Source: an uncultured Pseudomonadota bacterium | GTDB taxonomy: Bacteria > Pseudomonadota > Gammaproteobacteria > Steroidobacterales > Steroidobacteraceae | Length of the DNA stretch: 64,000 bases | NCBI GenBank assembly: GCA_963703025.1 | Contig: OY969778.1 | Span: 897,160 to 961,159, forward strand | Direction: 5' to 3' | Shown here: one piece after another, positions 1 through 64,000 of the stretch | Layout of the letters: every line of letters starts with the position of its first letter | How positions within the stretch are numbered: the first letter of the stretch is position 1 | The notes under the pieces: generated by a model | The model's input: only the letters and a program-made list of their open reading frames with translations | What the model was told of the DNA's origin: nothing | Database searches by the model: none | Position numbers and translations under genes: made by a program

Positions 1-656
1 CCAGCGCGCCAAAGCCGGCGACCGCGATCACCGTCATGGCGATCACGTAGCGCAGGCGCGCGCCGGCGAGGAACAGCAGCCCGAAGCCGGTGGCGAACAG
101 CACCGTGGCGGCCCCGAAGTCCGGCTCGAGCAGCAGCAGCGCGCCGACGAACAACAGCAGCCCGAGCGGCTTGACCAGCCCCATGAACGTCTCGCGCAGC
201 TCCTCCTCGCGGCGCACCGCGTAGCTGGCGACGTAGATGAGCACCAGCACGCGGGCGAGCTCGGAGACCTGGAAGTTCGCGCCCGCCAGGCGCAGCCAGC
301 GGCGGCTGCCGTTGACCGAGTGCCCCAGCCCCGGCACCAGCACCACGAGCAGCAGACCGATGCCGATGGCCAGCAGCGGCAGCGAGGCGCGCTCGAGCAG
401 CTCCGTCGGCACGCGAGAACACCAAGCGCGGCGCAGCCGGCGCCGATCAGCGTCAGCAGCAGCTGCCGCTCGAGATAGAAGAACGGCTGGCCGCTCTCCT
501 GCCCGGCGATCGACATGGAGGCCGAGGTCACCATCACGAGGCCCGAGCAGCACGATCCCCAGCACCAGCGCGATGGTCACCGGATCCAGGTGCACGCGCG
601 CCGTTCTTGGCGCTGGAGCGGGCGAAGCCCATGAGCGAGGCGCTGCTGGCGCTCAT
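1..656 (-). pseudogene. ftsW: Cell-division SEDS protein FtsW, 5' part only (gene runs off the window start); frame interrupted in this sequence
   Basis: Minus-strand ATG at 656 overlaps the murD stop (ATGA). Fragments read [11 protein letters not shown]... and ...[34 protein letters not shown], the conserved FtsW N-terminal membrane segment. Position after murD fits dcw order. The readable sequence changes frame near 540 and again near 440. Confidence 0.8.
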
Positions 657-2008
657 GCCGCGAGCTCCCGCACGCTCTGCGGCGAAGACCGCGCCGCGGT
701 GGGCGTAGTCGCGGAACATGTCGAGGCTCGCGCACGCCGGGGAGAGCAGCACCGTGTCCCCGGGTTGCGCGGCCTGCGCGGCCGCGCGCACCGCTTCCGG
801 CAGCGGTCGCGCGATGCTCGATGCGTGCACACCCCGGCGAGCGCCTGCGCGAGCTGCGCGCGCGTCGCGCCCGATGAGCACGCGTGGCGCACCTTGCCGC
901 GGAAGGCCGCGGCCAGCGGGCGCGAAGTCCTGGCTCTTGCCATCCCCGCCGGCGATCATCACCAGCGGGCCTGCCATGCCGGCGACCGCCGCGAGCGTCG
1001 CGCCGACGTTGGTGCCCTTGGAGTCGTCGATGTAGGTGACGCCGTGCGACGTCGGCGACCCACTGCGAGCGGTGCGGCAGACCGGTGAAGCTCTGCAAGC
1101 TCCGCCAGCATCGACCGGCAGCGGCAGCGCCGAGCGCCTCCCCGAGCGCCAGCGCCGCCAGCGCGTTGGCCGCGTTGTGCAAGCCCTTGATCTTCAGCGC
1201 CGCGAGCGCCAGCAGCGGCTCGCCGCGGCGCGTCAGCCACCACTGGCCGGCCTCGCTGGGCCACCGCGTAGTCGGCGCCGATGCTCGGCGCGCAGCGAGA
1301 AGCTCAGCGTGCGCGAGCGCCGGGCGCGGCATCGCCACGACCAGCGGATCATCGAGGTTGATCACCGCGGTGTCGCAGCGCGCGAAGATGCGCGCCTTGG
1401 CCGCCGCGTAGGCTGCCAGGTCCGCGTAGCGGTCAAGGTGGTCGGCGCTGACGTTCAGCACCGTCGCCGCGCGGCAGGTGCAGCGTCGCGGTGGTCTCGA
1501 GCTGGTAGCTGGAGAGCTCGAGCACGTACAGCTCGCGTGCCGGCGGCCAGCAGGTCCAGCGCCGGCTCGCCCAGGTTGCCGCCGACGCGCACCTTGAGCC
1601 CGCGCGCGCGGCCATGTGCCCAGCAGCGTCGTCACGGTGCTCTTGCCGTTGGTGCCGGTGATGCCGACCACCGGGCGCATCCGCGGCGCGCGCGAACAGC
1701 TCGACGTCGCCGACGATCTCAAGCCCGAGGCGGCGCGCCTCGGCGAAGAACGGCTCGCTGCAGCGAGACCCCCGGGGAGGCGACCACGCAATCCGCGCCG
1801 GCCGAGCAGGCGGTGTCCAGGCCGCCCAGGCGCACCGGGATGCGCGGCATCGAGCGCGGCGCAGCGCGCGCAGCTGCGGCGGCGTCGCTGCGGGTGTCGG
1901 TCACCGCCAGGCGCCAGCCGCGCGCGTGCAGGTAGCGCGCGCAGGAGAGCCCGGTGCGGCCGAGGCCGACGATGACAGCGTAGGGTGGCTTGGCGGTGGC
2001 GTATTCAT
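653..2008 (-). pseudogene. murD: UDP-N-acetylmuramoylalanine--D-glutamate ligase MurD; several frame breaks
   Basis: ATG 2008 overlaps the mraY stop (ATGA). After a 1-nt shift the N-terminus reads [26 protein letters not shown]. Other fragments carry VVGITGTNGKSTVTTLLG (Mur-ligase P-loop) and [28 protein letters not shown] (MurD C-terminus). Stop TGA 653-655 overlaps the ftsW ATG. The sequence is spread over ORF-track fragments 1719-1904, 577-1791, 534-977 and 653-943. Confidence 0.85.
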
Positions 2009-3097
2009 CGCAGCTTCAGCGTCGCAAGGCCGGCCAGCACCAGCAGCAGCGAGATGATCCAGAAGCGCACGATGACCTTCGGCTCCGCCCAGCCCTTGAG
2101 CTCGAAGTGGTGATGGATGGGCGCCATGCGGAAGATGCGCTTGCCGGTGAGCTTGAAGGAGGCCACCTGCAGGATGACCGAGGCGGTCTCGAGCACGAAC
2201 ACGCCGCCCATCACCAGCGCCACCAGCTCCTGGCGCACGATCACCGCGATCACGCCGATGGCCGCGCCGATCGCCAGCGCGCCGACGTCGCCCATGAACA
2301 CCTGCGCCGGGATAGGAGTTGAACCACAGGAAGCCCAGGCCCGCGCCGGCCAGCGCGGCGCAGAAGATCAGCAGCTCGCCCGCGCCGCGGATCTCCGGGA
2401 TCTGCAGGTAGTGCGCGAACACCGCGTTGCCGCTGGCGTAGGCGAAGATGCCCAGCGCGGCGGTCACCAGCGCCGCCGGCATGATGGCCAGACCATCGAG
2501 CCCGTCGGTGAGGTTCACCGCATTGCTCATGCCGACGATCATCAGGTAGGCGCAGCGTGATGAAGCCGAACGCGGACAGCGGCTCGGCGAAGGTCTTGAA
2601 GAACGGCAGGAACAGGGTCGTCTCGGCGGGCTCGGTGGCGGTGTAGTAGAGGGTCGCCGGCGGTGGCAAGGCCCGCGACCGACTGCCAGAAGTACTTCCA
2701 GCGCGCCACCAGGCCGCGCGGAGTTGCGCACGACCAGCTTCAGGTAATCGTCGTAGAAGCCGATGAGGCCGAACGCGAAGGTCACGCCCGAGCACCGTCC
2801 AGACCAGGCGGTTGGCAGGCTCCGCCCACAGCAGGGTGCTGACGAGCGTGGTCGACCAGAATGAGCGCGCCACCCATGGTGGGCGTGCCGGCCTTGGGCA
2901 GGTGCGTCTGCGGGCCGTCGTTGCGCACCACCTGGCCGATCTGGTAGCGCGACAGGCGCTCGATCATGGTCGGCCCGACCAGCAGTGAGAGCGCCAAGCG
3001 CCGAGACCATCGCCAGGATGGCGCGCAAGGTGAGGTAGGAAAACACGTGCAGGCCGCTGATGCGGCCGGCGAACTGTTGTGTGAGCCAGTAGAGCAC
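2005..3097 (-). pseudogene. mraY: Phospho-N-acetylmuramoyl-pentapeptide transferase MraY; several frame breaks
   Basis: GTG start at 3097 gives [28 protein letters not shown]. The internal fragment reads [25 protein letters not shown]...GFLWFNSYP. The C-terminal fragment (2005-2301) reads [13 protein letters not shown]...[26 protein letters not shown]. Length 1093 nt is not a multiple of 3. Confidence 0.88.
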
Positions 3098-4491
3098 TCA
3101 GTGGGCACTCGCGGCCGCGGTGTCGCCGGTCAGGGCATCGACCACGCGCTCCAGGCGGTTGAAGCGCGAGCCTTTGATGAGCAGGCGCACGTCCGGCCCG
3201 GCAGCGCCCAGTGCCTGCAGCAGGGCCGCGGTCAGCGCCGGCGACATCGGCAAACCACTGCGCGCCCGCGCCGAAGCTCTCCACCGCCCCTGCCATCAGG
3301 GAACCGGTGGCGTAGAGCCGCTCGACGCCCTGCGCGCGCGCGAACTCCCCGACCGCGGCGTGGGCATCGATGGCGTGCTCGCCCAGCTCGCCCATGTCAC
3401 CGAGCACCAGCCAGCGCCGCCCGCTCAAGCTGGCCAGCACCTCGATCGCCGCGCGTCACCGAGCTCGGGTTCGCGTTGTAGGAATCATCGATGAGCCAGC
3501 GCCCCGCCGCGGGTCTGCTTGAACTGCAGGCGCCCGGGCACCGCGCGCACCGCCGCCAGGCCTGCGGCGATGTGCTCAAGCGTCGCGCCGGCGCTGCCGG
3601 CGGCGGCCGCGGCGGCAAGCGCGTTGGCGACGTTGTGCGCGCCCCCCAGCTGCAGCTCGATGCGGTGCTGCCCGGCCGGGGCATCCAGGCGGAAGTGGGT
3701 GCGGAAGCCGTCGGCGCCCACGGCGCACGCGCAGCTCGCTCGCGCGGAAGTCGGCCGCGCGCGCGCACGCCGAAGGTGACCACGCGCGCCGCGGTGGAGC
3801 TTCGCGCCACAGGTGTGCGAACTCATCGTCGGCGTTGATGACCGCGGTCGCATCGGCGCGCAGGCCGGCGACCATCTCCCCTTCCGCGCGCGCCACGCCC
3901 TCGAGCGAACCGAAGCCCTCGAGGTGCTCGGCGCCGGCGTTGGTGATCATGCCGATGGTCGGGCGCTGGCGGTGTGCCACCAGCGCGGCCACCTCGCCGG
4001 CGTGGTTGGCGCCCATCTCGATGACCGCGAAGCGGTGCGCCGCGGTCAGGCGCAGCAGCGTCAGCGGCACGCCGATGTGGTTGTTGAGGTTGCCGCGCGT
4101 GGCCAGGCACTCCCCTGCCTGCGCCAGGATCGCGGCGGTCATCTCCTTGGCGGTGGTCTTGCCGTTGCTGCCGGCGACCCCGACCAGCGGACCTGTGAAC
4201 TGCTGCGCGCCAGGCGCGCGCGGCGCGCTCGAGCGCCGCCTGCGTGTCCGGCACGACGATCTGCGGCAGCGGCACCGGCTGCGCGCTGCGTCACCAGCGC
4301 GCCGGCGGCGCCGGCCTGGGCGGCCGCGGCCACGAAGTCGGCGCCGTCGAAGTTAGGTCCGCGCGAGCGCCACGAACAGCTGCCCCGCGCCGAGCGCTGC
4401 GCGAGTCGCTCACCACGTCCGTGAACGCGCCGTCGGCCCCGCTCAGGCGCCCACCGCAGGCGCGCGCGAATTCTGCCAGCGTGCGCTTCAT
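3098..4491 (-). pseudogene. murF: UDP-N-acetylmuramoyl-tripeptide--D-alanyl-D-alanine ligase MurF; several frame breaks
   Basis: ATG 4491 gives MKRTLAEFARACGGRLSGADGAFTDVVSDSRS. Fragments: ATRGNLNNHIGVPLTLLRL, FAVIEMGANHAGEVAALV, LIDDSYNANPSSV and RWLVLGDMGELGEHAIDAHAAVGEFARAQGVERLYATG. The inferred stop TGA 3098-3100 abuts the mraY GTG. Confidence 0.85.
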
Positions 4492-6006
4492 GACTGCATG
4501 CCTGGCGAGCTGCGCGCTCACCACCGCCTGGTCCTGGAACTGCGCGACGCTCGCTGCCGACGATCTGGTAGTCCTCGTGGCCCTTGCCGGCGACCAGCAC
4601 GACGTCGTCGGCCCCGGAGCGCTCCAGTGCCATGCGGATCGCCAGCGCCCGGTCGTGCTCGATGACGTGCGGGGTGCCGTGCCGCATGCCCGCGACGATC
4701 TCGGCGACGATGCGCGCGGGGTCCTCGCTGCGCGGGTTGTCGTCGGTGACGATGATGTCGTCGGCAAGCTCCGCGGCGATGCGGCCCATCAGCGGGCGCT
4801 TGCCCGCATCACGGTCGCCGCCGCAGCCGAACACCACGCGCAGCTCGCCGCGGCAGTGCAGGCGCGCGGCGCGCAGCGCGTTGGCCAGTGCATCCGGGGT
4901 ATGCGCGTAGTCAACGATCGCCAGCGGCGTGCGCCCGCGCCCGCCGAACATCTCCATGCGGCCGCTGGCCGCGCGGCACTTGCCCAGCGCACGCACCGCA
5001 TCCTTCAGCGGCACGTCCCAGGCGAGCAGCACCGCGAGCACGGTCAACGCGTTGTCGACGTTGAATTCCCCGACCAGACGCACCGGCCAGCTCCGCGTGC
5101 GCCCCAGCTGGAGTGCACCTCGATCAGCAGGCCGCTCGGGTCGGGGGTTACGCGCGCCGCGCGCACGAAGCGCGCGCCGCTGGGCACCGCCGCTGCCAGG
5201 GCGCGCGTGGTGATGATGAGCGGCGCCATCGGAATCGGCGGCCGCCAGCTGCGCGCCGAAGGCGTCATCGACGTTGATCACGCGGTGCGCCAGCCCCGGC
5301 CAGGCGAACAGGCGCGCCTTGGCGGCACCGTAGGCCTGCCATGGTGCCGTGATAGTCCAGGTGGTCACGCGTGAGGTTGGTGAACACCGCGGTGTTGAAG
5401 CGCACGCCGTTGACGCGCGCCTGGTCGAGCGCATGCGAGGAGACCTCCATGCACACGCACTCGGCGCCCAGGTCGCGCAGCTGTGCCAGGTGGCGCTGCA
5501 CGGTGACGGCATCGGAGGTGGTGTGCAGTGTCGGGGTCACCTGCGGCGGGCGGCCGTAGCCGAGCGTGCCCATGTAGGCCGCCGGCCGCCGGCAGTGCTC
5601 GAGCGCCTGCGCCAGCAGCCAGGCACAGGTGGTCTTGCCGTTGGTCCCGGTGATGCCGGCGACTGTCAGCGCCTGCGAGGGCGCGCCGAAGAAGCGGTCC
5701 GCGATCAGCCCGATGCGCTCACCCAGCTCCGGCACCGGGGCGGCGAAGATGCCAGGCGGCAGCTGCGGCGCAGCGCCTGCGCCCTTGGCGCTCGTAGAGG
5801 ACCGCGCGCGCACCGCGCGCGACCGCCTCCGCGGCGAACTTAAGTCCATGGTGCGTGCGCCCGCTGCAGGCGAGGAACAGCGCTCCGGGGGTCGCGGCGC
5901 GGCTGTCCAGGGTGACATCGCTCACCAGCAGGTCCGCAGGCACGGGCACCAGCGCGCCGATGAGCTGCGCCAGCGGGCGCGCGGCCGTGGCGGTCGCGCC
6001 GCTCAT
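4488..6006 (-). pseudogene. murE: UDP-N-acetylmuramoyl-L-alanyl-D-glutamate--2,6-diaminopimelate ligase MurE; frame breaks
   Basis: ATG 6006 (ATGA overlap with the ftsI stop) gives MSGATATAARPLAQLIGALVPVPADLLVSDVTLDSRAATPGALFLACSG. Fragments: LTVAGITGTNGKTTCAWLLAQALE, VVFGCGGDRDAGKRPLMGRIAAELADDIIVTDDNPRSEDP and VLVAGKGHEDYQIVGSERR. The 3' end is inferred from a TGA overlapping the murF ATG. Confidence 0.85.
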
Positions 6007-7757
6007 GGCAGGGCCGCCGTGTGCATCGTGCCCATGGCCGGAGTTGCGGGCAGCTCTTCCGGGCCGTTGACCGGCGCATCGGGGGCGACGGCCAGCAGGC
6101 GCAGGGCACCCCCGACCACCCGGGAAAACACCGGCGCGGCCACCTGGCCACCCATGTGCTGGCCGGCGCTGGGCTCATCGATCACCACCACCGCCGCCAG
6201 CCGCGGCGCGGTGGTGGGCGCGACGCCGCCGAAGACGGCCATGTAGCTGATCGGTCGAGTAGCCGCCGGCTCGGCCTTGAAGGCGGTGCCGGTCTTGCCC
6301 GAGACGCGGTAGCCGGGGATGGCGGCGAGCTTGCCGGTGCCCTCCGCGGCGACCACCGACTCGAGCATCCCGACCAGCTCACGTCCCACCCGTTCATCGA
6401 GCACGCGCTCGCCCTGGGGCGGGCCATCCGCGCGCAGGAACGACACCGGCCGCGAGATGCCAAAGCCGCCGATCGTCGCGTAGGCGTGCGCCAGCTGCAG
6501 CGGGGTGACCGACAGGCCGTAGCCGTGCGACATCAGTGCGATGCCGATCGGGCGCCACTGCGAGTAGTTCGGCAGCAGGCCTGCCGATTCTCCCGGGTAG
6601 CCGCTGGTGGTCACCTGGCCGAAGCCGATGTGCGTCAGCGTCTTCCAGATCTCCTGCGGCGGCAGCGACAGGGCGATGTGTGCCATGCCGACGTTGGAGC
6701 TCTTGGCCAGCACGGTGGCGATATCGACGGCGCCGAAGTTGTGCTCGTCGTCGAAGATCTTCGGCGCCGACTTTGATGAAGCCCGGGGAGGTGTCGATGA
6801 TGCTGCGCACGTCGTACTTGCCCGAGGCAAGCCCGGCGGCCACGAAGAACGGCTTGATGGAGGAGCCGGGCTCGAAGATGTCGGTCGCGGCGCGGTTGCG
6901 GTAGGTGGCGGCCTGGATCTGGTCGCGGTCGTTCGGGTTGTAGGCGGGCTGGTTGACCATGGCGAGCACCTCGCCGGTCGTCGACATCGATGACCACGAC
7001 GGAGCCGGCCTTGGCGCGCTCGTCGCGGATCGCCGCCTTCAGCTCGCGGTAGGCGAGGTACTGGATGCGCAGGTCGATCGAGAGCACCAGGTCGCGGCCC
7101 GGGCGCGCGGGGCGGATGCTCTCGACGTTCTGCACGATGCGCCCGTAGCGGTCCTGGATCACCCGCTTGGAGCCATCCTCGCCGGCGAGCCAGTGATCGA
7201 AGGCAAGCTCCAGGCCCTCCTGGCCGGCATCGTCGACGTTGGTGAAGCCGAGCAGGTGCCCGGTCACTTCCCCTGCCGGGTAGTAGCGCCGGTACTCGCG
7301 CGAGCTGTAGACGCCCGGGATGCCGAGCGCCTTGATCTGCTCGGCCTCGGCCGGCTGGCGATGGCGGGCGAGGTAGAGGAACTCGCGATCGAGGTTGCTC
7401 GTGATGCGTGCGCGCCAGCTCCTGGCGATCGAGTCTTGAGGGCCGCCGCCAGACGCGGGATCTGGTCGGTCGCCAGGGCGCGAGCTCGCTGGGATTCACC
7501 CAGATCGAGTCCACCGGGGTGCTGACCGCGAGCGGCTCGCCGTAGCGGTCGGTGATGGTGCCGCGGTGGGCGGCGATGTCGAGCACGCGCGAGAAGCGCG
7601 CCTCGCCCTCCTTCGCCAGGAAGCCGTGGTCGACCAGCTGCAGGTTCACCGCCCGGTAGACCAGGCCCAGCGCGCAACAGGCCAGCAGTCCCAGCAGCAG
7701 GTAGGCCCGCCAGCGGAAGCTACCTGGTGCGTCCTGGCGTGGGCTGCGGGACCTCAT
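6003..7757 (-). pseudogene. ftsI: Peptidoglycan D,D-transpeptidase FtsI (PBP3); internal compensating frame breaks
   Basis: The N-terminal TM anchor plus HRGTITDRYGEPLAVSTPVDSIWVNP sit in ORF 6003-7757. The middle of that ORF is low-complexity garbage. The true sequence sits in other frames (6635-7267, 6394-6987), including the SxxK motif FEPGSSIKPF. The C-terminal part carries KSSNVG (SxN) and SGKTGTA (KTG). Confidence 0.88.
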
Positions 7758-8032
7758 GGCGCGATGATCTCGATCTCCTTCGGAGGCGGCATCGCCATGT
7801 GCAGCTTGGCGTTGGCGACGCGCTCAACGAAGGCGTGGGTCGACCAGGCGCTCTGCTCCAGCTGCAACTGGCCCCACTCGATTTCCAGGTTGTCGCGACG
7901 TCCGTTGAGAGCCTCGAGCTCGATGAACAGCGTGCGCGCGCGGTGCTTGCAGTAGATCGCCCCGGCAGCAGAGCCCAGGGCCGCCAGCCAGAGCACCGGC
8001 ACGGCGATGAAGAGCACGCGGCGGCTGATCAT
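7754..8032 (-). CDS. ftsL: Cell-division protein FtsL (92 aa, single TM plus coiled coil)
   Basis: [30 protein letters not shown] is followed by a heptad-like region. It lies between rsmH and ftsI with 4-nt ATGA overlaps at both ends. The frame is intact. Confidence 0.8.
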
Positions 8033-8959
8033 GGCAGCCGGGCGGCGATGCGCAGCAGGGCGCTGCGGGCGCGGGGATTGCGCTCGACCTCGGCCTGCGC
8101 TCGGGCGCACCTTGCGACCGACCAGCGTCATGCGCGGCCGCGCCTGCGCGGGCACGATCGGCAGGTGGCGCAGCGCCGGATCGACCTGCGACTCGCGCTG
8201 CATGAAGCGCTTCACGGCCCGGTCCTCGAGGGAATGGAAGCTGATGGCGGCGATGCGCCCGCCGGGGCTGAGCACCTTGAGCGCGCCGGCAAGGCCCTGC
8301 CCGATCTGGCCGAGCTCATCGTTGATGTACATGCGCAGCGCCTGGAACGTGCGCGTGGCCGGGTGCTTGCCCGGCTCGCGCGTGCGTACCGCGCCGGCGA
8401 CGATCGTCGGCGAGCTGTGCCGTGCGTGGCGATGGGCGCCTGTGCACGCGCCTGCACGATGGCCTGCGCCACGCGGCGCGCAAAACGCTCTTCACCGAAG
8501 GTGGCGATCACCTGGCGAATCTCGTCGATGCCCGCCCGAGCGAGCCAGGCCGAGACCGGAGCGCCGCGCGTCGGGTCCATGCGCATATCGAGCGGACCGT
8601 CGGCACGGAAGCTGAAGCCGCGCTGCGGATCGTCGAGCTGCGGTGAGGAGACCCCGAGATCGAAGAGCACGCCCCGGACAAGGACGATCGTGCGCGTGTG
8701 TCTGCACGAGTGCGCCGAGCTCGGCAAACGGCGCATGGACGAGCGTAAGCCGCACTTCGTCGGCAAAGCGGCGGCGGCCGGCCTCGATGGCCTGCGGGTC
8801 CCGGTCGAGCGCGAGCAGGCGGCCTTCTCGACCCAGGGCCTGGAGTATGAGTGCCGTATGGCCGCCACGCCCGAACGTCGCATCGACATAGTAACCGCCC
8901 GCTTCCAGGGCCAGCCCTTCGAGCGTCTCAGCGGCAAGCACCGGTATGTGCTCATCCAC
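8029..8959 (-). pseudogene. rsmH: 16S rRNA (cytosine1402-N4)-methyltransferase RsmH (MraW); frame breaks
   Basis: The start at 8959 gives [42 protein letters not shown]...[10 protein letters not shown]. Other frames hold [34 protein letters not shown] and [23 protein letters not shown]. The inferred C-terminus ...RIAARLP-TGA overlaps the ftsL ATG. Confidence 0.85.
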
Positions 8960-9033
8960 GGTCGAAGCGGTGACCCGCCTCCCTGAGTGCTCTTACCAAG
9001 GACTTCCGCCCAGCCAACCCCGCCCCGAGACCC

Positions 9034-9486
9034 CTAGATCGACAGTTGTTCGAGCTCGGACGGCAGATCGGTTCCGGTTTCTTCGTTGTTCAGCCACAGG
9101 TCGCGCCGCTCGTTCCAGCGCCCCTCGTCCCACAACTCAAAGCGATTACCCTGGCCGATCAGCATTCCGTGCCGCCCGAGCCGCGCGAATTCGCGCAGTT
9201 CAGGAGGCAGCAGGACCCTGCCATGCCCGTCCAGAGGCAGATCAGTCGCGTGGCCAACCATCAGTCGCTGCAGCCTGCGCGCTGTCGCGTTCAGGCTGGG
9301 TAGCGCCATCAGCTTGCGTTCGATCTGCTCCCATTCGGGCAGGGGATAAATGAGCAGGCACTGGTCCTTATCGACGGTGACGACCAATTTTCCCTGGGCG
9401 AGCTCGTTGATCTGCTCCCGATACCGGGTAGGCATGACCATCCGTCCCTTGTCGTCCAGGGTGATTTTTGTTGCACCGCGAAACAT
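9034..9486 (-). CDS. mraZ: Transcriptional regulator MraZ (150 aa, intact)
   Basis: MFRGATKITLDDKGRMVMPTRYRE... and a second repeat half, ...DGHGRVLLPPELREFARL, are typical of the duplicated MraZ/SpoVT-AbrB fold. It is the first gene of the dcw cluster. The in-frame upstream extension in the ORF track (to 9522) overlaps the operator repeats and is unlikely to be translated. Confidence 0.9.
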   Translation of the reverse strand: MFRGATKITLDDKGRMVMPTRYREQINELAQGKLVVTVDKDQCLLIYPLPEWEQIERKLMALPSLNATARRLQRLMVGHATDLPLDGHGRVLLPPELREFARLGRHGMLIGQGNRFELWDEGRWNERRDLWLNNEETGTDLPSELEQLSI

Positions 9487-9507
9487 GACCTGTGAGCGAG
9501 GTACTCG

Positions 9508-9532
9508 CCCATTTCCCCCCACTCTCTCCCAC
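9508..9532 (-). promoter_or_regulatory. Candidate MraZ operator: three direct TGGG repeats at exact 10-bp spacing
   Basis: The minus strand reads GTGGGAGAGA GTGGGGGGAA ATGGGCGAG. TGGG cores sit at 9531-9528, 9521-9518 and 9511-9508. The site lies immediately downstream of the -10 hexamer and about 20 nt upstream of the mraZ ATG. This matches the repeat type and placement described for E. coli MraZ autoregulation. Confidence 0.6.
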
Positions 9533-9540
9533 CGGCTGCC

Positions 9541-9570
9541 ACTATAGAAATCGGGGGCGATCTATGTCAA
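9541..9570 (-). promoter_or_regulatory. Sigma-70 type promoter of the dcw cluster (Pmra)
   Basis: The minus strand reads TTGACA (9570-9565), an 18-nt spacer, then TATAGT (9546-9541). It sits in an AT-richer stretch about 55 nt upstream of the mraZ ATG. Confidence 0.65.
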
Positions 9571-10145
9571 TTGAAATAGTGAGAAATTCGTCGCAGTCAC
9601 AACGACTTATGTGAAAAAACACAGTGTCGCCAGAATGTGGCGGGACAATGATTCTTAGCAATCAGCAGGTTGCCCGACTAACCTTATCCAGTGGTTCACG
9701 TTCCGCACCCCTGTATTGCCAATTCTGTTCCATTTCGGCTTACATTTAACATAATGTCTGTCGTTATCAGTCAAGCTGGTGGCCTGCAGATCTAACCTGG
9801 AACCACACCTGGGCCGCACATGCGCTACAGCGCCCTCCCAGGCCGCGCCCCCGCAACCTCCGTTCAGTCGCGGTTGCGCGCCGCGCGGTCCGCGCGCGAC
9901 TGCACCTTGCGGCACGCCCGCAAGTGACCGCGGCAGCGCGGCAGCGCGGGCCGGAGTGTGGTGTTGGCTTACGGTTCAGTTGCGGCGCGAATTGCTCGAC
10001 GCACCGCGGCGGGTTGCCGTGACTGAACAGCGCGGCTTTCGCACATGCATTGCACGAAGTGCGCAGACGACAACGCAGCCGCGGCAGGGGTCGTCAAGAA
10101 CTCATCCCGTGTTGGCTTTCAGTGCAGCGTCGCGCCGCTGATCGG

Positions 10146-10181
10146 CTCAAACCAACACTGAGCAAACGCTGGCGTGTTGGC
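10146..10181 (-). terminator. Weak hairpin downstream of lpoA (possible terminator)
   Basis: On the minus strand, CCAACAC pairs with GTGTTGG (7-bp stem, 15-nt loop) and is followed by TTTGAG. It begins about 30 nt after the lpoA stop. The stem is short and the T-tract poor. Confidence 0.3.
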
Positions 10182-10212
10182 CAGGCGCAGACACGCTCAA
10201 CGCGCGAGCGCG

Positions 10213-11781
10213 CTACTGCGCAGAGGCAGGCAGCACGCGCAGCTCGCCGTTGTGCAGCTGCGCCCAGCCCATCTCGCGGTGCACCCGACGCTCATCATCC
10301 AGGCTCAGGCGCCCGGTGAGGCCATCGACATTGACGTTGCCGGCGACGCCGCGATGCGCAAGTGCCTGCGAAAGCCGGAAGGCATCAAAACCGAATGCAA
10401 ACAGCCGGCCGCGGTTGGGTCCGCCGCTCGGCCACGCCTCATTGGCCTTCGCGTGCACCGCGTCGGCAAGGTCGCCCCCCAACATCCACGGCATGTCGGG
10501 AAACATCAGCCCGTCGAGGTCCTCGTTCGCCTTCATGTCAGGCTCGAAGGCATCGGATGTGGCGTAGGCGGGGATGTCCCCGGCGTAGTGGAAGCGCAGC
10601 TGCGGCCGCAGCTGTCGCTCAAGGGCCGCCTGCGCGGGCGAAAAGATGAACTCGATGTCCCCGCGGCGCCTTGGCTCGAAGTTCAGCTTGGTGCCCAGGA
10701 TCGACTCCAGGCGCTTGTGGCGCGCATTGCTCTCGCTGATGCGCAGCACCTCGGTGATGGTCGGGGAGAAGTCGGTGCGCGCCGCATCGATCTGCCCCAC
10801 GGCCAGCAGGTCACCACCGCCGGCGAGCAACTCCTGCTTGAATGCGGCCAGTACGCGCGTGCCCCATTCGCCGGATGGCACGAAGGCGACACCGCGATGG
10901 TGGTGATCCTCGAGGATGCGCCGCGCAGCCAGGCGTGCCTCGTTTTCCGGCGAGAGCGCAAACTGGTAGAAATCCGCCGGCGCCTGGCGGTCCGCGGGCA
11001 GGTAATTCAAGGCGAGCACCGCGACGCGGGTGCCAGGCAGGTCGGCCGCGGCGGTGACCTCTTCGCGCGTCAGCGGCCCGACGATGAACATCGTGCCTTC
11101 CGCTATTGCCTGCTTCATGGCATCCGCCACGCTGAGCGTACCGGTATCGTAGACGCGCACCTCCGGCCGCTCCGCCACCGGCAGCTGGTAGAGCGCCGTC
11201 ATGAAGCCGTCGCGCACGCTCGTGGCGGCCGCATTGGCGCGCCCGGTGACCGGCAGCAGCAACGCAATGGCGCCGCCGCGCGAACCGGTGCCCGTCGGCG
11301 GCTCGGCCGCAGGCGCGGGACGGGCGGCCGGCTGGGCGATCTGCCCCTGCAGGGAGTGGTACTGGGCCGCGAGCGCCGGGTCGCCCGGTACGGGAATTTG
11401 CGCGAACTGCCTGGAGGCCTGCAGGGACTGGCCACGCTCGAGGCTGAGTGAGACCCCCAGGAGTGCCTTCTCCGTGGACTGGGGCTCGGTCAGCGCTCCC
11501 TGGGTCATTGCCAGCACGCGCGCCGCATCCTCCGGCAGGTGGGCCGCGAGGTAGTCGTGCGCGGCGTGCAGCAGGTAAGTGTTGCGGTCCGGTCCGGTGG
11601 TCTGGCCGGCCAGCTGCTCGAGCACGCGGGCCGCCGCGGCGGCATCGCCCGAGTGCTCCAGCTGCTGCACCCGATCCTGCGATGGCGGCACTTCCGCCTG
11701 CGGCGGCACGCTCGGGCAGCCAGCCAGCCCCATGGCAATCAGGAGCACGGACAGACGGGCAAGCCAGCGTACGCGGAGCAT
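10213..11781 (-). CDS. lpoA: Penicillin-binding protein activator LpoA-like outer-membrane lipoprotein (522 aa)
   Basis: ATG 11781 gives MLRVRWLARLSVLLIAMGLAGC (lipobox LAGC). This is followed by a helical TPR-like N-domain and a periplasmic-binding-protein-like C-domain (GAIALLLPVTGRANAAATSVRDGF...VAVLALNYL). It is divergent from rsmI, as in E. coli. The longer ORF-track model (to 12537) is an antisense read-through of rsmI. Confidence 0.8.
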   Translation of the reverse strand: MLRVRWLARLSVLLIAMGLAGCPSVPPQAEVPPSQDRVQQLEHSGDAAAAARVLEQLAGQTTGPDRNTYLLHAAHDYLAAHLPEDAARVLAMTQGALTEPQSTEKALLGVSLSLERGQSLQASRQFAQIPVPGDPALAAQYHSLQGQIAQPAARPAPAAEPPTGTGSRGGAIALLLPVTGRANAAATSVRDGFMTALYQLPVAERPEVRVYDTGTLSVADAMKQAIAEGTMFIVGPLTREEVTAAADLPGTRVAVLALNYLPADRQAPADFYQFALSPENEARLAARRILEDHHHRGVAFVPSGEWGTRVLAAFKQELLAGGGDLLAVGQIDAARTDFSPTITEVLRISESNARHKRLESILGTKLNFEPRRRGDIEFIFSPAQAALERQLRPQLRFHYAGDIPAYATSDAFEPDMKANEDLDGLMFPDMPWMLGGDLADAVHAKANEAWPSGGPNRGRLFAFGFDAFRLSQALAHRGVAGNVNVDGLTGRLSLDDERRVHREMGWAQLHNGELRVLPASAQ

Positions 11782-11838
11782 GAGTTGAAGAGCCTCTCGT
11801 TGGCGGGCAGGATGCGTGGGCGCCGCAATGCCTGCGGC

Positions 11839-12732
11839 ATGAGGTCGGGGATTATAGTGGGCAAGGCGCGCGGCAGGCTGCAAGTCGTTGCCACCCCGAT
11901 CGGCAACCTCGCCGACCTGAGCCCGCGCGCACAGGAGGCGTTGAGCGGCGCCGACGTGATCGCCGCCGAGGACACGCGGCACACTCTGGTGCTGCTGCAG
12001 GCGATGGGCATCGCGCGCCCCATGGTGTCGCTGCACGATCACAACGAGCTGGAGCGCGTCCCGGAGCTGCTGGCCCGCCTGGCCGCCGGGCAGACCGTGG
12101 CCCTGGTGAGTGATGCGGGCACGCCGCTGTTGTCCGACCCGGGCTTCGAACTGGTGCGCCAGGCAAGCGCGGCAGGCTACGAGGTCAATGCCATTCCCGG
12201 ACCGTCGGCGATCACCACCGCGCTGGCGGCGGCAGGACTGCCGGCGCGGCGCTTCTGCTTCGAGGGCTTCCTGCCCGCGCGCGAGCGTGAGCGCCGTGCC
12301 GTGCTCGCCGCCCTGGCGCGCGAGCCGCGGACGCTGGTGTTCTTCGAGGCCCCGCACCGCATCGCGGCGATGCTCGCCGACATGGCGGCCGAGTTCGGCG
12401 GCGAGCGCGCCGCGGTGGTCGCGCGCGAACTGACCAAGATGCATGAGACGTTCTATCGCGGCACGCTCGCGCAGCTGGTGCAGCGGGCAGCGACGGAAGA
12501 GAATTTCTCGCGCGGGGAGATCACCGTGGTGGTGCACGGGGCGCCCGAGGCTGCCGCCGACGGCGTGGACGAGGCACAGCTGCGCCGCACGGTCGAGGTG
12601 CTGCTGCGCGAGCTACCGCCGGGGCGTGCCGCGGCCGTGGCCGCACAGCTCACCGGTGCGCCCCGCGCGAGCGCCTATGCCCTTGCCCTCAGGCGCGGCG
12701 AACCCACGCAGGAGCCCGAATCGCCGCCCTAG
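11839..12732 (+). CDS. rsmI: 16S rRNA (cytidine1402-2'-O)-methyltransferase RsmI
   Basis: GRLQVVATPIGNLADLSPRAQEALSGADVIAAEDTRHT and VSDAGTPLLSDPGFELV show the tetrapyrrole-methylase fold, as in RsmI. The start is taken at ATG 11839; GTG 11857 is an alternative. Confidence 0.85.
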   Translation: MRSGIIVGKARGRLQVVATPIGNLADLSPRAQEALSGADVIAAEDTRHTLVLLQAMGIARPMVSLHDHNELERVPELLARLAAGQTVALVSDAGTPLLSDPGFELVRQASAAGYEVNAIPGPSAITTALAAAGLPARRFCFEGFLPARERERRAVLAALAREPRTLVFFEAPHRIAAMLADMAAEFGGERAAVVARELTKMHETFYRGTLAQLVQRAATEENFSRGEITVVVHGAPEAAADGVDEAQLRRTVEVLLRELPPGRAAAVAAQLTGAPRASAYALALRRGEPTQEPESPP

Positions 12733-12800
12733 AGCCCTTCGGGGCGAGCCTGCGGCGCTTTCGGTTGACTTACGGCCCCGCCCCCGTAGGCTCTCGCGCT

Positions 12801-13178
<378 letters not shown>

Positions 13179-13188
13179 TCTGTCCACC

Positions 13189-13218
13189 GCGACCCACCGG
13201 CCCGTGCCGGTGGGTCGC
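13189..13218. terminator. Perfect 13-bp hairpin between rnpB and the convergent amidohydrolase gene (bidirectional terminator candidate)
   Basis: GCGACCCACCGGC ccgt GCCGGTGGGTCGC. It sits 11 nt after the rnpB 3' end and 2 nt from the amidohydrolase stop. A short T-run (TTTTC) precedes it on the plus strand. Confidence 0.6.
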
Positions 13219-13219
13219 C

Positions 13220-14682
13220 TCAGTGGAGCGGCAATGCCGCGCGCTCCGCGGCCACGCGTCGGGCCACATCCTCGAGCATCGCATCCAGCGCGGGGCGCCT
13301 GAACACGCGACACGCAGAATCACCGTGTCGATCTGGCGCGTCGCCCGGATGCCCTGCAGCGGGTTGGCATTCAGCAGCACGAGGTCCGCAGTCTTGCCGG
13401 CGGCCAGGCTGCCGGTGGTGGCGGCGTGACCCAGGAACTGCGCACCGTTGATGGTCGCCGCCCGCAGAGCCTGCAGCGCGGTGAGGCCGGCACCGACGAA
13501 CAGCGCGAGTTCCTCGTGCAGGGCAATGCCGGGGTAATTGTATGAGTTGAGATAACCGGAGTCGGTGCCGGCCAGCAGCAGCACGCCCGCCTGCTGCAGC
13601 ATCGGCAGCGTCGCTGCCATGCGCTCGTAGTGCGCGTGCCGCCGGTTCACGGCCGCCGCATCGTCCCTGGCAGCGCGCTGAACGCGCCAGGCATAGGTGG
13701 CCTCAAGTTCCGGGCCGATGTACTTCAGGTAGTCATCGCGCGCGTGCGTGTCCTCATCCAGGTAGGCGATCACGTGGCTGATGTGCAGCGTCGGGGTAAC
13801 CGCGGTGCCGCGCGCCGCCAGACGCGCGTACGCGGCCTGGGCAGTCGCCGGATCGAATGTGTCTGCCAGCTGCGCCCAGGCCTGCGCGCGGGTCAGCGAT
13901 CCTGCCCGCACCTGTTGTGCAATCGCCGACTCCTGCGTGGAGCCGGCCTTGTAGGCGTAGTCGAGGTGTTCGATTGAACTGAGGCCCGCCGCGCTCGCCT
14001 CATCGATCGTCACCGCCAGCGGCACGTGCGCGGAAGTTTTAAGGCCGCGCGCGTGCGCCTCGGCGACGGCCTGCAGAAACAGGTCCGGCGCAAGCTTGTC
14101 ATCGGTGAGCTTGACGAAGTCGGCCTGCCACTGCTGCAGGCGGTCCAGCGCCGCCAGCATCTGCTCGCGCGTGCCGACCTCCTGCGTGCCGTGCCACATG
14201 GTGCCGGGGCCTTCGATCTTGGGCCCGGAGGTGTAGATGGTCGGCCCGAGCAGCTCGCCGGCGGCAACCTCGGCGCGCCACTGGAAGACGCGGGCGGCGA
14301 TGTCACCGGCGGCATCGCGCACGCTGGTGATGCCATGGGCGACATACAGCGGCAGCAGGTTGCGGTTCTCCTCGATCAGCTCCGCATCCGCGCCGCGCGC
14401 GTCACCGCCGCCGAAGTGCACGTGCATGTCCCACAGGCCGGGGATGGCGAATTTGCCGGCGCCATCGACGACGGTGTCCGCCTGCCACCTGGCGTGCACG
14501 GCCGCAGGCCTGATCGCCACAATGTGGCCGGCCCGCACGGCGATGTCCTGGTCCGGCAGCACCTGTCCGGCCACGACGTCCACCACGTTTGCGTGGCGCA
14601 CCAGCACGTCCACGCGCTCAGCACCACCGGCGGCAGTGGCGCACAGCACGCCCAGCAGCACCCACGCGCCACCGGCGCGCAT
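13220..14682 (-). pseudogene. Secreted metal-dependent amidohydrolase-family protein; one frame break near the 3' end
   Basis: Signal-like N-terminus MRAGGAWVLLGVLCATAAGGA. It carries GLWDMHVHF (HxH metal motif), ...SIEHLDY and ...LLAGTDSGY. Readable sequence continues in another frame after ...IDTVILR as VFRRPALDAMLEDVARRVAAERAALPLH-TGA (stop 13220-13222). The ORF-track model running on to 12937 crosses rnpB and is spurious. Confidence 0.75.
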
Positions 14683-15091
14683 TACTTGACGACTTTGAGC
14701 TGCGGACGGCGCGGTGCGCCCTCATCGGTGCTGGTGGGCCGGCTCGGCGGCTCGGGACCTAGGTCCTGCTCGGAGAACACCATGCCCTCGCCGGTCTCGC
14801 GTGCGTAGATGCCCAGCACCGCGCTCACCGGGAAGCGCACGTGGTGCACCAGGCCGGCGAAGCGCGCATCGAACTGCACCTCGTCCGCGCCCATGGCCAG
14901 CCGCTGCGTGGCGCTCAACCTGAGGTTGAGCACGATCTTGCCTTCCTTGACGTAGGCGCGCGGCACCTCGATGCCCCGGCCGCGGCATCGACGATCACGT
15001 GCGGCGTGTTGCCGCAGTCGGAGATCCATCGATGCATGGCACGCAACAGGTAGGGACGTTTGGGCAGGGCCTTGCTCACCGTTCCTAGCAT
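14682..15091 (-). pseudogene. sspB: ClpXP adaptor / stringent starvation protein B SspB; one frame break
   Basis: ATG 15091 gives MLGTVSKALPKRPYLLRAMHRWISDCGNTPHVIVDAAA. The sequence then continues in another frame as RGIEVPRAYVKEGKIVLNLRLSATQRL...VLGIYARETGEGMVF. The break is consistent with loss of one C in a C-run (GCGGCCGGGGC). The acidic/Pro-rich tail ends LKVVK. Confidence 0.85.
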
Positions 15092-15095
15092 ACGA

Positions 15096-15724
15096 CTACA
15101 GGAGTCGCATCTCCTGTTCGCGTTCCGAGAGGGCCTCGCGGAAGGCCGGGCGCGAAAACACCAGCTGTGCGTACTTGATCGATCGCCTGCGCCTGCGGGG
15201 GCAGGTCGATCTCGTAGTACGGCAGCCGCCACAGCACCGGCGCGATGCGTCGCATCCACGAGCGAGAACTCGTCGGACAGAAAGTACGGCTTGATCTTGA
15301 ACAAGCTCGGTGCTCTGCAGGATGGTGTCGCGCAGGATCTTCTTCAGCTTCACCGTCTGCTTCTTGTCCGGCTCGGTGTCGATCTGGCTGCGACCAGGCG
15401 TACCAGTCGCGCTCGATCCGGTACAGCGCCAGGCGAAACTGCGCGCGCGTCACCGGGTCCACCGGCATCAGCGGGCGGATGCGGGAAGCGCTCATCCAGG
15501 TATTCGATGATCACGCGCGAGTCGTAGAGCACGAGGTCGCGATCCACCAGCGTCGGCACGCTGTGGTACGGGTTGAGGTCCAGCAGGTCCTCGGGGAACT
15601 TCGCCGCCTCGACACTGACGATGTCGATGCTGATGCCCTTCTCAGCCAGCACGATGCGCGTGCGATGGCTCCACGGGTCATTCGGCGCGGAGAACAGCGT
15701 CATGATGGATCGTCTGCTCGACAA
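15096..15724 (-). pseudogene. sspA: Stringent starvation protein A SspA (GST-like); several frame breaks
   Basis: Fragments in order: MSSRRSIMTLFSAPNDPWSHRTRIVLAEKGISIDIV...LNPYHSVPTLVDRDLVLYDSRVIIEYLDERFPHPP; LMPVDPVTRAQFRLALYRIERDWY; KPYFLSDEFSLVD; APVLWRLPYYEIDLP; VFSRPAFREALSEREQEMRLL. These are collinear with E. coli SspA. Confidence 0.88.
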
Positions 15725-15788
15725 ATTGCGCTCCTGCGACCGGCCGGACTGAAAGCGCCGGCGCGCCTCCTGCGCCCCGGCCGACGCC

Positions 15789-16595
15789 CTAGTGGACGTC
15801 CTTCCAGTATTCCTGCTTCACCAGCCAGGCAAGCCAGGTGAACACCAGCAGGAACAGCACGACCCAGACGCCCAGATCACGCCGCGCCGCCTGGGTCGGC
15901 TCGCCGACGTAGTCAAGGAAGTTCACCGTGTCGCGCACGAAGTCATCGTACTCCGCGGGCGACAGGCGCCCGGGCGCCACGGTCTCGAAGTGATCGAAGA
16001 CCTGCTCGTGCGCGACCTCACCGCCCTCGCCCTTCTTCTCGACGTTCTTGTACACCGCACGCTTGACGCCCTCGAGCTCTGAGAGCACGTGCGGCATGGC
16101 CGTCGTCGGCAGGCGCAGGTTATTCGCCCCGGTCTGGCGCGTCGGGTCGATGTAGAAGGTCTTCAGGAACTGGTAGAGGTAGTCACGGCCGCGCGAACGC
16201 GCCATGAGCGACAGGTCCGGCGGGGTCTTGCCGAACCAGTTCGCCGCATCCGCCGCCGGCATGGTGGTGAGGATGTACTGCGTGTCCTTGTCCCCCGGCG
16301 GGCATCAGGTCCTTCTGCAGCAGGGTCGGCGGGATCTTAAGGTCGGCGCCCAGGCGCGACCAGCGCTCGTACTTCAGCGAGTGACAGCCGAGGCAATAGT
16401 TGGCGAAGTTGCGCGCGCCGCGCTGCGCCGAGGCGCAAGTCGGTGACATTGTTGTTGGCGTGCCAGTGCTGCCAGTCGGCACCGCTCTTGGCACCCGCCT
16501 CACCCTCGACCGGGGCCTCCGCCGCCCAGGCGGTCGCCGGTGATCAGCACGGCGGCCACCAGGGCCACGCTGCGCCAGGCCTGCATGGTCCGCAT
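15789..16595 (-). pseudogene. petC: Cytochrome c1 subunit of ubiquinol-cytochrome c reductase; frame breaks
   Basis: ATG 16595 sits 1 nt after the petB stop. The heme motif ANYCLGCHSLKY (CxxCH) is in fragment 16183-16503. The C-terminal fragment 15789-16262 carries ...MPHVLSE... and the TM anchor VVLFLLVFTWLAWLV. Confidence 0.85.
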
Positions 16596-16596
16596 C

Positions 16597-17874
16597 TCAG
16601 TGCGCATGGTAGGTCACTCTCTCGGGAACGGGCGCACCTTGTCTATGCTCGAGTAAACCGGCATGAGCAAGAAGAACAGGAAGTAAATCGACGGCAAAGC
16701 CCCGGGCGAGCCACACGTACAGTCCCTCCGCCGGCTGCAGGCCGAGGTAGCCGAGCGCAATGAAGGACACCACGAACAGCGTGAGCGCGGTGCGTGAGAT
16801 CCAGCCGCGGTAGCGCATGGACTTCACCGGCGAGCGATCCAGCCACGGCAGGAACAGGAACAGCACCACCGCCAGGCCCATCAGCAGCGCGCCCAGGCGC
16901 TGATCCGGCACGGCGCGCAGGATCGCGTAGTAGGGCGTGAAGTACCACACCGGCGCGATGTGCTCGGGGGTGGACATCGGGTTGGCCGGATCGAAGTTCG
17001 GCGCCTCGAGGAACAAACCCGCCGAAGGTCGGCACGAAGAACACCACGATCGCGAACAGGATGAAGAACACCCCCACGCCGAAGATGTCCTTCACCGTGT
17101 AGTACGGATGGAAGGGGATGCCGTCGAGCGGCTTGCCGTCCGTGCCCAGCTTTTCCTTGATCTCGATGCCGTCGGGGTTGTTCGAGCCGGTGCGGCGCAG
17201 CGCCACCAGATGCAGCACCACCAGCAGCAGCAGGCCCAGCGGAATCGCCACGACGTGCAGGGCGAAGAAGCGGTTCAGGGTGGCATCGGCGATGCCGTAG
17301 TCGCCGCGGATCCACTCGACCAGGCCGCGGGCCCGATCGGCCGGGAATGGTGCCGAACAGGTTCACGATCACCTGCGCGCCCCAGAACGACATGTTGCCC
17401 CAGGGCAGCACGTAGCCCATGAAGGCCTCGGCCATGAGCGCGAGGTACACGAGCATGCCGACGATCCACAGCAGCTCGCGCGGCGTCTTGTACGAGCCGT
17501 ACAGGAAGCGCGCGGAACATGTGCAGGTAGACGACGATGAAGAACGCCGAGGCGCCGGTGGAATGCAGGTAGCGGATCAGCCAACCGAAGTTGACCTCGC
17601 GCATGATGTATTCGACCGAGTCGAACGAGGTCAGCTCGCCCGGCTTGTAGAACATCGTGAGGAAGATGCCCGTGACCAGCTGCAGCACCAGCACGACCAG
17701 GGCGAGCGAGCCGAAGAAGTACCAGATGTTGAAGTTCTTCGGCGCGTAATAGCCGGTCAACTGCTCGGCGATGAACTCATCGACCGGCAGGCGCTTGTTG
17801 ATCCAGCCCCACAGGCCCTTCTTGGCCGGCGCCGTGGCAGCCGGCGTTGCGCCACTGACATTGTTCGTGGCCAT
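16597..17874 (-). pseudogene. petB: Cytochrome b subunit of the bc1 complex; frame breaks
   Basis: The N-terminal fragment (17275-17874) reads ...NIWYFFGSLALVVLVLQLVTGIFLTMFYKP...[25 protein letters not shown]. Later fragments read ...[19 protein letters not shown]..., ...[20 protein letters not shown]... and ...[20 protein letters not shown].... Confidence 0.88.
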
Positions 17875-18484
17875 CAGGCGGCTCCCTTCCCGTCGCTGCC
17901 CACCACGAGCGTGCGCTCGTTCGGATAGGAGTACGGCGGCACCCGCAGGTTGATCGAGGCCGGCGAACCCTGGAACACCCGACCGGCCAGGTCAAAGCGC
18001 GAGCCGTGGCACGGGCAGAAGAAGCCACCCGGCCAGCTCGGGTCAGAGGTCGCCCGCGGCGAAGCGCTGCTTGGGCAGGCAGCCCAGGTGCGTGCAGGTA
18101 CCCACCAGCACCAGGAACTCGTCGCTGCGCGCGCGCACCGCGTTCTTGGCGTACGGCGGGCTGGTCCGAATCCTTGGATTCCGGGTCCTTCAGGTCGCCG
18201 TCGTGGCCGGCGATGCGCTTCACCATGTCCGGCGTGCGGCGCACGACATAGATCGGTGAGCGGCGCCACACGGTGGTGGCCATCTGTCCGGGCTCCAGCT
18301 TGGAGAGGTCCATCTCGGTGGGCGCACCCTGCGCGCGGGCGCGCTCGGAGGGTGCCCAGGACTCGATGAAGGGAACCACCGCCAATGCGGCCCCGACTGC
18401 CCCGGTGGCGATCGTCGCCCGGGTGAGAAACTTGCGTCGGCTCAAGTCGACTTGCTCGTCGGCGACGACTGCGTGATCCGCCAT
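17874..18484 (-). pseudogene. petA: Rieske iron-sulfur subunit of the bc1 complex; frame breaks
   Basis: ATG 18484 gives MADHAVVADEQVDLSRRKFLTRATIATGAVGA (Tat-like RRKF). It continues ...MATTVWRRSPIYVVRRTPDMV. The C-terminal fragment carries GGFFCPCHGSRFDLAGRV (Rieske box II). The stop overlaps the petB ATG by 1 nt (TGATG). Confidence 0.85.
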
Positions 18485-18673
18485 TCCAACCCTCGCTGCG
18501 TTTGACTGCTCACCCACCACTGCGCATTCCGCGTCCTCGGCGCCTCCAGCGCTTTGGCCGGGACACGCGCGATTTCGTACCTTGCGGGGGGGCGGCGCAT
18601 TATACACATACGAATACCCCCTCTCAGGCGCGCTTGAGCGCTCGCGCGCCAGGGATTCGTGGAGACATTAAGG

Positions 18674-19810
18674 ATGCTGAACCGCCTGGGCCGCGGCCTG
18701 ATCTTCGTTGCCGGCTCGGTGGTCGGGGGACTCGCCCTCGCCTTCCTGATCATCGCGGTGCGCCCGGACCTGATCCGCCCGGCGACGGGCACCGCGCCGG
18801 TGCCGGTGGCCGCCGCCGCGGTCGCCACGGCACCCGGGCCTGCCCGCGTCACCTACGCGGCGGCGGTCCAGCATGCAGCCCCCGCGGTGGTCAACGTGTA
18901 CACCGCACGCCTGGTGACCGAACGCGTGGCCCCCTCGGTCGGGGAGCTGTTCGGGGACTACATGCCGCGCTACCGCCAGCGGATCGAGCGCAGCCTGGGC
19001 TCCGGGGTGATCGTGGATACCGCCGGCCACATCGTCACCAACCACCACGTCATCGCCAACGCCGACTCGGTGCGCGTGCAACTGGCCGACGGGCGCGTGG
19101 CGGACGCACGCATCGTGGGACGCGACCCGGACACCGACCTGGCGGTGCTCAAGATCGACCTGACGCCCCTGCCGGTGGCCGACTTCGGCCGCTCGGACCT
19201 CTTAAAGGTGGGCGACGTGGTGCTGGCGATCGGCAACCCGGTAGGCCTGTCGCAGACGGTCACCCACGGCATCGTCAGTGCCACCAGCCGCCAGCAACTG
19301 GGGATCGCGCCCCTGGAGGACTTCATCCAGACCGACGCGCCGATCAACTTCGGCAACTCCGGCGGTGCGCTGATCGACTCCAGCGGCATGCTGATCGGCA
19401 TCAACACGGCCATCGTCGCCAAGAACATCGGGGTCGAGGGGATCGGCTTTGCGATCCCGGTGAACATGGTGCGCGGGGTCATGGATGAGATCATCGCCCA
19501 CGGCCGCGTCATCCGCGGCTGGATCGGGATCATCCCGGAGGACCTGTCCCAGGAGCAGGCCGAGCAACTGCGCCTGGCACAGTCCGGCGTGGTGATCGGC
19601 AACCTCTATGTGGGCAGCCCGGCGCAGAAGGCCGGACTTCTGCCCGGGGACCTGCTGCTGATGATCGACGGCGTCGCCCCGCACAGTGCACAGGATGCCC
19701 TTGGCCGGATCGCCGCGCACAAGCCCGGCAGTACGACGCGCGTGCGCGCGCTGCGCGCAGGCCGTACCTTTGAGGTTGTGGCCCAGGTCAGCGAAAGGCC
19801 CCGTTCCTGA
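18674..19810 (+). CDS. DegS/AlgW-like periplasmic serine endoprotease (S1C/HtrA family, one PDZ)
   Basis: N-terminal TM anchor LIFVAGSVVGGLALAFLIIAV. Triad contexts are GHIVTNHHVI, DPDTDLAVLKI and FGNSGGALID. A single C-terminal PDZ-like region reads GVVIGNLYVGSPAQKAGLLPGDLLLMIDG. The frame is intact. GTG 18659 is an alternative start. Confidence 0.85.
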   Translation: MLNRLGRGLIFVAGSVVGGLALAFLIIAVRPDLIRPATGTAPVPVAAAAVATAPGPARVTYAAAVQHAAPAVVNVYTARLVTERVAPSVGELFGDYMPRYRQRIERSLGSGVIVDTAGHIVTNHHVIANADSVRVQLADGRVADARIVGRDPDTDLAVLKIDLTPLPVADFGRSDLLKVGDVVLAIGNPVGLSQTVTHGIVSATSRQQLGIAPLEDFIQTDAPINFGNSGGALIDSSGMLIGINTAIVAKNIGVEGIGFAIPVNMVRGVMDEIIAHGRVIRGWIGIIPEDLSQEQAEQLRLAQSGVVIGNLYVGSPAQKAGLLPGDLLLMIDGVAPHSAQDALGRIAAHKPGSTTRVRALRAGRTFEVVAQVSERPRS

Positions 19811-20481
19811 TGACAAAACTTGCCCTGCTCAGATTCGACTCGCGCGCGCAGCTGGATGCGGCGCTCACGCAGCGCCTGCTCACAGCCCTGGAGGTGCGCG
19901 GCCCGTCCGCACTGATGCTCTCTGGCGGCAGTACCCCCATGCCCGCCTACCGTGCTGCCGCGCGATCCCTGGGCGCGCACGATGACCGCCTGCACGTGCT
20001 GTTCAGCGATGACCGCTATGTGCCCGCCGATGCCGCTGCCAGCAATTTCTTCCAGTCCACAGCGCTGCTGGAGGCGCTCGACCTCCCGGACGAGTCGCTG
20101 CTGCGGGTGCGCACGCAGCTGCCGCTCGAGCAGGCCGCCGTGGACTACGACCGCCAGCTCGCCGCGCTGCTCAGTGCCGGCGTGCGCATCGGCCTGGGAC
20201 TGCTCGGACTGGGCGCCGACGGGCACACCGCCTCGCTGTTCAGCAGCGCCGATCTTGAGCGCGCTTCCGATCACTACGCGATCGCGGTGCAGCGCCCCGA
20301 CGGGATGTCGGCGGTCAGCGTCACGCCCGCGCTGCTTGCCACGATCGCCGAGCCGGTGTTCGTGCTGGCGGGTCCCGACAAGAAGCAGGCGCTCGAGCGC
20401 CTGCTGCGGCAGGACCCGACACTGATCGCGTGGCGCGCCGTGCAGGGGTGCGCGAAGGTGGAGCTGTGGGTATCTCCATGA
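19810..20481 (+). CDS. pgl: 6-phosphogluconolactonase
   Basis: LMLSGGSTPMPAY, FSDDRYV and GLLGLGADGHTASLFS are the signature blocks of the Pgl/NagB-fold lactonases. 223 aa, intact. Confidence 0.8.
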   Translation: MTKLALLRFDSRAQLDAALTQRLLTALEVRGPSALMLSGGSTPMPAYRAAARSLGAHDDRLHVLFSDDRYVPADAAASNFFQSTALLEALDLPDESLLRVRTQLPLEQAAVDYDRQLAALLSAGVRIGLGLLGLGADGHTASLFSSADLERASDHYAIAVQRPDGMSAVSVTPALLATIAEPVFVLAGPDKKQALERLLRQDPTLIAWRAVQGCAKVELWVSP

Positions 20482-20635
20482 CCAACTGGTGAACACTGAC
20501 GTCGTCGCCAGCCTCACGTATGCTTCGGTGACTTCTCAGGCGCAGCAGCCGCGCAGGCAGCGCCGGTGACAATGGGCTGAATACGCCGGCTCAACTTAAC
20601 TGGCGCCAAACTGCCCCGGCTGCACTCATATATAG

Positions 20636-22126
20636 ATGGACATCAACGGCTCCCCCGAAAACTCCCCCGAACCACACATTCGCCACGCGCAGGCCTTGCA
20701 GGGCGCAGGACGCCTGGTCGAGGCGGAGCAGGCCTACACGCGAGTCCTGGCACGGTGGCCGGCGCTGCCAAACTGCTGGTTCAACTTAGGGGTGGTGCAG
20801 CGCCTGCAGGGCCGCGGCGAGGCAGCGCTCGCCTCGTACCGCGAGGCACTCAACCATGGCGTCTCGCGGCCCGAGGAGGTCCACCTCAACCGCGCCGTGA
20901 TACTCAACGACGTCCTGCAGCGCGCCGTCGAGGCCGAGGCTGAGCTGCGCGCCGCGCTGGCGCTGAACCCGACCTACCTGCCGGCGATGCTCAATCTTGC
21001 CAACCTGCACGAGGATCGCGGCGAGCGCGAGGCCGCCCGAGCGCTGTACGGCCAGATCCTGACGCTCAATCCCCTGGACTTCCTCGCCTTTGCGCGCCTA
21101 TCCAACCTGATGCCGCGCGGCTCGCACGATCCGCAGCTCATCGAGCGGCTGCGCGGCGCGCTCACCCGAGCCGAAGCCTCGGCGGCGGACCGCGCGCACG
21201 TGGGCTTTGCCCTGGGACGGGCGCTGGACGGGGTGAAGGACTACCCGGCGGCCTTTGCCGCCTACCAGGCGGCCAACGAGGCCAGCCGTGCCGGCACCGC
21301 GCTGCCGGTTCACTACGACCGCGCCGCGCACGAGCAGGTGGTCGATGAACTCATCGCAACCCCACTGCCTGCGCCGGTGGAGTCGGTGACCCCGTCGCGG
21401 CGACGGCCGGTCTTCATATGCGGGATGTACCGCTCCGGCTCGACCCTGACCGAGCACCTGCTGGCCGGACATCCCGAGGTCGGCGCGGGCGGGGAGCTGC
21501 CGCTGCTGTCACGCCTCATCAGCGATCAGCTGGTGCCCTTCCCGGCAGCCCTGGCACGCGCATCCGCGGCGCACCTGGCGCGCCTGGCCGCCAGCTACCG
21601 CGCGAGCATCGCCACCTTGTTCCCCTCGGCGGCCTTCGTGACCGACAAGCGTCCGGACAATTTCTTCTGCATCGGCCTGATCAAGACCCTCTTCCCGGAT
21701 GCCCGGATCGTGCACACGGTGCGCGATCCGCTGGACACCTGCCTCTCGGTGTACTTCCTGCACCTGGACCATCGCCTCAGCTACGCCCTTGATCTTTCTG
21801 ACATTGGCCACTTTTACCGCCAGTACCAGCGCCTGATGGCGCACTGGAAGCAGCTCTTCGGGACTTCGATCATCGACTTCGACTACGACCGGTTCGTGCA
21901 GTCCCCGGAGCCCACTGCCGCGCAGCTATTCGGCGCGCTCGGGATGACCTGGGATGCGAGTTTCCTGGACTTCCCGCGCACCGCACGCAGCGTGCGCACG
22001 GCCAGTGTCTGGCAGGTGCGTGAGCCGCTGTACCAGCATTCCTCGGGGCGGGCGCGGCACTACGCGCGCGAGCTGGGGGCCTTGCGCAGGGAACTCGGCC
22101 TGCCGCCTGCAGACGACACCGGCTGA
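20636..22126 (+). CDS. TPR-repeat protein with C-terminal PAPS-dependent sulfotransferase domain (paralog 1, 496 aa)
   Basis: N-terminal TPR-like repeats (AEQAYTRVLARWPALPNCWFNLGVV..., ALNPTYLPAMLNLANLHEDRGEREAARALYGQILTLNP). The C-domain has the 5'-phosphosulfate loop FICGMYRSGSTLTEHLL and the 3'-phosphate motif VRDPLDTCLSVYF. No signal peptide. Confidence 0.75.
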   Translation: MDINGSPENSPEPHIRHAQALQGAGRLVEAEQAYTRVLARWPALPNCWFNLGVVQRLQGRGEAALASYREALNHGVSRPEEVHLNRAVILNDVLQRAVEAEAELRAALALNPTYLPAMLNLANLHEDRGEREAARALYGQILTLNPLDFLAFARLSNLMPRGSHDPQLIERLRGALTRAEASAADRAHVGFALGRALDGVKDYPAAFAAYQAANEASRAGTALPVHYDRAAHEQVVDELIATPLPAPVESVTPSRRRPVFICGMYRSGSTLTEHLLAGHPEVGAGGELPLLSRLISDQLVPFPAALARASAAHLARLAASYRASIATLFPSAAFVTDKRPDNFFCIGLIKTLFPDARIVHTVRDPLDTCLSVYFLHLDHRLSYALDLSDIGHFYRQYQRLMAHWKQLFGTSIIDFDYDRFVQSPEPTAAQLFGALGMTWDASFLDFPRTARSVRTASVWQVREPLYQHSSGRARHYARELGALRRELGLPPADDTG

Positions 22127-22134
22127 GGGCTCCG

Positions 22135-22800
22135 GTGAGCGACTCGCCCGAGGTCGTGCCGGTCTTCGCCACACCCTTCGGTGTGGTCAGCCTGCCCGTG
22201 GCGCGGGAATCCAATGCGGCGCTGGCCGCGGTGTTCACCGCCCGCGCACTGCCCCCGGGGGAAGCCGCGACTGCAGGCGCGCACGCCAGCTTCTGCAGCC
22301 CAGAGGACCTGCTCGAGTGGCAAGACCCGGCCGTGGTGCAGCTCAGCCGCGAGATGCTGGCCGGCGTGAGCGCGTTTGCGACTTCGATCAGCGAACTGAC
22401 AACCGAGCAGTGGGCCAGCCTGCAGCTGCAGGCACGCGGCCGGTTCACGGTCATCGCCAACAATGGCTATGTCTCGCCCCACAGCCATCCGAACACCTCC
22501 TGGGTCGCCATCTACTGTGTCGCGGCGCCCCCGCCGTCGGCTATGCGGCATGACAGCGGCGTGCTGCGCCTGCACGAGTTCCGCCCGGGGGCGATGTTCG
22601 TGGACTCCGCCCACGGCACCGCGCGAATGCCCTACCGCCCAGGACACGTCATCTGGCGACCCGTTCCCGGCAAGATGGCGGTTTTTCCTGCCACGATCAC
22701 CCATGAAGTCGCACTTTTACGTGCAGAATCGCCCCTGATCCTGGTCACCCTGCGGATCCGGTTCGTGGGCGCAAACCAACCGTGGATGCCCCCGTGGTAG
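22135..22800 (+). CDS. 2OG-Fe(II)-oxygenase-like / cupin protein of an uncharacterised family (paralog A, 221 aa)
   Basis: GTG start 8 nt after the sulfotransferase stop. The motifs HSHPNTSWVAIYCV and MAVFPATITHEV match, from memory, the 2OG-FeII_Oxy_5 / TIGR02466-type pattern (HxHP..S..S..Y ... FPS...H.V). This needs HMM confirmation. Confidence 0.55.
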   Translation: MSDSPEVVPVFATPFGVVSLPVARESNAALAAVFTARALPPGEAATAGAHASFCSPEDLLEWQDPAVVQLSREMLAGVSAFATSISELTTEQWASLQLQARGRFTVIANNGYVSPHSHPNTSWVAIYCVAAPPPSAMRHDSGVLRLHEFRPGAMFVDSAHGTARMPYRPGHVIWRPVPGKMAVFPATITHEVALLRAESPLILVTLRIRFVGANQPWMPPW

Positions 22801-23447
22801 CCCCTGCCCTGACCCTCCACCCCCGCTTCGCGGTCCCGGTCGCCGAGGCACACCTTTCGCCCTGCGAGGCGCTCAACCACGAGCTTGAGGCACTCTTCCT
22901 GGCGCGGGAGACCGATGAGTACCGCAACCCGATGCCCAGCCACCGGCCCCAGCAGGAGCTGTTCGAGAGTCGCTTCAACCTGTTCCGCTGGCCTGAGGCA
23001 TGTATCCAGCAGCTGCGCGCCTTCGTTCTGGAGGGTGTCGCCCAGGCGGTGCTGCGCGCGACGGACCTGTCCGCGCAGGAACTGGGCCGCCTGCAGTTCC
23101 ACAATCACACCTGGTTCCATATCACCCGGCACGCGGGCTCCTTCGTGGCCCACAACCACCCGATGGCCTCCTGGTCAGCCGTGTACTGCGTGCGTGCCGG
23201 GGAGTCAGTCCCCGGCCAGCCCGACAGCGGCCTCCTGCGATTGCGTGACCCACGCAGCGGCGCCGCTGCGTACCAGGATCCGGCAAACGCGCGCCTGCAG
23301 GGGCAGTTTCAGCTGCGTCCGCTGGAGCTAAGACTCGTTCCAGGCCAGCTGGTGGTCTTCCCCTCGTACGTGTTTCACGAGGTTGCACCCTTTTTCGGCG
23401 GCGACCGCCGCATCACCGTGGCCACCAATTGCTGGTTTGCCCAATAG
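22782..23447 (+). CDS. 2OG-Fe(II)-oxygenase-like / cupin protein (paralog B, 221 aa)
   Basis: Overlaps paralog A by 19 nt. Its motifs HNHPMASWSAVYCV and LVVFPSYVFHEV sit at the same relative positions as in paralog A. It ends ...RITVATNCWF. Confidence 0.55.
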   Translation: MDAPVVAPALTLHPRFAVPVAEAHLSPCEALNHELEALFLARETDEYRNPMPSHRPQQELFESRFNLFRWPEACIQQLRAFVLEGVAQAVLRATDLSAQELGRLQFHNHTWFHITRHAGSFVAHNHPMASWSAVYCVRAGESVPGQPDSGLLRLRDPRSGAAAYQDPANARLQGQFQLRPLELRLVPGQLVVFPSYVFHEVAPFFGGDRRITVATNCWFAQ

Positions 23448-23549
23448 GCCACACCCGCCATTACCGCCCCTTTTGTGGTTCGAAAGATACAGCGCCGGCG
23501 CACATTTGCCTGCCGCGTACGAGCGCCTAGCGGCCTTTTCGATAATCTT

Positions 23550-23578
23550 TTGCGCACTTCCTTACTCGCGTGTAGTCT
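23550..23578 (+). promoter_or_regulatory. Possible sigma-70 promoter for the TonB-dependent receptor gene
   Basis: TTGCGC (23550-23555), a 17-nt spacer, then TAGTCT (23573-23578). It lies in the AT-richer 224-nt gap upstream of the receptor. The match is moderate only. Confidence 0.3.
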
Positions 23579-23671
23579 TTCCGCCATAGCCACCGCGAGC
23601 GCAACATTCCAGCAACTGCGCCGCTGTTGCACGTGCTTTTCACGGACCTTGGACCTTGGGGAGATAAACGA

Positions 23672-26600
23672 ATGACGAAGACTAATCGCGCTCTGCGAAA
23701 CGCCGTCCGATTTGCCCTGGCGACCGCTGCCAGCGCCTCGGCGCCGCTCGCGTTTGCGCAGACCGCACCGGCCGCCGCCTCGGGGCAGATTCAAGAGGTA
23801 GTCGTCACAGGCTCGCGCCTGATGCAGGCGCCGAACGATGTGTCGATCAGCCCGATCACCACCGTTACGCAGCAGGACATCCAGCAGACCGGCCTGATTC
23901 GTACCGAGGACATCCTCAACAACCTGCCGCAGGTCGCAGTGGAACAGGCTTCGGGCAACTCCATCAGCTCCGTCGGCGTCGCGACCGTCAGCCTGCGTGG
24001 CTTAGGTTCGCAGCGCACCCTGGCGCTGATCGATGGCCGCCGCATGAACCCCGGTGGTGCCGGTGGCGTGCCCGGTGGCAACGCCAGTGCCGCAGACATC
24101 AACCAGATCCCGTCGGAACTGATCGAGCGCGTTGACGTGCTCACCGGCGGCGCCTCGGCCGTGTACGGCGCTGACGCTGTGGCCGGTGTCGTGAACTTCG
24201 TCATGAACACCCACTTCGAGGGTGTGCAGGTCAGTGGTTCCTACAGCTTCAACAACCACCACAACGGCGACCAGACGTACCTGAACTACCTGTCCGAGTC
24301 GGGTAACCCGCTGCCCGCGAGCACGGTCAACACCGGCCAGAACCGCACCGGTTCGATCATCATGGGAGCGAACTTTGCCGACGGCCGCGGCAACGCCACC
24401 GCGTACGTGACCTACCTGAACAGCTCACCTGCGGTGGGCTACCAGTTCGACCACGCGGGCTGCACGCTCAATGGCAGTTCGTCCTCGCTGTCCGCCCCGC
24501 CCTTCTGCGGCGGCTCGTCAACCAGCGCCGGCGGTCGTTTCAAGCTGTTCGGCCTGAATGCTTCGGGCCATACCGTCACGCTGCTGAACAACACGGTTGA
24601 TCGCACCACGGGTGCCTTCCGCAACTACGACGCCGGGACGGACGCCTACAACTATGGTGCGCTCAGCTACTTCCAGCGCCAGGCCGAGCGCTGGACCGCC
24701 GGCGCGTTCCTGCATTACGACCTGAACGACCACGTCACGACGTACTCCGAGACCATGTACGCGTACAACACCAACACCGCGCAGTACGGGCCAAGCGGCG
24801 CGTTCGCTTACACCCCGGTCCCGACCAGCTGCGACAACCCGCTGCTGACCGCGCAGGAAGTGTCGACCATCTGTACCCCGGCGAACCTCGCCGCGAACCA
24901 GGCCCTCTTTGGTGGTACCGGCAACCAGTTCACCGAATACCTGGGCCGCCGCAACGTCGAAGGCGGCGGACGTCTGGACAACTACACGTCCAACTCCATC
25001 CGCCAGGTGGTTGGCATGAAGGGCCAGATCAACAGCGCCTGGAGCTACGACGCCTACGCCCAGCTTGGCATCACGACGTTCTCCGACTTCGAAGGCAACT
25101 TCCTGGGAACGCAGCAGATCGGCTACTCCCTGGATGTCATCAAGAATCCTGCCGTCGGCGGCGTCGTGGGCGTCCCGGTCGGTGCCCCGGTCTGCCGTTC
25201 GGCACTGCCCGGCGGCGCGCAGCCGACCTGCGTACCGTGGAACATCTGGCAGGCTGGCGGCGTCAGCGCCGCGGCCCTGAACTACCTGACGGTCCCGGCA
25301 AGCTACGGCTCGGATTCGAAGGAGTACATCGTGGATGCCTCGGCCACCGGCGACCTGGGCAAGTACGGGATCCAGCTGCCGACCGCGAACAGCGGCCTGA
25401 ACGTGAACGTCGGCACGGAGTACCGCCAGGAGAAGTTCGACTTCAGCCCCGATTACATCTTCGAGAATGGCTTCCAGGCCGGCGGCGCGCCGGCGGGCCC
25501 GATCAACGGCCAGTTCCACGTCTGGGAAGGCTTCACGGAAATGCGCCTGCCGTTGGTCGACGAGAAGCCGGGGATCTACCTGCTCTCGATGGACGCCGGC
25601 TACCGCTATTCCAGTTACACGGAAGGCTTCGACACCAACACCTACAAGTTCGGTGTTGAATATGCCCCGATCCGCTCACTGCGCCTGCGCACCGGCTACA
25701 ACCGCGCGGTCCGGGCGCCGAACCTGAACGAACTGTACCAACCGGCAGCGGTGGGTGCTGGCGGCACGGCCGACCCGTGCTGGGGCACGACCCCGATCTA
25801 TACCCAGGCGGAGTGCGCGCGCACCGGCGTGACCGCTTCGCAGTACGGTCACCTCGACGTCAACGGGGCCGCGCAGATCAACACCCAGGTCGGTGGTACT
25901 TCAAGTCTCACCCCGGAAACGGCAGACACCTTCACCATCGGTGGTGTGTGGCAGCCGGACTTCGTACCCGGGCTGAACGTGTCGATCGATGCCTTCGATA
26001 TCAAGATCAAGAACACGATCACCTCGCTGTCCTCGAACTCGATCATCGCCAACTGCGCAGTGAACGATGACCCGTTCTCGTGCGCATCGATCCATCGTGG
26101 CGCCAACGGCTCGCTGTGGTTCAACACCTCCGAGTACGTCTCGGCGCTGTACCAGAACATCGGCACCGTGCAGACCAAGGGTATCGACCTCACCTCCGGC
26201 TACCACGTCAACATGGGCCACATGGGCCGGTTGATGGTGAACCTCGTGGGCACGTACACCAACAGCTTCACGGTCAACCCGATCCCGGGTGTGAACTACG
26301 ACTGCGCGGGCTACTTCGGTTCGACCTGCGGCGCACCGTTGCCCAAGTGGCGTCATGTGCTGGGCACGACCTGGGGCACCCCCTGGGCGGGGCTGGACCT
26401 GACGTTGCGCTGGCGCTATCTCGGCACCTCGTCGGTCGACCGTTCGAGCTCGGATCCGTCGCTGGCTTCCCCGTACTACCCGTACACGGCGCACATCCCG
26501 GCGTACAACTACATCGACATCTCGGCCGCGATGCCACTGTTTGGCAACTTCGAGGCGCGTGTGGGTGTGAACAACATCGCCGACAAGAACCCGCCGTTGA

Positions 26601-26716
26601 TCCTGAACGGCACGTACTCGGATTGCCCGAATACGAGCTGCAACGACAACACGTGGGTGGGAACGTACGACACGCTCGGCCGGTACATCTACATGAACCT
26701 GACCGCGAAGTTCTAA
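23672..26716 (+). CDS. TonB-dependent outer-membrane receptor (about 1014 aa precursor)
   Basis: ATG 23672 is preceded by GGGGAG. Signal peptide MTKTNRALRNAVRFALATAASASAPLAFA-QT. TonB box/plug reads IQEVVVTGSRL...ISPITTVTQQDIQQTGLIRTEDILNNLPQV...VSLRGLG...TLALIDGRR. The long Gly/Asn/Tyr-rich barrel ends ...YIYMNLTAKF (terminal Phe). No N-terminal signalling (STN) extension. Confidence 0.92.
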   Translation: MTKTNRALRNAVRFALATAASASAPLAFAQTAPAAASGQIQEVVVTGSRLMQAPNDVSISPITTVTQQDIQQTGLIRTEDILNNLPQVAVEQASGNSISSVGVATVSLRGLGSQRTLALIDGRRMNPGGAGGVPGGNASAADINQIPSELIERVDVLTGGASAVYGADAVAGVVNFVMNTHFEGVQVSGSYSFNNHHNGDQTYLNYLSESGNPLPASTVNTGQNRTGSIIMGANFADGRGNATAYVTYLNSSPAVGYQFDHAGCTLNGSSSSLSAPPFCGGSSTSAGGRFKLFGLNASGHTVTLLNNTVDRTTGAFRNYDAGTDAYNYGALSYFQRQAERWTAGAFLHYDLNDHVTTYSETMYAYNTNTAQYGPSGAFAYTPVPTSCDNPLLTAQEVSTICTPANLAANQALFGGTGNQFTEYLGRRNVEGGGRLDNYTSNSIRQVVGMKGQINSAWSYDAYAQLGITTFSDFEGNFLGTQQIGYSLDVIKNPAVGGVVGVPVGAPVCRSALPGGAQPTCVPWNIWQAGGVSAAALNYLTVPASYGSDSKEYIVDASATGDLGKYGIQLPTANSGLNVNVGTEYRQEKFDFSPDYIFENGFQAGGAPAGPINGQFHVWEGFTEMRLPLVDEKPGIYLLSMDAGYRYSSYTEGFDTNTYKFGVEYAPIRSLRLRTGYNRAVRAPNLNELYQPAAVGAGGTADPCWGTTPIYTQAECARTGVTASQYGHLDVNGAAQINTQVGGTSSLTPETADTFTIGGVWQPDFVPGLNVSIDAFDIKIKNTITSLSSNSIIANCAVNDDPFSCASIHRGANGSLWFNTSEYVSALYQNIGTVQTKGIDLTSGYHVNMGHMGRLMVNLVGTYTNSFTVNPIPGVNYDCAGYFGSTCGAPLPKWRHVLGTTWGTPWAGLDLTLRWRYLGTSSVDRSSSDPSLASPYYPYTAHIPAYNYIDISAAMPLFGNFEARVGVNNIADKNPPLILNGTYSDCPNTSCNDNTWVGTYDTLGRYIYMNLTAKF

Positions 26717-26750
26717 GCGAAGCTTCCAGCTTCCTCGACGAGCAAAATTT

Positions 26751-26778
26751 ACGGCGGGCCTCGGCCCGCCGTTTTTTT
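26751..26778 (+). terminator. Rho-independent terminator after the receptor gene
   Basis: ACGGCGGGCC tc GGCCCGCCGT followed by TTTTTTT, 35 nt after the stop codon. Confidence 0.85.
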
Positions 26779-26840
26779 GCCTGTCGTGCGCGTAGGCGCG
26801 CGCCAAGGTCCCGCTGCGCGGCTTCTGGCATGATGCGCCC

Positions 26841-28448
26841 ATGCCACGTGACCTAAAGGCGGACCAGGAGTTGCTCGGCAAGGTCCTGGCGCATGCGCAG
26901 AACCGCGACATACACCGGGCCGCCGTGCTCGCCGAACAGGCCCTTGCTGAGGGCTTCGAGCATCCGCTGCTGCTGAACATCGCAGCCACGCGGCTGGAGC
27001 AGGAGGGCAGGCTGCAGGAAGCACTGGGCCTGCTGGAGCGCGGGGTCGCGCTGGCACCGGCGGACGTACCGGTACGCAACGCGCTGGCGTTGTGCCTGCA
27101 GCGGCTGGACCGGCCGCAGGAGGCCCTGACCCACCTGGAGCTGATACTCAAGGAGCACCCCAAGCTCAGCTTCGCCCACGCCAGCAAGGGCAACGCGCTC
27201 ATCGCCCTGGGCTCACTCGGGCTCGCACAGGCCAGCCACCTGCGGGCGCTGGAGCTGGACGCGGACAACATTGCGGCGATGGGCTCGCTTGCCTCGATCG
27301 CCACCCACCGCGGTGACCACGCCGGCGCGCGGCGCTGGGCGGAACGGCTTCTCGCGCGCATGCCGGGCTTTCCCGATGCGGTGCTCAGTCTCGCGGCGGC
27401 CGACCTGGCCGGCGGCGCCACGGCGCGGGCGGAGGCGGCTCTGCGCGCCCTGCTGGCCGACCCGCGTGCGGGGGCGACCGACCGGGCGCGGGCCTTGGGA
27501 CAGCTGGGCGACGTGCTCGATGCCACCGGGCGCTACGCGGAAGCCTTCGAGGCTTACGCATCAGGCAACGAGCTGACGCGGCAGGCGCAGCGCCGGTTCG
27601 CAGAACCGAGCCTGCTCAGCTACACCCATGCACTCTCGGCCACCTTCAGCGCGCTCGCGCCGCGCTGGCCGCGCAGCGCCGCGGCGCAGCCGGTCGCGGG
27701 CGGCCCCGCGGGGCACGTCCTGCTGATGGGGTTCCCGCGCTCGGGCACCACGCTGCTCGAGGCAGTCCTCGACGGGCACCCGCAGGTGGTGAGTCTTGAG
27801 GAGCACGACCTGTTCACCGAGGGGGTGCTGCGCTTCCTGGGCGACCCGCACACGCTTGATGCGCTGGCGGGTGCCGATGAGGCCCAGCTGGCACCGCTGC
27901 GTGCGGCGTACTGGGCCCGGGCGCGCGCTGGCGGCGCCGACCTCGACGGCAAGGTGTTCGTGGACAAGCACCCGCTCAACACACTGAAGCTGCCCCTGGT
28001 CGCGCGACTGTTCCCCGAGGCCAAGATCCTGTTCATACGCCGCGACCCGCGCGACGTCGTGTTCAGCTGCTTCCGGCGCCGCTTCAGAATGAACCCGGCC
28101 ATGTACCAGATGCTGACGCTCGACAGCGCGGCGCGGTTTTACGATGCGGTCATGGACTTCGCCGCGCGCGTGCAGCCGGTGCTTGGCCTGCCGTGGCTGG
28201 ACGTGCGCTACGAGGGGCTGATGGGGGAGTTCGCCGCACAGACACAGCGCATCTGTGCATTCCTCGGCCTTGAATGGACCGCCGGCATGGGCGAGTTCGC
28301 AAGCCGCGTCCAGTCGCGCGAGAGTGCCACCCCGAGCACCGCGCAGCTGGCGCGCGGCCTGGACCCTTCAGGGATCGGTCACTGGCGGCATTACGCGGGC
28401 GAGCTTGCACCGGTGCAGGCGGTGCTGGAGCGCTGGATCAGCCAGTAG
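26841..28448 (+). CDS. TPR-repeat protein with C-terminal sulfotransferase domain (paralog 2, 535 aa)
   Basis: TPR-like N-half (LEQEGRLQEALGLLERGVALAPADVPVRNALALCLQRLDRPQEAL...). Sulfotransferase motifs are VLLMGFPRSGTTLLEAVL and FIRRDPRDVVFSCF. No signal peptide. Confidence 0.75.
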   Translation: MPRDLKADQELLGKVLAHAQNRDIHRAAVLAEQALAEGFEHPLLLNIAATRLEQEGRLQEALGLLERGVALAPADVPVRNALALCLQRLDRPQEALTHLELILKEHPKLSFAHASKGNALIALGSLGLAQASHLRALELDADNIAAMGSLASIATHRGDHAGARRWAERLLARMPGFPDAVLSLAAADLAGGATARAEAALRALLADPRAGATDRARALGQLGDVLDATGRYAEAFEAYASGNELTRQAQRRFAEPSLLSYTHALSATFSALAPRWPRSAAAQPVAGGPAGHVLLMGFPRSGTTLLEAVLDGHPQVVSLEEHDLFTEGVLRFLGDPHTLDALAGADEAQLAPLRAAYWARARAGGADLDGKVFVDKHPLNTLKLPLVARLFPEAKILFIRRDPRDVVFSCFRRRFRMNPAMYQMLTLDSAARFYDAVMDFAARVQPVLGLPWLDVRYEGLMGEFAAQTQRICAFLGLEWTAGMGEFASRVQSRESATPSTAQLARGLDPSGIGHWRHYAGELAPVQAVLERWISQ

Positions 28449-28479
28449 GCTGCGCCAACCCAGGCGCGCGCCGCGGCGC

Positions 28480-29001
28480 TCACTTGGCGCGCTGCGCCCG
28501 GTACGTGTGGTGCGTGGACGTGGTGATGAGGTAGGAACCCAGCGCGGCGCGCTTGATGGTCACTTCGCTGCCGGTCGGCGGCGGCCCGCCGGCGTCCAGG
28601 TACGTCCAGGTCTGGCCATTGTCGAGGCTCACGAAGTTGTTGCCCTGGCGATCAGCACTGGCTGCCACCACATGGGCCGTGATGGCCTGGGTACTTAGCT
28701 CGGTAGGGGCCACGTGCGTGCTCATCCCGAAGCCACCGGCCGCCGCGACCGGTGCGGCTGCCCCTGCGGACCCGGTGGCGCCGGCAGCAGGCGCGCCAGC
28801 GACCGCGGCAGCAGGCGCAGCCGGCGGCGGCATCTTGGCCACCGCGAGCGTGTCGTAGCAGGCCAGACGCTGATCGACAGCGATGATCGCCGCACAGTGC
28901 GCAAGCTCGCTGACGCTCACCGTCGGTGCCGCCGCCGCGGCGGCACCGGCAAGCCCCAGCCCCGCCAGCATGGCCGAGCACACCGTGGCCACCGGGCTCA
29001 C
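28480..29001 (-). CDS. Small exported protein of unknown function (173 aa) with Cys pair, Ala/Pro-rich linker and beta-rich C-terminal domain
   Basis: The GTG start overlaps the stop of the upstream hydroxylase gene (GTGA). The hydrophobic N-terminus MSPVATVCSAMLAGLGLAGAAAAAA-P is signal-peptide-like but lacks a basic n-region. It continues HCAAIIAVDQRLACYD, then the linker PPPAAPAAAVAGAPAAGATGSAGAAAPVAAAGG, then ...FVSLDNGQTWTYLD...VTIKRAALGSYLITT. Confidence 0.6.
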   Translation of the reverse strand: MSPVATVCSAMLAGLGLAGAAAAAAPTVSVSELAHCAAIIAVDQRLACYDTLAVAKMPPPAAPAAAVAGAPAAGATGSAGAAAPVAAAGGFGMSTHVAPTELSTQAITAHVVAASADRQGNNFVSLDNGQTWTYLDAGGPPPTGSEVTIKRAALGSYLITTSTHHTYRAQRAK

Positions 29002-30305
29002 AGCGCCTTCTCGCCCGGCTGGGCGTAGTGGCTGCCGTAGACCTGCGTCGCGGCCGCGATCATCTCGCGCTCCACGGCGGTCAACAGCGGGTTCCAGATG
29101 TCGAAGATCAGGATGGCGCGCGGGGTGTCAGAGTTGTTCCAGGCCTCGTGCTCGATGGTGTCGTCGAACACCCATGCCTTGCCCGGCACCCACTCGCGGG
29201 TGGTCCCGCCGACGCGGAAGCCGCAGCCGGGCGGCACGATGAGCGGCAGGTGCACCGTCAGCCGCGTATTGGTGACGCCGGTGTGCGGCGGGATGCGCGT
29301 GTTGGCATCGAGGATGGAGAAGAAAGCCGTCGGGGCGCGGGCGGCCACCTGGGGCCGCGGCACCTCCGCCAGCGCCCGCTCGGTGGCCGGGCACCGCGCG
29401 ATGTGTCCGGCATCCGGCACGCTCTGGTTCCACAAGAAGTACGCGCTCCAGCTGCGCGAACGGTTCAGCGCGCGGAACTGGTCGAGCGGCATGTCGGGGG
29501 GGAAGTCGATGTATGGCTGCAACCCGTCGCGATCGGCCACGAGCACGCGCAGCAGCTCAGCGCGGATCTGGTCGCTGGCCCCCTCCAGTGCCTCCAGCCA
29601 CGGGAAGTCCGTACGCTCGAAGAACTCGATCGCCGGCAGCTCCGGGAAGTACATCCACGTGGGCTGCGAATGGTAGATGCTGCGCCGGCCCATGAGCGCC
29701 TCGATGCACGCATCGACCCGCCGCTGCGCCCCCGCGCCGTGGCGCTCGCGGATTGCCGCCAGCGGCGCTTCCAGCTGCGTGGTGAGGAGGGCCAGATCCT
29801 TGTCGACCAACAGCTGTGCGCGGCGCAGCGCCTCGCGCAGGTGCGCCGGTGGTTCGGTGCCCGGCCGCACGCAGGCCAGCGCGCTCTGGTAGGCGCGCGC
29901 AGCACCGCGCAGCTCCCCTGCATCCTCAAGGTGCGCGCCCTTCTGCAGCAGCGCCGACAGGTGGCGTGGTTCCAGTTCGAGGGCGGTCTGGATCGCGTCC
30001 ATCTCCTCAGCGGAGCGCCCGAGCGCCTTCAGGCTGCTGGCCAGGTTCGCCCACAGCGAGGGGTGCTTCGGGTCGACCTTCGTGGCGCGCTCGAACAGTG
30101 CGCGTGCCTGCTCGGCATTGCGGCGGTCGAGCATGCGCACGCCCAGCTCGTTGAGCACTGCGGGGTGGTTGGGCGCGCGCTGCGCGAGCGCCACCAGGAT
30201 CTGGTCAGATTCGCCGGCACGTCCGGCGACGGCGGCAGCCTTGGCGGACTGCAGGGTGCGGATGACTGCGGCGTCGTCGAGGTCAGCGGGCACTGAGGCA
30301 TTCAA
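28998..30305 (-). CDS. TPR-repeat protein with C-terminal aspartyl/asparaginyl beta-hydroxylase-family (Fe/2OG) domain (435 aa)
   Basis: N-terminal TPR-like repeats (NHPAVLNELGVRMLDRRNAEQARALFERATKVDPKHPSLWANLASSLKALGR...). The C-domain reads RIPPHTGVTNTRLTVHLPLIVP and KAWVFDDTIEHEAWNNSD, the two signature blocks of the Asp_Arg_Hydrox family. The start is TTG 30305 (GTG 30293 is an alternative). No signal peptide or TM segment. Confidence 0.72.
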   Translation of the reverse strand: MNASVPADLDDAAVIRTLQSAKAAAVAGRAGESDQILVALAQRAPNHPAVLNELGVRMLDRRNAEQARALFERATKVDPKHPSLWANLASSLKALGRSAEEMDAIQTALELEPRHLSALLQKGAHLEDAGELRGAARAYQSALACVRPGTEPPAHLREALRRAQLLVDKDLALLTTQLEAPLAAIRERHGAGAQRRVDACIEALMGRRSIYHSQPTWMYFPELPAIEFFERTDFPWLEALEGASDQIRAELLRVLVADRDGLQPYIDFPPDMPLDQFRALNRSRSWSAYFLWNQSVPDAGHIARCPATERALAEVPRPQVAARAPTAFFSILDANTRIPPHTGVTNTRLTVHLPLIVPPGCGFRVGGTTREWVPGKAWVFDDTIEHEAWNNSDTPRAILIFDIWNPLLTAVEREMIAAATQVYGSHYAQPGEKAL

Positions 30306-30337
30306 TCGGTAGTCCCCGGTAGGAGGGCAATGGCACG

Positions 30338-30366
30338 ATTATACGCGTAGCAGTGCAGCCCGGAAC
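30338..30366 (-). promoter_or_regulatory. Possible promoter of the hydroxylase/small-protein operon
   Basis: A perfect TATAAT on the minus strand (30343-30338) lies about 33 nt upstream of the TTG start. The -35 region is poor (GTTCCG/TTCCGG). Confidence 0.3.
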
Positions 30367-30393
30367 GCGCCGCCGCGCAGGTGGCGGCCACAA

Positions 30394-30422
30394 TTGACTC
30401 CCCCGGCGGACTCGGCTTATAT
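30394..30422 (+). promoter_or_regulatory. Probable sigma-70 promoter of the third sulfotransferase operon
   Basis: TTGACT (30394-30399), a 17-nt spacer, then TTATAT (30417-30422). The TTG of this -35 hexamer is what the ORF track uses as the start codon of ORF 30394-32523. Confidence 0.5.
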
Positions 30423-30519
30423 ACCGCCGCCGTCCCAGGGGACGAGCACGGCACCGGGGCGCCAGAACAGGCTCCTGCCGCCGGCACTAACGTGCCACTG
30501 CACTCCCGGAGTCGCCATC

Positions 30520-32523
30520 TTGAGCACCGCTTCCGCCGACCTGGAACTCATGCGTGCCTCGCTGCTGCTTGAGTCGGACCCGCCGGCGGCAGCGCGACGT
30601 GCGAGCGAAATTCTCGCCCAGTTCCCCGGGCACGCCGAGGCCAGCCTGCTGCTGGCCACCGCCTGCCGCAACCTCGGCGAGCCGGCGACCGCGGCAAGCG
30701 TGCTGGAGGGGCTCGTGGCGGGCAATGCCGAGTCGCCGTCGATCCTGCTGGAACTCGGGCGTGCCTACGCCGCCGCCGGACGCTCGGCCGAGGCCATCGC
30801 AGTCATGCAGCGAGCGGTCGCCGCGGATCCGCAGTTCGCCGATGGCTGGCAGCACCTGGCCGCGCAGTACTTCGTGGCCGGGGACACCCTCGCCGGTGAC
30901 GATGCCTACGAGCGCTACACGCTCCTGTGGCGCCGGCCCCAGGAACTGGCCGATGCGATGCGCGCGCTTGCCGACAACCGTGTTGAGGCCGCGGAACAGA
31001 TCCTGCAACGGCGCCTGCAGCACACCCCGCACGATGTCGCCGCGCTGCGGCTATTGACCGAGGTGGCGCTACGGCGCGAAGACGACCTGCAGGCTGAGCG
31101 CTCACTCGGGCAGTGCCTCGCGCTTGCGCCAGGCTACGCGGCAGCGCGCTACGACCTGGCGCGGCTGCTGTATTCCCAGCAGCGCATCGCGGAGATGCTG
31201 GTGCAGCTGGCGCGCCTGCTCGCCGCGCAGCCGCGTAACCTCAACTACCTGGGCCTGAAGGCCCACGGCCTGCGCATACTGGGCAACAACGACGCGGCAA
31301 TGAAGCTCGTCCAGGAGTTGATCGCCGAGTATCCGCTCGAGGAGCAGGTGTGGATACTGTATGGCACCGTGCTGCGCGAGGTCGGTGAGCAGCCGCGCGC
31401 GATCGAGGCGTTCCGGCAGGCGCTCATCGTGCGCCCCGGCTCATCCAGCGCGTACGCAAGTCTTGCCAACCTCAAGACCTTCCGCTTCAGCACCGAGGAG
31501 CTCACGGCCATGCGCGAGCAGCTGGCGCTCGACAGCGTGCGCGGCGCCGATCGCGTCCAGCTCGAATTCGCCCTGGGCGCCGCATTCGAGCACCGCCACG
31601 AGTTTGCGCAGTCCTTCGAACACTATGCGCGCGGCAACAGCCTGCATCGCTCCACCCTGTTCTACGACCCGGGGTTCGTGACCGAACGGGTGCAGCGCAC
31701 GCGCGCGTTGTTCAACGCGCAGTTCTTCGCAGAGCGGCAGGGGTGGGGCAGCCAGCAGACCGACCCGATCTTCATCGTCGGCATGCCGCGCTCCGGCTCG
31801 ACGCTGCTCGAACAGATGCTCGCCTGCCACTCGCAGGCGGAGGGCACGCGCGAGCTTCCGGATTTGCCGATGCTGGCGCTGGAGCTCCTGGCAAACGTGG
31901 CCGAGCCGACACAGGCGTCGCTGTTCGAGAAGTTTGACGCGTTGCGCCCCGAGGAGGTGGCAACCCTGGCCGCCCGCTACCTCCAGAGCACCCGCGGGCA
32001 CCGGCACCTCGGCAAGGCGCGCTTCGTCGACAAGCTGCCCGGCAACTGGTCACTGCTGGGCTTCGCGATGCTGCTGTTCCCGCGCGCGTCGATCATCGAC
32101 GCGCGCCGCCACCCGCTCGCCAGCGGCTTCTCCTGCTACAAGCAGCTGTTCAGCCGCGGCCAGCAATTTACCTACGACCTGCGCGAGGTCGGGCTCTTCG
32201 CACGCGACTACACCACGCTCATGCAGCACTTCGATGACATCCTCCCCGGGCGGGTCCACCGCGTGCACTACGAACACCTGATCAGCGACCCTGAAGCTGA
32301 GCTGCGCAGGCTCCTGGAATACTGCGGCCTGCCCTTCGAGGAGCAGTGCCTGCGCTTCCACGAGAACCGGCGCGCCGTATCGACCTTAAGTTCCGAGCAG
32401 GTGCGCCAGCCGCTCTACTCGGAGAGCGTGGATCACTGGCGCAACTACGAACCGTGGCTGGGTCCGCTGAAGGACGCGCTGGGCGGCCTTGTTGCGCAGT
32501 ACCCGCAGGTCCCGAAGCCCTGA
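30520..32523 (+). CDS. TPR-repeat protein with C-terminal sulfotransferase domain (paralog 3, about 667 aa)
   Basis: The start is taken at TTG 30520 (GGAG 8 nt upstream); in-frame ATG 30550 is an alternative. It has a long TPR array (ILLELGRAYAAAGRSAEAIAVMQRAVAADPQFADGWQHLAAQYF...). Sulfotransferase motifs are IFIVGMPRSGSTLLEQML and IIDARRHPLASGFSCY. Confidence 0.75.
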   Translation: MSTASADLELMRASLLLESDPPAAARRASEILAQFPGHAEASLLLATACRNLGEPATAASVLEGLVAGNAESPSILLELGRAYAAAGRSAEAIAVMQRAVAADPQFADGWQHLAAQYFVAGDTLAGDDAYERYTLLWRRPQELADAMRALADNRVEAAEQILQRRLQHTPHDVAALRLLTEVALRREDDLQAERSLGQCLALAPGYAAARYDLARLLYSQQRIAEMLVQLARLLAAQPRNLNYLGLKAHGLRILGNNDAAMKLVQELIAEYPLEEQVWILYGTVLREVGEQPRAIEAFRQALIVRPGSSSAYASLANLKTFRFSTEELTAMREQLALDSVRGADRVQLEFALGAAFEHRHEFAQSFEHYARGNSLHRSTLFYDPGFVTERVQRTRALFNAQFFAERQGWGSQQTDPIFIVGMPRSGSTLLEQMLACHSQAEGTRELPDLPMLALELLANVAEPTQASLFEKFDALRPEEVATLAARYLQSTRGHRHLGKARFVDKLPGNWSLLGFAMLLFPRASIIDARRHPLASGFSCYKQLFSRGQQFTYDLREVGLFARDYTTLMQHFDDILPGRVHRVHYEHLISDPEAELRRLLEYCGLPFEEQCLRFHENRRAVSTLSSEQVRQPLYSESVDHWRNYEPWLGPLKDALGGLVAQYPQVPKP

Positions 32524-32533
32524 TGGGCCGCGC

Positions 32534-34735
32534 ATGAGCGAAACCCAGTTCAAGCTCGCGCAGGCGCTCGCGCTGTACCAGCAGCGACGGGTGCCCGAGG
32601 CCGTGGCCCTCTACCGCGAAGTGCTGATGGTCGAGCCGCGCAATGTCGATGCCCTGCACCTGTGCGGACTCGCCCTGGCAAGCCTGGGGGACTTCCAGCG
32701 CTCCCCGATCCTCCTGGACGCGGCCGCGCAGATCGCCCCGGGCAGTGCCATGATCCAGGCGAATCTTGCCGCCGCGCTGAGCGGCGCCGGCCGCGCCGAG
32801 GAGGCGCTTGCCGCCTACGAGCGGGCGCTGGCAATCGAACCCCAGCTGCCGGCAGCGGTGCGCGGGCGGGCCATGGCGCTCATGCATCTCAATCGGCATG
32901 AGGAAGCCGTCGCGGGGTTCCGCGAGGCCCTGAGGATTGCACCGAATGACGACCACGCCGGCAACGGCCTGGGCGTGGTGCTCGAGCAGATGGGCCGCGC
33001 GGACGAGGCGCGCGAACAATTCGCGCGCGCCCTCCTGCTGAACCCGGCAAACGCCGAGGCGCACCATAACCTTGGGCTGCTCGAGGCGACCGCGGGACGG
33101 CATGCCGAGGCGCTCGCGAGCATCGAGCGTGCCCTGGCCTTGCAGCCGCGGCAGCCGATCCTGCACCTCAACCACGGGGTCCAGCTGCTCGCCCTCAGGC
33201 GGCCCGAGGAGGCCGTACGCAGCTTCGACCGCGCGCTTGCGCTGCAGCCGCGCGACGCGCTCACGCATCACAACCGCGGCCTCGCCCTGTTCGCCCTCGG
33301 GCGCCACGAGGAGTCACTCGCAAGCTTCGATCGCGCGCTCGAAGCAGCCCCCGATCATGCCGCACGACAGCTGTGGCGCGGCAAGACACTGCTGGAGCTC
33401 GGGCGACCGGCCGAGGCACTCGCCGCCTTCGAGATTGCGCGCCAGTGCGCGCCGGGGGAATTCGAGGTGCACATGCACTGCGGCGGCGCGCTCACGCTGC
33501 TGGAGCGCCACGAGGAGTCGCTCGCAAGCTTCGATCGCGCGCTCGCCCTCGAGGCGAACTCACCTGAGGCCGCCAACAACCGCGGTGCGGTGCTGGTGCG
33601 CCTGTTCCGGCCCTCCGAGGCGCTCGAGGAATTCGCGCGTGCGCTGGCCCTGCGCCCGGACTTCGCTGACGCCCTGATCAACACTGGCAATGTGCTGCGC
33701 GGGCTTGGCAGGTTCGACGAGGCGCATCTGCCGCTGCAAAGGGCACGCGAGCTGCGACCGCAGGATGCGAACGTTCGCTGGAGCCAAGCTTTGCTGAGTC
33801 TTTCGCAGGGTGACTTCCGCACGGGCCTGCCGCTGTACGAGGCGCGGCTGGAGCTGCCCCCGGCGAGCCAACTGCAGCATCCTGACGTGCCGCGCTGGAA
33901 TGGCGCTGGATCAATCGCCGGGCGGAGGCTCTATGTGTACGCCGACCAGGGATTGGGCGACACGCTGCAGTTCTGCCGCTACATACCGGTGCTCGAGGGA
34001 CTCGGGGCGCAGGTGATCTTCGCCGTCCAGCCGGTACTGGTACAGCTGCTGCAGTCGCTGCCGATGCGCGGACAGCTGATCGCGCGCGGCGAGCCGGCAC
34101 CCGGGGCTGAACTCTCCGTGCCGCTGGCGAGCGTGCCGCTGGCGCTGGGCACCGAGATCGCAACGATCCCGGGGGGCGTGCCCTACCTGCGCGCGGAGCC
34201 CAAGTCAGCGATCACCTGGGCCGGCCGGCTCGCGGCATTGCCCGGCGTCAAGGTGGGACTCAACTGGCACGGCAACCCGGCCGCGGAGAAATTCGCGGCC
34301 CTGCAGGCCCGCTCGTTCCCGCTGGCGGCCGCGGCGCCGCTGGCGCAAGTCAAGGGTGTCAGCCTGGTCTCGCTCCAGAAGGGTGACGGCGCGCAGCAGC
34401 GCGAGCGCGTGAGCTTTGCTGACGCGCTCGCGCAGCTTACCGAGCCGTCACACATGGGAGCCGCGGAACTTGCGACCGAGACTGCCGCGCTGATCGAGGG
34501 TCTGGACCTGGTCATCACCGCGGACACCGCGCTCGCCCACCTCGCCGGGGCCCTGGGCGTGCCGGTCTGGGTCATGCTGCAGCACATCCCTGACTGGCGC
34601 TGGCTCACCGACCGGTCAGACAGCCCGTGGTATCCCACCATGCGGCTGTTCCGCCAGAGTGCGGCGGGGAACTGGGACGAGTTGTTCGAGCGCGTCGCCA
34701 GCGAGCTGTCCGCCCTGGTGCGCGCACGTGCCTGA
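32534..34735 (+). CDS. TPR-repeat protein with C-terminal GT9-like (heptosyltransferase-fold) glycosyltransferase domain (about 733 aa)
   Basis: ATG 32534 lies 10 nt after the preceding stop. About 12 TPR units are present (AVALYREVLMVEPRNVDALHLCGLAL..., repeated A..fdRALAlqP pattern). The C-domain reads RRLYVYADQGLGDTLQFCRYIPVL...VGLNWHGNP...LVITADTALAHLAGALGVPVWVML...WYPTMRLFRQ, as in GT9-type enzymes. The domain call is from motif recall only. Confidence 0.6.
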   Translation: MSETQFKLAQALALYQQRRVPEAVALYREVLMVEPRNVDALHLCGLALASLGDFQRSPILLDAAAQIAPGSAMIQANLAAALSGAGRAEEALAAYERALAIEPQLPAAVRGRAMALMHLNRHEEAVAGFREALRIAPNDDHAGNGLGVVLEQMGRADEAREQFARALLLNPANAEAHHNLGLLEATAGRHAEALASIERALALQPRQPILHLNHGVQLLALRRPEEAVRSFDRALALQPRDALTHHNRGLALFALGRHEESLASFDRALEAAPDHAARQLWRGKTLLELGRPAEALAAFEIARQCAPGEFEVHMHCGGALTLLERHEESLASFDRALALEANSPEAANNRGAVLVRLFRPSEALEEFARALALRPDFADALINTGNVLRGLGRFDEAHLPLQRARELRPQDANVRWSQALLSLSQGDFRTGLPLYEARLELPPASQLQHPDVPRWNGAGSIAGRRLYVYADQGLGDTLQFCRYIPVLEGLGAQVIFAVQPVLVQLLQSLPMRGQLIARGEPAPGAELSVPLASVPLALGTEIATIPGGVPYLRAEPKSAITWAGRLAALPGVKVGLNWHGNPAAEKFAALQARSFPLAAAAPLAQVKGVSLVSLQKGDGAQQRERVSFADALAQLTEPSHMGAAELATETAALIEGLDLVITADTALAHLAGALGVPVWVMLQHIPDWRWLTDRSDSPWYPTMRLFRQSAAGNWDELFERVASELSALVRARA

Positions 34736-34789
34736 CAGGAAGCGCCTGCGCGCAGCCTCAGGGAATTGGCCCTGCAGGTCGCCAGTGCG

Positions 34790-36215
34790 CTAGGGGGCCG
34801 CTTGCCCACGCGTACACGAGCGCGTCCAGTCTTCCGGTTTCGCACCCGGGTTGTGCCAGCCACACGGTCCGGCGATGAGGTCTTCGGCTTGCGCCGGGCC
34901 CCATGATCCGGGCTGGTACTCCAGCGGCGCGGCGGTTGGCACCAGCACAGGATCGACGATGGCCCAGGCCGCCTCCACCTCGTCCTCGCGCGCAAAGTGC
35001 GCGGTGTCCCCGATCAGCGCCTCGCTGATCAGGACCTCGTAGGCATCCATGTCGCCCTTTTGCTGCTGGGCGACGTAAAGCTCAACGTCGGTGCCGGTCA
35101 TGACGGATCCGGGCTTCTTGGTGTGCGCCCCCAGGGCGATGGCAACATCCGGACCCAGGCGAAAGCGCACGTGGTTCGGCTGGTCCGGCCCCAGTGCGCC
35201 GAATACATTGACCGGCGGCCGCTTGAGTTCCACGACCACCTCGGTGGCGCTCACCGGCAGGCGCTTGCCGGCTCGCAGGTAGAAAGGCACGCCGCCCCAG
35301 CGCCACGAGTCGATGTGCAGCGTGAGCGCCGCGTAGGTCTCGACCTTCGAGTCAGGGGCGACCCCGGGTTCCTGGCGGTAGCCCTTGAACTGGCCGCGCA
35401 CCAGCTCGGCCGGCACCACCGGTCGTATCGCCTTGAGCACCTTGACCTTCTCGTCACGCAGCGACTCGCCGGCAGTGTTGACCGGCGGCTCGATCGCCAG
35501 CAGGGCCACGATCTGCAACAGGTGGTTCTGGATCACATCGCGAATCGCGCCGGTCTCGTCGTAGAACTTGCCGCGACCCTCGACGCCGAGGGTCTCCGCC
35601 ATCGTCACCTGAACGCTGCTGACGTAGTTGCGGTTCCACACCGGTTCGAGGAAGGAGTTGGCGAAGCGGAAATACATCAGGTTCTGCACCGCCTCCTTGC
35701 CCAGGTAGTGGTCGATGCGAAAGATGTTGGACTCGGGGAAGTGCTGCATGCAGCGTCTTGTTGAGCGCCTGCGCGGAGGCGAGGTCGCGCCCGAAAGGCT
35801 TCTCGATCACCACGCGCGTGTTCTGCGGGTCACCGGTCGCCGCCAGGTGTTCGATGACCACCGGAAACATGCTCGGCGGGATCGCAAGGTAGTGCAGTGG
35901 CCGCTGCGCCTTGCCCAGCTCCTTGCTCAGTGCCTCGAAGGTCGAGCGCTGGTTATAGTCGCCATCGACGTACCGCAGCAGCGCGGCCAGGCGCGCGATC
36001 ACCGCCTCCTCGGCATTGGGCACGAACGCCTTGAGGCTCTCGCGCACGTGCGCCTCGAGCTGGCCCAGGTTCCAGCCCTGGCGCGCGACGCCCACGACAG
36101 GAATCGTCAGCAGGTTGCGCCGCACCAGCTGGTACAGGGAGGGGAAGATCTTGCGGTAGCACAGATCCCCGGTCGCCCCGAAGAGCACCATCGCATCGCA
36201 GTCACGGCGTTCCAA
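34790..36215 (-). pseudogene. zwf: Glucose-6-phosphate 1-dehydrogenase; one frame break near 35750
   Basis: TTG 36215 is preceded by AAGGAG at 8 nt. The sequence reads MVLFGATGDLCYRKIFPSLYQL, VVIEKPFGRDLASAQ, then after the break NIFRIDHYLGKEAVQNLMYFRFAN...SVQVTMAETLGVEGRG...RDVIQNHLLQ. Confidence 0.88.
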
Positions 36216-36238
36216 CTTGACGACTCCTTGTCGTGATC

Positions 36239-38565
<2,327 letters not shown>

Positions 38566-38802
38566 TCAGCCCGCCCCGGATTCGGCCGGCGTCAATGCCT
38601 CGATCGACAGCGCATGGATCTCCCGGCCCATCAGTTCGCCGAGCGTGCGGTAGACCAGTTGGTGGCGCGCCAGCGGGCGCTTGCCGTCAAACTCGCCGGC
38701 GACCACGCGCGCGGCGAAATGGGTGTTGTCCTGGGACTGCACGTTCACCAGCGCTCCGGGGAGTCCTGCGCGGATCAGCCGCGCCACTTCTTCTGGGTTC
38801 AT
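38566..38802 (-). CDS. ibaG: BolA-family protein IbaG-like (78 aa)
   Basis: MNPEEVARLIRAGLPGALVNVQSQDNTHFAARVVAGEFDGKRPLARHQLVYRTLGELMGREIHALSIEALTP. It lies immediately upstream of murA, as in E. coli (ibaG-murA). Confidence 0.8.
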   Translation of the reverse strand: MNPEEVARLIRAGLPGALVNVQSQDNTHFAARVVAGEFDGKRPLARHQLVYRTLGELMGREIHALSIEALTPAESGAG

Positions 38803-38851
38803 GGGCGCGATATTACATGGGCGGCTCGCGGCCGCGCCTATAATGAGGCGC

Positions 38852-39865
38852 ATGGATTCGACCGCTTCCGCCTCCTCGGCCCCCGCGCTTGGCAGCACCG
38901 ACGAGCAGCTGCTTGCCTCGGGCAGGCGTGCGCTTCAGATCGAGACGCGCGCGCTCGACGCACTGGCTCCCCGGCTCGGGGCAGCCTTTGCGCACGCCTG
39001 CCGGATCTGCCTGCAGTGCCAGGGCCGGGTCGTGGTGACCGGGATGGGCAAGTCCGGCCACATCGCCGGCAAGATCGCGGCCACCCTGGCAAGCACCGGC
39101 ACACCCGCATTCTTCCTGCACCCCGCCGAGGCCGGCCACGGCGACCTGGGCATGATCACCCGCGCGGACGCGGTGCTGGCCCTCTCCAACTCCGGCGAGA
39201 CGCCCGAACTGGTGCTGCTGCTGCCGCACCTGAAGCGCCTGGGAGTGCCGCTCATCGTGCTGACCGGGCGCGCCGACTCGACCCTCGGCCGGGCAGCGGC
39301 GGTCGTGCTGGACGTGAGCGTTGCGGAGGAGGCCTGCCCGCTGAACCTCGCACCGACCGCGAGCACCACCGCCACGCTTGCCATGGGTGATGCGCTGGCG
39401 GTCTCGGTGCTGGAAGCGCGCGGCTTCACCCGGCAGGACTTCGCGCGCTCCCATCCCGGCGGTGCCCTCGGGCGCAAGCTGCTGCTGCACGTCGAGGAAG
39501 TGATGCGCAGCGGCGACGCCGTCCCGCGCGTCGCCCCCGATGCGCCGCTGCGCGACGGCCTGCTGGAGATGTCGCGCAAGGGCCTCGGGATGACCGTCGT
39601 GGTGGATGGCGAGCAGCGCATCCTCGGGGTCTTTACGGACGGGGACCTGCGCCGGGCCCTGGACCGGCAGATCGACGTCCACACGACCCTCATGAGCTCG
39701 GTGATGACCGTGAACGGCAAGAGCATCGGTGCGCGCGAGCTTGCCGCGGAGGCGGTGCACCTGATGGAGGTCCATCGCATTACCGCCCTGCCAGTAGCCG
39801 ATGCGCAGGGCCGCCTGGTCGGCGCTCTGAACGTGCACGACCTGCTGCGCGCCGGCGTCGTGTGA
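38852..39865 (+). CDS. kdsD: Arabinose-5-phosphate isomerase KdsD (SIS plus tandem CBS)
   Basis: VVVTGMGKSGHIAGKIAATLASTGTPAFFLHPAEAGHGDLG, LSNSGETPEL, APTASTTATLAMGDALA, then two CBS-like repeats. ATG 38843 is an alternative start and overlaps a TATAAT-like hexamer. Confidence 0.88.
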   Translation: MDSTASASSAPALGSTDEQLLASGRRALQIETRALDALAPRLGAAFAHACRICLQCQGRVVVTGMGKSGHIAGKIAATLASTGTPAFFLHPAEAGHGDLGMITRADAVLALSNSGETPELVLLLPHLKRLGVPLIVLTGRADSTLGRAAAVVLDVSVAEEACPLNLAPTASTTATLAMGDALAVSVLEARGFTRQDFARSHPGGALGRKLLLHVEEVMRSGDAVPRVAPDAPLRDGLLEMSRKGLGMTVVVDGEQRILGVFTDGDLRRALDRQIDVHTTLMSSVMTVNGKSIGARELAAEAVHLMEVHRITALPVADAQGRLVGALNVHDLLRAGVV

Positions 39866-39880
39866 GCGCCGACCCACGCC

Positions 39881-40372
39881 ATGAGCCCGCCCATTCGCCT
39901 TCTGGTGCTCGACGTCGACGGGGTCCTCACGGACGGGCGCCTGTACTTCGGGCCGCGCGGCGAGGCGCTGAAGGTTTTCCACGTGCGCGACGGCTACGGC
40001 CTCGTGCAACTGCGCCGCGCGGGCATCGCGGTGGCGGTCATCTCCGGTCGCCGCTCGCGGATGGTTGCGGTGCGCTGCCGCGAGCTGGGGATCGAGCATG
40101 TGTACCAGGGCGTCGCGGACAAGCTGCCCGTTTTCACGCGCCTGCGCACGCGCTTGAAGCTCACCGCGACCGCCTGTGCGTGCATCGGCGACGACCTTCC
40201 CGACCTGCCGCTGATCAGCGCCGCCGGTCTTAGCTTCGCCGTCGCCGACGCGCACCCGCAGGTGCGCCGCGCCGCCGGGCACGTCACGCGCCTGCCCGGG
40301 GGAGCCGGAGCCGTCCGCGAGGTCTGCGACCTGCTGCTGGCGGCGCACGCGCCGCGGGCGCGCCGCACGTGA
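39881..40372 (+). CDS. kdsC: 3-deoxy-D-manno-octulosonate 8-phosphate phosphatase KdsC (HAD)
   Basis: LLVLDVDGVLTDGRLYF...KVFHVRDGYGL...VAVISGR...IGDDLPDLP. The position between kdsD and lptC is conserved. Confidence 0.88.
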   Translation: MSPPIRLLVLDVDGVLTDGRLYFGPRGEALKVFHVRDGYGLVQLRRAGIAVAVISGRRSRMVAVRCRELGIEHVYQGVADKLPVFTRLRTRLKLTATACACIGDDLPDLPLISAAGLSFAVADAHPQVRRAAGHVTRLPGGAGAVREVCDLLLAAHAPRARRT

Positions 40373-40929
40373 CCTACCGGGTACTTGGCATCCTCGCCTT
40401 CGTGGCCCTGCTGGTGGGGGCGGTCGTGCTGACCGGCGGCCAGCGCGAGAGCGCCGTCCAGGTCACGGTCGAGGAATCCATGCCGGACCCGGGGTATTCG
40501 GCGCGCAAGGCCCACATGGTGCAGACCGCCGCCGACGGGCACCCGCTGTACACACTCGATGCGGCCGAGGTCCAGCAGCAGCCCGGCCAGGACACCGTGA
40601 CCATGCAGCAGGTCCAGTTTGCCTTCCGCGATGACAGTGGCAACGAGTGGACTGCGCGCTCCAATGAGGGCGAGCTGTCCCAGAGCAGCGGCATCGTCAA
40701 GCTTGCCGGCGCGGTGCACGTCAACGGCAAGCTGCCCGGTGCGGCGGAGCCGGCAGACTTGTCGACCGAGCACCTGGCCTTCGACACCCACGCACAGCTG
40801 CTCACGACCGCCGATCCGGTGACCCTGGTGATGTCGGGACGCAAGCTCGACGCGACGGGGATGACCGCAAACTTGAAGGAGAGTCGGGTGCAGCTAGAAT
40901 CGGCGATACATGGCACCTACTTACCTTAG
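40369..40929 (+). CDS. lptC: LPS export system protein LptC
   Basis: N-terminal TM anchor ILAFVALLVGAVVL and a beta-jellyroll-like remainder. It sits at the kdsC-lptC-lptA-lptB position, with 4-nt and 20-nt overlaps with its neighbours. Confidence 0.75.
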   Translation: MTYRVLGILAFVALLVGAVVLTGGQRESAVQVTVEESMPDPGYSARKAHMVQTAADGHPLYTLDAAEVQQQPGQDTVTMQQVQFAFRDDSGNEWTARSNEGELSQSSGIVKLAGAVHVNGKLPGAAEPADLSTEHLAFDTHAQLLTTADPVTLVMSGRKLDATGMTANLKESRVQLESAIHGTYLP

Positions 40930-41677
40930 AACGGCGCTGCTTGCTGCCCTGCTGGCAGGCGCCAGCGCGGCAACACCGGCCGAGGGGCCGGCGGCACCTG
41001 TCGCCGTGCCGGCAGCACCGTCATCGCATTCCGTGCAGCTGATTGACCAGAGCCAGCCGGTGCACGTGGATGCCGCCAACACCGAGGTCGACTACAAGAC
41101 CCAGAAGATGATCTACCACGACATCGTGATCTCCCAGGGCACGATGCGCGTGCAGGCGGACACCGCGCAGGCGACGGGGCTGAACTTCGCCAACAGTACG
41201 TGGACCTTCAGCGGCAACGTGCGCATCGATGCCGAGCCGCGCGGCAAGCTGCGCGCGGACACCGCGGTGGTCGAGTTCAAGGACAACCTCATCGCGCGCG
41301 CCACCGTGGTCGGCAAGCCGGCCCAGTTCGAGCAGAAGCGCGAAGGCTCGAACCAGGTCGCCCGCGGCCACGCCGACAAGATCATCTACGACGTGGCTTC
41401 CACCACGGTGCGCCTGAGCGATGATGCGTGGCTGTCTGACGGGCAGAACGAGATCTCAGGCCCCTTGCTGGTCTACAACATCCAGGCGCAGCGCGTACTG
41501 GGCAGCGGCGGCGCCCACGCTACCATCGTCCCCGGCGACGCACCCGGGGGGCCCGCCCAGCCAGGGCCTGACGGCCGTATCCACATCACGATCGCCCCGA
41601 AGACCACCACCGGCAAGGATGCGTCGAAGGCGCCCCCTGCCACGGACGCGCAGCCGGCGGCGAGCCCGCCCCAATGA
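40910..41677 (+). CDS. lptA: LPS transport periplasmic protein LptA (OstA-like) with Pro/Ala-rich tail
   Basis: Signal peptide [13 protein letters not shown]. OstA-N-like region [37 protein letters not shown]...VRIDAE...ADTAVVEF...[12 protein letters not shown]. It lies between lptC and lptB. Confidence 0.8.
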
Positions 41678-42399
41678 CCACTCTCAAAGCTTCAGGCCTG
41701 GCGAAGAGCTACAAGAAGCGCCAGGTCGTACACGACCTGTCGATCGAGGTCTCCAACGGGGAGGTCGTGGGCCTGCTGGGTCCCAACGGCGCCGGCAAGA
41801 CCACCGCGTTCTACATGATCGTGGGGCTGGTGCCCTGCGATGCCGGCCGGATCGTCCTGGGTGACCAGGACGTGACGCTGCTGCCGATGCACCGCCGCGC
41901 GCAGCTGGGCCTGGGGTACCTGCCGCAGGAGGCCTCGATATTCCGCAAGCTGTCGGTCGAGGACAACGTGATGGCGATCCTGGAGACGCGCCCGGACATG
42001 GAGCGCGCCGCGCGCGAGCATCGCCTCGAGCAGCTGCTGGAGGAGCTGCGCATCGGCCACGTACGCAAGAGCCTGGGCATCGCCTTGTCCGGCGGCGAGC
42101 GCCGGCGCGTGGAGATCGCGCGCGCCCTGGCGGCCGAGCCGCGCTTCATGCTGCTGGACGAGCCGTTTGCCGGCGTCGACCCGCTCTCGGTGCTCGACAT
42201 CCAGCGCATCATCCGCGAGCTGACGCAGCGCGGCATCGGCGTGCTCATTACTGACCATAATGTGCGCGAGACCCTGGGGGTCTGCAAGCGCGCCTACATC
42301 GTCAATCAGGGCACCGTAATCGCCGCGGGCAGTGCCGAAGAAGTCCTTGCCAACCCCCAAGTCCGTGAGGTGTACTTGGGTGAGTCCTTCAAGCTTTGA
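41674..42399 (+). CDS. lptB: LPS export ABC transporter ATPase LptB
   Basis: Walker [13 protein letters not shown], signature [15 protein letters not shown] and Walker [13 protein letters not shown]. 241 aa, intact. Confidence 0.93.
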
Positions 42400-42489
42400 G
42401 CCACCCAAGAGATACGCGCTAATCCCTTATTTTTCAGTAAATTACCCAATGAAATCGGAAAGGCTGCCATTAGTCTTTCGCACCTCGCC

Positions 42490-43927
42490 ATGCTGAAACC
42501 CTCCCTGCAGCTAAAGCTGGGTCAGACCCTTACGATGACCCCACAGCTGCAGCAGGCTATCCGGCTTCTGCAGATGCCGGCCCTGGAGCTGCAGGCTCAC
42601 ATCCGCGAGCTTCTCGAGCAGAACGTCATGCTGGAGCCCCTGGAGGACTCCGAGCAAACCGGCACCTTCGAGACCCTGGTCACCGCCGCCGAGCAGGCCA
42701 AGAACACCGAGCGCAGCACCGAGAGCAGCGTCGAGGTGCTGGACGAAAGCTGGGATACCCGCGGCGCCGGACCCGCCGAGACCCCCTGGAACTCGGACGA
42801 CGACGAGCGCCAGCAGGAGTACGCCGATGACGGCGGCCAGTCCCTGCAGGACCACCTGCTGTGGCAGCTGGAGCTGGCGAGCCTGGCGCCGCGCGAGCTC
42901 GCCATCGCCCGCGCGATCGTGGATGCGATCAGCGATGACGGCTACATCAGCGAGTCACTCGAGGAGATCGCCCTCACCCTGCGGCCGGAGCTGGAGAGCA
43001 GCCGCCGAGGAGGTCGCGAGCGTGCTCACCGTGGTGCAGGCGCTGGATCCCCCCGGGGTCGGCGCACGCTCGGTGGGCGAGTGCATCGAGCTGCAGCTGC
43101 GCCAGCTGGACCCGGCAACCCCGGGCTTCGCCACGGCGATCCAGATCGCCCGCCACCACCTGGAGCTGGTGGCCGGACGGGAACTGTCACTGCTGCGGCG
43201 CGAGCTGCGCGCCACCGAGGAGGAGCTCAGCAGCGCGCTCGCGCTGGTGCGCTCGTGCCATCCGCGCCCGGGCTCCACCGTCAGCGCCGGCAACGCGCAA
43301 TACGTCGTACCGGACGTATTCGTGCGCCGCACCGAGCATGGCTGGGGGGTGGAGCTGAACCCCGCGACACTGCCGCGCGTGCGCCTGAACCAGGGCTACG
43401 CCAGCCTCATCGGCCGCAACGCGAGCCACGCCACCATGCGCACGCAGCTGCAGGAGGCACGCTGGCTGCTGAAGAGCCTGGAGATCCGCCACGAGACGCT
43501 GATCAAGGTGGCCCGCTCGATCATCGAACGGCAGACCGCCTTCCTCGAGCATGGCGACGAGCACATGCGGCCGATGATCCTCAAGGACATCGCCGAAGCG
43601 GTCACCATGCACGAGTCGACCATCTCGCGCGTGACCTCCGGCAAGTACATGCACACCCCGCGCGGGGTGTTCGAGCTGCGCTATTTCTTCTCAAGCCAGG
43701 TCGAGGGCGCGGATGGCTCGGGCACCTCATCGACCGCCATCCGCGCCAAGATCCGCAAGCTCGTCAAGGACGAGGACACCGAAAGCCCCTTCAGCGACGG
43801 CCGCATCGCCGAACTGCTGTCCGCGGAAGGCATCCCGGTGGCGCGCCGCACGGTCGCCAAGTATCGCGAGGCGATGGGTATCGCCGCCTCAAACGAACGA
43901 CGCCGCATGGGAACGAAGCCCATGTAA
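42490..43927 (+). pseudogene. rpoN: RNA polymerase sigma-54 factor RpoN; frame break near 42990
   Basis: Region I MLKPSLQLKLGQTLTMTPQLQQAIRLLQMPALELQ. After ...LRPELESS the frame shifts. The second fragment (42827-43927 frame) carries ...VQALDPPGVGARSVGECIELQL..., MHESTISRVTSGKYMHTPRGVFELRYFF and the RpoN box ARRTVAKYRE. Confidence 0.9.
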
Positions 43928-43977
43928 GCACAGTCCAAGAATCAGTGAAGATGGCACACAACAAACAGGAGACGGCT

Positions 43978-44295
43978 ATGCAGCTCAACGTCACCGGCCA
44001 TCACGTAGAAGTCACCGCATCAATGCGCGGCTACGTGGAAAAGAAGTTCGAACGCATCGGCAGGCACTTCGACCAGGTCATCGACATGCACTGCGTACTG
44101 ACCGTGGAGAAGCTGCGCAAGAAGGCCGAGGCGACGCTGCACGTGAGTGGCAGCGCGATCCATGCGGACGCCACCAAGGAGGACATGTACGCGGCCATCG
44201 ACAGCCTGGCCGACAAGCTCGACCGGCGCATCAAGAAGCACAAGGAAAAGCGCGCCGACCACCGCGCCGCCGAGGCGCGGGCCCTGAAGATGTAA
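43978..44295 (+). CDS. hpf: Ribosome hibernation promoting factor (short HPF/YhbH type, 105 aa)
   Basis: MQLNVTGHHVEVTASMRGYVEKKFERIGRHFDQVIDMHCVLTVEK...ATLHVSGSAIHADATKEDMYAAIDSLADKLDRRIKKHKEK. AGGAG lies 7 nt upstream. It sits immediately after rpoN. Confidence 0.88.
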   Translation: MQLNVTGHHVEVTASMRGYVEKKFERIGRHFDQVIDMHCVLTVEKLRKKAEATLHVSGSAIHADATKEDMYAAIDSLADKLDRRIKKHKEKRADHRAAEARALKM

Positions 44296-44370
44296 AGACC
44301 GCCTCCAGGCCCTGGCGCAGCCGCGGCGGCCGGGGCTTGCAACGCTGCCGCCTGCGGCTACCATTGGCTG

Positions 44371-45300
44371 GTGCGCATCATCATCCTCAGTGGGCTGTCC
44401 GGCTCCGGCAAGAGCGTGGCTCTGCACATGCTCGAGGACTTCGGCTTCTACTGCATCGACAACATCCCCGCGGCGCTGCTGAAGTCCTTCATGTCCTACA
44501 CGGTGCGCAGCCCCGAGCCGCGCTACGAGCGCACCGCGATCGGGCTGGATGCGCGCAACACCGCCGCCGAGATCGCCAGCGTTCCGAAGCTCATCGATGA
44601 GCTCAAGCGCAGCGGCATGCAGTGCGAGGTGGTGTTCCTCATCGCCGCCGACGAGGAGCTGCTGCGCCGCTTTGCCGAGACCCGCCGCAAGCACCCGATG
44701 GCGCGCAGCAACATCGACCTGCGCGAGGCGATGGCGCTGGAGCGCGAGCTGCTCGAGCCGATCGCCTCCATCGCCGACCTGCTGATCGACACCTCGCGCA
44801 TGGGGGTGCACGCGCTGCGCGACATCATCCACCAGCGCGTCGAGCAGCGCACCGCGGGGCGCCTGTCCATCACCTTCGAGTCCTTCGGCTTCAAGCACGG
44901 CATTCCCGGCGACGCCGACTTCGTCTTCGATGCCCGCTCGCTGCCGAATCCCTACTGGGAGCCCGGGCTGCGCAACCTCAACGGCCGCGACCCCGAGGTC
45001 GTCCGCTTCCTGGAGACGCACACCACATGTCAAAGCGCTGGTCGAGCGACATCGCGCGCTTCATCCGCGCCCGCATCCCCGAGTACCAGGCGAGCAATCG
45101 CGGCTACCTCACCGTGGCGGTCGGCTGCACCGGCGGGCAGCACCGCTCGGTCTACATCGTCGACCGGCTGGCGGAGATCTTCGCCGCGGAGTTCGACGAG
45201 CGTCACCGCGCGCCACAGCGGCCTGCCTGGCGCGAAGCTCTTCCTGCCACGGCCGCACAGCGCCGACGCCGGCAGCAGCGCACCGGAAGCGGTGAAGTAG
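44371..45300 (+). pseudogene. rapZ: RNase adapter protein RapZ (YhbJ); about three frame breaks in the 3' third
   Basis: GTG start. VRIIILSGLSGSGKSVALHMLEDFGFYCIDNIP (Walker A), ...FESFGFKHGIPGDADFVFDARSLPNPYWEP. In other frames it reads HVKALVERH, IPEYQASNRGYLTVAVGCTGGQHRSVYIVDRLAEIF and VTARHSGL. The exact 3' end is uncertain. Confidence 0.82.
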
Positions 45301-46497
45301 GCGCTCAGGTCGCCTGCGCGACCCCCGGCGAGGTCATCACCTGCGGCAGCTTCTCGCCGCTCATGAAGGCCATGAGCGCGGTGCGCGCCTCCATCGCGTC
45401 GCGATAGCCCAGCTCGATCAGCGCCCGCGTGTAGCCGGCCTCGAACATCAGGTAGCTGGCCAGCTGGAAGCCTGACTGCGTCGCGCCCGCCGATCACGCG
45501 CAGCAGCGCCCGCAGGCCGCCCGGCATCGCGGCGATGTGCCGGGCGGCGATCTCGCGCGGATCGACGCTCGGCGCCATCATCAGCGTCTCGATGGTGCGC
45601 TCGCCGTGGGGCGCCTGCGGCGCGCAGCGCACCAGCTCGTTCATGCGCTCGAGCTGCTCGAGATCGCCGTAGATCTGGTCGGTGAACAAGGTATCGAGCA
45701 TGTAGCCGAAGATCTCCCCGGGGCTCGGCAGCACCGTGGTGCGGCGGTTCACGGTGCACGCCGGCATCGCGCGCGGGCGCGCACGCCGATCACCAGCAGG
45801 CGATCGGCGCCCAGGTGGATCGCGGGACTCAAGCGGATGCAGCTGGCGCATGGCGCCGTCGCCGAAGATACTCATCGCCCAGCCGCATCGGCGGAAACAA
45901 CAGCGGGATCGCCGCGCTCGCCATCAGGTGATCGAGCGACAGTTCGGTGCGCCGGCCGACGCGCTGCACGCGCGACCAGTCCTGGATGGAATCGACGCCG
46001 TCGTAGAAGGACAACCGAGTGCCCGGTGGCGTAGCTGGTGGCACACAGCGCGAAGGCGCGCAGATGGCCGCGCGCGATGCTGCGGCGGATGCCGGCGCAG
46101 TCCACGTGCACGCTCAGCAGCTCGCGCAGCGGGGAGTTGTCGAGCATCGACTTCGGCGGCGCCAGCACCAGGCCGCCGGACAGCAGCGACAGCACCCAGT
46201 GGGCACCGGCGCGCAGCATGTGGCCGGTGTCGACATGGAACACCTGGCTCGAGCGGAAGTTCGCCCAGACGCGCTCGAGGCCCGCAATCGCGCGGCGCCA
46301 CTGGTGCGCCTCGGCGGCAAGCACGCTGGCGGCGACCGCCCCGGCCGAGGTGCCGACGATGACCTGGAAGGGATTGCGCGCGCGCGGCAGGAACTCCGCC
46401 AGCGCCAGGAGCACCCCGACCTGGTAGGCCGAGCGCGAGCCGCCGCCGGTCAGCACCAGCCCGACGGTTGGCCGCAGCCCGGGGCGCGATGCCGAGT

Positions 46498-47804
<1,307 letters not shown>

Positions 47805-47818
47805 GCGCAGTGGCCCCT

Positions 47819-48673
47819 TCAGCGCGCGCGGCGGTTCAGGAACACCAGCTGCTCGAACAGGTGCACGTCCTGCTCGTTCTTCAGCAGCGCGCCGTGCAGG
47901 ATCGGGATGGTCTTCTTCGGGTCGCCGCCGCGCAGCGCCTCCGGGGTCGATGTCCTCGGCCACCAGCAGCTTGATCCAGTCGAGCAGCTCGGAGGTCGAG
48001 GGCTTCTTCTTCAGTCCCGGCGTCTCGCGCACCTCGAAGAAGGCACCCAGCGCCTCCGCCAGCAGGTCCTTCTTCAGACCCGGGAAAGTGCACCTCGACG
48101 ATGGCGCGCATGGTGTCCTCGTCCGGGAAGCGGATGTAGTGGAAGAAGCAGCGGCGCAGGAAGGCATCCGGCAGCTCCTTCTCGTTGTTGCTGGTGATGA
48201 GGATGATCGGACGGTGCCGCGCCTGGATGAGCTCGCGCGTCTCGTAGACGTAGAACTCCATCCGGTCGAGCTCGCGCAGCAGATCGTTCGGGAACTCGAT
48301 GTCGGCCTTGTCGATCTCGTCGATCAGCAGCACCGGCTGCACGTGCGACTCGAACGCCTCCCACAGCCGGCCCTTGACGATGTAGTTGCGGATGTCGTGG
48401 ACGCGGGCATCGCCCAGCTGCGAGTCGCGCAGGCGCGACACCGCGTCGTACTCGTACAGGCCCTGCTGCGCCTTGCTGGTCGACTTGATGTGCCACTCGT
48501 ACAGCGGCCGCGCCGAGCGAGCGGGCAATCTCCTGGGCGAGCTGCGTCTTGCCGGTGCCCGGCTCGCCCTTGATGAGCAGCGGCCGCGCCAGCGTGATGG
48601 CGGCGTTCACCGCCATCATCAGTTCGTCGGTGGCGATGTAGCGGTCGGTGCCGGTAAAGCGTTGATTCGTCAT
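47819..48673 (-). pseudogene. MoxR/CbbQ-like AAA+ ATPase (about 284 aa); frame breaks
   Basis: ATG 48673 gives MTNQRFTGTDRYIATDELMMAVNAAITLARPLLIKGEPGTGKTQLAQEIA (Walker A). PVLLIDEIDKADIEFPNDLLRELDRMEF (Walker B), ILITSNNEKELPDAFLRRCFFHYIRFP and ...PSTSELLDWIKLLV follow. Stop TGA 47819-47821 lies 14 nt before the VWA start. Confidence 0.8.
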
Positions 48674-48747
48674 GATGCGCAGTCTAACCGCGAACCCGGC
48701 AGGCACGGGAATACCCCATCCGGTAGTGCCGCGGCACCACCCACCGC

Positions 48748-51154
48748 TTAGTTGGGCGTCAGTATCAGAGTGTGCTCGGGCAGGCCCGGGCAACAGCGGC
48801 AGCGGCTCGCCGCGCGCCCAGCCGAGAAAGCCTGCACGGTAATAGGGCGACAGCGGATGGCCGCTCTGGCCGCCCGGCAGCGTGAGGTATGCCTGGTCCT
48901 CGTGGCCGGGGGATACGGCGAATCGCTCCGAGGCGCCGAACGCGCCCTCCTGAACGCGCGGCATGTCTTCATCGCCGGGCAGCTCAAGCGTCGGCATGTC
49001 GAGGAATCCGGACAGTCCGGGCAGCGCGCCGGAGAGCGGGTGCCGGATGCGCACCGGGCTGCGCTGTCCCCAGGTGCAGTGCTCCAGCTGCAGGACAGCG
49101 TGTCGCCGAGGTCCGCGATGGTCGCGTCCAGCTGCGCGCGCAGGAACTGCGGCCAGTCCGCATAGTTGCTCGCCAGCATGTGCAGCGGCTGGCTCGTCAC
49201 GAGCTGCCACAGCGGCCCTTCGAACTGCGACGGCGGATCGTGCTCCTCGTCGGCCGGCATGCCGAGGCCCTGCAGAACCATGTCCCAGACCGCCTGCTGC
49301 GTGCGCTCGTGGAAGGCGCGCACCAGGCGATAGCCGACCGAGTCGACGCTGGCGCGGGCGTCCCAGCTGGCCACGAGGCGCGCGGAACTGCGCGCGCCGC
49401 GGATGCCCGCGCAGGCTCGGGTCATCCAGCACCGCCAGGGCAAGCCCCTGCCAGCGGCTCAGGAACAAGCGCGCGGTCATCGAGCTGGATCCGCAGCATG
49501 TCGGCCGGGGTCACGCTGCCCTTGAGCGCGAGCAGGTCATCGCGGATCTGGCTGGCGCGCGCGCCGAGGTCGTACTCGGCGCCCGAGCGGTGGCGAGGTT
49601 GCCGCCGATCAGCTGCCAGCTGGCGCTGGCTCCGAGGCGACGCGCGCGTTGGCGGTCCACAGGCGCGCTAAGCGGCGGGTCGATGATGCGCGGGTGGTCC
49701 GCCGTGGTGGTCCAGGCGCCCTCGCGCCGTGCGCGATCCGCGCCTGTGTCCTCGGGGATGCGCCCGAAGATGGTCCAGCCGATGTGGCCCTCGCGGTCGC
49801 CCACCACGAGGTTCTGGTGCGGGATGCCGACCTGCGGGCGCAAGGGCCAGCGCCTGCGTCGACGGTGGTCGCGTGCTCGAGCAGCATGAGGTTCATGTTG
49901 GTGGCCTCCGGGCAGCTGCGCCAGCCAGGCGCCGAACCAGCAGGCGTGTGCCGGCAGGCTCCGTGCGCACCAGTACCCCCAGCGCGCCGGACTGCACATC
50001 CAGCGTTGCGGTCGGCCCGCCCTTCACCTGGATCTCCTCGCGCGACGCTGTGCAGCGGCACCGGCCCGCTGGGCGTGTCCATTTCCTGCGTCGTAACGGC
50101 GGTGCACTCCACGCGCGAGACGTCCAGCCAGTCGCCGTAGCTGTTGGTGAAGCCCCAGGCGATGTGGCCGTTGGAGCCGGCGACCAGTAGCGGGGCTCCC
50201 GGCAGCGTGACCCCGTTCAGGTCAAGGCTCTGCGCACCGGTGACCTTCGCAGGCGCGCGTGGTACCAGATGGTTGGCACGCGCTGGCCCAGGTGCATGTC
50301 GTTGGCCACCAGCGCCGACGCCGGTCGTGGTCAGCGCGCCGCCGACTGCCCAGTTGTTGCTGCCGACCACCGGGACGCTCAGCGGCCGGGTGGGCTCGTG
50401 ACTGACCGGCGCCGCACGCACATTGAGCACCTGCGGGCCCGGGATAGTGACCTGCGCCGCAACGTTGCCGGGCGCGACACCCGCCGGTGCGTCCCAGCCG
50501 GTGCCCGGTGGGTAGAAGAACGACAGCGCACACTTCCAGCCGTCCTCGCACTGCGGCCCGCCGAGGCGCTCGTTGACCTCGCGGCGCAGGATCGCGCGGC
50601 GCAGGCCGCTGGCCTGCAGGTCCCACCACATCGCGTAGACCACGAGGATGCTGTCCTCGCCGCGCCACTGCGCGGGGCGCTGGCCTAGCAGCCAGTACTC
50701 CCACGGCCGCGCGGACAGCGCGGCAAGCCCGGCATTCACGCCCTGGGCATACGCATCCATCACCGCGCGCTGTTCGGGGCTGGCCTGCTCCAACACCGTG
50801 CGCGCGACGGAGCGGAACCTGAACAGGCGCGCGATGCGGTCCTGCCCGAGCGCCACGGTCCCGAACAGTTCCGACAGTTCACCGGCGGCCAGGCGGCGCG
50901 ACAGGTCCATCTCGAAGAAGCGATCCTGCGCATGCAGGTAACCGGTGGCGAAGGCCAGGTCCGCGCGGCTGCTGGCCTCGATGGTCGGCACCCCGCGCGC
51001 GTCGCGGCTGATGTGCACCGGGGCGCTGAGGCCTGCCTGCGCGAGCGTGCCGTCCAGCGGTGGCAGCGAGCCGCGCAGGGCAATGAACCCCAGCACCAGC
51101 AGCACGACCACGATGAGCGCCCAGCGCCGCCGCGATGACTTTCAGCTTGCGCAT
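48748..51154 (-). pseudogene. Penicillin/AHL-acylase family Ntn-hydrolase (peptidase S45); frame breaks
   Basis: ATG 51154 gives MRKLKVIAAALGA... (membrane/signal segment). It carries RDARGVPTIEASSRADLAFATGYLHAQDRFFEMDLSRR and the beta-subunit nucleophile context VVGSNNWAVGG. It also has PLLVAGSNGHIAWGFTNSYGD and the C-terminal LPGGQSGHPLSPYYRAGF...EHTLILTPN. Confidence 0.8.
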
Positions 51155-51165
51155 GGGCGGGGCTT

Positions 51166-52631
51166 TCAGTCGAGGGTGACCTTGAGGATCTGCATGGAGT
51201 TGGTGCCACCCTGGCACTCCGTAGGCCTCGCCCTTGGTGAGGATGACCAGGTCGTTGCAGTTCACCAGGCGCAGCTCCAGCAGGCGTGTGAACAGCGCCC
51301 GGTACAACGCGGCGGTCGAGGCGCCCACCGCCGTCACGTCGAAGATGACCGGGTACACGCCGCGGTACAGGGTGACGCGGCGCCGGGTCGCCTCGTGCTT
51401 GGTGAAGGCGTAGACCGGGATATCCGAGCGGATGCGCGACATCCACAGCGGCGTCTCGCCCGACTCGGTCAGGGCCACGACCGCGCGCAGCTTCATGTGG
51501 TTGGCGGTGTAGATGACCGCCATCGCGATGGCTTCCTCGGTGCCCTTGAACAGCTGCCCCTCGACCGCGCGCTGGCGCCAGCGCGGATGGGTGAGCTGGT
51601 ACTTCTCCGCGCCCTCGATGACCTGGGCCATCGCCTGCACGGCCTTGACCGGGTAGCGTCCCGCGGCGGTCTCCGCCGACAGCATGACCGCATCGGTGCC
51701 GTCCATGACGGCGTTGGCGACGTCGCTGACTTCGGCGCGCGTCGGCAGCGGGTTCTGGATCATCGACTCCATCATCTGCGTCGCGGTGATCACCACGCGG
51801 TTGCGCGTGCGGCTCTCCTGGATGATCGTCTTCTGCAACCCGGTGAGCTCGGCATAGCCCATCTCCACGCCCAGGTCGCCGCGGGCGACCATGACGACAT
51901 CCGAGGCGTCGATGATCTCCCCGAGGTTGTCGATCGCCTCGTGGCGCTCGATCTTGGCGACGATGCGCGCAAAGCCGCCGGCCTCGCGCACCAGCGCTGC
52001 GCGCCAGATGGATGTCCGCGGCCGAGCGCGCGAACGACACCGCGACATAGTCGATGCCCTGCGCCGCGGCCCACTTGATGTCCTCGAAATCCCGCTCGGC
52101 CAGCGCCGGGGCCGAGATGCCGCCGCCCTGGCGGTTCACGCCCTTGCGGTCCGACAGCTCGCCGCCGACGCGCACGCGCGTATCGATGGTGGTAGCCGTC
52201 GACGCGCTCGACGTCCAGCACGATCTGCCCATCGTTCAGCAGCAGCGTGTCCCCGGCGGACGACATCGCGCGGCAGGTCCTCGTAGGCGCAGCCGACCGC
52301 CTCAACGGTGCCCGCCTTGGGGTCCAGCGCGGTATCGAGGCGGAAGGGCGCCCCCTCGAGGAGCATGACCGGGCCGTCCCTGAAACCCTCGATGCGGATC
52401 TTAGGGCCGCCCAGGTCCAGCAGGACACCGACCGAGCGGTCGGCGCCGCGGGCCGCCTGCCGCACCATCCCCAGGCGCCGCAGGCGATCGTCAACGCTGC
52501 CGTGCGAGGCATTCAGGCGCACCACGTCCACGCCGGCGCGCATCATCTGCGCCATCACCTCCAGGTCGTCGGTGGCAGGGCCTGCCGTGGCGACGATCTT
52601 GGCGCGGCGCAATTGGTGCTGCAGCGGGTCC

Positions 52632-52639
<8 letters not shown>
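51166..52639 (-). pseudogene. pyk: Pyruvate kinase; frame breaks
   Basis: LRRAKIVATAGPATDDLEVMAQMMRAGVDVVRLNASHG, VGVLLDLGGPKIR, ARIVAKIERHEAIDNLGEIIDASDVVMVARGDLGVEMG, ATQMMESMIQNPLPTRAEVSDVANAVMDGTDAVMLSAETAAG. The inferred end is ...MQILKVTLD-TGA (51166-51168). The start (GTG 52639 or 52645) overlaps the end of pgk. Confidence 0.88.
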
Positions 52640-54825
<2,186 letters not shown>

Positions 54826-54830
54826 AGCCT

Positions 54831-56829
54831 CTATCCCTTCAGACAGTTCGCTGATCTGCTTGCCGACATTATCGGCGGTGAACCCGAAATGGGCTAACAC
54901 GTCGGGCCCCTTGCCCGAGGCACCGAAGTGCTCGATGCTCAGGACGCGCCCGCTGAGCCCGACGTAGCGCCACCAGGTCTGCGCCACGGCCGCCTCGACC
55001 GCCAGCCGGCGCGTGACCGAGGGCGGCAGGACGCTCTCGCGGTAGCCGGCATCCTGTGCATCGAAGGCCTCGGTCGAGGGCATCGAGACCAGCCGCACGC
55101 GCCGTCCGGCAGCGTTGGCGGCGTTGACGGCCTCGGCGGCGATGCCAACCTCCGAGCCGGTCGCGATGACCAGGCACTCGGGCGTGCCCGCGCAGTCGAT
55201 CAGGACATAGCCACCGCGGCTGATGTTCGCCAGCTGCTCTTTGCTGCGCGGCTGCTGCACCAGCGGCTGGCGCGTGAGCACCAGCGCGGTCGGGCCCTCG
55301 CGCTCGATGGCGAGCTTCCAGGCAATGGCCGTTTCCGCCGCATCGCAAGGTCGCCACAGGCTCATGTGCGGGATGGCGCGCAGGCTGGCCAGGTGCTCGA
55401 CGGGCTGGTGGGTCGGGCCGTCCTCGCCCAGGCCCACAGAATCGTGCGTGTACACCAGGATCACGCGCGCGTGCATGAGGCAGGCCAGGCGTACCGCGTT
55501 GCGCGCGTAGTCTGAGAACACCAGGAACGTGCCGCCATAGGGGATGAAACCGCCGTGCAGCGCTATCCCGTTCATGATCGCGGTCATGCCGAACTCGCGC
55601 ACGCCGTAGTGGATGTAGTCGCCGTTCTCGTCCGCCGGGGTAATCGTGACGGCACCCTTGAACTGGGTGTTGTTCGAGGGCGTGAGGTCGGCCGAACCGC
55701 CCAGCAGCTCCGGCATGGCCGGCCCCAGTACGTTGAGCACGGCCTGGGAGGACTGGCGCGTGGCCTGCGGGGCAGTCTGCTTCAACAGTTCGTCCATGAG
55801 CTGCTTGACGGTGTCCTGCCAGTTCTGCGGCAGTTTGCCTGCGGTGCGCCGCTGCAGTTCCTGGGCGAGGTCCGGGAACGCCTGGGTGTAGCGGTCCATC
55901 AGTTCCTGCCACCTGGCCTCCACAGCAGCTCCATCCTGGCGATGGTCCCAGGCGGCGCGAATCTCATCGGGGACCACGAACGGGGGGTAGTTCCAGCCGA
56001 GCGCCTTGCGCGCCGCGGCCACCTCCGCGACACCGAGGGCCTCCCCGTGCGCTTCCTTGGTGCCCTGCTTGTCAGGGGCACCGAAACCGATGATCGTCTT
56101 GCAGCAGATCAGCGACGGGCGCTTGTCCTCGGCGCGCGCCGCGCGCAGCGCCTTCTCGACCGAGGCGGCGTCCAGGCCATCGACGTCGGCCACGACGTGC
56201 CACCCGTAGGCGGCAAACCGCTCGGGCGTGTTGTCCGTGAACCAGCCGACCACCTTGCCGTCGATGGAGATGCCGTTGTCATCATAGAAGACGATGAGCT
56301 TGCCCAAGCCCAGCGTGCCACCCAGCGAGCAGGCCTCGTGAGAGATGCCCTCCATCAGGCAACCATCACCGCAGAAGGCATAGGTGTAGTGGTCAATAAC
56401 CTTGAAGCCGGGGCGGTTGAACTCGTTCGCCAGCAGCTTCTCTGCAAGGGCCATCCCGACCGCGTTCGCCAGGCCCTGCCCCAGCGGGCCGGTGGTGGTC
56501 TCGATCCCCATGGCCGGGTCATGTTCGGGGTGGCCCGGGGTCTTGCTGCCCAACTGGCGGAACCCCTGGAGGTCCTCGATCGTCATCGGGTAGCCGGTCA
56601 GATAAAGCAGCGAATACAACAGCATCGAGCCGTGCCCATTGGACAGCAGGAAGCGGTCACGATCGATCCAGCGCGGGTTGGCCGGGTTGTGCCGCAGGAA
56701 GCCCCGCCACAGCACCTGGGCGATGTCTGCCATGCCCATGGGCATGCCCGGATGGCCGGAGTTAGCCTTTTGCACAGCGTCCATGGACAGTGCGCGGATG
56801 GCGTTGGCAAGTTCGCGGGGGGTGCTCAT
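54831..56829 (-). CDS. tkt: Transketolase (about 665 aa); stop codon not in frame in this sequence, so the 3' end is approximate
   Basis: ATG 56829 gives [41 protein letters not shown], then [47 protein letters not shown] and [20 protein letters not shown]. The frame is continuous to ...[18 protein letters not shown] and then reads straight into gap. A TAG at 54831-54833 in the adjacent frame is the likely true stop, given one more indel. Confidence 0.9.
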
Positions 56830-57207
56830 GGGGGCTCTTTTTGAGCGGCCGCGTCGGGCCGCGTTGAAGTACACCGGGGCGTCAGCTGCAGCACGCGCTC
56901 AAGCGCCGCGCGCCATCAGGGGCGCGCATTCTCCCGCAGTCGCGCCCGATGCTCAATGACAGCGGGAAAACACTTCCCGGAAGCTGCGCCACCGGGGCAC
57001 GCAAGGGTTCGAATGTGCCCAAGCTCAAGCCCCTCAGTGCCTTGCGCGGGGAGACTTAGGTTCCCGCGAAGGTACGACTGAGCACGTGCCTGTTTCACAT
57101 TATTGGCGACGCACAGCGGTACCGTGTCAAACCGGTGGCGCGCGACAGGGCATGCGGGGGACGTGGTTCACTGCAGCGGCCAAAAAGCGTCTGCTAACCT
57201 TTCTGCC

Positions 57208-57933
57208 ATGAGCGCCGTACGGCTGACACATTTCACCGATCCGCACCTCTATGGAGACGAGCGGGAAGCCCTGCGCGGCGTGCCGACACTGCCGGCGCTC
57301 AAGGCCGCGCTGGCCCATGCGCAGCGCCGCGACTGGCCTCCCGAGGCGGTCCTGGTAACCGGAGACCTGGTGCAGGATGACCCGGCAGGCTACCGGCACT
57401 TCCGGCGGGTCTTCGGTTCGCTCGGCATGCCGGTACTGTGCCTGCCCGGCAACCATGACGAACCGCGGGCGATGAAGCGTGAGCTTGCCCGCGAGCCGTT
57501 CGTGCTCGGCGGCTTCGTGGACATCGGGCGCTGGCGCATCGTGCTGCTGGATAGCTGCATCCCGGGGGCGGCCAGCGGCGCCCTCAGTGCCGCGGAGCTG
57601 GAGCGACTGGAAGCGGCCCTGTCCGGCGCGGACGGCCGGCACTGCATGGTGTGCCTGCACCATCACCCGGTGCTGATGGCCAGCCGCTGGCTGGACCGGG
57701 TGGGCCTCACCAACGCCGCAGAATTCCTGCACACACTGGATGCGCACCGCAATGTGCGCGCCGTCGTATGGGGCCACGTACACCAGGCCTATGATGGCCT
57801 GCGCAAGGGCGTGCGCTTCCTGGCCACACCCTCGACATGCGCCCAGTTCCTGCCCAATGCAGATGATTTCGCCATCGATCACCGGCCCCCGGCGTTCCGC
57901 ACCCTGGAACTGCGCGCGGACGGATCGCTGTGA
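57208..57933 (+). CDS. cpdA: 3',5'-cyclic-nucleotide phosphodiesterase CpdA-like metallophosphoesterase
   Basis: Calcineurin-like motifs in order: LTHFTDPHLYG (DxH), LVTGDLVQDD (GD), CLPGNHDE (GNHD/E), VCLHHHP and VVWGHVHQ (GHxH). The start is taken at ATG 57208 rather than the upstream ORF-track start. Confidence 0.8.
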   Translation: MSAVRLTHFTDPHLYGDEREALRGVPTLPALKAALAHAQRRDWPPEAVLVTGDLVQDDPAGYRHFRRVFGSLGMPVLCLPGNHDEPRAMKRELAREPFVLGGFVDIGRWRIVLLDSCIPGAASGALSAAELERLEAALSGADGRHCMVCLHHHPVLMASRWLDRVGLTNAAEFLHTLDAHRNVRAVVWGHVHQAYDGLRKGVRFLATPSTCAQFLPNADDFAIDHRPPAFRTLELRADGSL

Positions 57934-57945
57934 AACGGAGGTCGT

Positions 57946-58815
57946 GTGGGTCGAACAGCTTCTCGGTGGTTCCTCGTTCTCGGCCTCCTCGGCTGCCTAG
58001 GCGCCCACGCCGCCGGCCCGGTCTGGGCTATCCACGGCGCCCACAACACCGTTTATCTGGCCGGTTCGGTGCATGTACTGCCGCAGAACGACTCTGCGCT
58101 GCCGGCGGCTTTTGACACCGCCTACAAGGACTCCGCAAAGCTCGTGATGGAGGTCGACCTCGCAAAGCTCGATCCCATGGAGGCGGGCACCTGGATGGCC
58201 GAGCACGGCACGCTGCCCCCAGGTACGCACCTGGACAGCATCGTTGGCGAACGCACCTACGCGCGGGTCAAGGCGCTGGCTGCGCAAGTGGGACTGCCGA
58301 TGATCGCGCTCGACCATCAAACTCCCTGGATGGTAGGCATCGAGATCTCCGAACATGCGTACGAGCAGGCCGGCTACAGCAGCGACCAGGGCGTGGAGGA
58401 GCAATTGCTCGCGCGCGTGCAGGCGGACGGCAAGCCGACTGCGGGCCTGGAAACGATAGCCGAGGAACTCAGTGGCCTGGCCGAACTGTCCCGCGCCGAC
58501 CAGGTGCACATGCTCGAGCAGAGCATGGACGACATCAAGGACCTAGACGCGGAGATGAAGGACATCCTGGCAGCCTGGCGCCGCGGCGATGCGCAGCGCC
58601 TGGGCGCGCTGCTGTCCAGCGAGTACGACTCCTTCCCCGCCCTGTACCGCCCGCTGGTGACGGTGCGCAACGAGCGCTGGGTGCCGCAGATAGAACAGTT
58701 CCTCAAGGGGCCCGACAACGTGATGGTCGTGGTCGGCTCACTGCACCTGGTGGGCAAGGGTGGCCTGCTCGAGCTGCTGCGCAAGGACGGCTACACCGCC
58801 ACGCAGCTGAACTGA
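57946..58815 (+). CDS. TraB/GumN-family protein (exported)
   Basis: Signal peptide WFLVLGLLGCLGAHAAG. Family-typical motifs are VYLAGSVHVLP, ...GLETIAEELS... and VMVVVGSLHLVGKGGLLELLRKDGY. Confidence 0.7.
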   Translation: MGRTASRWFLVLGLLGCLGAHAAGPVWAIHGAHNTVYLAGSVHVLPQNDSALPAAFDTAYKDSAKLVMEVDLAKLDPMEAGTWMAEHGTLPPGTHLDSIVGERTYARVKALAAQVGLPMIALDHQTPWMVGIEISEHAYEQAGYSSDQGVEEQLLARVQADGKPTAGLETIAEELSGLAELSRADQVHMLEQSMDDIKDLDAEMKDILAAWRRGDAQRLGALLSSEYDSFPALYRPLVTVRNERWVPQIEQFLKGPDNVMVVVGSLHLVGKGGLLELLRKDGYTATQLN

Positions 58816-58820
58816 GGCGG

Positions 58821-59705
58821 CTACGCCGCCGGCGCCGCGCGTGCCCGGTAGAGCCGCCACAGCGGCACGGCGAGCAGGAATGTCCAGGCGAGCACCAGCC
58901 AGCCGACAAAGCCGTCGTAGTGGCTGAGCAGGAAGCCCAGGCGCGCACCTGCGCGCGGCAGCGCGAGCTCGTGCACCACCAGCATCACCCAGACCCAACC
59001 GGCGTGCAGGCCGACGCAGGCTGCGATGTTGCCGGTGGCGGTACGCACCAGGCCCAGCAGCACGCCCACGGCAAACAGCGCGATGAATGCATCCGCGTTC
59101 TGCAGTGGCGAGGCAAATGCGTTCAGCGTGCCAGTCACGAGCAACAGCCCGCTGGCCGGTGTCACCTGCCCGGGGGCGATGTGGTAGCTGGCAAAGAAGT
59201 GCGTCGCGGTGAACACGAGCGCGGTCAGCGCGACCGCTGCGCGGGCGCCGGACTCGCGCGCAACGCCCGCATACATGGCCCCACGCAGGCAGCTCTCCTC
59301 GATGAACGCTATCGCCAGTGCGCTGAGCAGTTTCAGCGCCGCGAGCCTGGCGAAGGCACCGGCCGGCAGCGCTGCGGCGCGGCTCCAGTCCAGCAGTCCC
59401 AGCAGTTGCATCACCGCGACGACGCCCAGCATGAGCACGATGCCCAGCCCGGCTGCCAGCGCCATCTCGCGCAGGAAGTCCGCACGCCGCACCCCGTAGC
59501 CGAGGCTGGCACGATCGGCAAGGCCGAGCCGGCGCGCGCCCAGCACGAACCCCACCAGCACCGCGAGCATGCCGATGCGCTCGCCGATGCGGTGGAACGG
59601 GAAATCAAAGTGCGGGTGCAGCAGCAGCCACGCCGGGTAGGTAAAGGCGGCCATCGCCGCCAGTGACAGGCCCATGAGAAAGACGAACCAGGCAAAGACG
59701 CGCAT
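58821..59705 (-). CDS. CPBP-family (CAAX/Abi) intramembrane metalloprotease
   Basis: ATG 59705. It is multi-TM and carries the three CPBP motifs: FIEESCLRG (EExxxR), FTATHF (FxxxH) and GLHAGW (HxxxN/D-like). Confidence 0.7.
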   Translation of the reverse strand: MRVFAWFVFLMGLSLAAMAAFTYPAWLLLHPHFDFPFHRIGERIGMLAVLVGFVLGARRLGLADRASLGYGVRRADFLREMALAAGLGIVLMLGVVAVMQLLGLLDWSRAAALPAGAFARLAALKLLSALAIAFIEESCLRGAMYAGVARESGARAAVALTALVFTATHFFASYHIAPGQVTPASGLLLVTGTLNAFASPLQNADAFIALFAVGVLLGLVRTATGNIAACVGLHAGWVWVMLVVHELALPRAGARLGFLLSHYDGFVGWLVLAWTFLLAVPLWRLYRARAAPAA

Positions 59706-59733
59706 GCCGCCGCCTAGTAGCCGCGGCGGCGAT

Positions 59734-60798
59734 TCACGGTCCCACCAGTGCGCGCCATTGCGCGGCAACCGTCGCCAGGTGAAAGCGCGCGTCGGGCCTG
59801 ACCTGGGGCCGCGAGCCTGCATGCCACTCGCCGATCCGCGTGACGAACGCATCGAACAGCCCACTCGCGCGAGCCAGGCGCGCAGGTGCGCCACGCAGGC
59901 GGCGCGGCAGGATGCGCACCGCGGATTCGTAGCGGCGGTAGGCGGCGGTGAGCGGCAACACCTCACGCGCGTCGCCCAGCACCTCCAGAGCCGCGCCACA
60001 GTCCACCGTCAGGACCGGCGTGCCCAGGGCATGCGACTCGGCGAACACCAGCCCGAAGGTCTCCGGGATGGCGAAGTTCGGGAAGAATGTGCACAGCGCA
60101 CCGCGCACCTCGGCGTGCACGCGCGCCTGGGGCAGCGCGCCCAGGAACTCCACGCCTGCGCCGCGCAAGGCGCGGTCCGCCTTGTAGCCAGGGTTGGCCA
60201 CCACCAGGCGCAGACGCGGCATGGCGGCGCGCAGCGCGCCGAAGGCATCGAGGGTGAAGTCCAGCCCCTTGTTCGGCGATGAAAAGAACACCAGCTTGTC
60301 CGGGTCCACCGGCGTGTTGTCAGGCACCAGCGCATCGTCCACCGGGTTGTAGATCGTGACGGCGCGCACCGGTGCGCTAGCGCCGATGCGTGCCAGGACC
60401 GCCTCCACGCCACGGCGCTGCGAATCCGAGACGCACACGAAGGTCACCGCCAACTCGCGCAGCAGCGCTGCGCTGGGGGCCAGGCGGCGTGCGCGCTTGG
60501 AACCGGGGTTGAGCTGGTCGTGGATCCACAGCAACACCCGTGCCTGCGGAAACAAGGCACGCACCCGCGGCAGTGCGCGTGACTCGCGGATCACCACCAC
60601 GGTGCGGACGCCCTCGAGGCGGCCGGGCGCGCGGTAGCGTCCCGTATCCGTGGTGCGGTTGTGTTGCATCACGTAGGCGCCCAGTGCGTCCGCGATGCGC
60701 GTCACGCTTGCCTCAGTGCCGCCGGTGGCGCGCTCCCTGAGCGTGTCCGTGTCATACGGCTGCTGACAGGCGGGATCAAAGAACAGCAGCGAACTCAT
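59734..60798 (-). CDS. GT-B glycosyltransferase (family 4-like), probable LPS-core or exopolysaccharide enzyme
   Basis: ATG 60798 gives MSSLLFFDPACQQPY. The C-terminal half carries KLVFFSSPNKGLD...LRLVVANPGY... and the ExxxxxxxE motif PETFGLVFAESHALGTPVL. Confidence 0.65.
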   Translation of the reverse strand: MSSLLFFDPACQQPYDTDTLRERATGGTEASVTRIADALGAYVMQHNRTTDTGRYRAPGRLEGVRTVVVIRESRALPRVRALFPQARVLLWIHDQLNPGSKRARRLAPSAALLRELAVTFVCVSDSQRRGVEAVLARIGASAPVRAVTIYNPVDDALVPDNTPVDPDKLVFFSSPNKGLDFTLDAFGALRAAMPRLRLVVANPGYKADRALRGAGVEFLGALPQARVHAEVRGALCTFFPNFAIPETFGLVFAESHALGTPVLTVDCGAALEVLGDAREVLPLTAAYRRYESAVRILPRRLRGAPARLARASGLFDAFVTRIGEWHAGSRPQVRPDARFHLATVAAQWRALVGP

Positions 60799-60828
60799 TC
60801 GCGCTATTCTAAGCGTGATCGTGTCGGG

Positions 60829-61605
60829 ATGGATGGTGCGGTGAGTCCCAGCAAGCTGTCGGCGTGCATCATTACCTTCAACGAGGCGGACCGCATCGAG
60901 GCCTGCCTGCGCTCGCTGGACTTCTGCGACGAGCTGGTCGTGGTGGATTCCCATTCGAGCGACCGCACCCGCGAGCTGGCCGCGGCCGCCGGCGCCCGTG
61001 TCATCGAGCGCGACTGGCCCGGCTACCGCTCGCAGAAGCAGTTCGCGGTGGATGCCGCGCAACATGACTGGGTGCTGTGCCTTGACGCGGATGAGCGCGT
61101 CACCAGCGCGTTGCGCGCCGAGGTCATGGCACTGCGCACCGCCGGGTTCCCCGCGGCTGCCGGCTGGTCAGTGCCGCGGATCACGGACTACTTCGGCAAG
61201 TTCCTGCGCCACGGCAATGCCTACCCCGACCGCCTGGTACGCCTGTTTGATCGGCGGCGCGGCGGCTGGCACGGCATGGAGATCCACGAGAACACGCGCA
61301 TCGACGGGCCGGTGCGGCGCCTGTCGGGACATCTTGAGCATTACTCGTATCGCAGCCTCAGCGATCACCTGAACCGCATGCAGCGCTACGCGGACCTCAT
61401 GGCGCAGGCGCTCTATCGGCGCGGCAAACGCTGCGGCATCGCCCCGGTGATGTTGAACCCGCTATGGCGATTCTTCAGAGGATACCTGCTGCGGCTGGGG
61501 TTTCTGGATGGCTGGCGCGGCCTGGTGTTCGCGCTGGTCGAGGCAAACTACGTGCGCCGCAAGTACCTGGGCCTATTCATCCGCAGCCGCGGGCTGCCGG
61601 GTTGA
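60829..61605 (+). CDS. Family 2 glycosyltransferase (LPS-core type)
   Basis: LSACIITFNEADRIEACLRSLDFCDELVVVDSHSSDRTRELA and WVLCLDADERV (DxD). It resembles the small GT2 enzymes found in LPS core loci. Confidence 0.7.
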   Translation: MDGAVSPSKLSACIITFNEADRIEACLRSLDFCDELVVVDSHSSDRTRELAAAAGARVIERDWPGYRSQKQFAVDAAQHDWVLCLDADERVTSALRAEVMALRTAGFPAAAGWSVPRITDYFGKFLRHGNAYPDRLVRLFDRRRGGWHGMEIHENTRIDGPVRRLSGHLEHYSYRSLSDHLNRMQRYADLMAQALYRRGKRCGIAPVMLNPLWRFFRGYLLRLGFLDGWRGLVFALVEANYVRRKYLGLFIRSRGLPG

Positions 61606-62169
61606 CCAGGCCGCCACCTGGGTCAGGCGCAGCAGCGGGTCATCAAGCTCGAGCAGCTGCAGCTGCTCGCCCGGTTCAAGCGGCAGCACCTCCGCCCAGC
61701 GGTTGGCCACCCAGCCGGCGCTGTCATAGCCCTCATCAATGTGGGCATAGGCGCGGCCGAGCTTGGGCAGCACGTCACGCAGCAGGTCGGCCAGGTGCGC
61801 AAGCTCGATCGGCAACGGGCAGTGGGTTTCGGGTGCCAGGAACTCGACCTCTCCCACGTTCAGCCCGTCGCCCTGCTGGCTGCGGCCGTGCAGCCTGAAG
61901 CGCCGCGCGCCGAGGCAGGTAATGCCAAGCAGTCCATCCGGGAGCGGATCGAAGTCCACCAGCCGCGCGGTGGTGCCGATGCTGGCAATCGTGCCCGCGG
62001 CGCCTGTCTCCTCGCCCTCGATGATCAGCACGACGCCAAACTCCCCCTGCTCCCTGAAGCAGCGCCGCACCATGTCCACGTAGCGTGGCTCGAAGATGCG
62101 CAGCGCCAGCGGGCCGCCCGGAAACAGCACGGCGTGCAGCGGGAACAGCGGTAGCGTGCTGAATGCCAT
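61573..62169 (-). CDS. Stand-alone LON N-terminal (substrate-binding) domain protein
   Basis: MAFSTLPLFPLHAVLFPGGPLALRIFEPRYVDMVRRC...FGVVLI...IGTTARLVDFDPLPDGLLGITCLGARRFRL. No AAA or protease domain follows (198 aa). Confidence 0.75.
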   Translation of the reverse strand: MAFSTLPLFPLHAVLFPGGPLALRIFEPRYVDMVRRCFREQGEFGVVLIIEGEETGAAGTIASIGTTARLVDFDPLPDGLLGITCLGARRFRLHGRSQQGDGLNVGEVEFLAPETHCPLPIELAHLADLLRDVLPKLGRAYAHIDEGYDSAGWVANRWAEVLPLEPGEQLQLLELDDPLLRLTQVAAWSTRQPAAADE

Positions 62170-62172
62170 GGC

Positions 62173-63540
62173 CTAGGCGGCCGCGCCCAGGGCCGCAAGC
62201 AGCTTGCCGTGCAGACCGCCGAAGCCCCCGTTGCTCATGACCAGCACGTGGTCCCCGGCACGCGCGGCCGCGGCAAGCTCGCCGGCCAGCGCATCCACCT
62301 CGCCGCTGACATGCCCGCGCGCACCCAGCGCACCTGCAACCGAGCCGATGTCCCACCCCAGATCCGGCGGTGCGTACAGCCAGACCTGGTCGGCACCGGC
62401 GAGCGAGGGCGCCAGGGTCTGCTGGTGCACGCCCATGCGCATGGTGTGCGAGCGCGGCTCGAGCACGGCGATCAGGCGCGCCTTGCCGATGCGCTTGCGC
62501 AGGCCATCGATGGTGGTGGCGATGGCGGTCGGGTGGTGCGCGAAGTCGTCATAGACGCGCACGCCACGCACCTCGCCGCGCAGCTGCATGCGCCGCGCAA
62601 TCCCTTGGAACTGCGCGAGCGCCGCGATCGACTGCGGTACGTCCACCCCGGCGTGGCGCGCGGCGGCGATCGCCGCGAGGGCGTTTTCCATGTTGTGGGC
62701 ACCGATCAGCGACCATTCGACCGTGCCACGCGGCCGCTCGCCCTCGAACACCTCGAAACTCGAGAAATCCGCATTGCCCCGGGCAGTCCACAGGGCATCC
62801 GGGCGCACCGCACGCGCGAACCCCTCCAGCGGGGTCCAGCAACCCATCTGCAGTGTCTCCTTGAGCAACGGGTCAGCCGCGTTCCAGACGATGCGCCCGC
62901 TTGCGGGCACGGTGCGCACGAGGTGGTGGAACTGGCGCTGGATGGAGCCGATGTCAGGGTAGATGTCCGCGTGGTCGAACTCGAGGTTGTTCAGCACGAC
63001 GGTGCGCGGCCGGTAGTGCACGAACTTGGCGCGCTTGTCGAAGAAAGCCGTGTCGTACTCGTCCGCCTCGATGACAAAGAACGGGGCATCGCCCAAGCGT
63101 GCGCTCAGGCCGAAGTTAGCCGGCACCCCACCGATCAGAAACCCGGGGCTGAGCCCGGCGTGTTCCAGGATCCACGCCAGCAGCGAGGAAGTGGTGGTCT
63201 TGCCGTGGGTGCCGGCGACCGCCAGCACCCAGCGGTTCTTGAGGACCTCGCGGGCCAGCCATTCCGGCCCCGACACGTAGGGGATGCCGCTTTCGAGCAG
63301 TGCCTCGACGACCGGCTGGCCACGCGTCATGACGTTGCCAACGATCACCACGTCCGGCGCCGGCTGCAGCTGCGCCGCATCGAAACCCTCGATGACCTGG
63401 ATTCCCAGGGCTTCCAGCTGCGTGCTCATGGGTGGGTAGACGTTGCGGTCGGAGCCGGTCACGCGGAATCCGGCAGCGCGCGCGATGGCGGCAACCCCGC
63501 CCATGAATGTGCCGCAGATCCCCAGGACATGTACGTGCAT
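62173..63540 (-). CDS. mpl: UDP-N-acetylmuramate:L-alanyl-gamma-D-glutamyl-meso-diaminopimelate ligase (murein peptide recycling)
   Basis: MHVHVLGICGTFMGGVAAIARAAGFRVTGSDRNVYPPMSTQLEALGI, VAGTHGKTTTSSLLAWILE (P-loop) and FVIEADEYDTAFFDKRAKFVHY. 455 aa, intact. Confidence 0.9.
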   Translation of the reverse strand: MHVHVLGICGTFMGGVAAIARAAGFRVTGSDRNVYPPMSTQLEALGIQVIEGFDAAQLQPAPDVVIVGNVMTRGQPVVEALLESGIPYVSGPEWLAREVLKNRWVLAVAGTHGKTTTSSLLAWILEHAGLSPGFLIGGVPANFGLSARLGDAPFFVIEADEYDTAFFDKRAKFVHYRPRTVVLNNLEFDHADIYPDIGSIQRQFHHLVRTVPASGRIVWNAADPLLKETLQMGCWTPLEGFARAVRPDALWTARGNADFSSFEVFEGERPRGTVEWSLIGAHNMENALAAIAAARHAGVDVPQSIAALAQFQGIARRMQLRGEVRGVRVYDDFAHHPTAIATTIDGLRKRIGKARLIAVLEPRSHTMRMGVHQQTLAPSLAGADQVWLYAPPDLGWDIGSVAGALGARGHVSGEVDALAGELAAAARAGDHVLVMSNGGFGGLHGKLLAALGAAA

Positions 63541-63548
63541 GGTTCAGT

Positions 63549-64000
63549 TCAGCTCTTGACGGGGACGAGTATCGACATCTGCAGCAGTTGGTCGGCGAAG
63601 GTCTGCACGATCACCAGCGCGGCGCTGGCCGTGAAGGACCACTCGAGTGCCGCGCTGATGATGCGCGCATTGACTGCCACCACCCAGACCAGCACCAAAG
63701 TCCAGATCAGCGCGAGCGGCCCTTCCCAGGCCGGACTGCCCTGGAACTGCTGCGCCAGCCACTGCCATGGTACCAGCAGCGGCGCCAGCACTATCTGGTA
63801 GCCGAACACCGCAGTGGTGGTCTGCAGCGTGCGCTCGCGGCGACCTGCAACCCTTAGCAGCAGCGCAGTCCACAGCAGCGTGAAGCCGACATCGACCAGA
63901 AGCAGCGCCGGCCAGTTGCGCGCTGGTGGAAAGATGCTGCTGATCACGCTGTTGACCCCCACGTAGGCGGCAACGGTCACGCGTGAGCAGCAAACCCGAC
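63549..64000 (-). CDS. Integral membrane protein of unknown function (possibly Yip1-like); may be 5'-truncated by the window end
   Basis: Four hydrophobic segments are present (e.g. ALLLVDVGFTLLWTALLL, VFGYQIVLAPLLVPW, LALIWTLVLVWVVAV, FTASAALVIVQTF). The frame stays open upstream of the first start codon (63980) to the window edge. Confidence 0.45.
   Translation of the reverse strand, partial: RVCCSRVTVAAYVGVNSVISSIFPPARNWPALLLVDVGFTLLWTALLLRVAGRRERTLQTTTAVFGYQIVLAPLLVPWQWLAQQFQGSPAWEGPLALIWTLVLVWVVAVNARIISAALEWSFTASAALVIVQTFADQLLQMSILVPVKS

Follow-up and report, generated by a model that had tools for sequence, protein, structure and literature searches.

The window analysed here, i.e. the whole stretch of 64,000 nucleotides, carries a cluster in which genes for an outer-membrane TonB-dependent receptor and a small exported protein stand together with those for TPR-fused hydroxylases and sulfotransferases of the cytoplasm. 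The cluster is real, uncharacterised and strongly conserved among soil Steroidobacteraceae. The first-pass annotation had counted nine intact genes in this block; all nine open reading frames were found and every one of the domain assignments made there was backed by Pfam HMM searches. The borders given for it, pgl (19810-20481) and zwf, do flank the block, although zwf bears a 1-nt frameshift. The locus sits amid housekeeping genes. Its features are:

20636..22126, plus strand: ST1, TPR-fused PAPS-type sulfotransferase (Pfam Sulfotransfer_3 E 2.6e-37, plus TPR)
22135..22800, plus strand: Ox1, 2OG-FeII_Oxy_5-like paralogue (Pfam E 3.6e-7, 30.9 bits versus a cut-off of 27)
22782..23447, plus strand: Ox2, 2OG-FeII_Oxy_5/TIGR02466-like oxygenase (Pfam E 1.6e-14)
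23672..26716, plus strand: TonB-dependent receptor, 1014 aa from the ATG (Plug and barrel in Pfam)
26751..26772, plus strand: intrinsic-terminator-like hairpin 3' of the receptor gene (9-bp stem with 8 GC pairs, then a T run; consensus match only)
26841..28448, plus strand: ST2, TPR-fused sulfotransferase (Sulfotransfer_3 E 1.4e-34)
28480..29001, minus strand: small exported protein with a VasI-type N-terminal Cys hairpin motif (no Pfam match; signal-like N-terminus)
28998..30305, minus strand: TPR-AspH, TPR-fused Asp/Asn beta-hydroxylase-family oxygenase (Asp_Arg_Hydrox, PF05118, E 4e-42)
30394..32523, plus strand: ST3, TPR-fused sulfotransferase, divergent from AspH (Sulfotransfer_3 E 4.3e-47)
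32534..34735, plus strand: TPR-fused GT9-like glycosyltransferase, TPR-GT (ATG 32534 inside the ORF 32489-34735; strong TPR match)

The start of ST3 is ambiguous (TTG 30394 or ATG ~30550). The receptor ORF spans 23627-26716, the ATG at 23672 being the likely true start; a separate gene call on L001 likewise yields a receptor of 1014 aa. None of the seven enzymes shows a 19-residue hydropathy window reaching the threshold of 1.6, i.e. a signal or transmembrane segment, in agreement with the earlier claim that they lack signal peptides, and all of them are predicted to be soluble and cytoplasmic. The block had also been described as devoid of a regulator, an exporter and an obvious precursor-peptide gene; neither of the first two, nor any conserved hidden small ORF, was detected in it. 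No EGF domain was noted by Pfam among the proteins of the locus, and T6SS genes were seen neither in the block nor among the genes recurring near the related clusters.

Concerning the TPR-AspH, its best PDB match by both sequence and fold is human ASPH. The oxygenase domains match at E 2.6e-27 and the top 10 Foldseek matches are all human ASPH TPR-plus-oxygenase constructs, the structure model being of moderate quality (pLDDT 69) and the TM values in the fold comparison reaching only 0.28-0.31. In both proteins the PF05118 oxygenase domain comes after a TPR domain, and both have the two-His iron site HxG...H as well as WxFDD..EHE.W; HxG and IEHEAWN are conserved in the orthologues. Human ASPH is a type II membrane protein of the endoplasmic reticulum acting on disulfide-bonded EGF domains, whereas the TPR-AspH is predicted to be soluble and cytoplasmic.

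The three sulfotransferases retain the PAPS motifs quoted in the first-pass annotation, both here and in their orthologues: in ST1, neither the loop Arg nor the Glu at position +21 varies among 56 orthologues, and PR[ST]GTT and E320/E321 are conserved in ST2. ST3 finds its top PDB match in the CurM sulfotransferase (1e-10) and also matches protein-tyrosine sulfotransferases (E 3e-8 to 4e-4). His-rich metal motifs had been attributed to all three oxygenase-type proteins, which is true of the TPR-AspH and of Ox2, where HNHP...FHEV and R210-I-T show little or no variation across 60-61 orthologues, but not of Ox1 in general. The latter, sharing 30% identity with Ox2, has HSH as the proximal His motif in this stretch, replaced by TSY, ASY, ANY or similar in most orthologues, and lacks the H-x10-R-x-T motif; judging from these residues, it is probably non-catalytic in most species. 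The nearest solved structure to Ox2 is 3BVC (E 3.9e-4), of unknown function. The TPR-GT matches Glyco_transf_9 with 23.5 bits (cut-off 22) over 31 residues and TIGR02193 at E 3.5e-4, with no PDB match by sequence or profile.

The receptor possesses seven conserved Cys pairs, and its likeness to solved receptors is limited to the plug. One of its loops, CAVNDDPFSC, resembles the AspH consensus, the loop interior not being conserved. The small protein had been noted as coupled to AspH; the coupling stands, the two reading frames overlapping by 4 nt at the AspH stop, but that description missed that the protein is conserved as a partner and carries a VasI-type motif near its N-terminus. It follows AspH directly in 70 of 80 loci, and the pair is also present in Polymorphobacter and S. 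gossypii. Behind its hydrophobic, signal-like N-terminus, C36, R45, C48 and D50 never vary; Phe replaces Tyr49 in 8 of 62 orthologues, and there is no conservation of the Asp within the Cys loop. With the VasI/VC_A0118 family (PF11319, type VI secretion loci) it shares the N-terminal C-x8-RLxCYD hairpin motif, and 30 of 31 homologues match PF11319 weakly through that motif only, their best matches, where shown, running from the profile start to positions 22-70 of 184; the protein of the window itself gives no match at E up to 1, i.e. under the gathering score. In the AF2 model a disordered Pro/Ala linker connects a helix hairpin to a C-terminal beta domain predicted with confidence; no PDB fold match was obtained for the protein, this domain included.

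Relatives of the TPR-AspH were found in 212 loci in GTDB species genomes. The first-pass annotation had pointed to Xanthomonadales, Caulobacterales and Sphingomonadales; the actual lineage is Steroidobacteraceae, within the Gammaproteobacteria, and in 80 related genomes the genes lie together. Presence was counted in the 48 related species-level genomes where the flanks of the TPR-AspH gene extend over the full 10 kb: 47 carry ST3 and 47 the receptor, 44 have Ox2, 43 the small exported protein, 40 ST1, 39 ST2 and 37 Ox1. ST3 and the receptor form the conserved core together with the TPR-AspH and its VasI-like exported partner. The glycosyltransferase, carried by only 11 of the 48, is accessory, and the pgl/zwf flanks are likewise kept in only 11. 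The divergent ST3/AspH pair occurs in 73 of 80 loci, yet at least 12 distinct gene orders were counted, so the set is held together by selection rather than by inertia. Five MAGs contain two paralogous clusters each and, in the four cases where no contig end truncates the second cluster, both copies come with a receptor of their own. Seven related Steroidobacteraceae clusters include an extra 2OG-FeII_Oxy_3 gene, read from its sequence as PiuC-like. Genes for inner-membrane transport, export or scaffold synthesis do not recur across the related clusters.

In six of eight lineages outside this family, no more than 3.3 kb separates a TPR-AspH gene from a receptor gene, among them Polymorphobacter, Pseudoalteromonas (two species) and the cultured Steroidobacter gossypii; the metagenome contig L098 also has a receptor close to TPR-AspH. 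In the two Pseudoalteromonas species, whose loci lack the VasI-like protein, the 2OG-FeII_Oxy_5 protein is itself TPR-fused, and, separately, in Pseudoalteromonas Bsw20308 a receptor is followed by a TPR-sulfotransferase. The metagenomic protein P0351 (910 aa) unites TPR-AspH, TPR and Sulfotransfer_3 in a single chain, encoded 87 bp downstream of a receptor gene. Two small exported Cys-pair proteins of 83 aa are found beside the cluster in L093.

No paper describing this cluster was found in the literature, nor any characterised pathway matching it, and the known systems resemble it in part. In Escherichia coli, the receptor gene fiu is paired with the adjacent Fe(II)/2OG oxygenase gene ybiX. 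In Pseudomonas aeruginosa, the receptor gene piuA adjoins the Fe/2OG oxygenase gene piuC, and piuC mutations impair uptake and expression that depend on piuA (PMC11878004). As in the cluster, a cytoplasmic oxygenase is thus encoded beside a TonB-dependent receptor, but PiuC is a single PKHD-type domain without TPR, and both pairs lack the sulfotransferases, the AspH-family enzyme and the VasI-like partner. RaxST of Xanthomonas oryzae, a PAPS sulfotransferase related to eukaryotic protein-tyrosine sulfotransferases—a likeness shared by the sulfotransferase domains of the cluster—modifies the ribosomal peptide RaxX in the cytoplasm before export; its locus, however, also encodes the precursor and type I secretion, both lacking in the cluster, and RaxST has no TPR and no receptor or hydroxylase partners. 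The TibC/Aah heptosyltransferases (GT9-like) and HMW1C glycosylate outer-membrane adhesins in the cytoplasm before Sec export, and are a precedent for cytoplasmic modification of outer-membrane-bound proteins, although without TPR fusion and with autotransporter substrates, the TPR-GT of the cluster being accessory with a weak GT9 match. VasI, for its part, differs from the small protein, whose C-terminal domain has no known fold match and which has no T6SS genes seen nearby.

Since the synteny is shuffled yet retained, the linkage recurs across orders and an AspH-sulfotransferase fusion exists in nature beside a receptor, hydroxylase, sulfotransferase and receptor appear functionally tied. 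Our leading, still tentative reading (probability about 0.4) is that cytoplasmic TPR-guided enzymes modify a receptor-tied protein or peptide; the likeliest targets would be exported proteins of the locus itself, modified while still in the cytoplasm. The nine genes would form one functional unit, a receptor-linked modification module, in which a human-ASPH-like TPR hydroxylase, the Ox2/Ox1 pair and the three PAPS sulfotransferases, joined in some species by a GT9-like glycosyltransferase, act on a common protein or peptide substrate brought in by the TPR arrays for hydroxylation and sulfation. The likeliest substrates would be the Sec-exported VasI-like protein and/or the receptor, and the modified product would act together with the receptor at the outer membrane. 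The protein nature of the substrate, its identity, the timing before export and the import cargo of the receptor are what we infer. Modification of a protein is supported by the matches of the sulfotransferases to protein-tyrosine sulfotransferases and of AspH to human ASPH, with invariant catalytic residues. Also in favour of the reading are the retention of the set under rearrangement, the paralogous clusters with receptors of their own, the natural fusion, the receptor linkage in distant lineages, the coupling of AspH to the small protein, enzymes without signal or transmembrane segments, the absence of any recurring transporter, exporter or scaffold-synthesis gene, and the precedent of piuC and piuA. 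The dedicated receptor-tied system proposed in the first-pass annotation is partly supported, glycosylation being only accessory and Ox1 probably non-catalytic in most species.

Several points count against this reading. TPR arrays are also found in polysaccharide-handling enzymes and scaffolds and are thus no proof of a protein substrate; the domains hydroxylated by human ASPH are folded and disulfide-bonded, and such substrates would not be available in the cytoplasm. LpxO and OlsC, lipid hydroxylases, are the best NCBIfam matches of the AspH domain, although far under the cut-offs. The conserved N-terminal motif of the small protein is the part matching the Pfam VasI model and need not, therefore, mark a modification site; Tyr49 varies, and neither the Cys-loop Asp nor the CAVNDDPFSC interior is conserved. 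The absence of the VasI-like protein from Pseudoalteromonas and the moderate AspH model are further points.

An unlikely, though best-surviving, alternative is that the enzymes tailor a secreted ligand—a peptide-derived metallophore or signal—by hydroxylation, sulfation and sometimes glycosylation, its scaffold being encoded elsewhere or being the small exported protein, and the receptor retrieving the loaded ligand as in siderophore loci. Ligand-biosynthesis loci commonly contain receptor genes, beta-hydroxy-Asp and sulfate groups are good cation ligands, all the enzymes present are of the tailoring type, and small exported Cys-pair proteins recur beside the clusters (VasI-like; the two 83-aa ones in L093). 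No NRPS, NIS, RiPP core enzyme, precursor peptide or exporter was found, however, in or recurring near the clusters, nor any periplasmic binding protein or ABC importer, and with the VasI-like protein as scaffold this alternative would merge into the protein-modification reading. Somewhat less likely still, the receptor could bring in a peptide or scarce substrate that the cytoplasmic enzymes modify for use, detoxification or signalling. The nearest plasmid-borne receptor homologues, from Sphingomonas, lie within hydroxyproline and peptide catabolism loci and hint at a peptide-importing subfamily, but their 33-37% identity does not fix substrate specificity, no inner-membrane transporter occurs in any cluster examined, and sulfotransferases and TPR fusions are atypical of catabolism, hydrolases and sulfatases being absent.

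It is improbable that the target is a lipid of the outer membrane required by the receptor, remodelled by a hydroxylase of the LpxO/OlsC kind, LPS-type sulfotransferases and an enzyme resembling GT9 heptosyltransferases. To our knowledge, the characterised bacterial PF05118 enzymes, LpxO and OlsC, hydroxylate lipids; they are the top NCBIfam matches of the AspH domain (OlsC 8.8e-27, LpxO 1.5e-13), CurM works on acyl-ACP and GT9 enzymes on the LPS core. The AspH domain nevertheless scores far under the equivalog cut-offs (94 versus 450 bits for OlsC, 50 versus 500 bits for LpxO), its TPR-then-oxygenase layout is that of human ASPH, LpxO and OlsC being membrane-associated and without TPR, the cluster enzymes have no membrane segments, the glycosyltransferase is accessory and no lipid or LPS genes recur nearby. 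That the genes are mere neighbours through descent or chance is very improbable, despite the housekeeping surroundings, related genomes probably rich in receptor genes and TPR-AspH homologues without a nearby receptor in L094 and Niveispirillum (nearest 9 kb off), given that the same set survives many rearrangements and relocations, that whole clusters are duplicated, that a gene fusion exists and that the linkage recurs in other orders and another class. The cluster is a promising entry point to a bacterial modification pathway not yet described.

The stretch between pgl and zwf (20636-34735), in a window of ~69% GC, is filled by nine ORFs with little intergenic space, and the cluster they form has been confirmed as real, conserved and uncharacterised. 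It encodes three TPR-fused sulfotransferases (ST1, ST2 and ST3), two tandem 2OG-FeII_Oxy_5 paralogues (Ox1 and Ox2), a TonB-dependent receptor, a TPR-fused Asp/Asn beta-hydroxylase-family protein (TPR-AspH; 28998-30305, minus strand), a small VasI-like exported protein (28480-29001, minus strand) and a TPR-fused GT9-like glycosyltransferase (GT). The domains named for these products in the first-pass annotation have each been recovered by Pfam, the GT match being marginal, and NCBIfam assigns none of the nine to a named equivalog. The PAPS motifs quoted there were found in all three sulfotransferases, the seven enzymes are devoid of any hydrophobic segment suggestive of a signal peptide or a transmembrane helix, and no hidden precursor-peptide ORF was found, the intergenic regions carrying no conserved small ORF and only the ST3 N-terminus being conserved there. 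The block and its domains stand as originally described, whereas the reading of them as a modification system is supported in part and has been refined. A strong terminator-like hairpin is located 3' of the receptor gene; neither Rfam elements, riboswitches included, nor sigma-70-like promoters were found in the block.

It should be pointed out here that several housekeeping genes of the window look fused or broken, a pattern pointing to frequent indel errors such as those of a long-read MAG, so that care is needed with the precise limits of genes in the window.

Features of the window relating to gene boundaries
12800-13179, plus strand: bacterial RNase P RNA class A (316.8 bits)
16881-18607, minus strand: cytochrome b and Rieske fragments, looking broken
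34790-36956: zwf, split over two frames, with a frameshift near 35745
42490-44295, plus strand: RpoN and ribosome hibernation factor, looking fused
48074-51111, minus strand: penicillin amidase, split in two, looking broken
53443-56874, minus strand: transketolase, GAPDH and the PGK N-terminus in one 1143-aa ORF, looking fused

The zwf frameshift apparently consists of one extra C after ...CTGCATGCAGCA, and either the assembly has an indel there or the gene is a pseudogene; the long zwf ORF additionally holds a 6-phosphogluconate dehydrogenase fragment. Since the RNase P RNA overlaps the 3' end of the minus-strand amidohydrolase ORF (12937-14682), the real ORF is shorter.

Homologues of TPR-AspH with 61-83% identity occur at 212 loci in GTDB species-representative genomes, the best 80 of which are titled Steroidobacteraceae/Steroidobacterales or bear broader labels only, e.g. 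Gammaproteobacteria. The window proteins were mapped onto these best 80 loci, all from close relatives, and presence was counted at the 48 with full 10 kb flanks.

Presence of the cluster components and flanks at the 48 loci
ST3: 47/48
Receptor: 47/48
Ox2: 44/48
Small VasI-like protein: 43/48
ST1: 40/48
ST2: 39/48
Ox1: 37/48
GT: 11/48
pgl/zwf flanks: 11/48

The gene order adopts at least 12 layouts among the best 80 of the 212 loci, 73 of which have ST3 divergent from TPR-AspH and 70 have TPR-AspH followed by the small protein; Ox1 beside Ox2 and ST1 beside Ox1 are the other persistent sub-modules. Two paralogous clusters are present in five MAGs, each copy having its own receptor in the four pairs not cut by a contig end. 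An extra 2OG-FeII_Oxy_3 gene, whose product is read as PKHD/PiuC-like, adjoins cluster genes at seven loci (L081, 16850-17512; also L079, L077, L078, L071, L073 and L057), at five of which it is flanked by two of them. Two exported proteins, one unnamed, Cys-containing and ~200 aa long and the other a DUF192 protein, are encoded as a pair that adjoins the cluster or lies within ~2 kb of it at 23-26 of the 80 loci (e.g. L013, 11672-12787, and L071, 3469-4553); the pair is present in Steroidobacter gossypii (L096, 6669-7999), too, and absent from the 64 kb window.

Concerning the sulfotransferases, ST1, ST2 and ST3 match Sulfotransfer_3 with 129.6, 120.7 and 161.6 bits, respectively (Pfam cut-off 27), and each contains the 5'-phosphosulfate loop (xRSGxTL) and the 3'-phosphate motif (R-[DH]-P...S), the latter being kept in the orthologues, as defined by the best tblastn match. 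In ST1 (56 orthologues) and ST2 (59 orthologues), neither the loop Arg nor the Glu at +21 varies; the 82 orthologues of ST3 all keep the Arg, and 81 of them keep the Glu. We take this Glu to occupy the position of the TPST/CurM catalytic base, and the two residues to be equivalent to Arg78 and Glu99 of TPST2. Among solved structures, the sulfotransferase domain comes closest to the CurM sulfotransferase (1e-10) and to protein-tyrosine sulfotransferases (3e-8 to 4e-4), and the trio is predicted to represent PAPS-dependent sulfotransferases of the Sulfotransfer_3 (TPST/CurM-like) family. The plasmid-borne TPR-sulfotransferases of Novosphingobium and Hirschia have no adjoining receptor, and a 700-aa homologue from the Ralstonia solanacearum megaplasmid (L090), also with no receptor nearby, is located ~2 kb from cysC (adenylyl-sulfate kinase), a proximity consistent with PAPS use by this family; the receptor linkage of TPR-sulfotransferases is thus not universal.

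TPR-AspH matches PF05118 with 144.2 bits (cut-off 22.6) and retains HxG...H and WVFDDTIEHEAWN, the iron ligands being conserved among 82 homologues within [PA]H[TV]G and IEHEAWN. Its TPR is N-terminal to the oxygenase (Pfam), in the order known from human ASPH, the oxygenase domain of which is its best match (E 2.6e-27). When its AF2 model was submitted to Foldseek, the top 10 PDB entries were all human ASPH TPR-plus-oxygenase constructs (~470 columns, E ~5e-13); since the model is a moderate one (pLDDT 69) and the TM-scores against these constructs are low (0.28-0.31), the likeness established is that of the linear architecture only and does not extend to relative domain packing. With regard to the ASPH substrate consensus C-x-[DN]-x4-[FY]-x-C, the sole candidate noticed on reading through the proteins of the locus was the receptor loop CAVNDDPFSC, the interior of which is not conserved; the Cys loop of the small protein, with its other spacing and variable Asp, was rejected as an EGF-like substrate of the ASPH type.

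The two 2OG-FeII_Oxy_5 paralogues share 30% identity; both exceed the Pfam cut-off of 27 (Ox1 30.9 and Ox2 54.6 bits) and fall below that of 62.5 for TIGR02466 in NCBIfam (33.2 and 43.7 bits, respectively). In Ox2, HNHP, H199 (HNHP...FHEV) and R210-x-T are invariant or nearly so among the orthologues, the R-I-T eleven residues past the distal His being invariant. Most Ox1 orthologues have lost the proximal His pair, and the R-x-T is missing; Ox1 is probably a non-catalytic partner. As for the GT, whose GT-B fold is putative, its C-terminus exceeds the Glyco_transf_9 cut-off of 22 by a narrow margin (23.5 bits, 31 residues only); the motifs GLGD and DT-x2-AHLA are invariant in its 15 orthologues, and PDB gave no match either by sequence or by a 15-sequence profile.

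The receptor, with an Ala-rich, signal-like N-terminus, matches Plug with 80.6 and the barrel with 117.3 bits (Pfam) and is predicted to be a plug-plus-22-strand-barrel TonB-dependent receptor. A TonB-dependent transducer was rejected, the protein having no N-terminal signalling extension and the block no ECF sigma/anti-sigma genes. A CUT/PUL-like carbohydrate locus was rejected as well: glycoside hydrolases, an inner-membrane transporter and a regulator are absent from the block and none of them recurs in the related clusters, nor does an exporter, a PAPS-synthesis gene or a scaffold synthetase. The nearest plasmid-borne homologues of the receptor (33-37% identity), from the Sphingomonas plasmids L088 and L089, are found in hydroxyproline and peptide catabolism loci, both with a 4-hydroxyproline epimerase, a DHDPS-like gene, an FAD oxidoreductase, an amino-acid permease and an M20 peptidase, and L089 with a Xaa-Pro peptidase; these hints suggest that the receptor subfamily may import peptides.

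The small protein, a 173-aa ORF without a Pfam match, starts with an overlap of 4 nt over the TPR-AspH stop and, unlike the seven enzymes, has a hydrophobic signal-like segment. It is conserved and consists of four parts, the first one being the signal peptide. C36, R45, L46, C48 and D50 are invariant in its helical hairpin, where Y49 is also found; further on, an FG motif comes after a disordered Pro/Ala linker, and there is a predicted beta domain with LDNGQxW, modelled confidently. The fold has no significant match in PDB (best E 0.047). VasI (PF11319) is matched weakly by 30 of 31 homologues, mainly through the N-terminal motif corresponding to the profile start; identity with VasI was rejected, the window protein giving no match at E up to 1 and no T6SS genes being seen nearby. 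Some orthologues carry tandem copies of C-x8-RLACYD and pass the Pfam VasI threshold because of this duplicated hairpin motif.

Orthologues with tandem C-x8-RLACYD copies
L006, 10222-10740
L011, 11308-11859
Proteins P0148, P0149, P0171, P0177, P0186 and P0204

As potential modification sites, Asp43 of the loop varies and Tyr49 is not invariant, 8 of the 62 locus-derived orthologues having Phe instead; the C36/R45/C48/D50 motif is the part matched by the Pfam VasI model, and therefore no site can be assigned in the small protein.

In a whole-library search, 581 clusters (50% identity) proved to be related to TPR-AspH at E <=1e-30; the TPR-oxygenase from Pseudoalteromonas used as a query gave 12 matches only, the search being swamped by TPR words. 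The wider distribution was followed in eight hand-checked contexts.

Gene contexts in other lineages
Polymorphobacter megasporae (Sphingomonadales): receptor divergent from VasI-like protein, then TPR-AspH; no sulfotransferases
Pseudoalteromonas piscicida and a second Pseudoalteromonas species: receptor, TPR-fused 2OG-FeII_Oxy_5, TPR-AspH
Pseudoalteromonas Bsw20308: receptor, TPR-sulfotransferase
Steroidobacter gossypii S1-65 (cultured; L096, TPR-AspH WP_203165487.1), one strand: unnamed exported protein, DUF192, TPR-AspH, TPR-2OG-FeII_Oxy_5
Steroidobacter gossypii, opposite strand: VasI-like protein, a hydrolase, receptor
Metagenome contig L098: receptor ~1.1 kb from TPR-AspH
Metagenome contig L093: receptor, 910-aa fusion protein P0351
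L093, 4760-5270, minus strand: two tandem 83-aa exported paralogues, just downstream of the fusion gene

A receptor lies within 3.3 kb of TPR-AspH in 6 of the 8 independent hand-checked contexts, an anecdotal yet consistent pattern, and the link of receptor and hydroxylase is encountered again in other orders, and also in Alphaproteobacteria. P. piscicida carries the receptor-hydroxylase operon only, and no sulfotransferase was seen in the 17 kb examined around the reduced cluster of S. gossypii. In P0351 (L093, 2027-4759), TPR-AspH, a second TPR and Sulfotransfer_3 are naturally fused, with a receptor gene 87 bp upstream; its relatives P0260, P0285 and P0315 each contain TPR-AspH twice in tandem, and the 83-aa paralogues share the Cys-pair motif DPNRVICR...GSRL...C.T..EW. 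Two TPR-AspH homologues, from L094 and from Niveispirillum (beside cobalamin genes), have no receptor nearby. The latter (L083, 8180-16149, the Niveispirillum cyanobacteriorum megaplasmid) is a stand-alone protein with 46% identity which, judging from ORF translations, appears to end a run of cobalamin salvage/biosynthesis and ABC-transport genes; a receptor-like fragment is located ~9 kb upstream.

Overall, one process appears to comprise the hydroxylase as well as the sulfotransferases and the receptor. The favoured substrate is a protein or a peptide, on four grounds: the TPR arrays of five of the enzymes, the likeness of the sulfotransferase domains to protein-tyrosine sulfotransferases, the parallel between TPR-AspH and human ASPH, and the TPR fusion of the second oxygenase type in other lineages. 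The recurrent non-enzyme genes encode exported proteins only, without inner-membrane transporter or scaffold genes, so that the simplest model is one in which cytoplasmic enzymes would modify the co-encoded exported proteins ahead of Sec export. TibC/Aah and HMW1C are precedents for cytoplasmic modification before Sec export.

Several points count against this pre-export modification. TPRs are not exclusive to protein substrates, the VasI-like protein is absent from the Pseudoalteromonas loci, and no conserved modification site is assignable in the receptor loop or the small protein. Two rival readings are biosynthesis of a ligand for the receptor and processing of an imported compound. A third rival, envelope-lipid decoration, draws on the characterised bacterial PF05118 enzymes being, to our knowledge, lipid hydroxylases; the LpxO/OlsC identity was, however, rejected for TPR-AspH, which scores 93.9 bits vs 450 for OlsC and 50.5 vs 500 for LpxO (NCBIfam). 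The weakest proposal, that the genes share no function, sits poorly with a set retained despite relocation, rearrangement and duplication, which argues for selection on it as a unit.

A bolder elaboration of pre-export modification, which we consider rather unlikely in its full form, is a multi-step envelope-protein maturation pathway, in which TPR-guided cytoplasmic enzymes would add beta-hydroxyl and sulfate groups, sometimes also sugar, to the receptor and/or its VasI-like partner before Sec export, giving a charged surface that would bind cations or a ligand and be required for uptake. Were this true, it would provide the first example of an outer-membrane transporter system decorated post-translationally, along with a new and large family of bacterial enzymes that sulfate proteins or hydroxylate them at Asp/Asn, and oxygenases of the PiuC/YbiX type, encoded beside receptors, might find their explanation, too.

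The enzymes belong to known families, and for the gene set we could find no match among characterised systems in the literature on the set or its families. The RaxST/RaxX peptide sulfation relies on an adjacent precursor gene and a type I secretion/peptidase transporter, neither of which is in the cluster, and the defining features of CUT/PUL loci, TonB-dependent transducers, LpxO/OlsC and VasI/T6SS are each lacking. We know of no bacterial protein sulfation other than that by RaxST/RaxX and of no bacterial ASPH-type enzyme with a known protein substrate. The nearest concept is a receptor with an adjacent oxygenase, of which the cluster is a much elaborated variant; as the piuC-piuA pair illustrates, an Fe/2OG oxygenase encoded beside a receptor can be of consequence for how the latter functions (PMC11878004). 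Here, three orthologous TPR-sulfotransferases, an ASPH-like TPR hydroxylase, a second oxygenase type and a receptor are held together across an abundant soil lineage. With S. gossypii and P. piscicida as cultured hosts, mass spectrometry of the two named candidate substrates is feasible, and the cluster could clarify the receptor-adjacent Fe/2OG oxygenase genes and their effect on the uptake of siderophore-conjugated antibiotics.

What the first reader, a model, noticed from the sequence alone, without database searches (positions are those of the whole stretch)
28480..30305. Asp/Asn beta-hydroxylase-family enzyme translationally coupled to a small exported protein
The stop of the TPR-hydroxylase gene and the GTG start of the 173-aa ORF share the tetranucleotide GTGA (28998-29001), so the two are almost certainly co-translated. 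The hydroxylase has no export signal, whereas the small protein begins with a signal-peptide-like hydrophobic segment. Eukaryotic Asp/Asn beta-hydroxylases act on folded protein domains, and the TPR array here could dock a protein substrate. The small protein is therefore a candidate substrate, modified before export, or a partner. No EGF-type consensus site is visible, so this remains inference.
Basis: partly seen in the sequence, partly recalled or inferred. Interest (0 to 1): 0.6.

Follow-up and report, generated by a model that had tools for sequence, protein, structure and literature searches.

The report
Hydroxylase gene coupled to exported mini-protein
A bacterial relative of the human protein-modifying enzyme ASPH is always encoded with a four-base overlap onto a small exported two-cysteine protein of an undescribed family; the pairing is real and old, but whether the enzyme modifies that protein is still untested.

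Summary
A 435-aa TPR plus Asp/Asn beta-hydroxylase gene (28998-30305, minus) ends in a TGA that shares GTGA with the GTG start of a 173-aa ORF (28480-29001).

The hydroxylase keeps every iron and 2-oxoglutarate residue of human ASPH and has no export signal. The small protein has:
- a signal peptide;
- a two-helix hairpin with two invariant cysteines and the motif RLxC[YF]D;
- a disordered Ala/Pro linker;
- a six-strand beta domain with no solved or curated relative.

The ATGA/GTGA overlap was read directly in 19 loci. It is present in 18 of 22 evaluable hydroxylase genes of the genus and in 6 of 6 metagenome relatives. Two paralogous hydroxylase clades (45-50% identical) each have it, and the two genes' trees mirror each other.

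The small-protein family is wider than the hydroxylase. Elsewhere it sits beside TonB-dependent receptors (14 of 35 loci) or between tatC and tatD (7 of 35). Its invariant residues do not depend on the hydroxylase, and no EGF-type site exists in this genome.

My best reading, about 40%, is hydroxylation of the pre-protein before Sec export, inside a receptor-centred cassette of TPR-fused tailoring enzymes. This scan has met the cassette before on other DNA. I found no experimental study of it.

The parts
28998..30305 (-). Gene for a 435-aa cytoplasmic TPR + Asp/Asn beta-hydroxylase (ASPH-like)
   Evidence: ORF. PF05118 at E 4e-42. Human ASPH at E 1e-25. AF2 model pLDDT 90.2. Best Foldseek hits are human ASPH TPR+oxygenase chains, E 6.5e-18.
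29694..30275 (-). TPR/helical-repeat half (aa 11-204)
   Evidence: TPR Pfam families over aa 28-148. Helices H11-26 to H195-204 in the model.
29088..29573 (-). Oxygenase domain (aa 245-406) with H341, H386 (iron) and S330, H352, R396 (2-oxoglutarate)
   Evidence: Alignment to human ASPH 5apa. These residues are invariant in 23 hydroxylases.
29006..29012 (-). Shine-Dalgarno-like GAGAAGG inside the last hydroxylase codons, 4 nt before the GTG
   Evidence: Read. Purine-rich equivalents occur in relatives. Function is inferred.
28998..29001 (-). GTGA: hydroxylase stop TGA overlapping the small ORF's start GTG
   Evidence: The same ATGA/GTGA was read in 19 loci.
28480..29001 (-). Gene for a 173-aa exported two-cysteine protein of an uncurated family
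   Evidence: 383 homologues. No Pfam or NCBIfam match.
28927..29001 (-). Signal-peptide-like N-terminus (about aa 1-25, ends AAAAAA|P)
   Evidence: Hydropathy. Homologues all carry a hydrophobic N-terminus, mostly with Arg in the n-region. The cleavage site was not predicted by any tool.
28837..28914 (-). Two-helix hairpin (aa 30-55) with C36, R45-L46, C48, Y49, D50 (motif C-x11-C-[YF]-D)
   Evidence: AF2 helices 30-37 and 42-55 with pLDDT above 90. Invariant columns.
28732..28836 (-). Low-complexity Ala/Pro linker (aa 56-90), predicted disordered
   Evidence: pLDDT 40-50. Length is variable in the alignments.
28483..28731 (-). FG motif plus six-strand beta domain (aa 91-173; W132, R171 invariant)
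   Evidence: AF2 strands 106-171 with pLDDT above 90. No significant PDB fold match, best E 0.085.
20636..34735 (.). Surrounding cassette between pgl and zwf: TPR-sulfotransferase, two PF13759 oxygenases, TonB-dependent receptor, TPR-sulfotransferase, the pair, TPR-sulfotransferase, TPR-GT9-like protein
   Evidence: Pfam. Synteny in relatives and metagenome contigs.

Best explanation
**What it is.** The two genes form one translationally coupled unit. It lies inside a conserved cassette built around a TonB-dependent receptor and made of TPR-fused cytoplasmic tailoring enzymes.

**Shown.**
- The hydroxylase is an intact ASPH-type Fe(II)/2-oxoglutarate enzyme with an N-terminal TPR arm and no export signal.
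- The small protein is a signal-peptide protein of an undescribed family: disulfide-type helical hairpin, linker, beta domain.
- The 4-nt overlap and the pairing are kept across deep divergence, and the two genes diversify together.

**Inferred.**
- Ribosomes finishing the hydroxylase re-initiate at the overlapping GTG, helped by the internal GAGAAGG. Enzyme and pre-protein are therefore made together.
- The TPR arm docks the still unfolded pre-protein in the cytoplasm.
- The enzyme hydroxylates a side chain. The only Asp/Asn invariant in all coupled copies is D50, in C-[YF]-D.
- The neighbouring TPR-sulfotransferases and the GT9-like enzyme may add further groups.
- The protein then leaves through Sec, forms its C36-C48 disulfide, and works in the periplasm with the cassette's receptor.
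For: **Overlap and start.**
- GTGA overlap and SD-like element in the window.
- The same ATGA/GTGA was read in 19 loci. Only that start preserves the signal peptide.

**Linkage.**
- 18 of 22 evaluable TPR-hydroxylase genes in the genus have the small gene immediately downstream.
- 6 of 6 distant metagenome homologues (32-44% identity) show the same arrangement in the same cassette.
- Two paralogous hydroxylase clades each carry their own small-protein clade with matching sub-clades. Supports are 98/100 and 100/98 for the hydroxylases, against 98/95 and 100/99 for the small proteins.
- Genomes with two or three hydroxylases have as many small genes (G006, G016).
- A strong TPR-hydroxylase without a small-family gene was seen only in three incomplete genomes. 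The reverse is common.

**Enzyme.**
- The catalytic residues of human ASPH are invariant.
- The architecture is the same TPR + oxygenase as human ASPH.
- All five cassette enzymes carry TPR arms and none has a signal or TM segment.

**Precedent.**
- Iyer et al. 2010 (PMC2938197) predicted beta-hydroxylase plus sulfotransferase operons acting on co-encoded secreted proteins.
- From established knowledge, cytoplasmic modification of Sec clients is known for HMW1C-HMW1 and AAH/TibC-autotransporters.
Against: - Enzyme and product end up in different compartments, so modification must precede Sec export of an unfolded chain. The two-cysteine ring cannot be formed at that stage.
- There is no EGF-type C-x-[DN]-x4-[FY]-x-C site in the small protein, nor in any credible frame of the genome.
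- The small family is much wider than the hydroxylase. In 35 loci from a phylum-wide sample, only 1 has a hydroxylase next door.
- Its invariant residues, D50 included, are the same with and without a hydroxylase. No hydroxylase-specific target site stands out.
- Four-base overlaps are common in operons and do not prove physical interaction.
- I have no expression, proteomic or mass data.
Confidence: 0.4

Rival explanations
1. Same pathway, no direct modification. The small protein is a periplasmic accessory of the TonB-dependent receptor, handling a ligand or interacting with the receptor. The cytoplasmic TPR enzymes act on something else: an imported compound or peptide, the receptor precursor, or another envelope protein. 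The overlap only keeps expression of operon members balanced.
For: - Family members lie directly beside a TonB-dependent receptor in 14 of 35 phylum-sample loci, and within 4 kb in 21 of 35. Mostly no hydroxylase is present.
- Nine relatives have the small gene and often the sulfotransferase/receptor cluster but no TPR-hydroxylase.
- The invariant residues do not depend on the hydroxylase.
- The compartments differ.
- A receptor that needs a cytoplasmic dioxygenase is documented for CciT-CciO (PMC12004947).
Against: - In this lineage the small gene is tied to the hydroxylase, not to the receptor, by a 4-nt overlap kept in two old paralogue clades.
- The cassette has no inner-membrane transporter for an imported substrate.
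- TPR arms on every enzyme argue for a protein or peptide client.
- The receptor's EGF-like C-x8-C loop does not track hydroxylase presence.
Confidence: 0.3
2. Partner rather than substrate. The pre-protein or its signal peptide or linker binds the TPR arm and regulates or localises the hydroxylase. For example it could tether the enzyme to the Sec site or to the membrane, or report envelope status, without being modified itself.
For: Conserved coupling implies roughly equimolar synthesis. The TPR arm is a peptide-docking module. Hydroxylase and small-protein trees are congruent.
Against: - The mature protein is exported, so any complex would be transient.
- Signal peptides and linkers are poorly conserved.
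- Tree congruence is expected from linkage alone.
Confidence: 0.1
3. The hydroxylase is a lipid hydroxylase of the LpxO/OlsC type, and the small protein is an unrelated passenger in the operon.
For: Weak NCBIfam similarity to OlsC (93.9 bits) and LpxO (50.5 bits).
Against: - Both scores are far below the cut-offs of 450 and 500.
- There is no membrane segment.
- The closest sequence and fold relatives are human ASPH with the same TPR + oxygenase layout.
- The pairing with the small gene is too conserved for a passenger.
Confidence: 0.05

Closest known systems
Human aspartate/asparagine beta-hydroxylase (ASPH; PDB 5jqy, 6yyu, 5apa)
   Same: - Same family: PF05118.
- Same N-terminal TPR + C-terminal oxygenase layout.
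- Same unusual two-His iron site (PHTG and EHE) and the same 2-oxoglutarate residues.
- Both act in the context of exported proteins.
   Different: - The bacterial enzyme is cytoplasmic and soluble, not an ER-lumen membrane protein.
- No EGF-domain substrate or consensus exists in the genome.
- The position equivalent to human R688 is Thr in the alignment.
- The modelled domain orientation differs: full-length TM 0.44, against 0.79 for the oxygenase domain alone.
Beta-hydroxylase + sulfotransferase operons predicted to modify co-encoded secreted proteins (Iyer, Abhiman, de Souza, Aravind 2010, PMC2938197)
   Same: The logic is the same: a 2OG hydroxylase and PAPS-type sulfotransferases clustered with a non-enzymatic secreted protein, taken as the substrate. 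TonB-like receptors appear in related neighbourhoods.
   Different: The proposed substrates there are collagen-like or phage tail-collar proteins. Here it is a two-cysteine hairpin + beta-domain protein, the enzymes are TPR-fused, and the hydroxylase is translationally coupled to the candidate. Neither case has been tested experimentally.
Cytoplasmic tailoring of Sec-exported clients: HMW1C-HMW1, AAH/TibC-AIDA-I/TibA (from established knowledge, not tested here)
   Same: A cytoplasmic enzyme is encoded next to a signal-peptide protein that it decorates before export. The cassette also holds a GT9-like enzyme, the fold family of AAH/TibC.
   Different: Those enzymes are glycosyltransferases acting on large adhesins. 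No hydroxylase example of this kind is known to me.
CciT-CciO / Fiu-YbiX / PiuA-PiuC: TonB-dependent receptor that needs a cytoplasmic Fe(II) dioxygenase (PMC12004947)
   Same: An outer-membrane receptor is co-conserved with cytoplasmic 2OG-type oxygenases whose substrate is unknown.
   Different: That system is a two-gene pair with a PiuC/YbiX-type enzyme. It has no TPR arms, no sulfotransferases and no small exported protein. Whether the window's receptor is iron-regulated was not tested.
VasI / TagO-like type VI secretion accessory protein (PF11319, TIGR03360)
   Same: They share the N-terminal C...RLxCYD motif after a signal peptide. A few homologues of the small protein reach 27-32 bits on PF11319.
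   Different: - The window protein itself does not match.
- The matches cover only the first ~20-50 profile positions.
- NCBIfam scores are at most 20 bits against a cut-off of 124.
- There is no type VI context.

Membership tests
ASPH-type Asp/Asn beta-hydroxylase (PF05118) | Profile match above the curated cut-off | tested here: met
   144.2 bits against a cut-off of 22.6, aa 245-406.
ASPH-type Asp/Asn beta-hydroxylase (PF05118) | Two-His Fe(II) site and 2-oxoglutarate-binding Ser/His/Arg, as in human H679, H725, S668, H690, R735 | tested here: met
   H341, H386, S330, H352 and R396 align to the human residues. They are invariant in 23 homologues.
ASPH-type Asp/Asn beta-hydroxylase (PF05118) | N-terminal TPR domain joined to the oxygenase domain | tested here: met
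   TPR Pfam hits. The model has eight or more helical pairs followed by the beta fold. Top ten Foldseek hits are human ASPH TPR+oxygenase chains over about 455 columns. Inter-domain geometry is not reproduced (TM 0.44).
ASPH-type Asp/Asn beta-hydroxylase (PF05118) | Substrate with the EGF-type consensus C-x-[DN]-x4-[FY]-x-C | tested here: not met
   Absent from the small protein. There are only 3 matches in 5.3 million six-frame residues of the genome, all in low-GC3 frames.
ASPH-type Asp/Asn beta-hydroxylase (PF05118) | Beta-hydroxylation of a protein Asp/Asn | not testable with these tools
   Needs mass spectrometry or an enzyme assay.
VasI (PF11319 / TIGR03360) | Profile match above the cut-off over the whole domain | tested here: not met
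   No PF11319 hit for the window protein even at E <= 10. Seven family members score 11.6-17.8 bits against 26.5, and at most 20 against 124, on the N-terminal motif only.
VasI (PF11319 / TIGR03360) | Location in a type VI secretion gene cluster | tested here: not met
   The neighbours are sulfotransferases, oxygenases and a TonB-dependent receptor.
LpxO / OlsC lipid hydroxylases | Equivalog score and a membrane-bound enzyme | tested here: not met
   50.5 bits against 500 and 93.9 against 450. No TM-like segment.
Translationally coupled gene pair | Stop/start overlap conserved in orthologues, with the start confirmed by the N-terminal alignment | tested here: met
   19 loci with ATGA/GTGA. N-termini align. 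Actual re-initiation was not measured.
Cytoplasmic enzyme + Sec-exported client (HMW1C/AAH type logic) | Enzyme without a signal, adjacent client with a signal peptide, modification shown | tested here: inconclusive
   The first two features are met. The modification is untested.

The most novel reading that the evidence does not exclude
The hydroxylase beta-hydroxylates the family-invariant Asp50 (C-[YF]-D) of the pre-protein before Sec export. This would give a periplasmic mini-protein that carries a beta-hydroxy-aspartate, the metal-chelating group of many siderophores and of calcium-binding EGF domains. That protein would serve the adjacent TonB-dependent receptor as a protein-borne ligand or metal shuttle. 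It would be the first bacterial ASPH-type protein hydroxylation with a defined client and the first non-EGF recognition site for the family.
Probability: 0.1. Interest if true: 0.85.

Novelty: new variant of a known kind. Interest (0 to 1): 0.55.

Why it matters
ASPH-type hydroxylases are known as animal enzymes acting on EGF domains. What their many TPR-fused bacterial relatives do is unknown.

This pair offers a concrete one-enzyme, one-candidate-client test system. The client is a 173-aa exported protein from an uncurated but widespread family.

If the enzyme does modify it, that would establish three things:
- protein Asp hydroxylation in bacteria;
- a new substrate logic for the family;
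- an entry point into a widely conserved, unstudied cassette that links cytoplasmic hydroxylases, sulfotransferases and a glycosyltransferase-like protein to an outer-membrane receptor.

If it does not, the small protein still defines a new periplasmic family tied to TonB receptors and, in other bacteria, to the tat operon.

Tried and rejected
- **EGF-type site.** A genome-wide scan for C-x-[DN]-x4-[FY]-x-C gave only 3 hits, all in low-GC3 frames.
- **Receptor as substrate.** The receptor's C-x8-C loop CAVNDDPFSC (aa 810-819) looked EGF-like. Similar loops occur in receptors without a hydroxylase and are missing from several hydroxylase cassettes. Rejected.
- **VasI membership.** Only sub-threshold N-terminal motif matches.
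- **Fold of the small protein.** Foldseek against PDB gave nothing significant: best E 0.085, TM 0.17-0.23.
- **Tat export.** Some homologues have RR in the n-region, but many, including the window protein, have none. Two conserved cysteines also fit Sec/DsbA better.
- **Lipoprotein.** There is no consistent lipobox before a Cys.
- **Downstream ATG (M11) as true start.** Rejected, because relatives have no alternative start that keeps the signal peptide.
- **Promoter/terminator scan of 28200-30700.** Nothing above chance.
- **Literature.** Searches for the cassette, for PF05118 in bacteria and for the RLACYD motif found no study.
- **Complex prediction.** The tools take single window-encoded chains only, so I did not attempt it.
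Full report
**1. Observation**

On the minus strand a 435-aa ORF (28998-30305) is followed by a 173-aa ORF (28480-29001). The + strand reads 'tcac' at 28998-29001. On the coding strand this is GTGA, with TGA as the stop of the first gene and GTG as the start of the second.

The first protein matches PF05118 (Asp/Asn beta-hydroxylase) at E 4e-42 over aa 245-406, and TPR families over aa 28-148. Similarity to the lipid hydroxylases OlsC and LpxO is far below their cut-offs.

The second protein matches no Pfam or NCBIfam model. It does have 383 homologues at E <= 1e-3 in the large protein collection, so it is a real gene.

By a simple hydropathy measure, only the small protein and the receptor have signal-like N-termini. 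None of the cassette enzymes has a signal or a membrane segment. No signal-peptide predictor was available.

**2. The start codon and the coupling**

GAGAAGG lies 4 nt upstream of the GTG, inside the last hydroxylase codons. I read the junction in relatives:
- Window, G014, G012, G001 (ATGA), G024, G013, G010, G022 and G007 all place the start at -3 relative to the end of the hydroxylase stop.
- Five loci of a second hydroxylase paralogue group do the same (G002, G021, G011, G006:C4, G016:C150; all ATGA).
- Five metagenome contigs do the same.
- A sixth metagenome contig has the same gene-call coordinates but no DNA was available.

That makes 19 loci read directly. In relatives the next in-frame start lies 48-198 nt downstream and would delete the charged n-region and the hydrophobic core. 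The overlapping start is therefore the real one. Purine-rich SD-like elements recur 5-12 nt upstream. Re-initiation itself is inferred, not measured.

**3. How conserved is the pair**

Counts among 41 relatives:

| Feature | Count |
|---|---|
| Genomes with the small family (profile A3) | 32 of 41 |
| Genomes with PF05118 (any type) at E <= 1e-10 | 29 of 41 |
| Genus: evaluable TPR-hydroxylase genes with the small gene immediately downstream | 18 of 22 |
| Genus: small gene elsewhere in the same cluster (G004, G016:C150b) | 2 of 22 |
| Genus: divergent (~40% identity) hydroxylases in other contexts, no small gene (G003:C29, G016:C199) | 2 of 22 |
| Distant homologues (32-44% identity) from metagenomes with the same arrangement | 6 of 6 |

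In those six metagenome loci the surrounding cassette is also the same: a TonB-dependent receptor, two PF13759 oxygenases, two to four TPR-sulfotransferases, and sometimes a TPR-glycosyltransferase-like protein. In the genus the cassette lies between pgl and zwf.

A strong TPR-hydroxylase without any small-family gene was seen only in three incomplete genomes (G003, G005, G015). The small gene without a hydroxylase occurs in nine.

Maximum-likelihood trees show the coupled small proteins as two well-supported clades (13 rows at 98/95; 5 rows at 100/99). The hydroxylases form the matching two clades (98/100; 100/98) with the same sub-clades. Genomes with two or three hydroxylases carry as many small genes. 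The pair has therefore been inherited and duplicated as a unit. Tree congruence is expected from linkage and does not by itself show contact between the proteins.

**4. The hydroxylase**

The C-terminal half aligns to human ASPH (5apa, E 1e-25). It keeps PHTG (H679 equivalent), EHE (H725), the Ser, His and Arg that hold 2-oxoglutarate, and R686. Human R688 is Thr here.

In 23 homologues H341, H386, S330, H352, R396 and R348 are invariant.

The AF2 model is confident (pLDDT 90.2). It shows a helical-repeat half (aa 11-204) and the double-stranded beta-helix half. Its ten best PDB matches are the human ASPH TPR+oxygenase constructs, at E about 1e-17 over about 455 columns. The full-length TM is only 0.44, so the modelled inter-domain angle differs. 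The oxygenase domain alone superposes at TM 0.79 and rmsd 3.5.

It is a bona fide, probably active member of the ASPH family with the ASPH architecture.

**5. The small protein**

Alignments of 25, 66 and 50 sequences show these parts in order:
- a hydrophobic N-terminus;
- the motif C-x11-C-[YF]-D containing R-L;
- a linker of very variable length and composition (Ala/Pro-rich here);
- an FG dipeptide;
- a beta domain with the motifs L-x-N-G-Q-x-W and L-G-S.

Family-wide invariants are C36, R45, C48, D50, G92, W132 and R171.

AF2 (pLDDT 73.8 overall, above 90 in the folded parts) gives two helices, 30-37 and 42-55, that bring the two cysteines together. It gives a disordered linker and six strands over 106-171. 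Foldseek finds no significant solved relative.

Some homologues carry sub-threshold or marginal PF11319 (VasI) hits, but only on the N-terminal motif. About a dozen ~400-aa proteins in other genomes share only that motif. The protein is not a VasI member. It belongs to an uncurated family.

**6. The family is wider than the hydroxylase**

A profile search of 400 genomes spread over the phylum hit 51 genomes. I fetched 35 loci:

| Context of the small-family gene | Loci (of 35) |
|---|---|
| Hydroxylase next door (convergent) | 1 |
| Hydroxylase elsewhere in the cluster | 2 |
| TonB-dependent receptor directly adjacent | 14 |
| TonB-dependent receptor within 4 kb (includes the 14) | 21 |
| Between tatC and tatD (same class as the window) | 7 |

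One locus pairs the gene with a receptor and with PAPS-synthesis genes, cysQ and cysNC.

The conserved residues, D50 included, are the same in all these contexts. The small protein is therefore a general periplasmic module. In the window's lineage it has become tied to the hydroxylase, and in another class of the phylum it is tied to receptors.

**7. What it most likely does**

*Shown:*
- a conserved translationally coupled pair;
- an intact cytoplasmic ASPH-type enzyme with a peptide-docking arm;
- an exported two-cysteine protein;
- a cassette in which every enzyme carries a TPR arm, and the only non-enzymes are the receptor and this protein.

*Inferred (about 40%):* the hydroxylase, and possibly the sulfotransferases and the GT9-like enzyme, decorate the pre-protein in the cytoplasm before Sec export. 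HMW1C and AAH/TibC do this for their clients (established knowledge). Iyer et al. predicted it for hydroxylase-sulfotransferase operons (PMC2938197). D50 is the only Asp/Asn conserved in all coupled copies.

*Main rival (about 30%):* the small protein only serves the receptor, and the enzymes have another target. The family's wider distribution, the compartment mismatch and the CciT-CciO precedent (PMC12004947) favour this.

*Minor rivals:* a non-substrate docking partner (about 10%) and a lipid hydroxylase (about 5%).

I tested and rejected two side ideas:
- There is no EGF-type site anywhere in the genome.
- The receptor's EGF-like C-x8-C loop does not track hydroxylase presence.

**8. Known or new**

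I found no experimental paper on the pair, the cassette or the motif. The general neighbourhood type was noted by comparative genomics in 2010.

Earlier notes of this scan describe the same cassette in at least eight other genomes, and the same ATGA-coupled pair in one other genome. I used these as leads only.

I rate it a new variant of a known kind: an ASPH-family enzyme with a new genomic partner and no EGF substrate. Interest is moderate to good because the hypothesis can be tested directly with one co-expression and mass-spectrometry experiment.

**Limits**

- No expression or proteomic data.
- No signal-peptide predictor and no complex prediction.
- Several relatives are draft genomes with apparent frameshifts in these genes (G006, G009, G014).

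Noticed in passing
L068, L071, L072, L073, L074, L078, L091 (about 9.4-10.5 kb in each locus): In seven genomes of the same class, one or two genes of the small-protein family sit between tatC and tatD. In L074 the gene overlaps both neighbours by 4 nt. This is a conserved and, as far as I can see, undescribed member of the tat operon neighbourhood.
   Followed up: partly
L096:6501-12955: A receptor-adjacent family member is followed by cysQ (PAP phosphatase family) and a cysN/cysC fusion (PAPS synthesis). This links the family to sulfation even where no TPR-sulfotransferase was detected.
   Followed up: no
G163, G350, G141, G197, G293, G296, G401, G211, G191, G281, G175, G147: Open frames of about 360-440 aa match only the N-terminal C...RLxCYD motif of the profile (positions ~10-90). 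The motif is therefore a portable N-terminal module on larger proteins. I suspect outer-membrane phospholipase A from memory, but did not test this.
   Followed up: no
L033:13311-15244: Just beyond the cassette on this metagenome contig lie an 84-aa ORF, an MbnB/TglH/ChrH-family gene (PF05114) and an HvfC_N gene (PF09836). This is a small-peptide modification-type trio.
   Followed up: no
contig of P0115, locus positions 10287-11542: A reverse-transcriptase/maturase pair of group II intron type (RVT_1, GIIM) is inserted between the sulfotransferase and the receptor of the cassette.
   Followed up: no
P0028, P0029, P0057 (L035:8001-8537): Some coupled small proteins carry the RLACYD motif twice in tandem (…ERLACYDALICAAIAAADERLACYD…).
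   Followed up: no
window 23627-26716 (receptor protein): The 1029-aa TonB-dependent receptor has 14 cysteines arranged as seven close pairs (for example C810-x8-C819, C1000-x4-C1005). They probably form loop disulfides.
   Followed up: partly
G009:C1:105449-107321, G006:C6:2287-2813, G014:C1:171936-173245: In three relatives the hydroxylase or the small gene is split by apparent frameshifts. In G009 the small ORF loses its signal peptide in the called frame. I could not tell assembly errors from pseudogenes.
   Followed up: no
window 28449-28479: Only 31 nt separate the convergent stops of the second TPR-sulfotransferase and the small ORF. The spacer holds a short GC hairpin (GCGCC-AACCCA-GGCGC) without a T-run. 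The terminator scan did not call it.
   Followed up: partly
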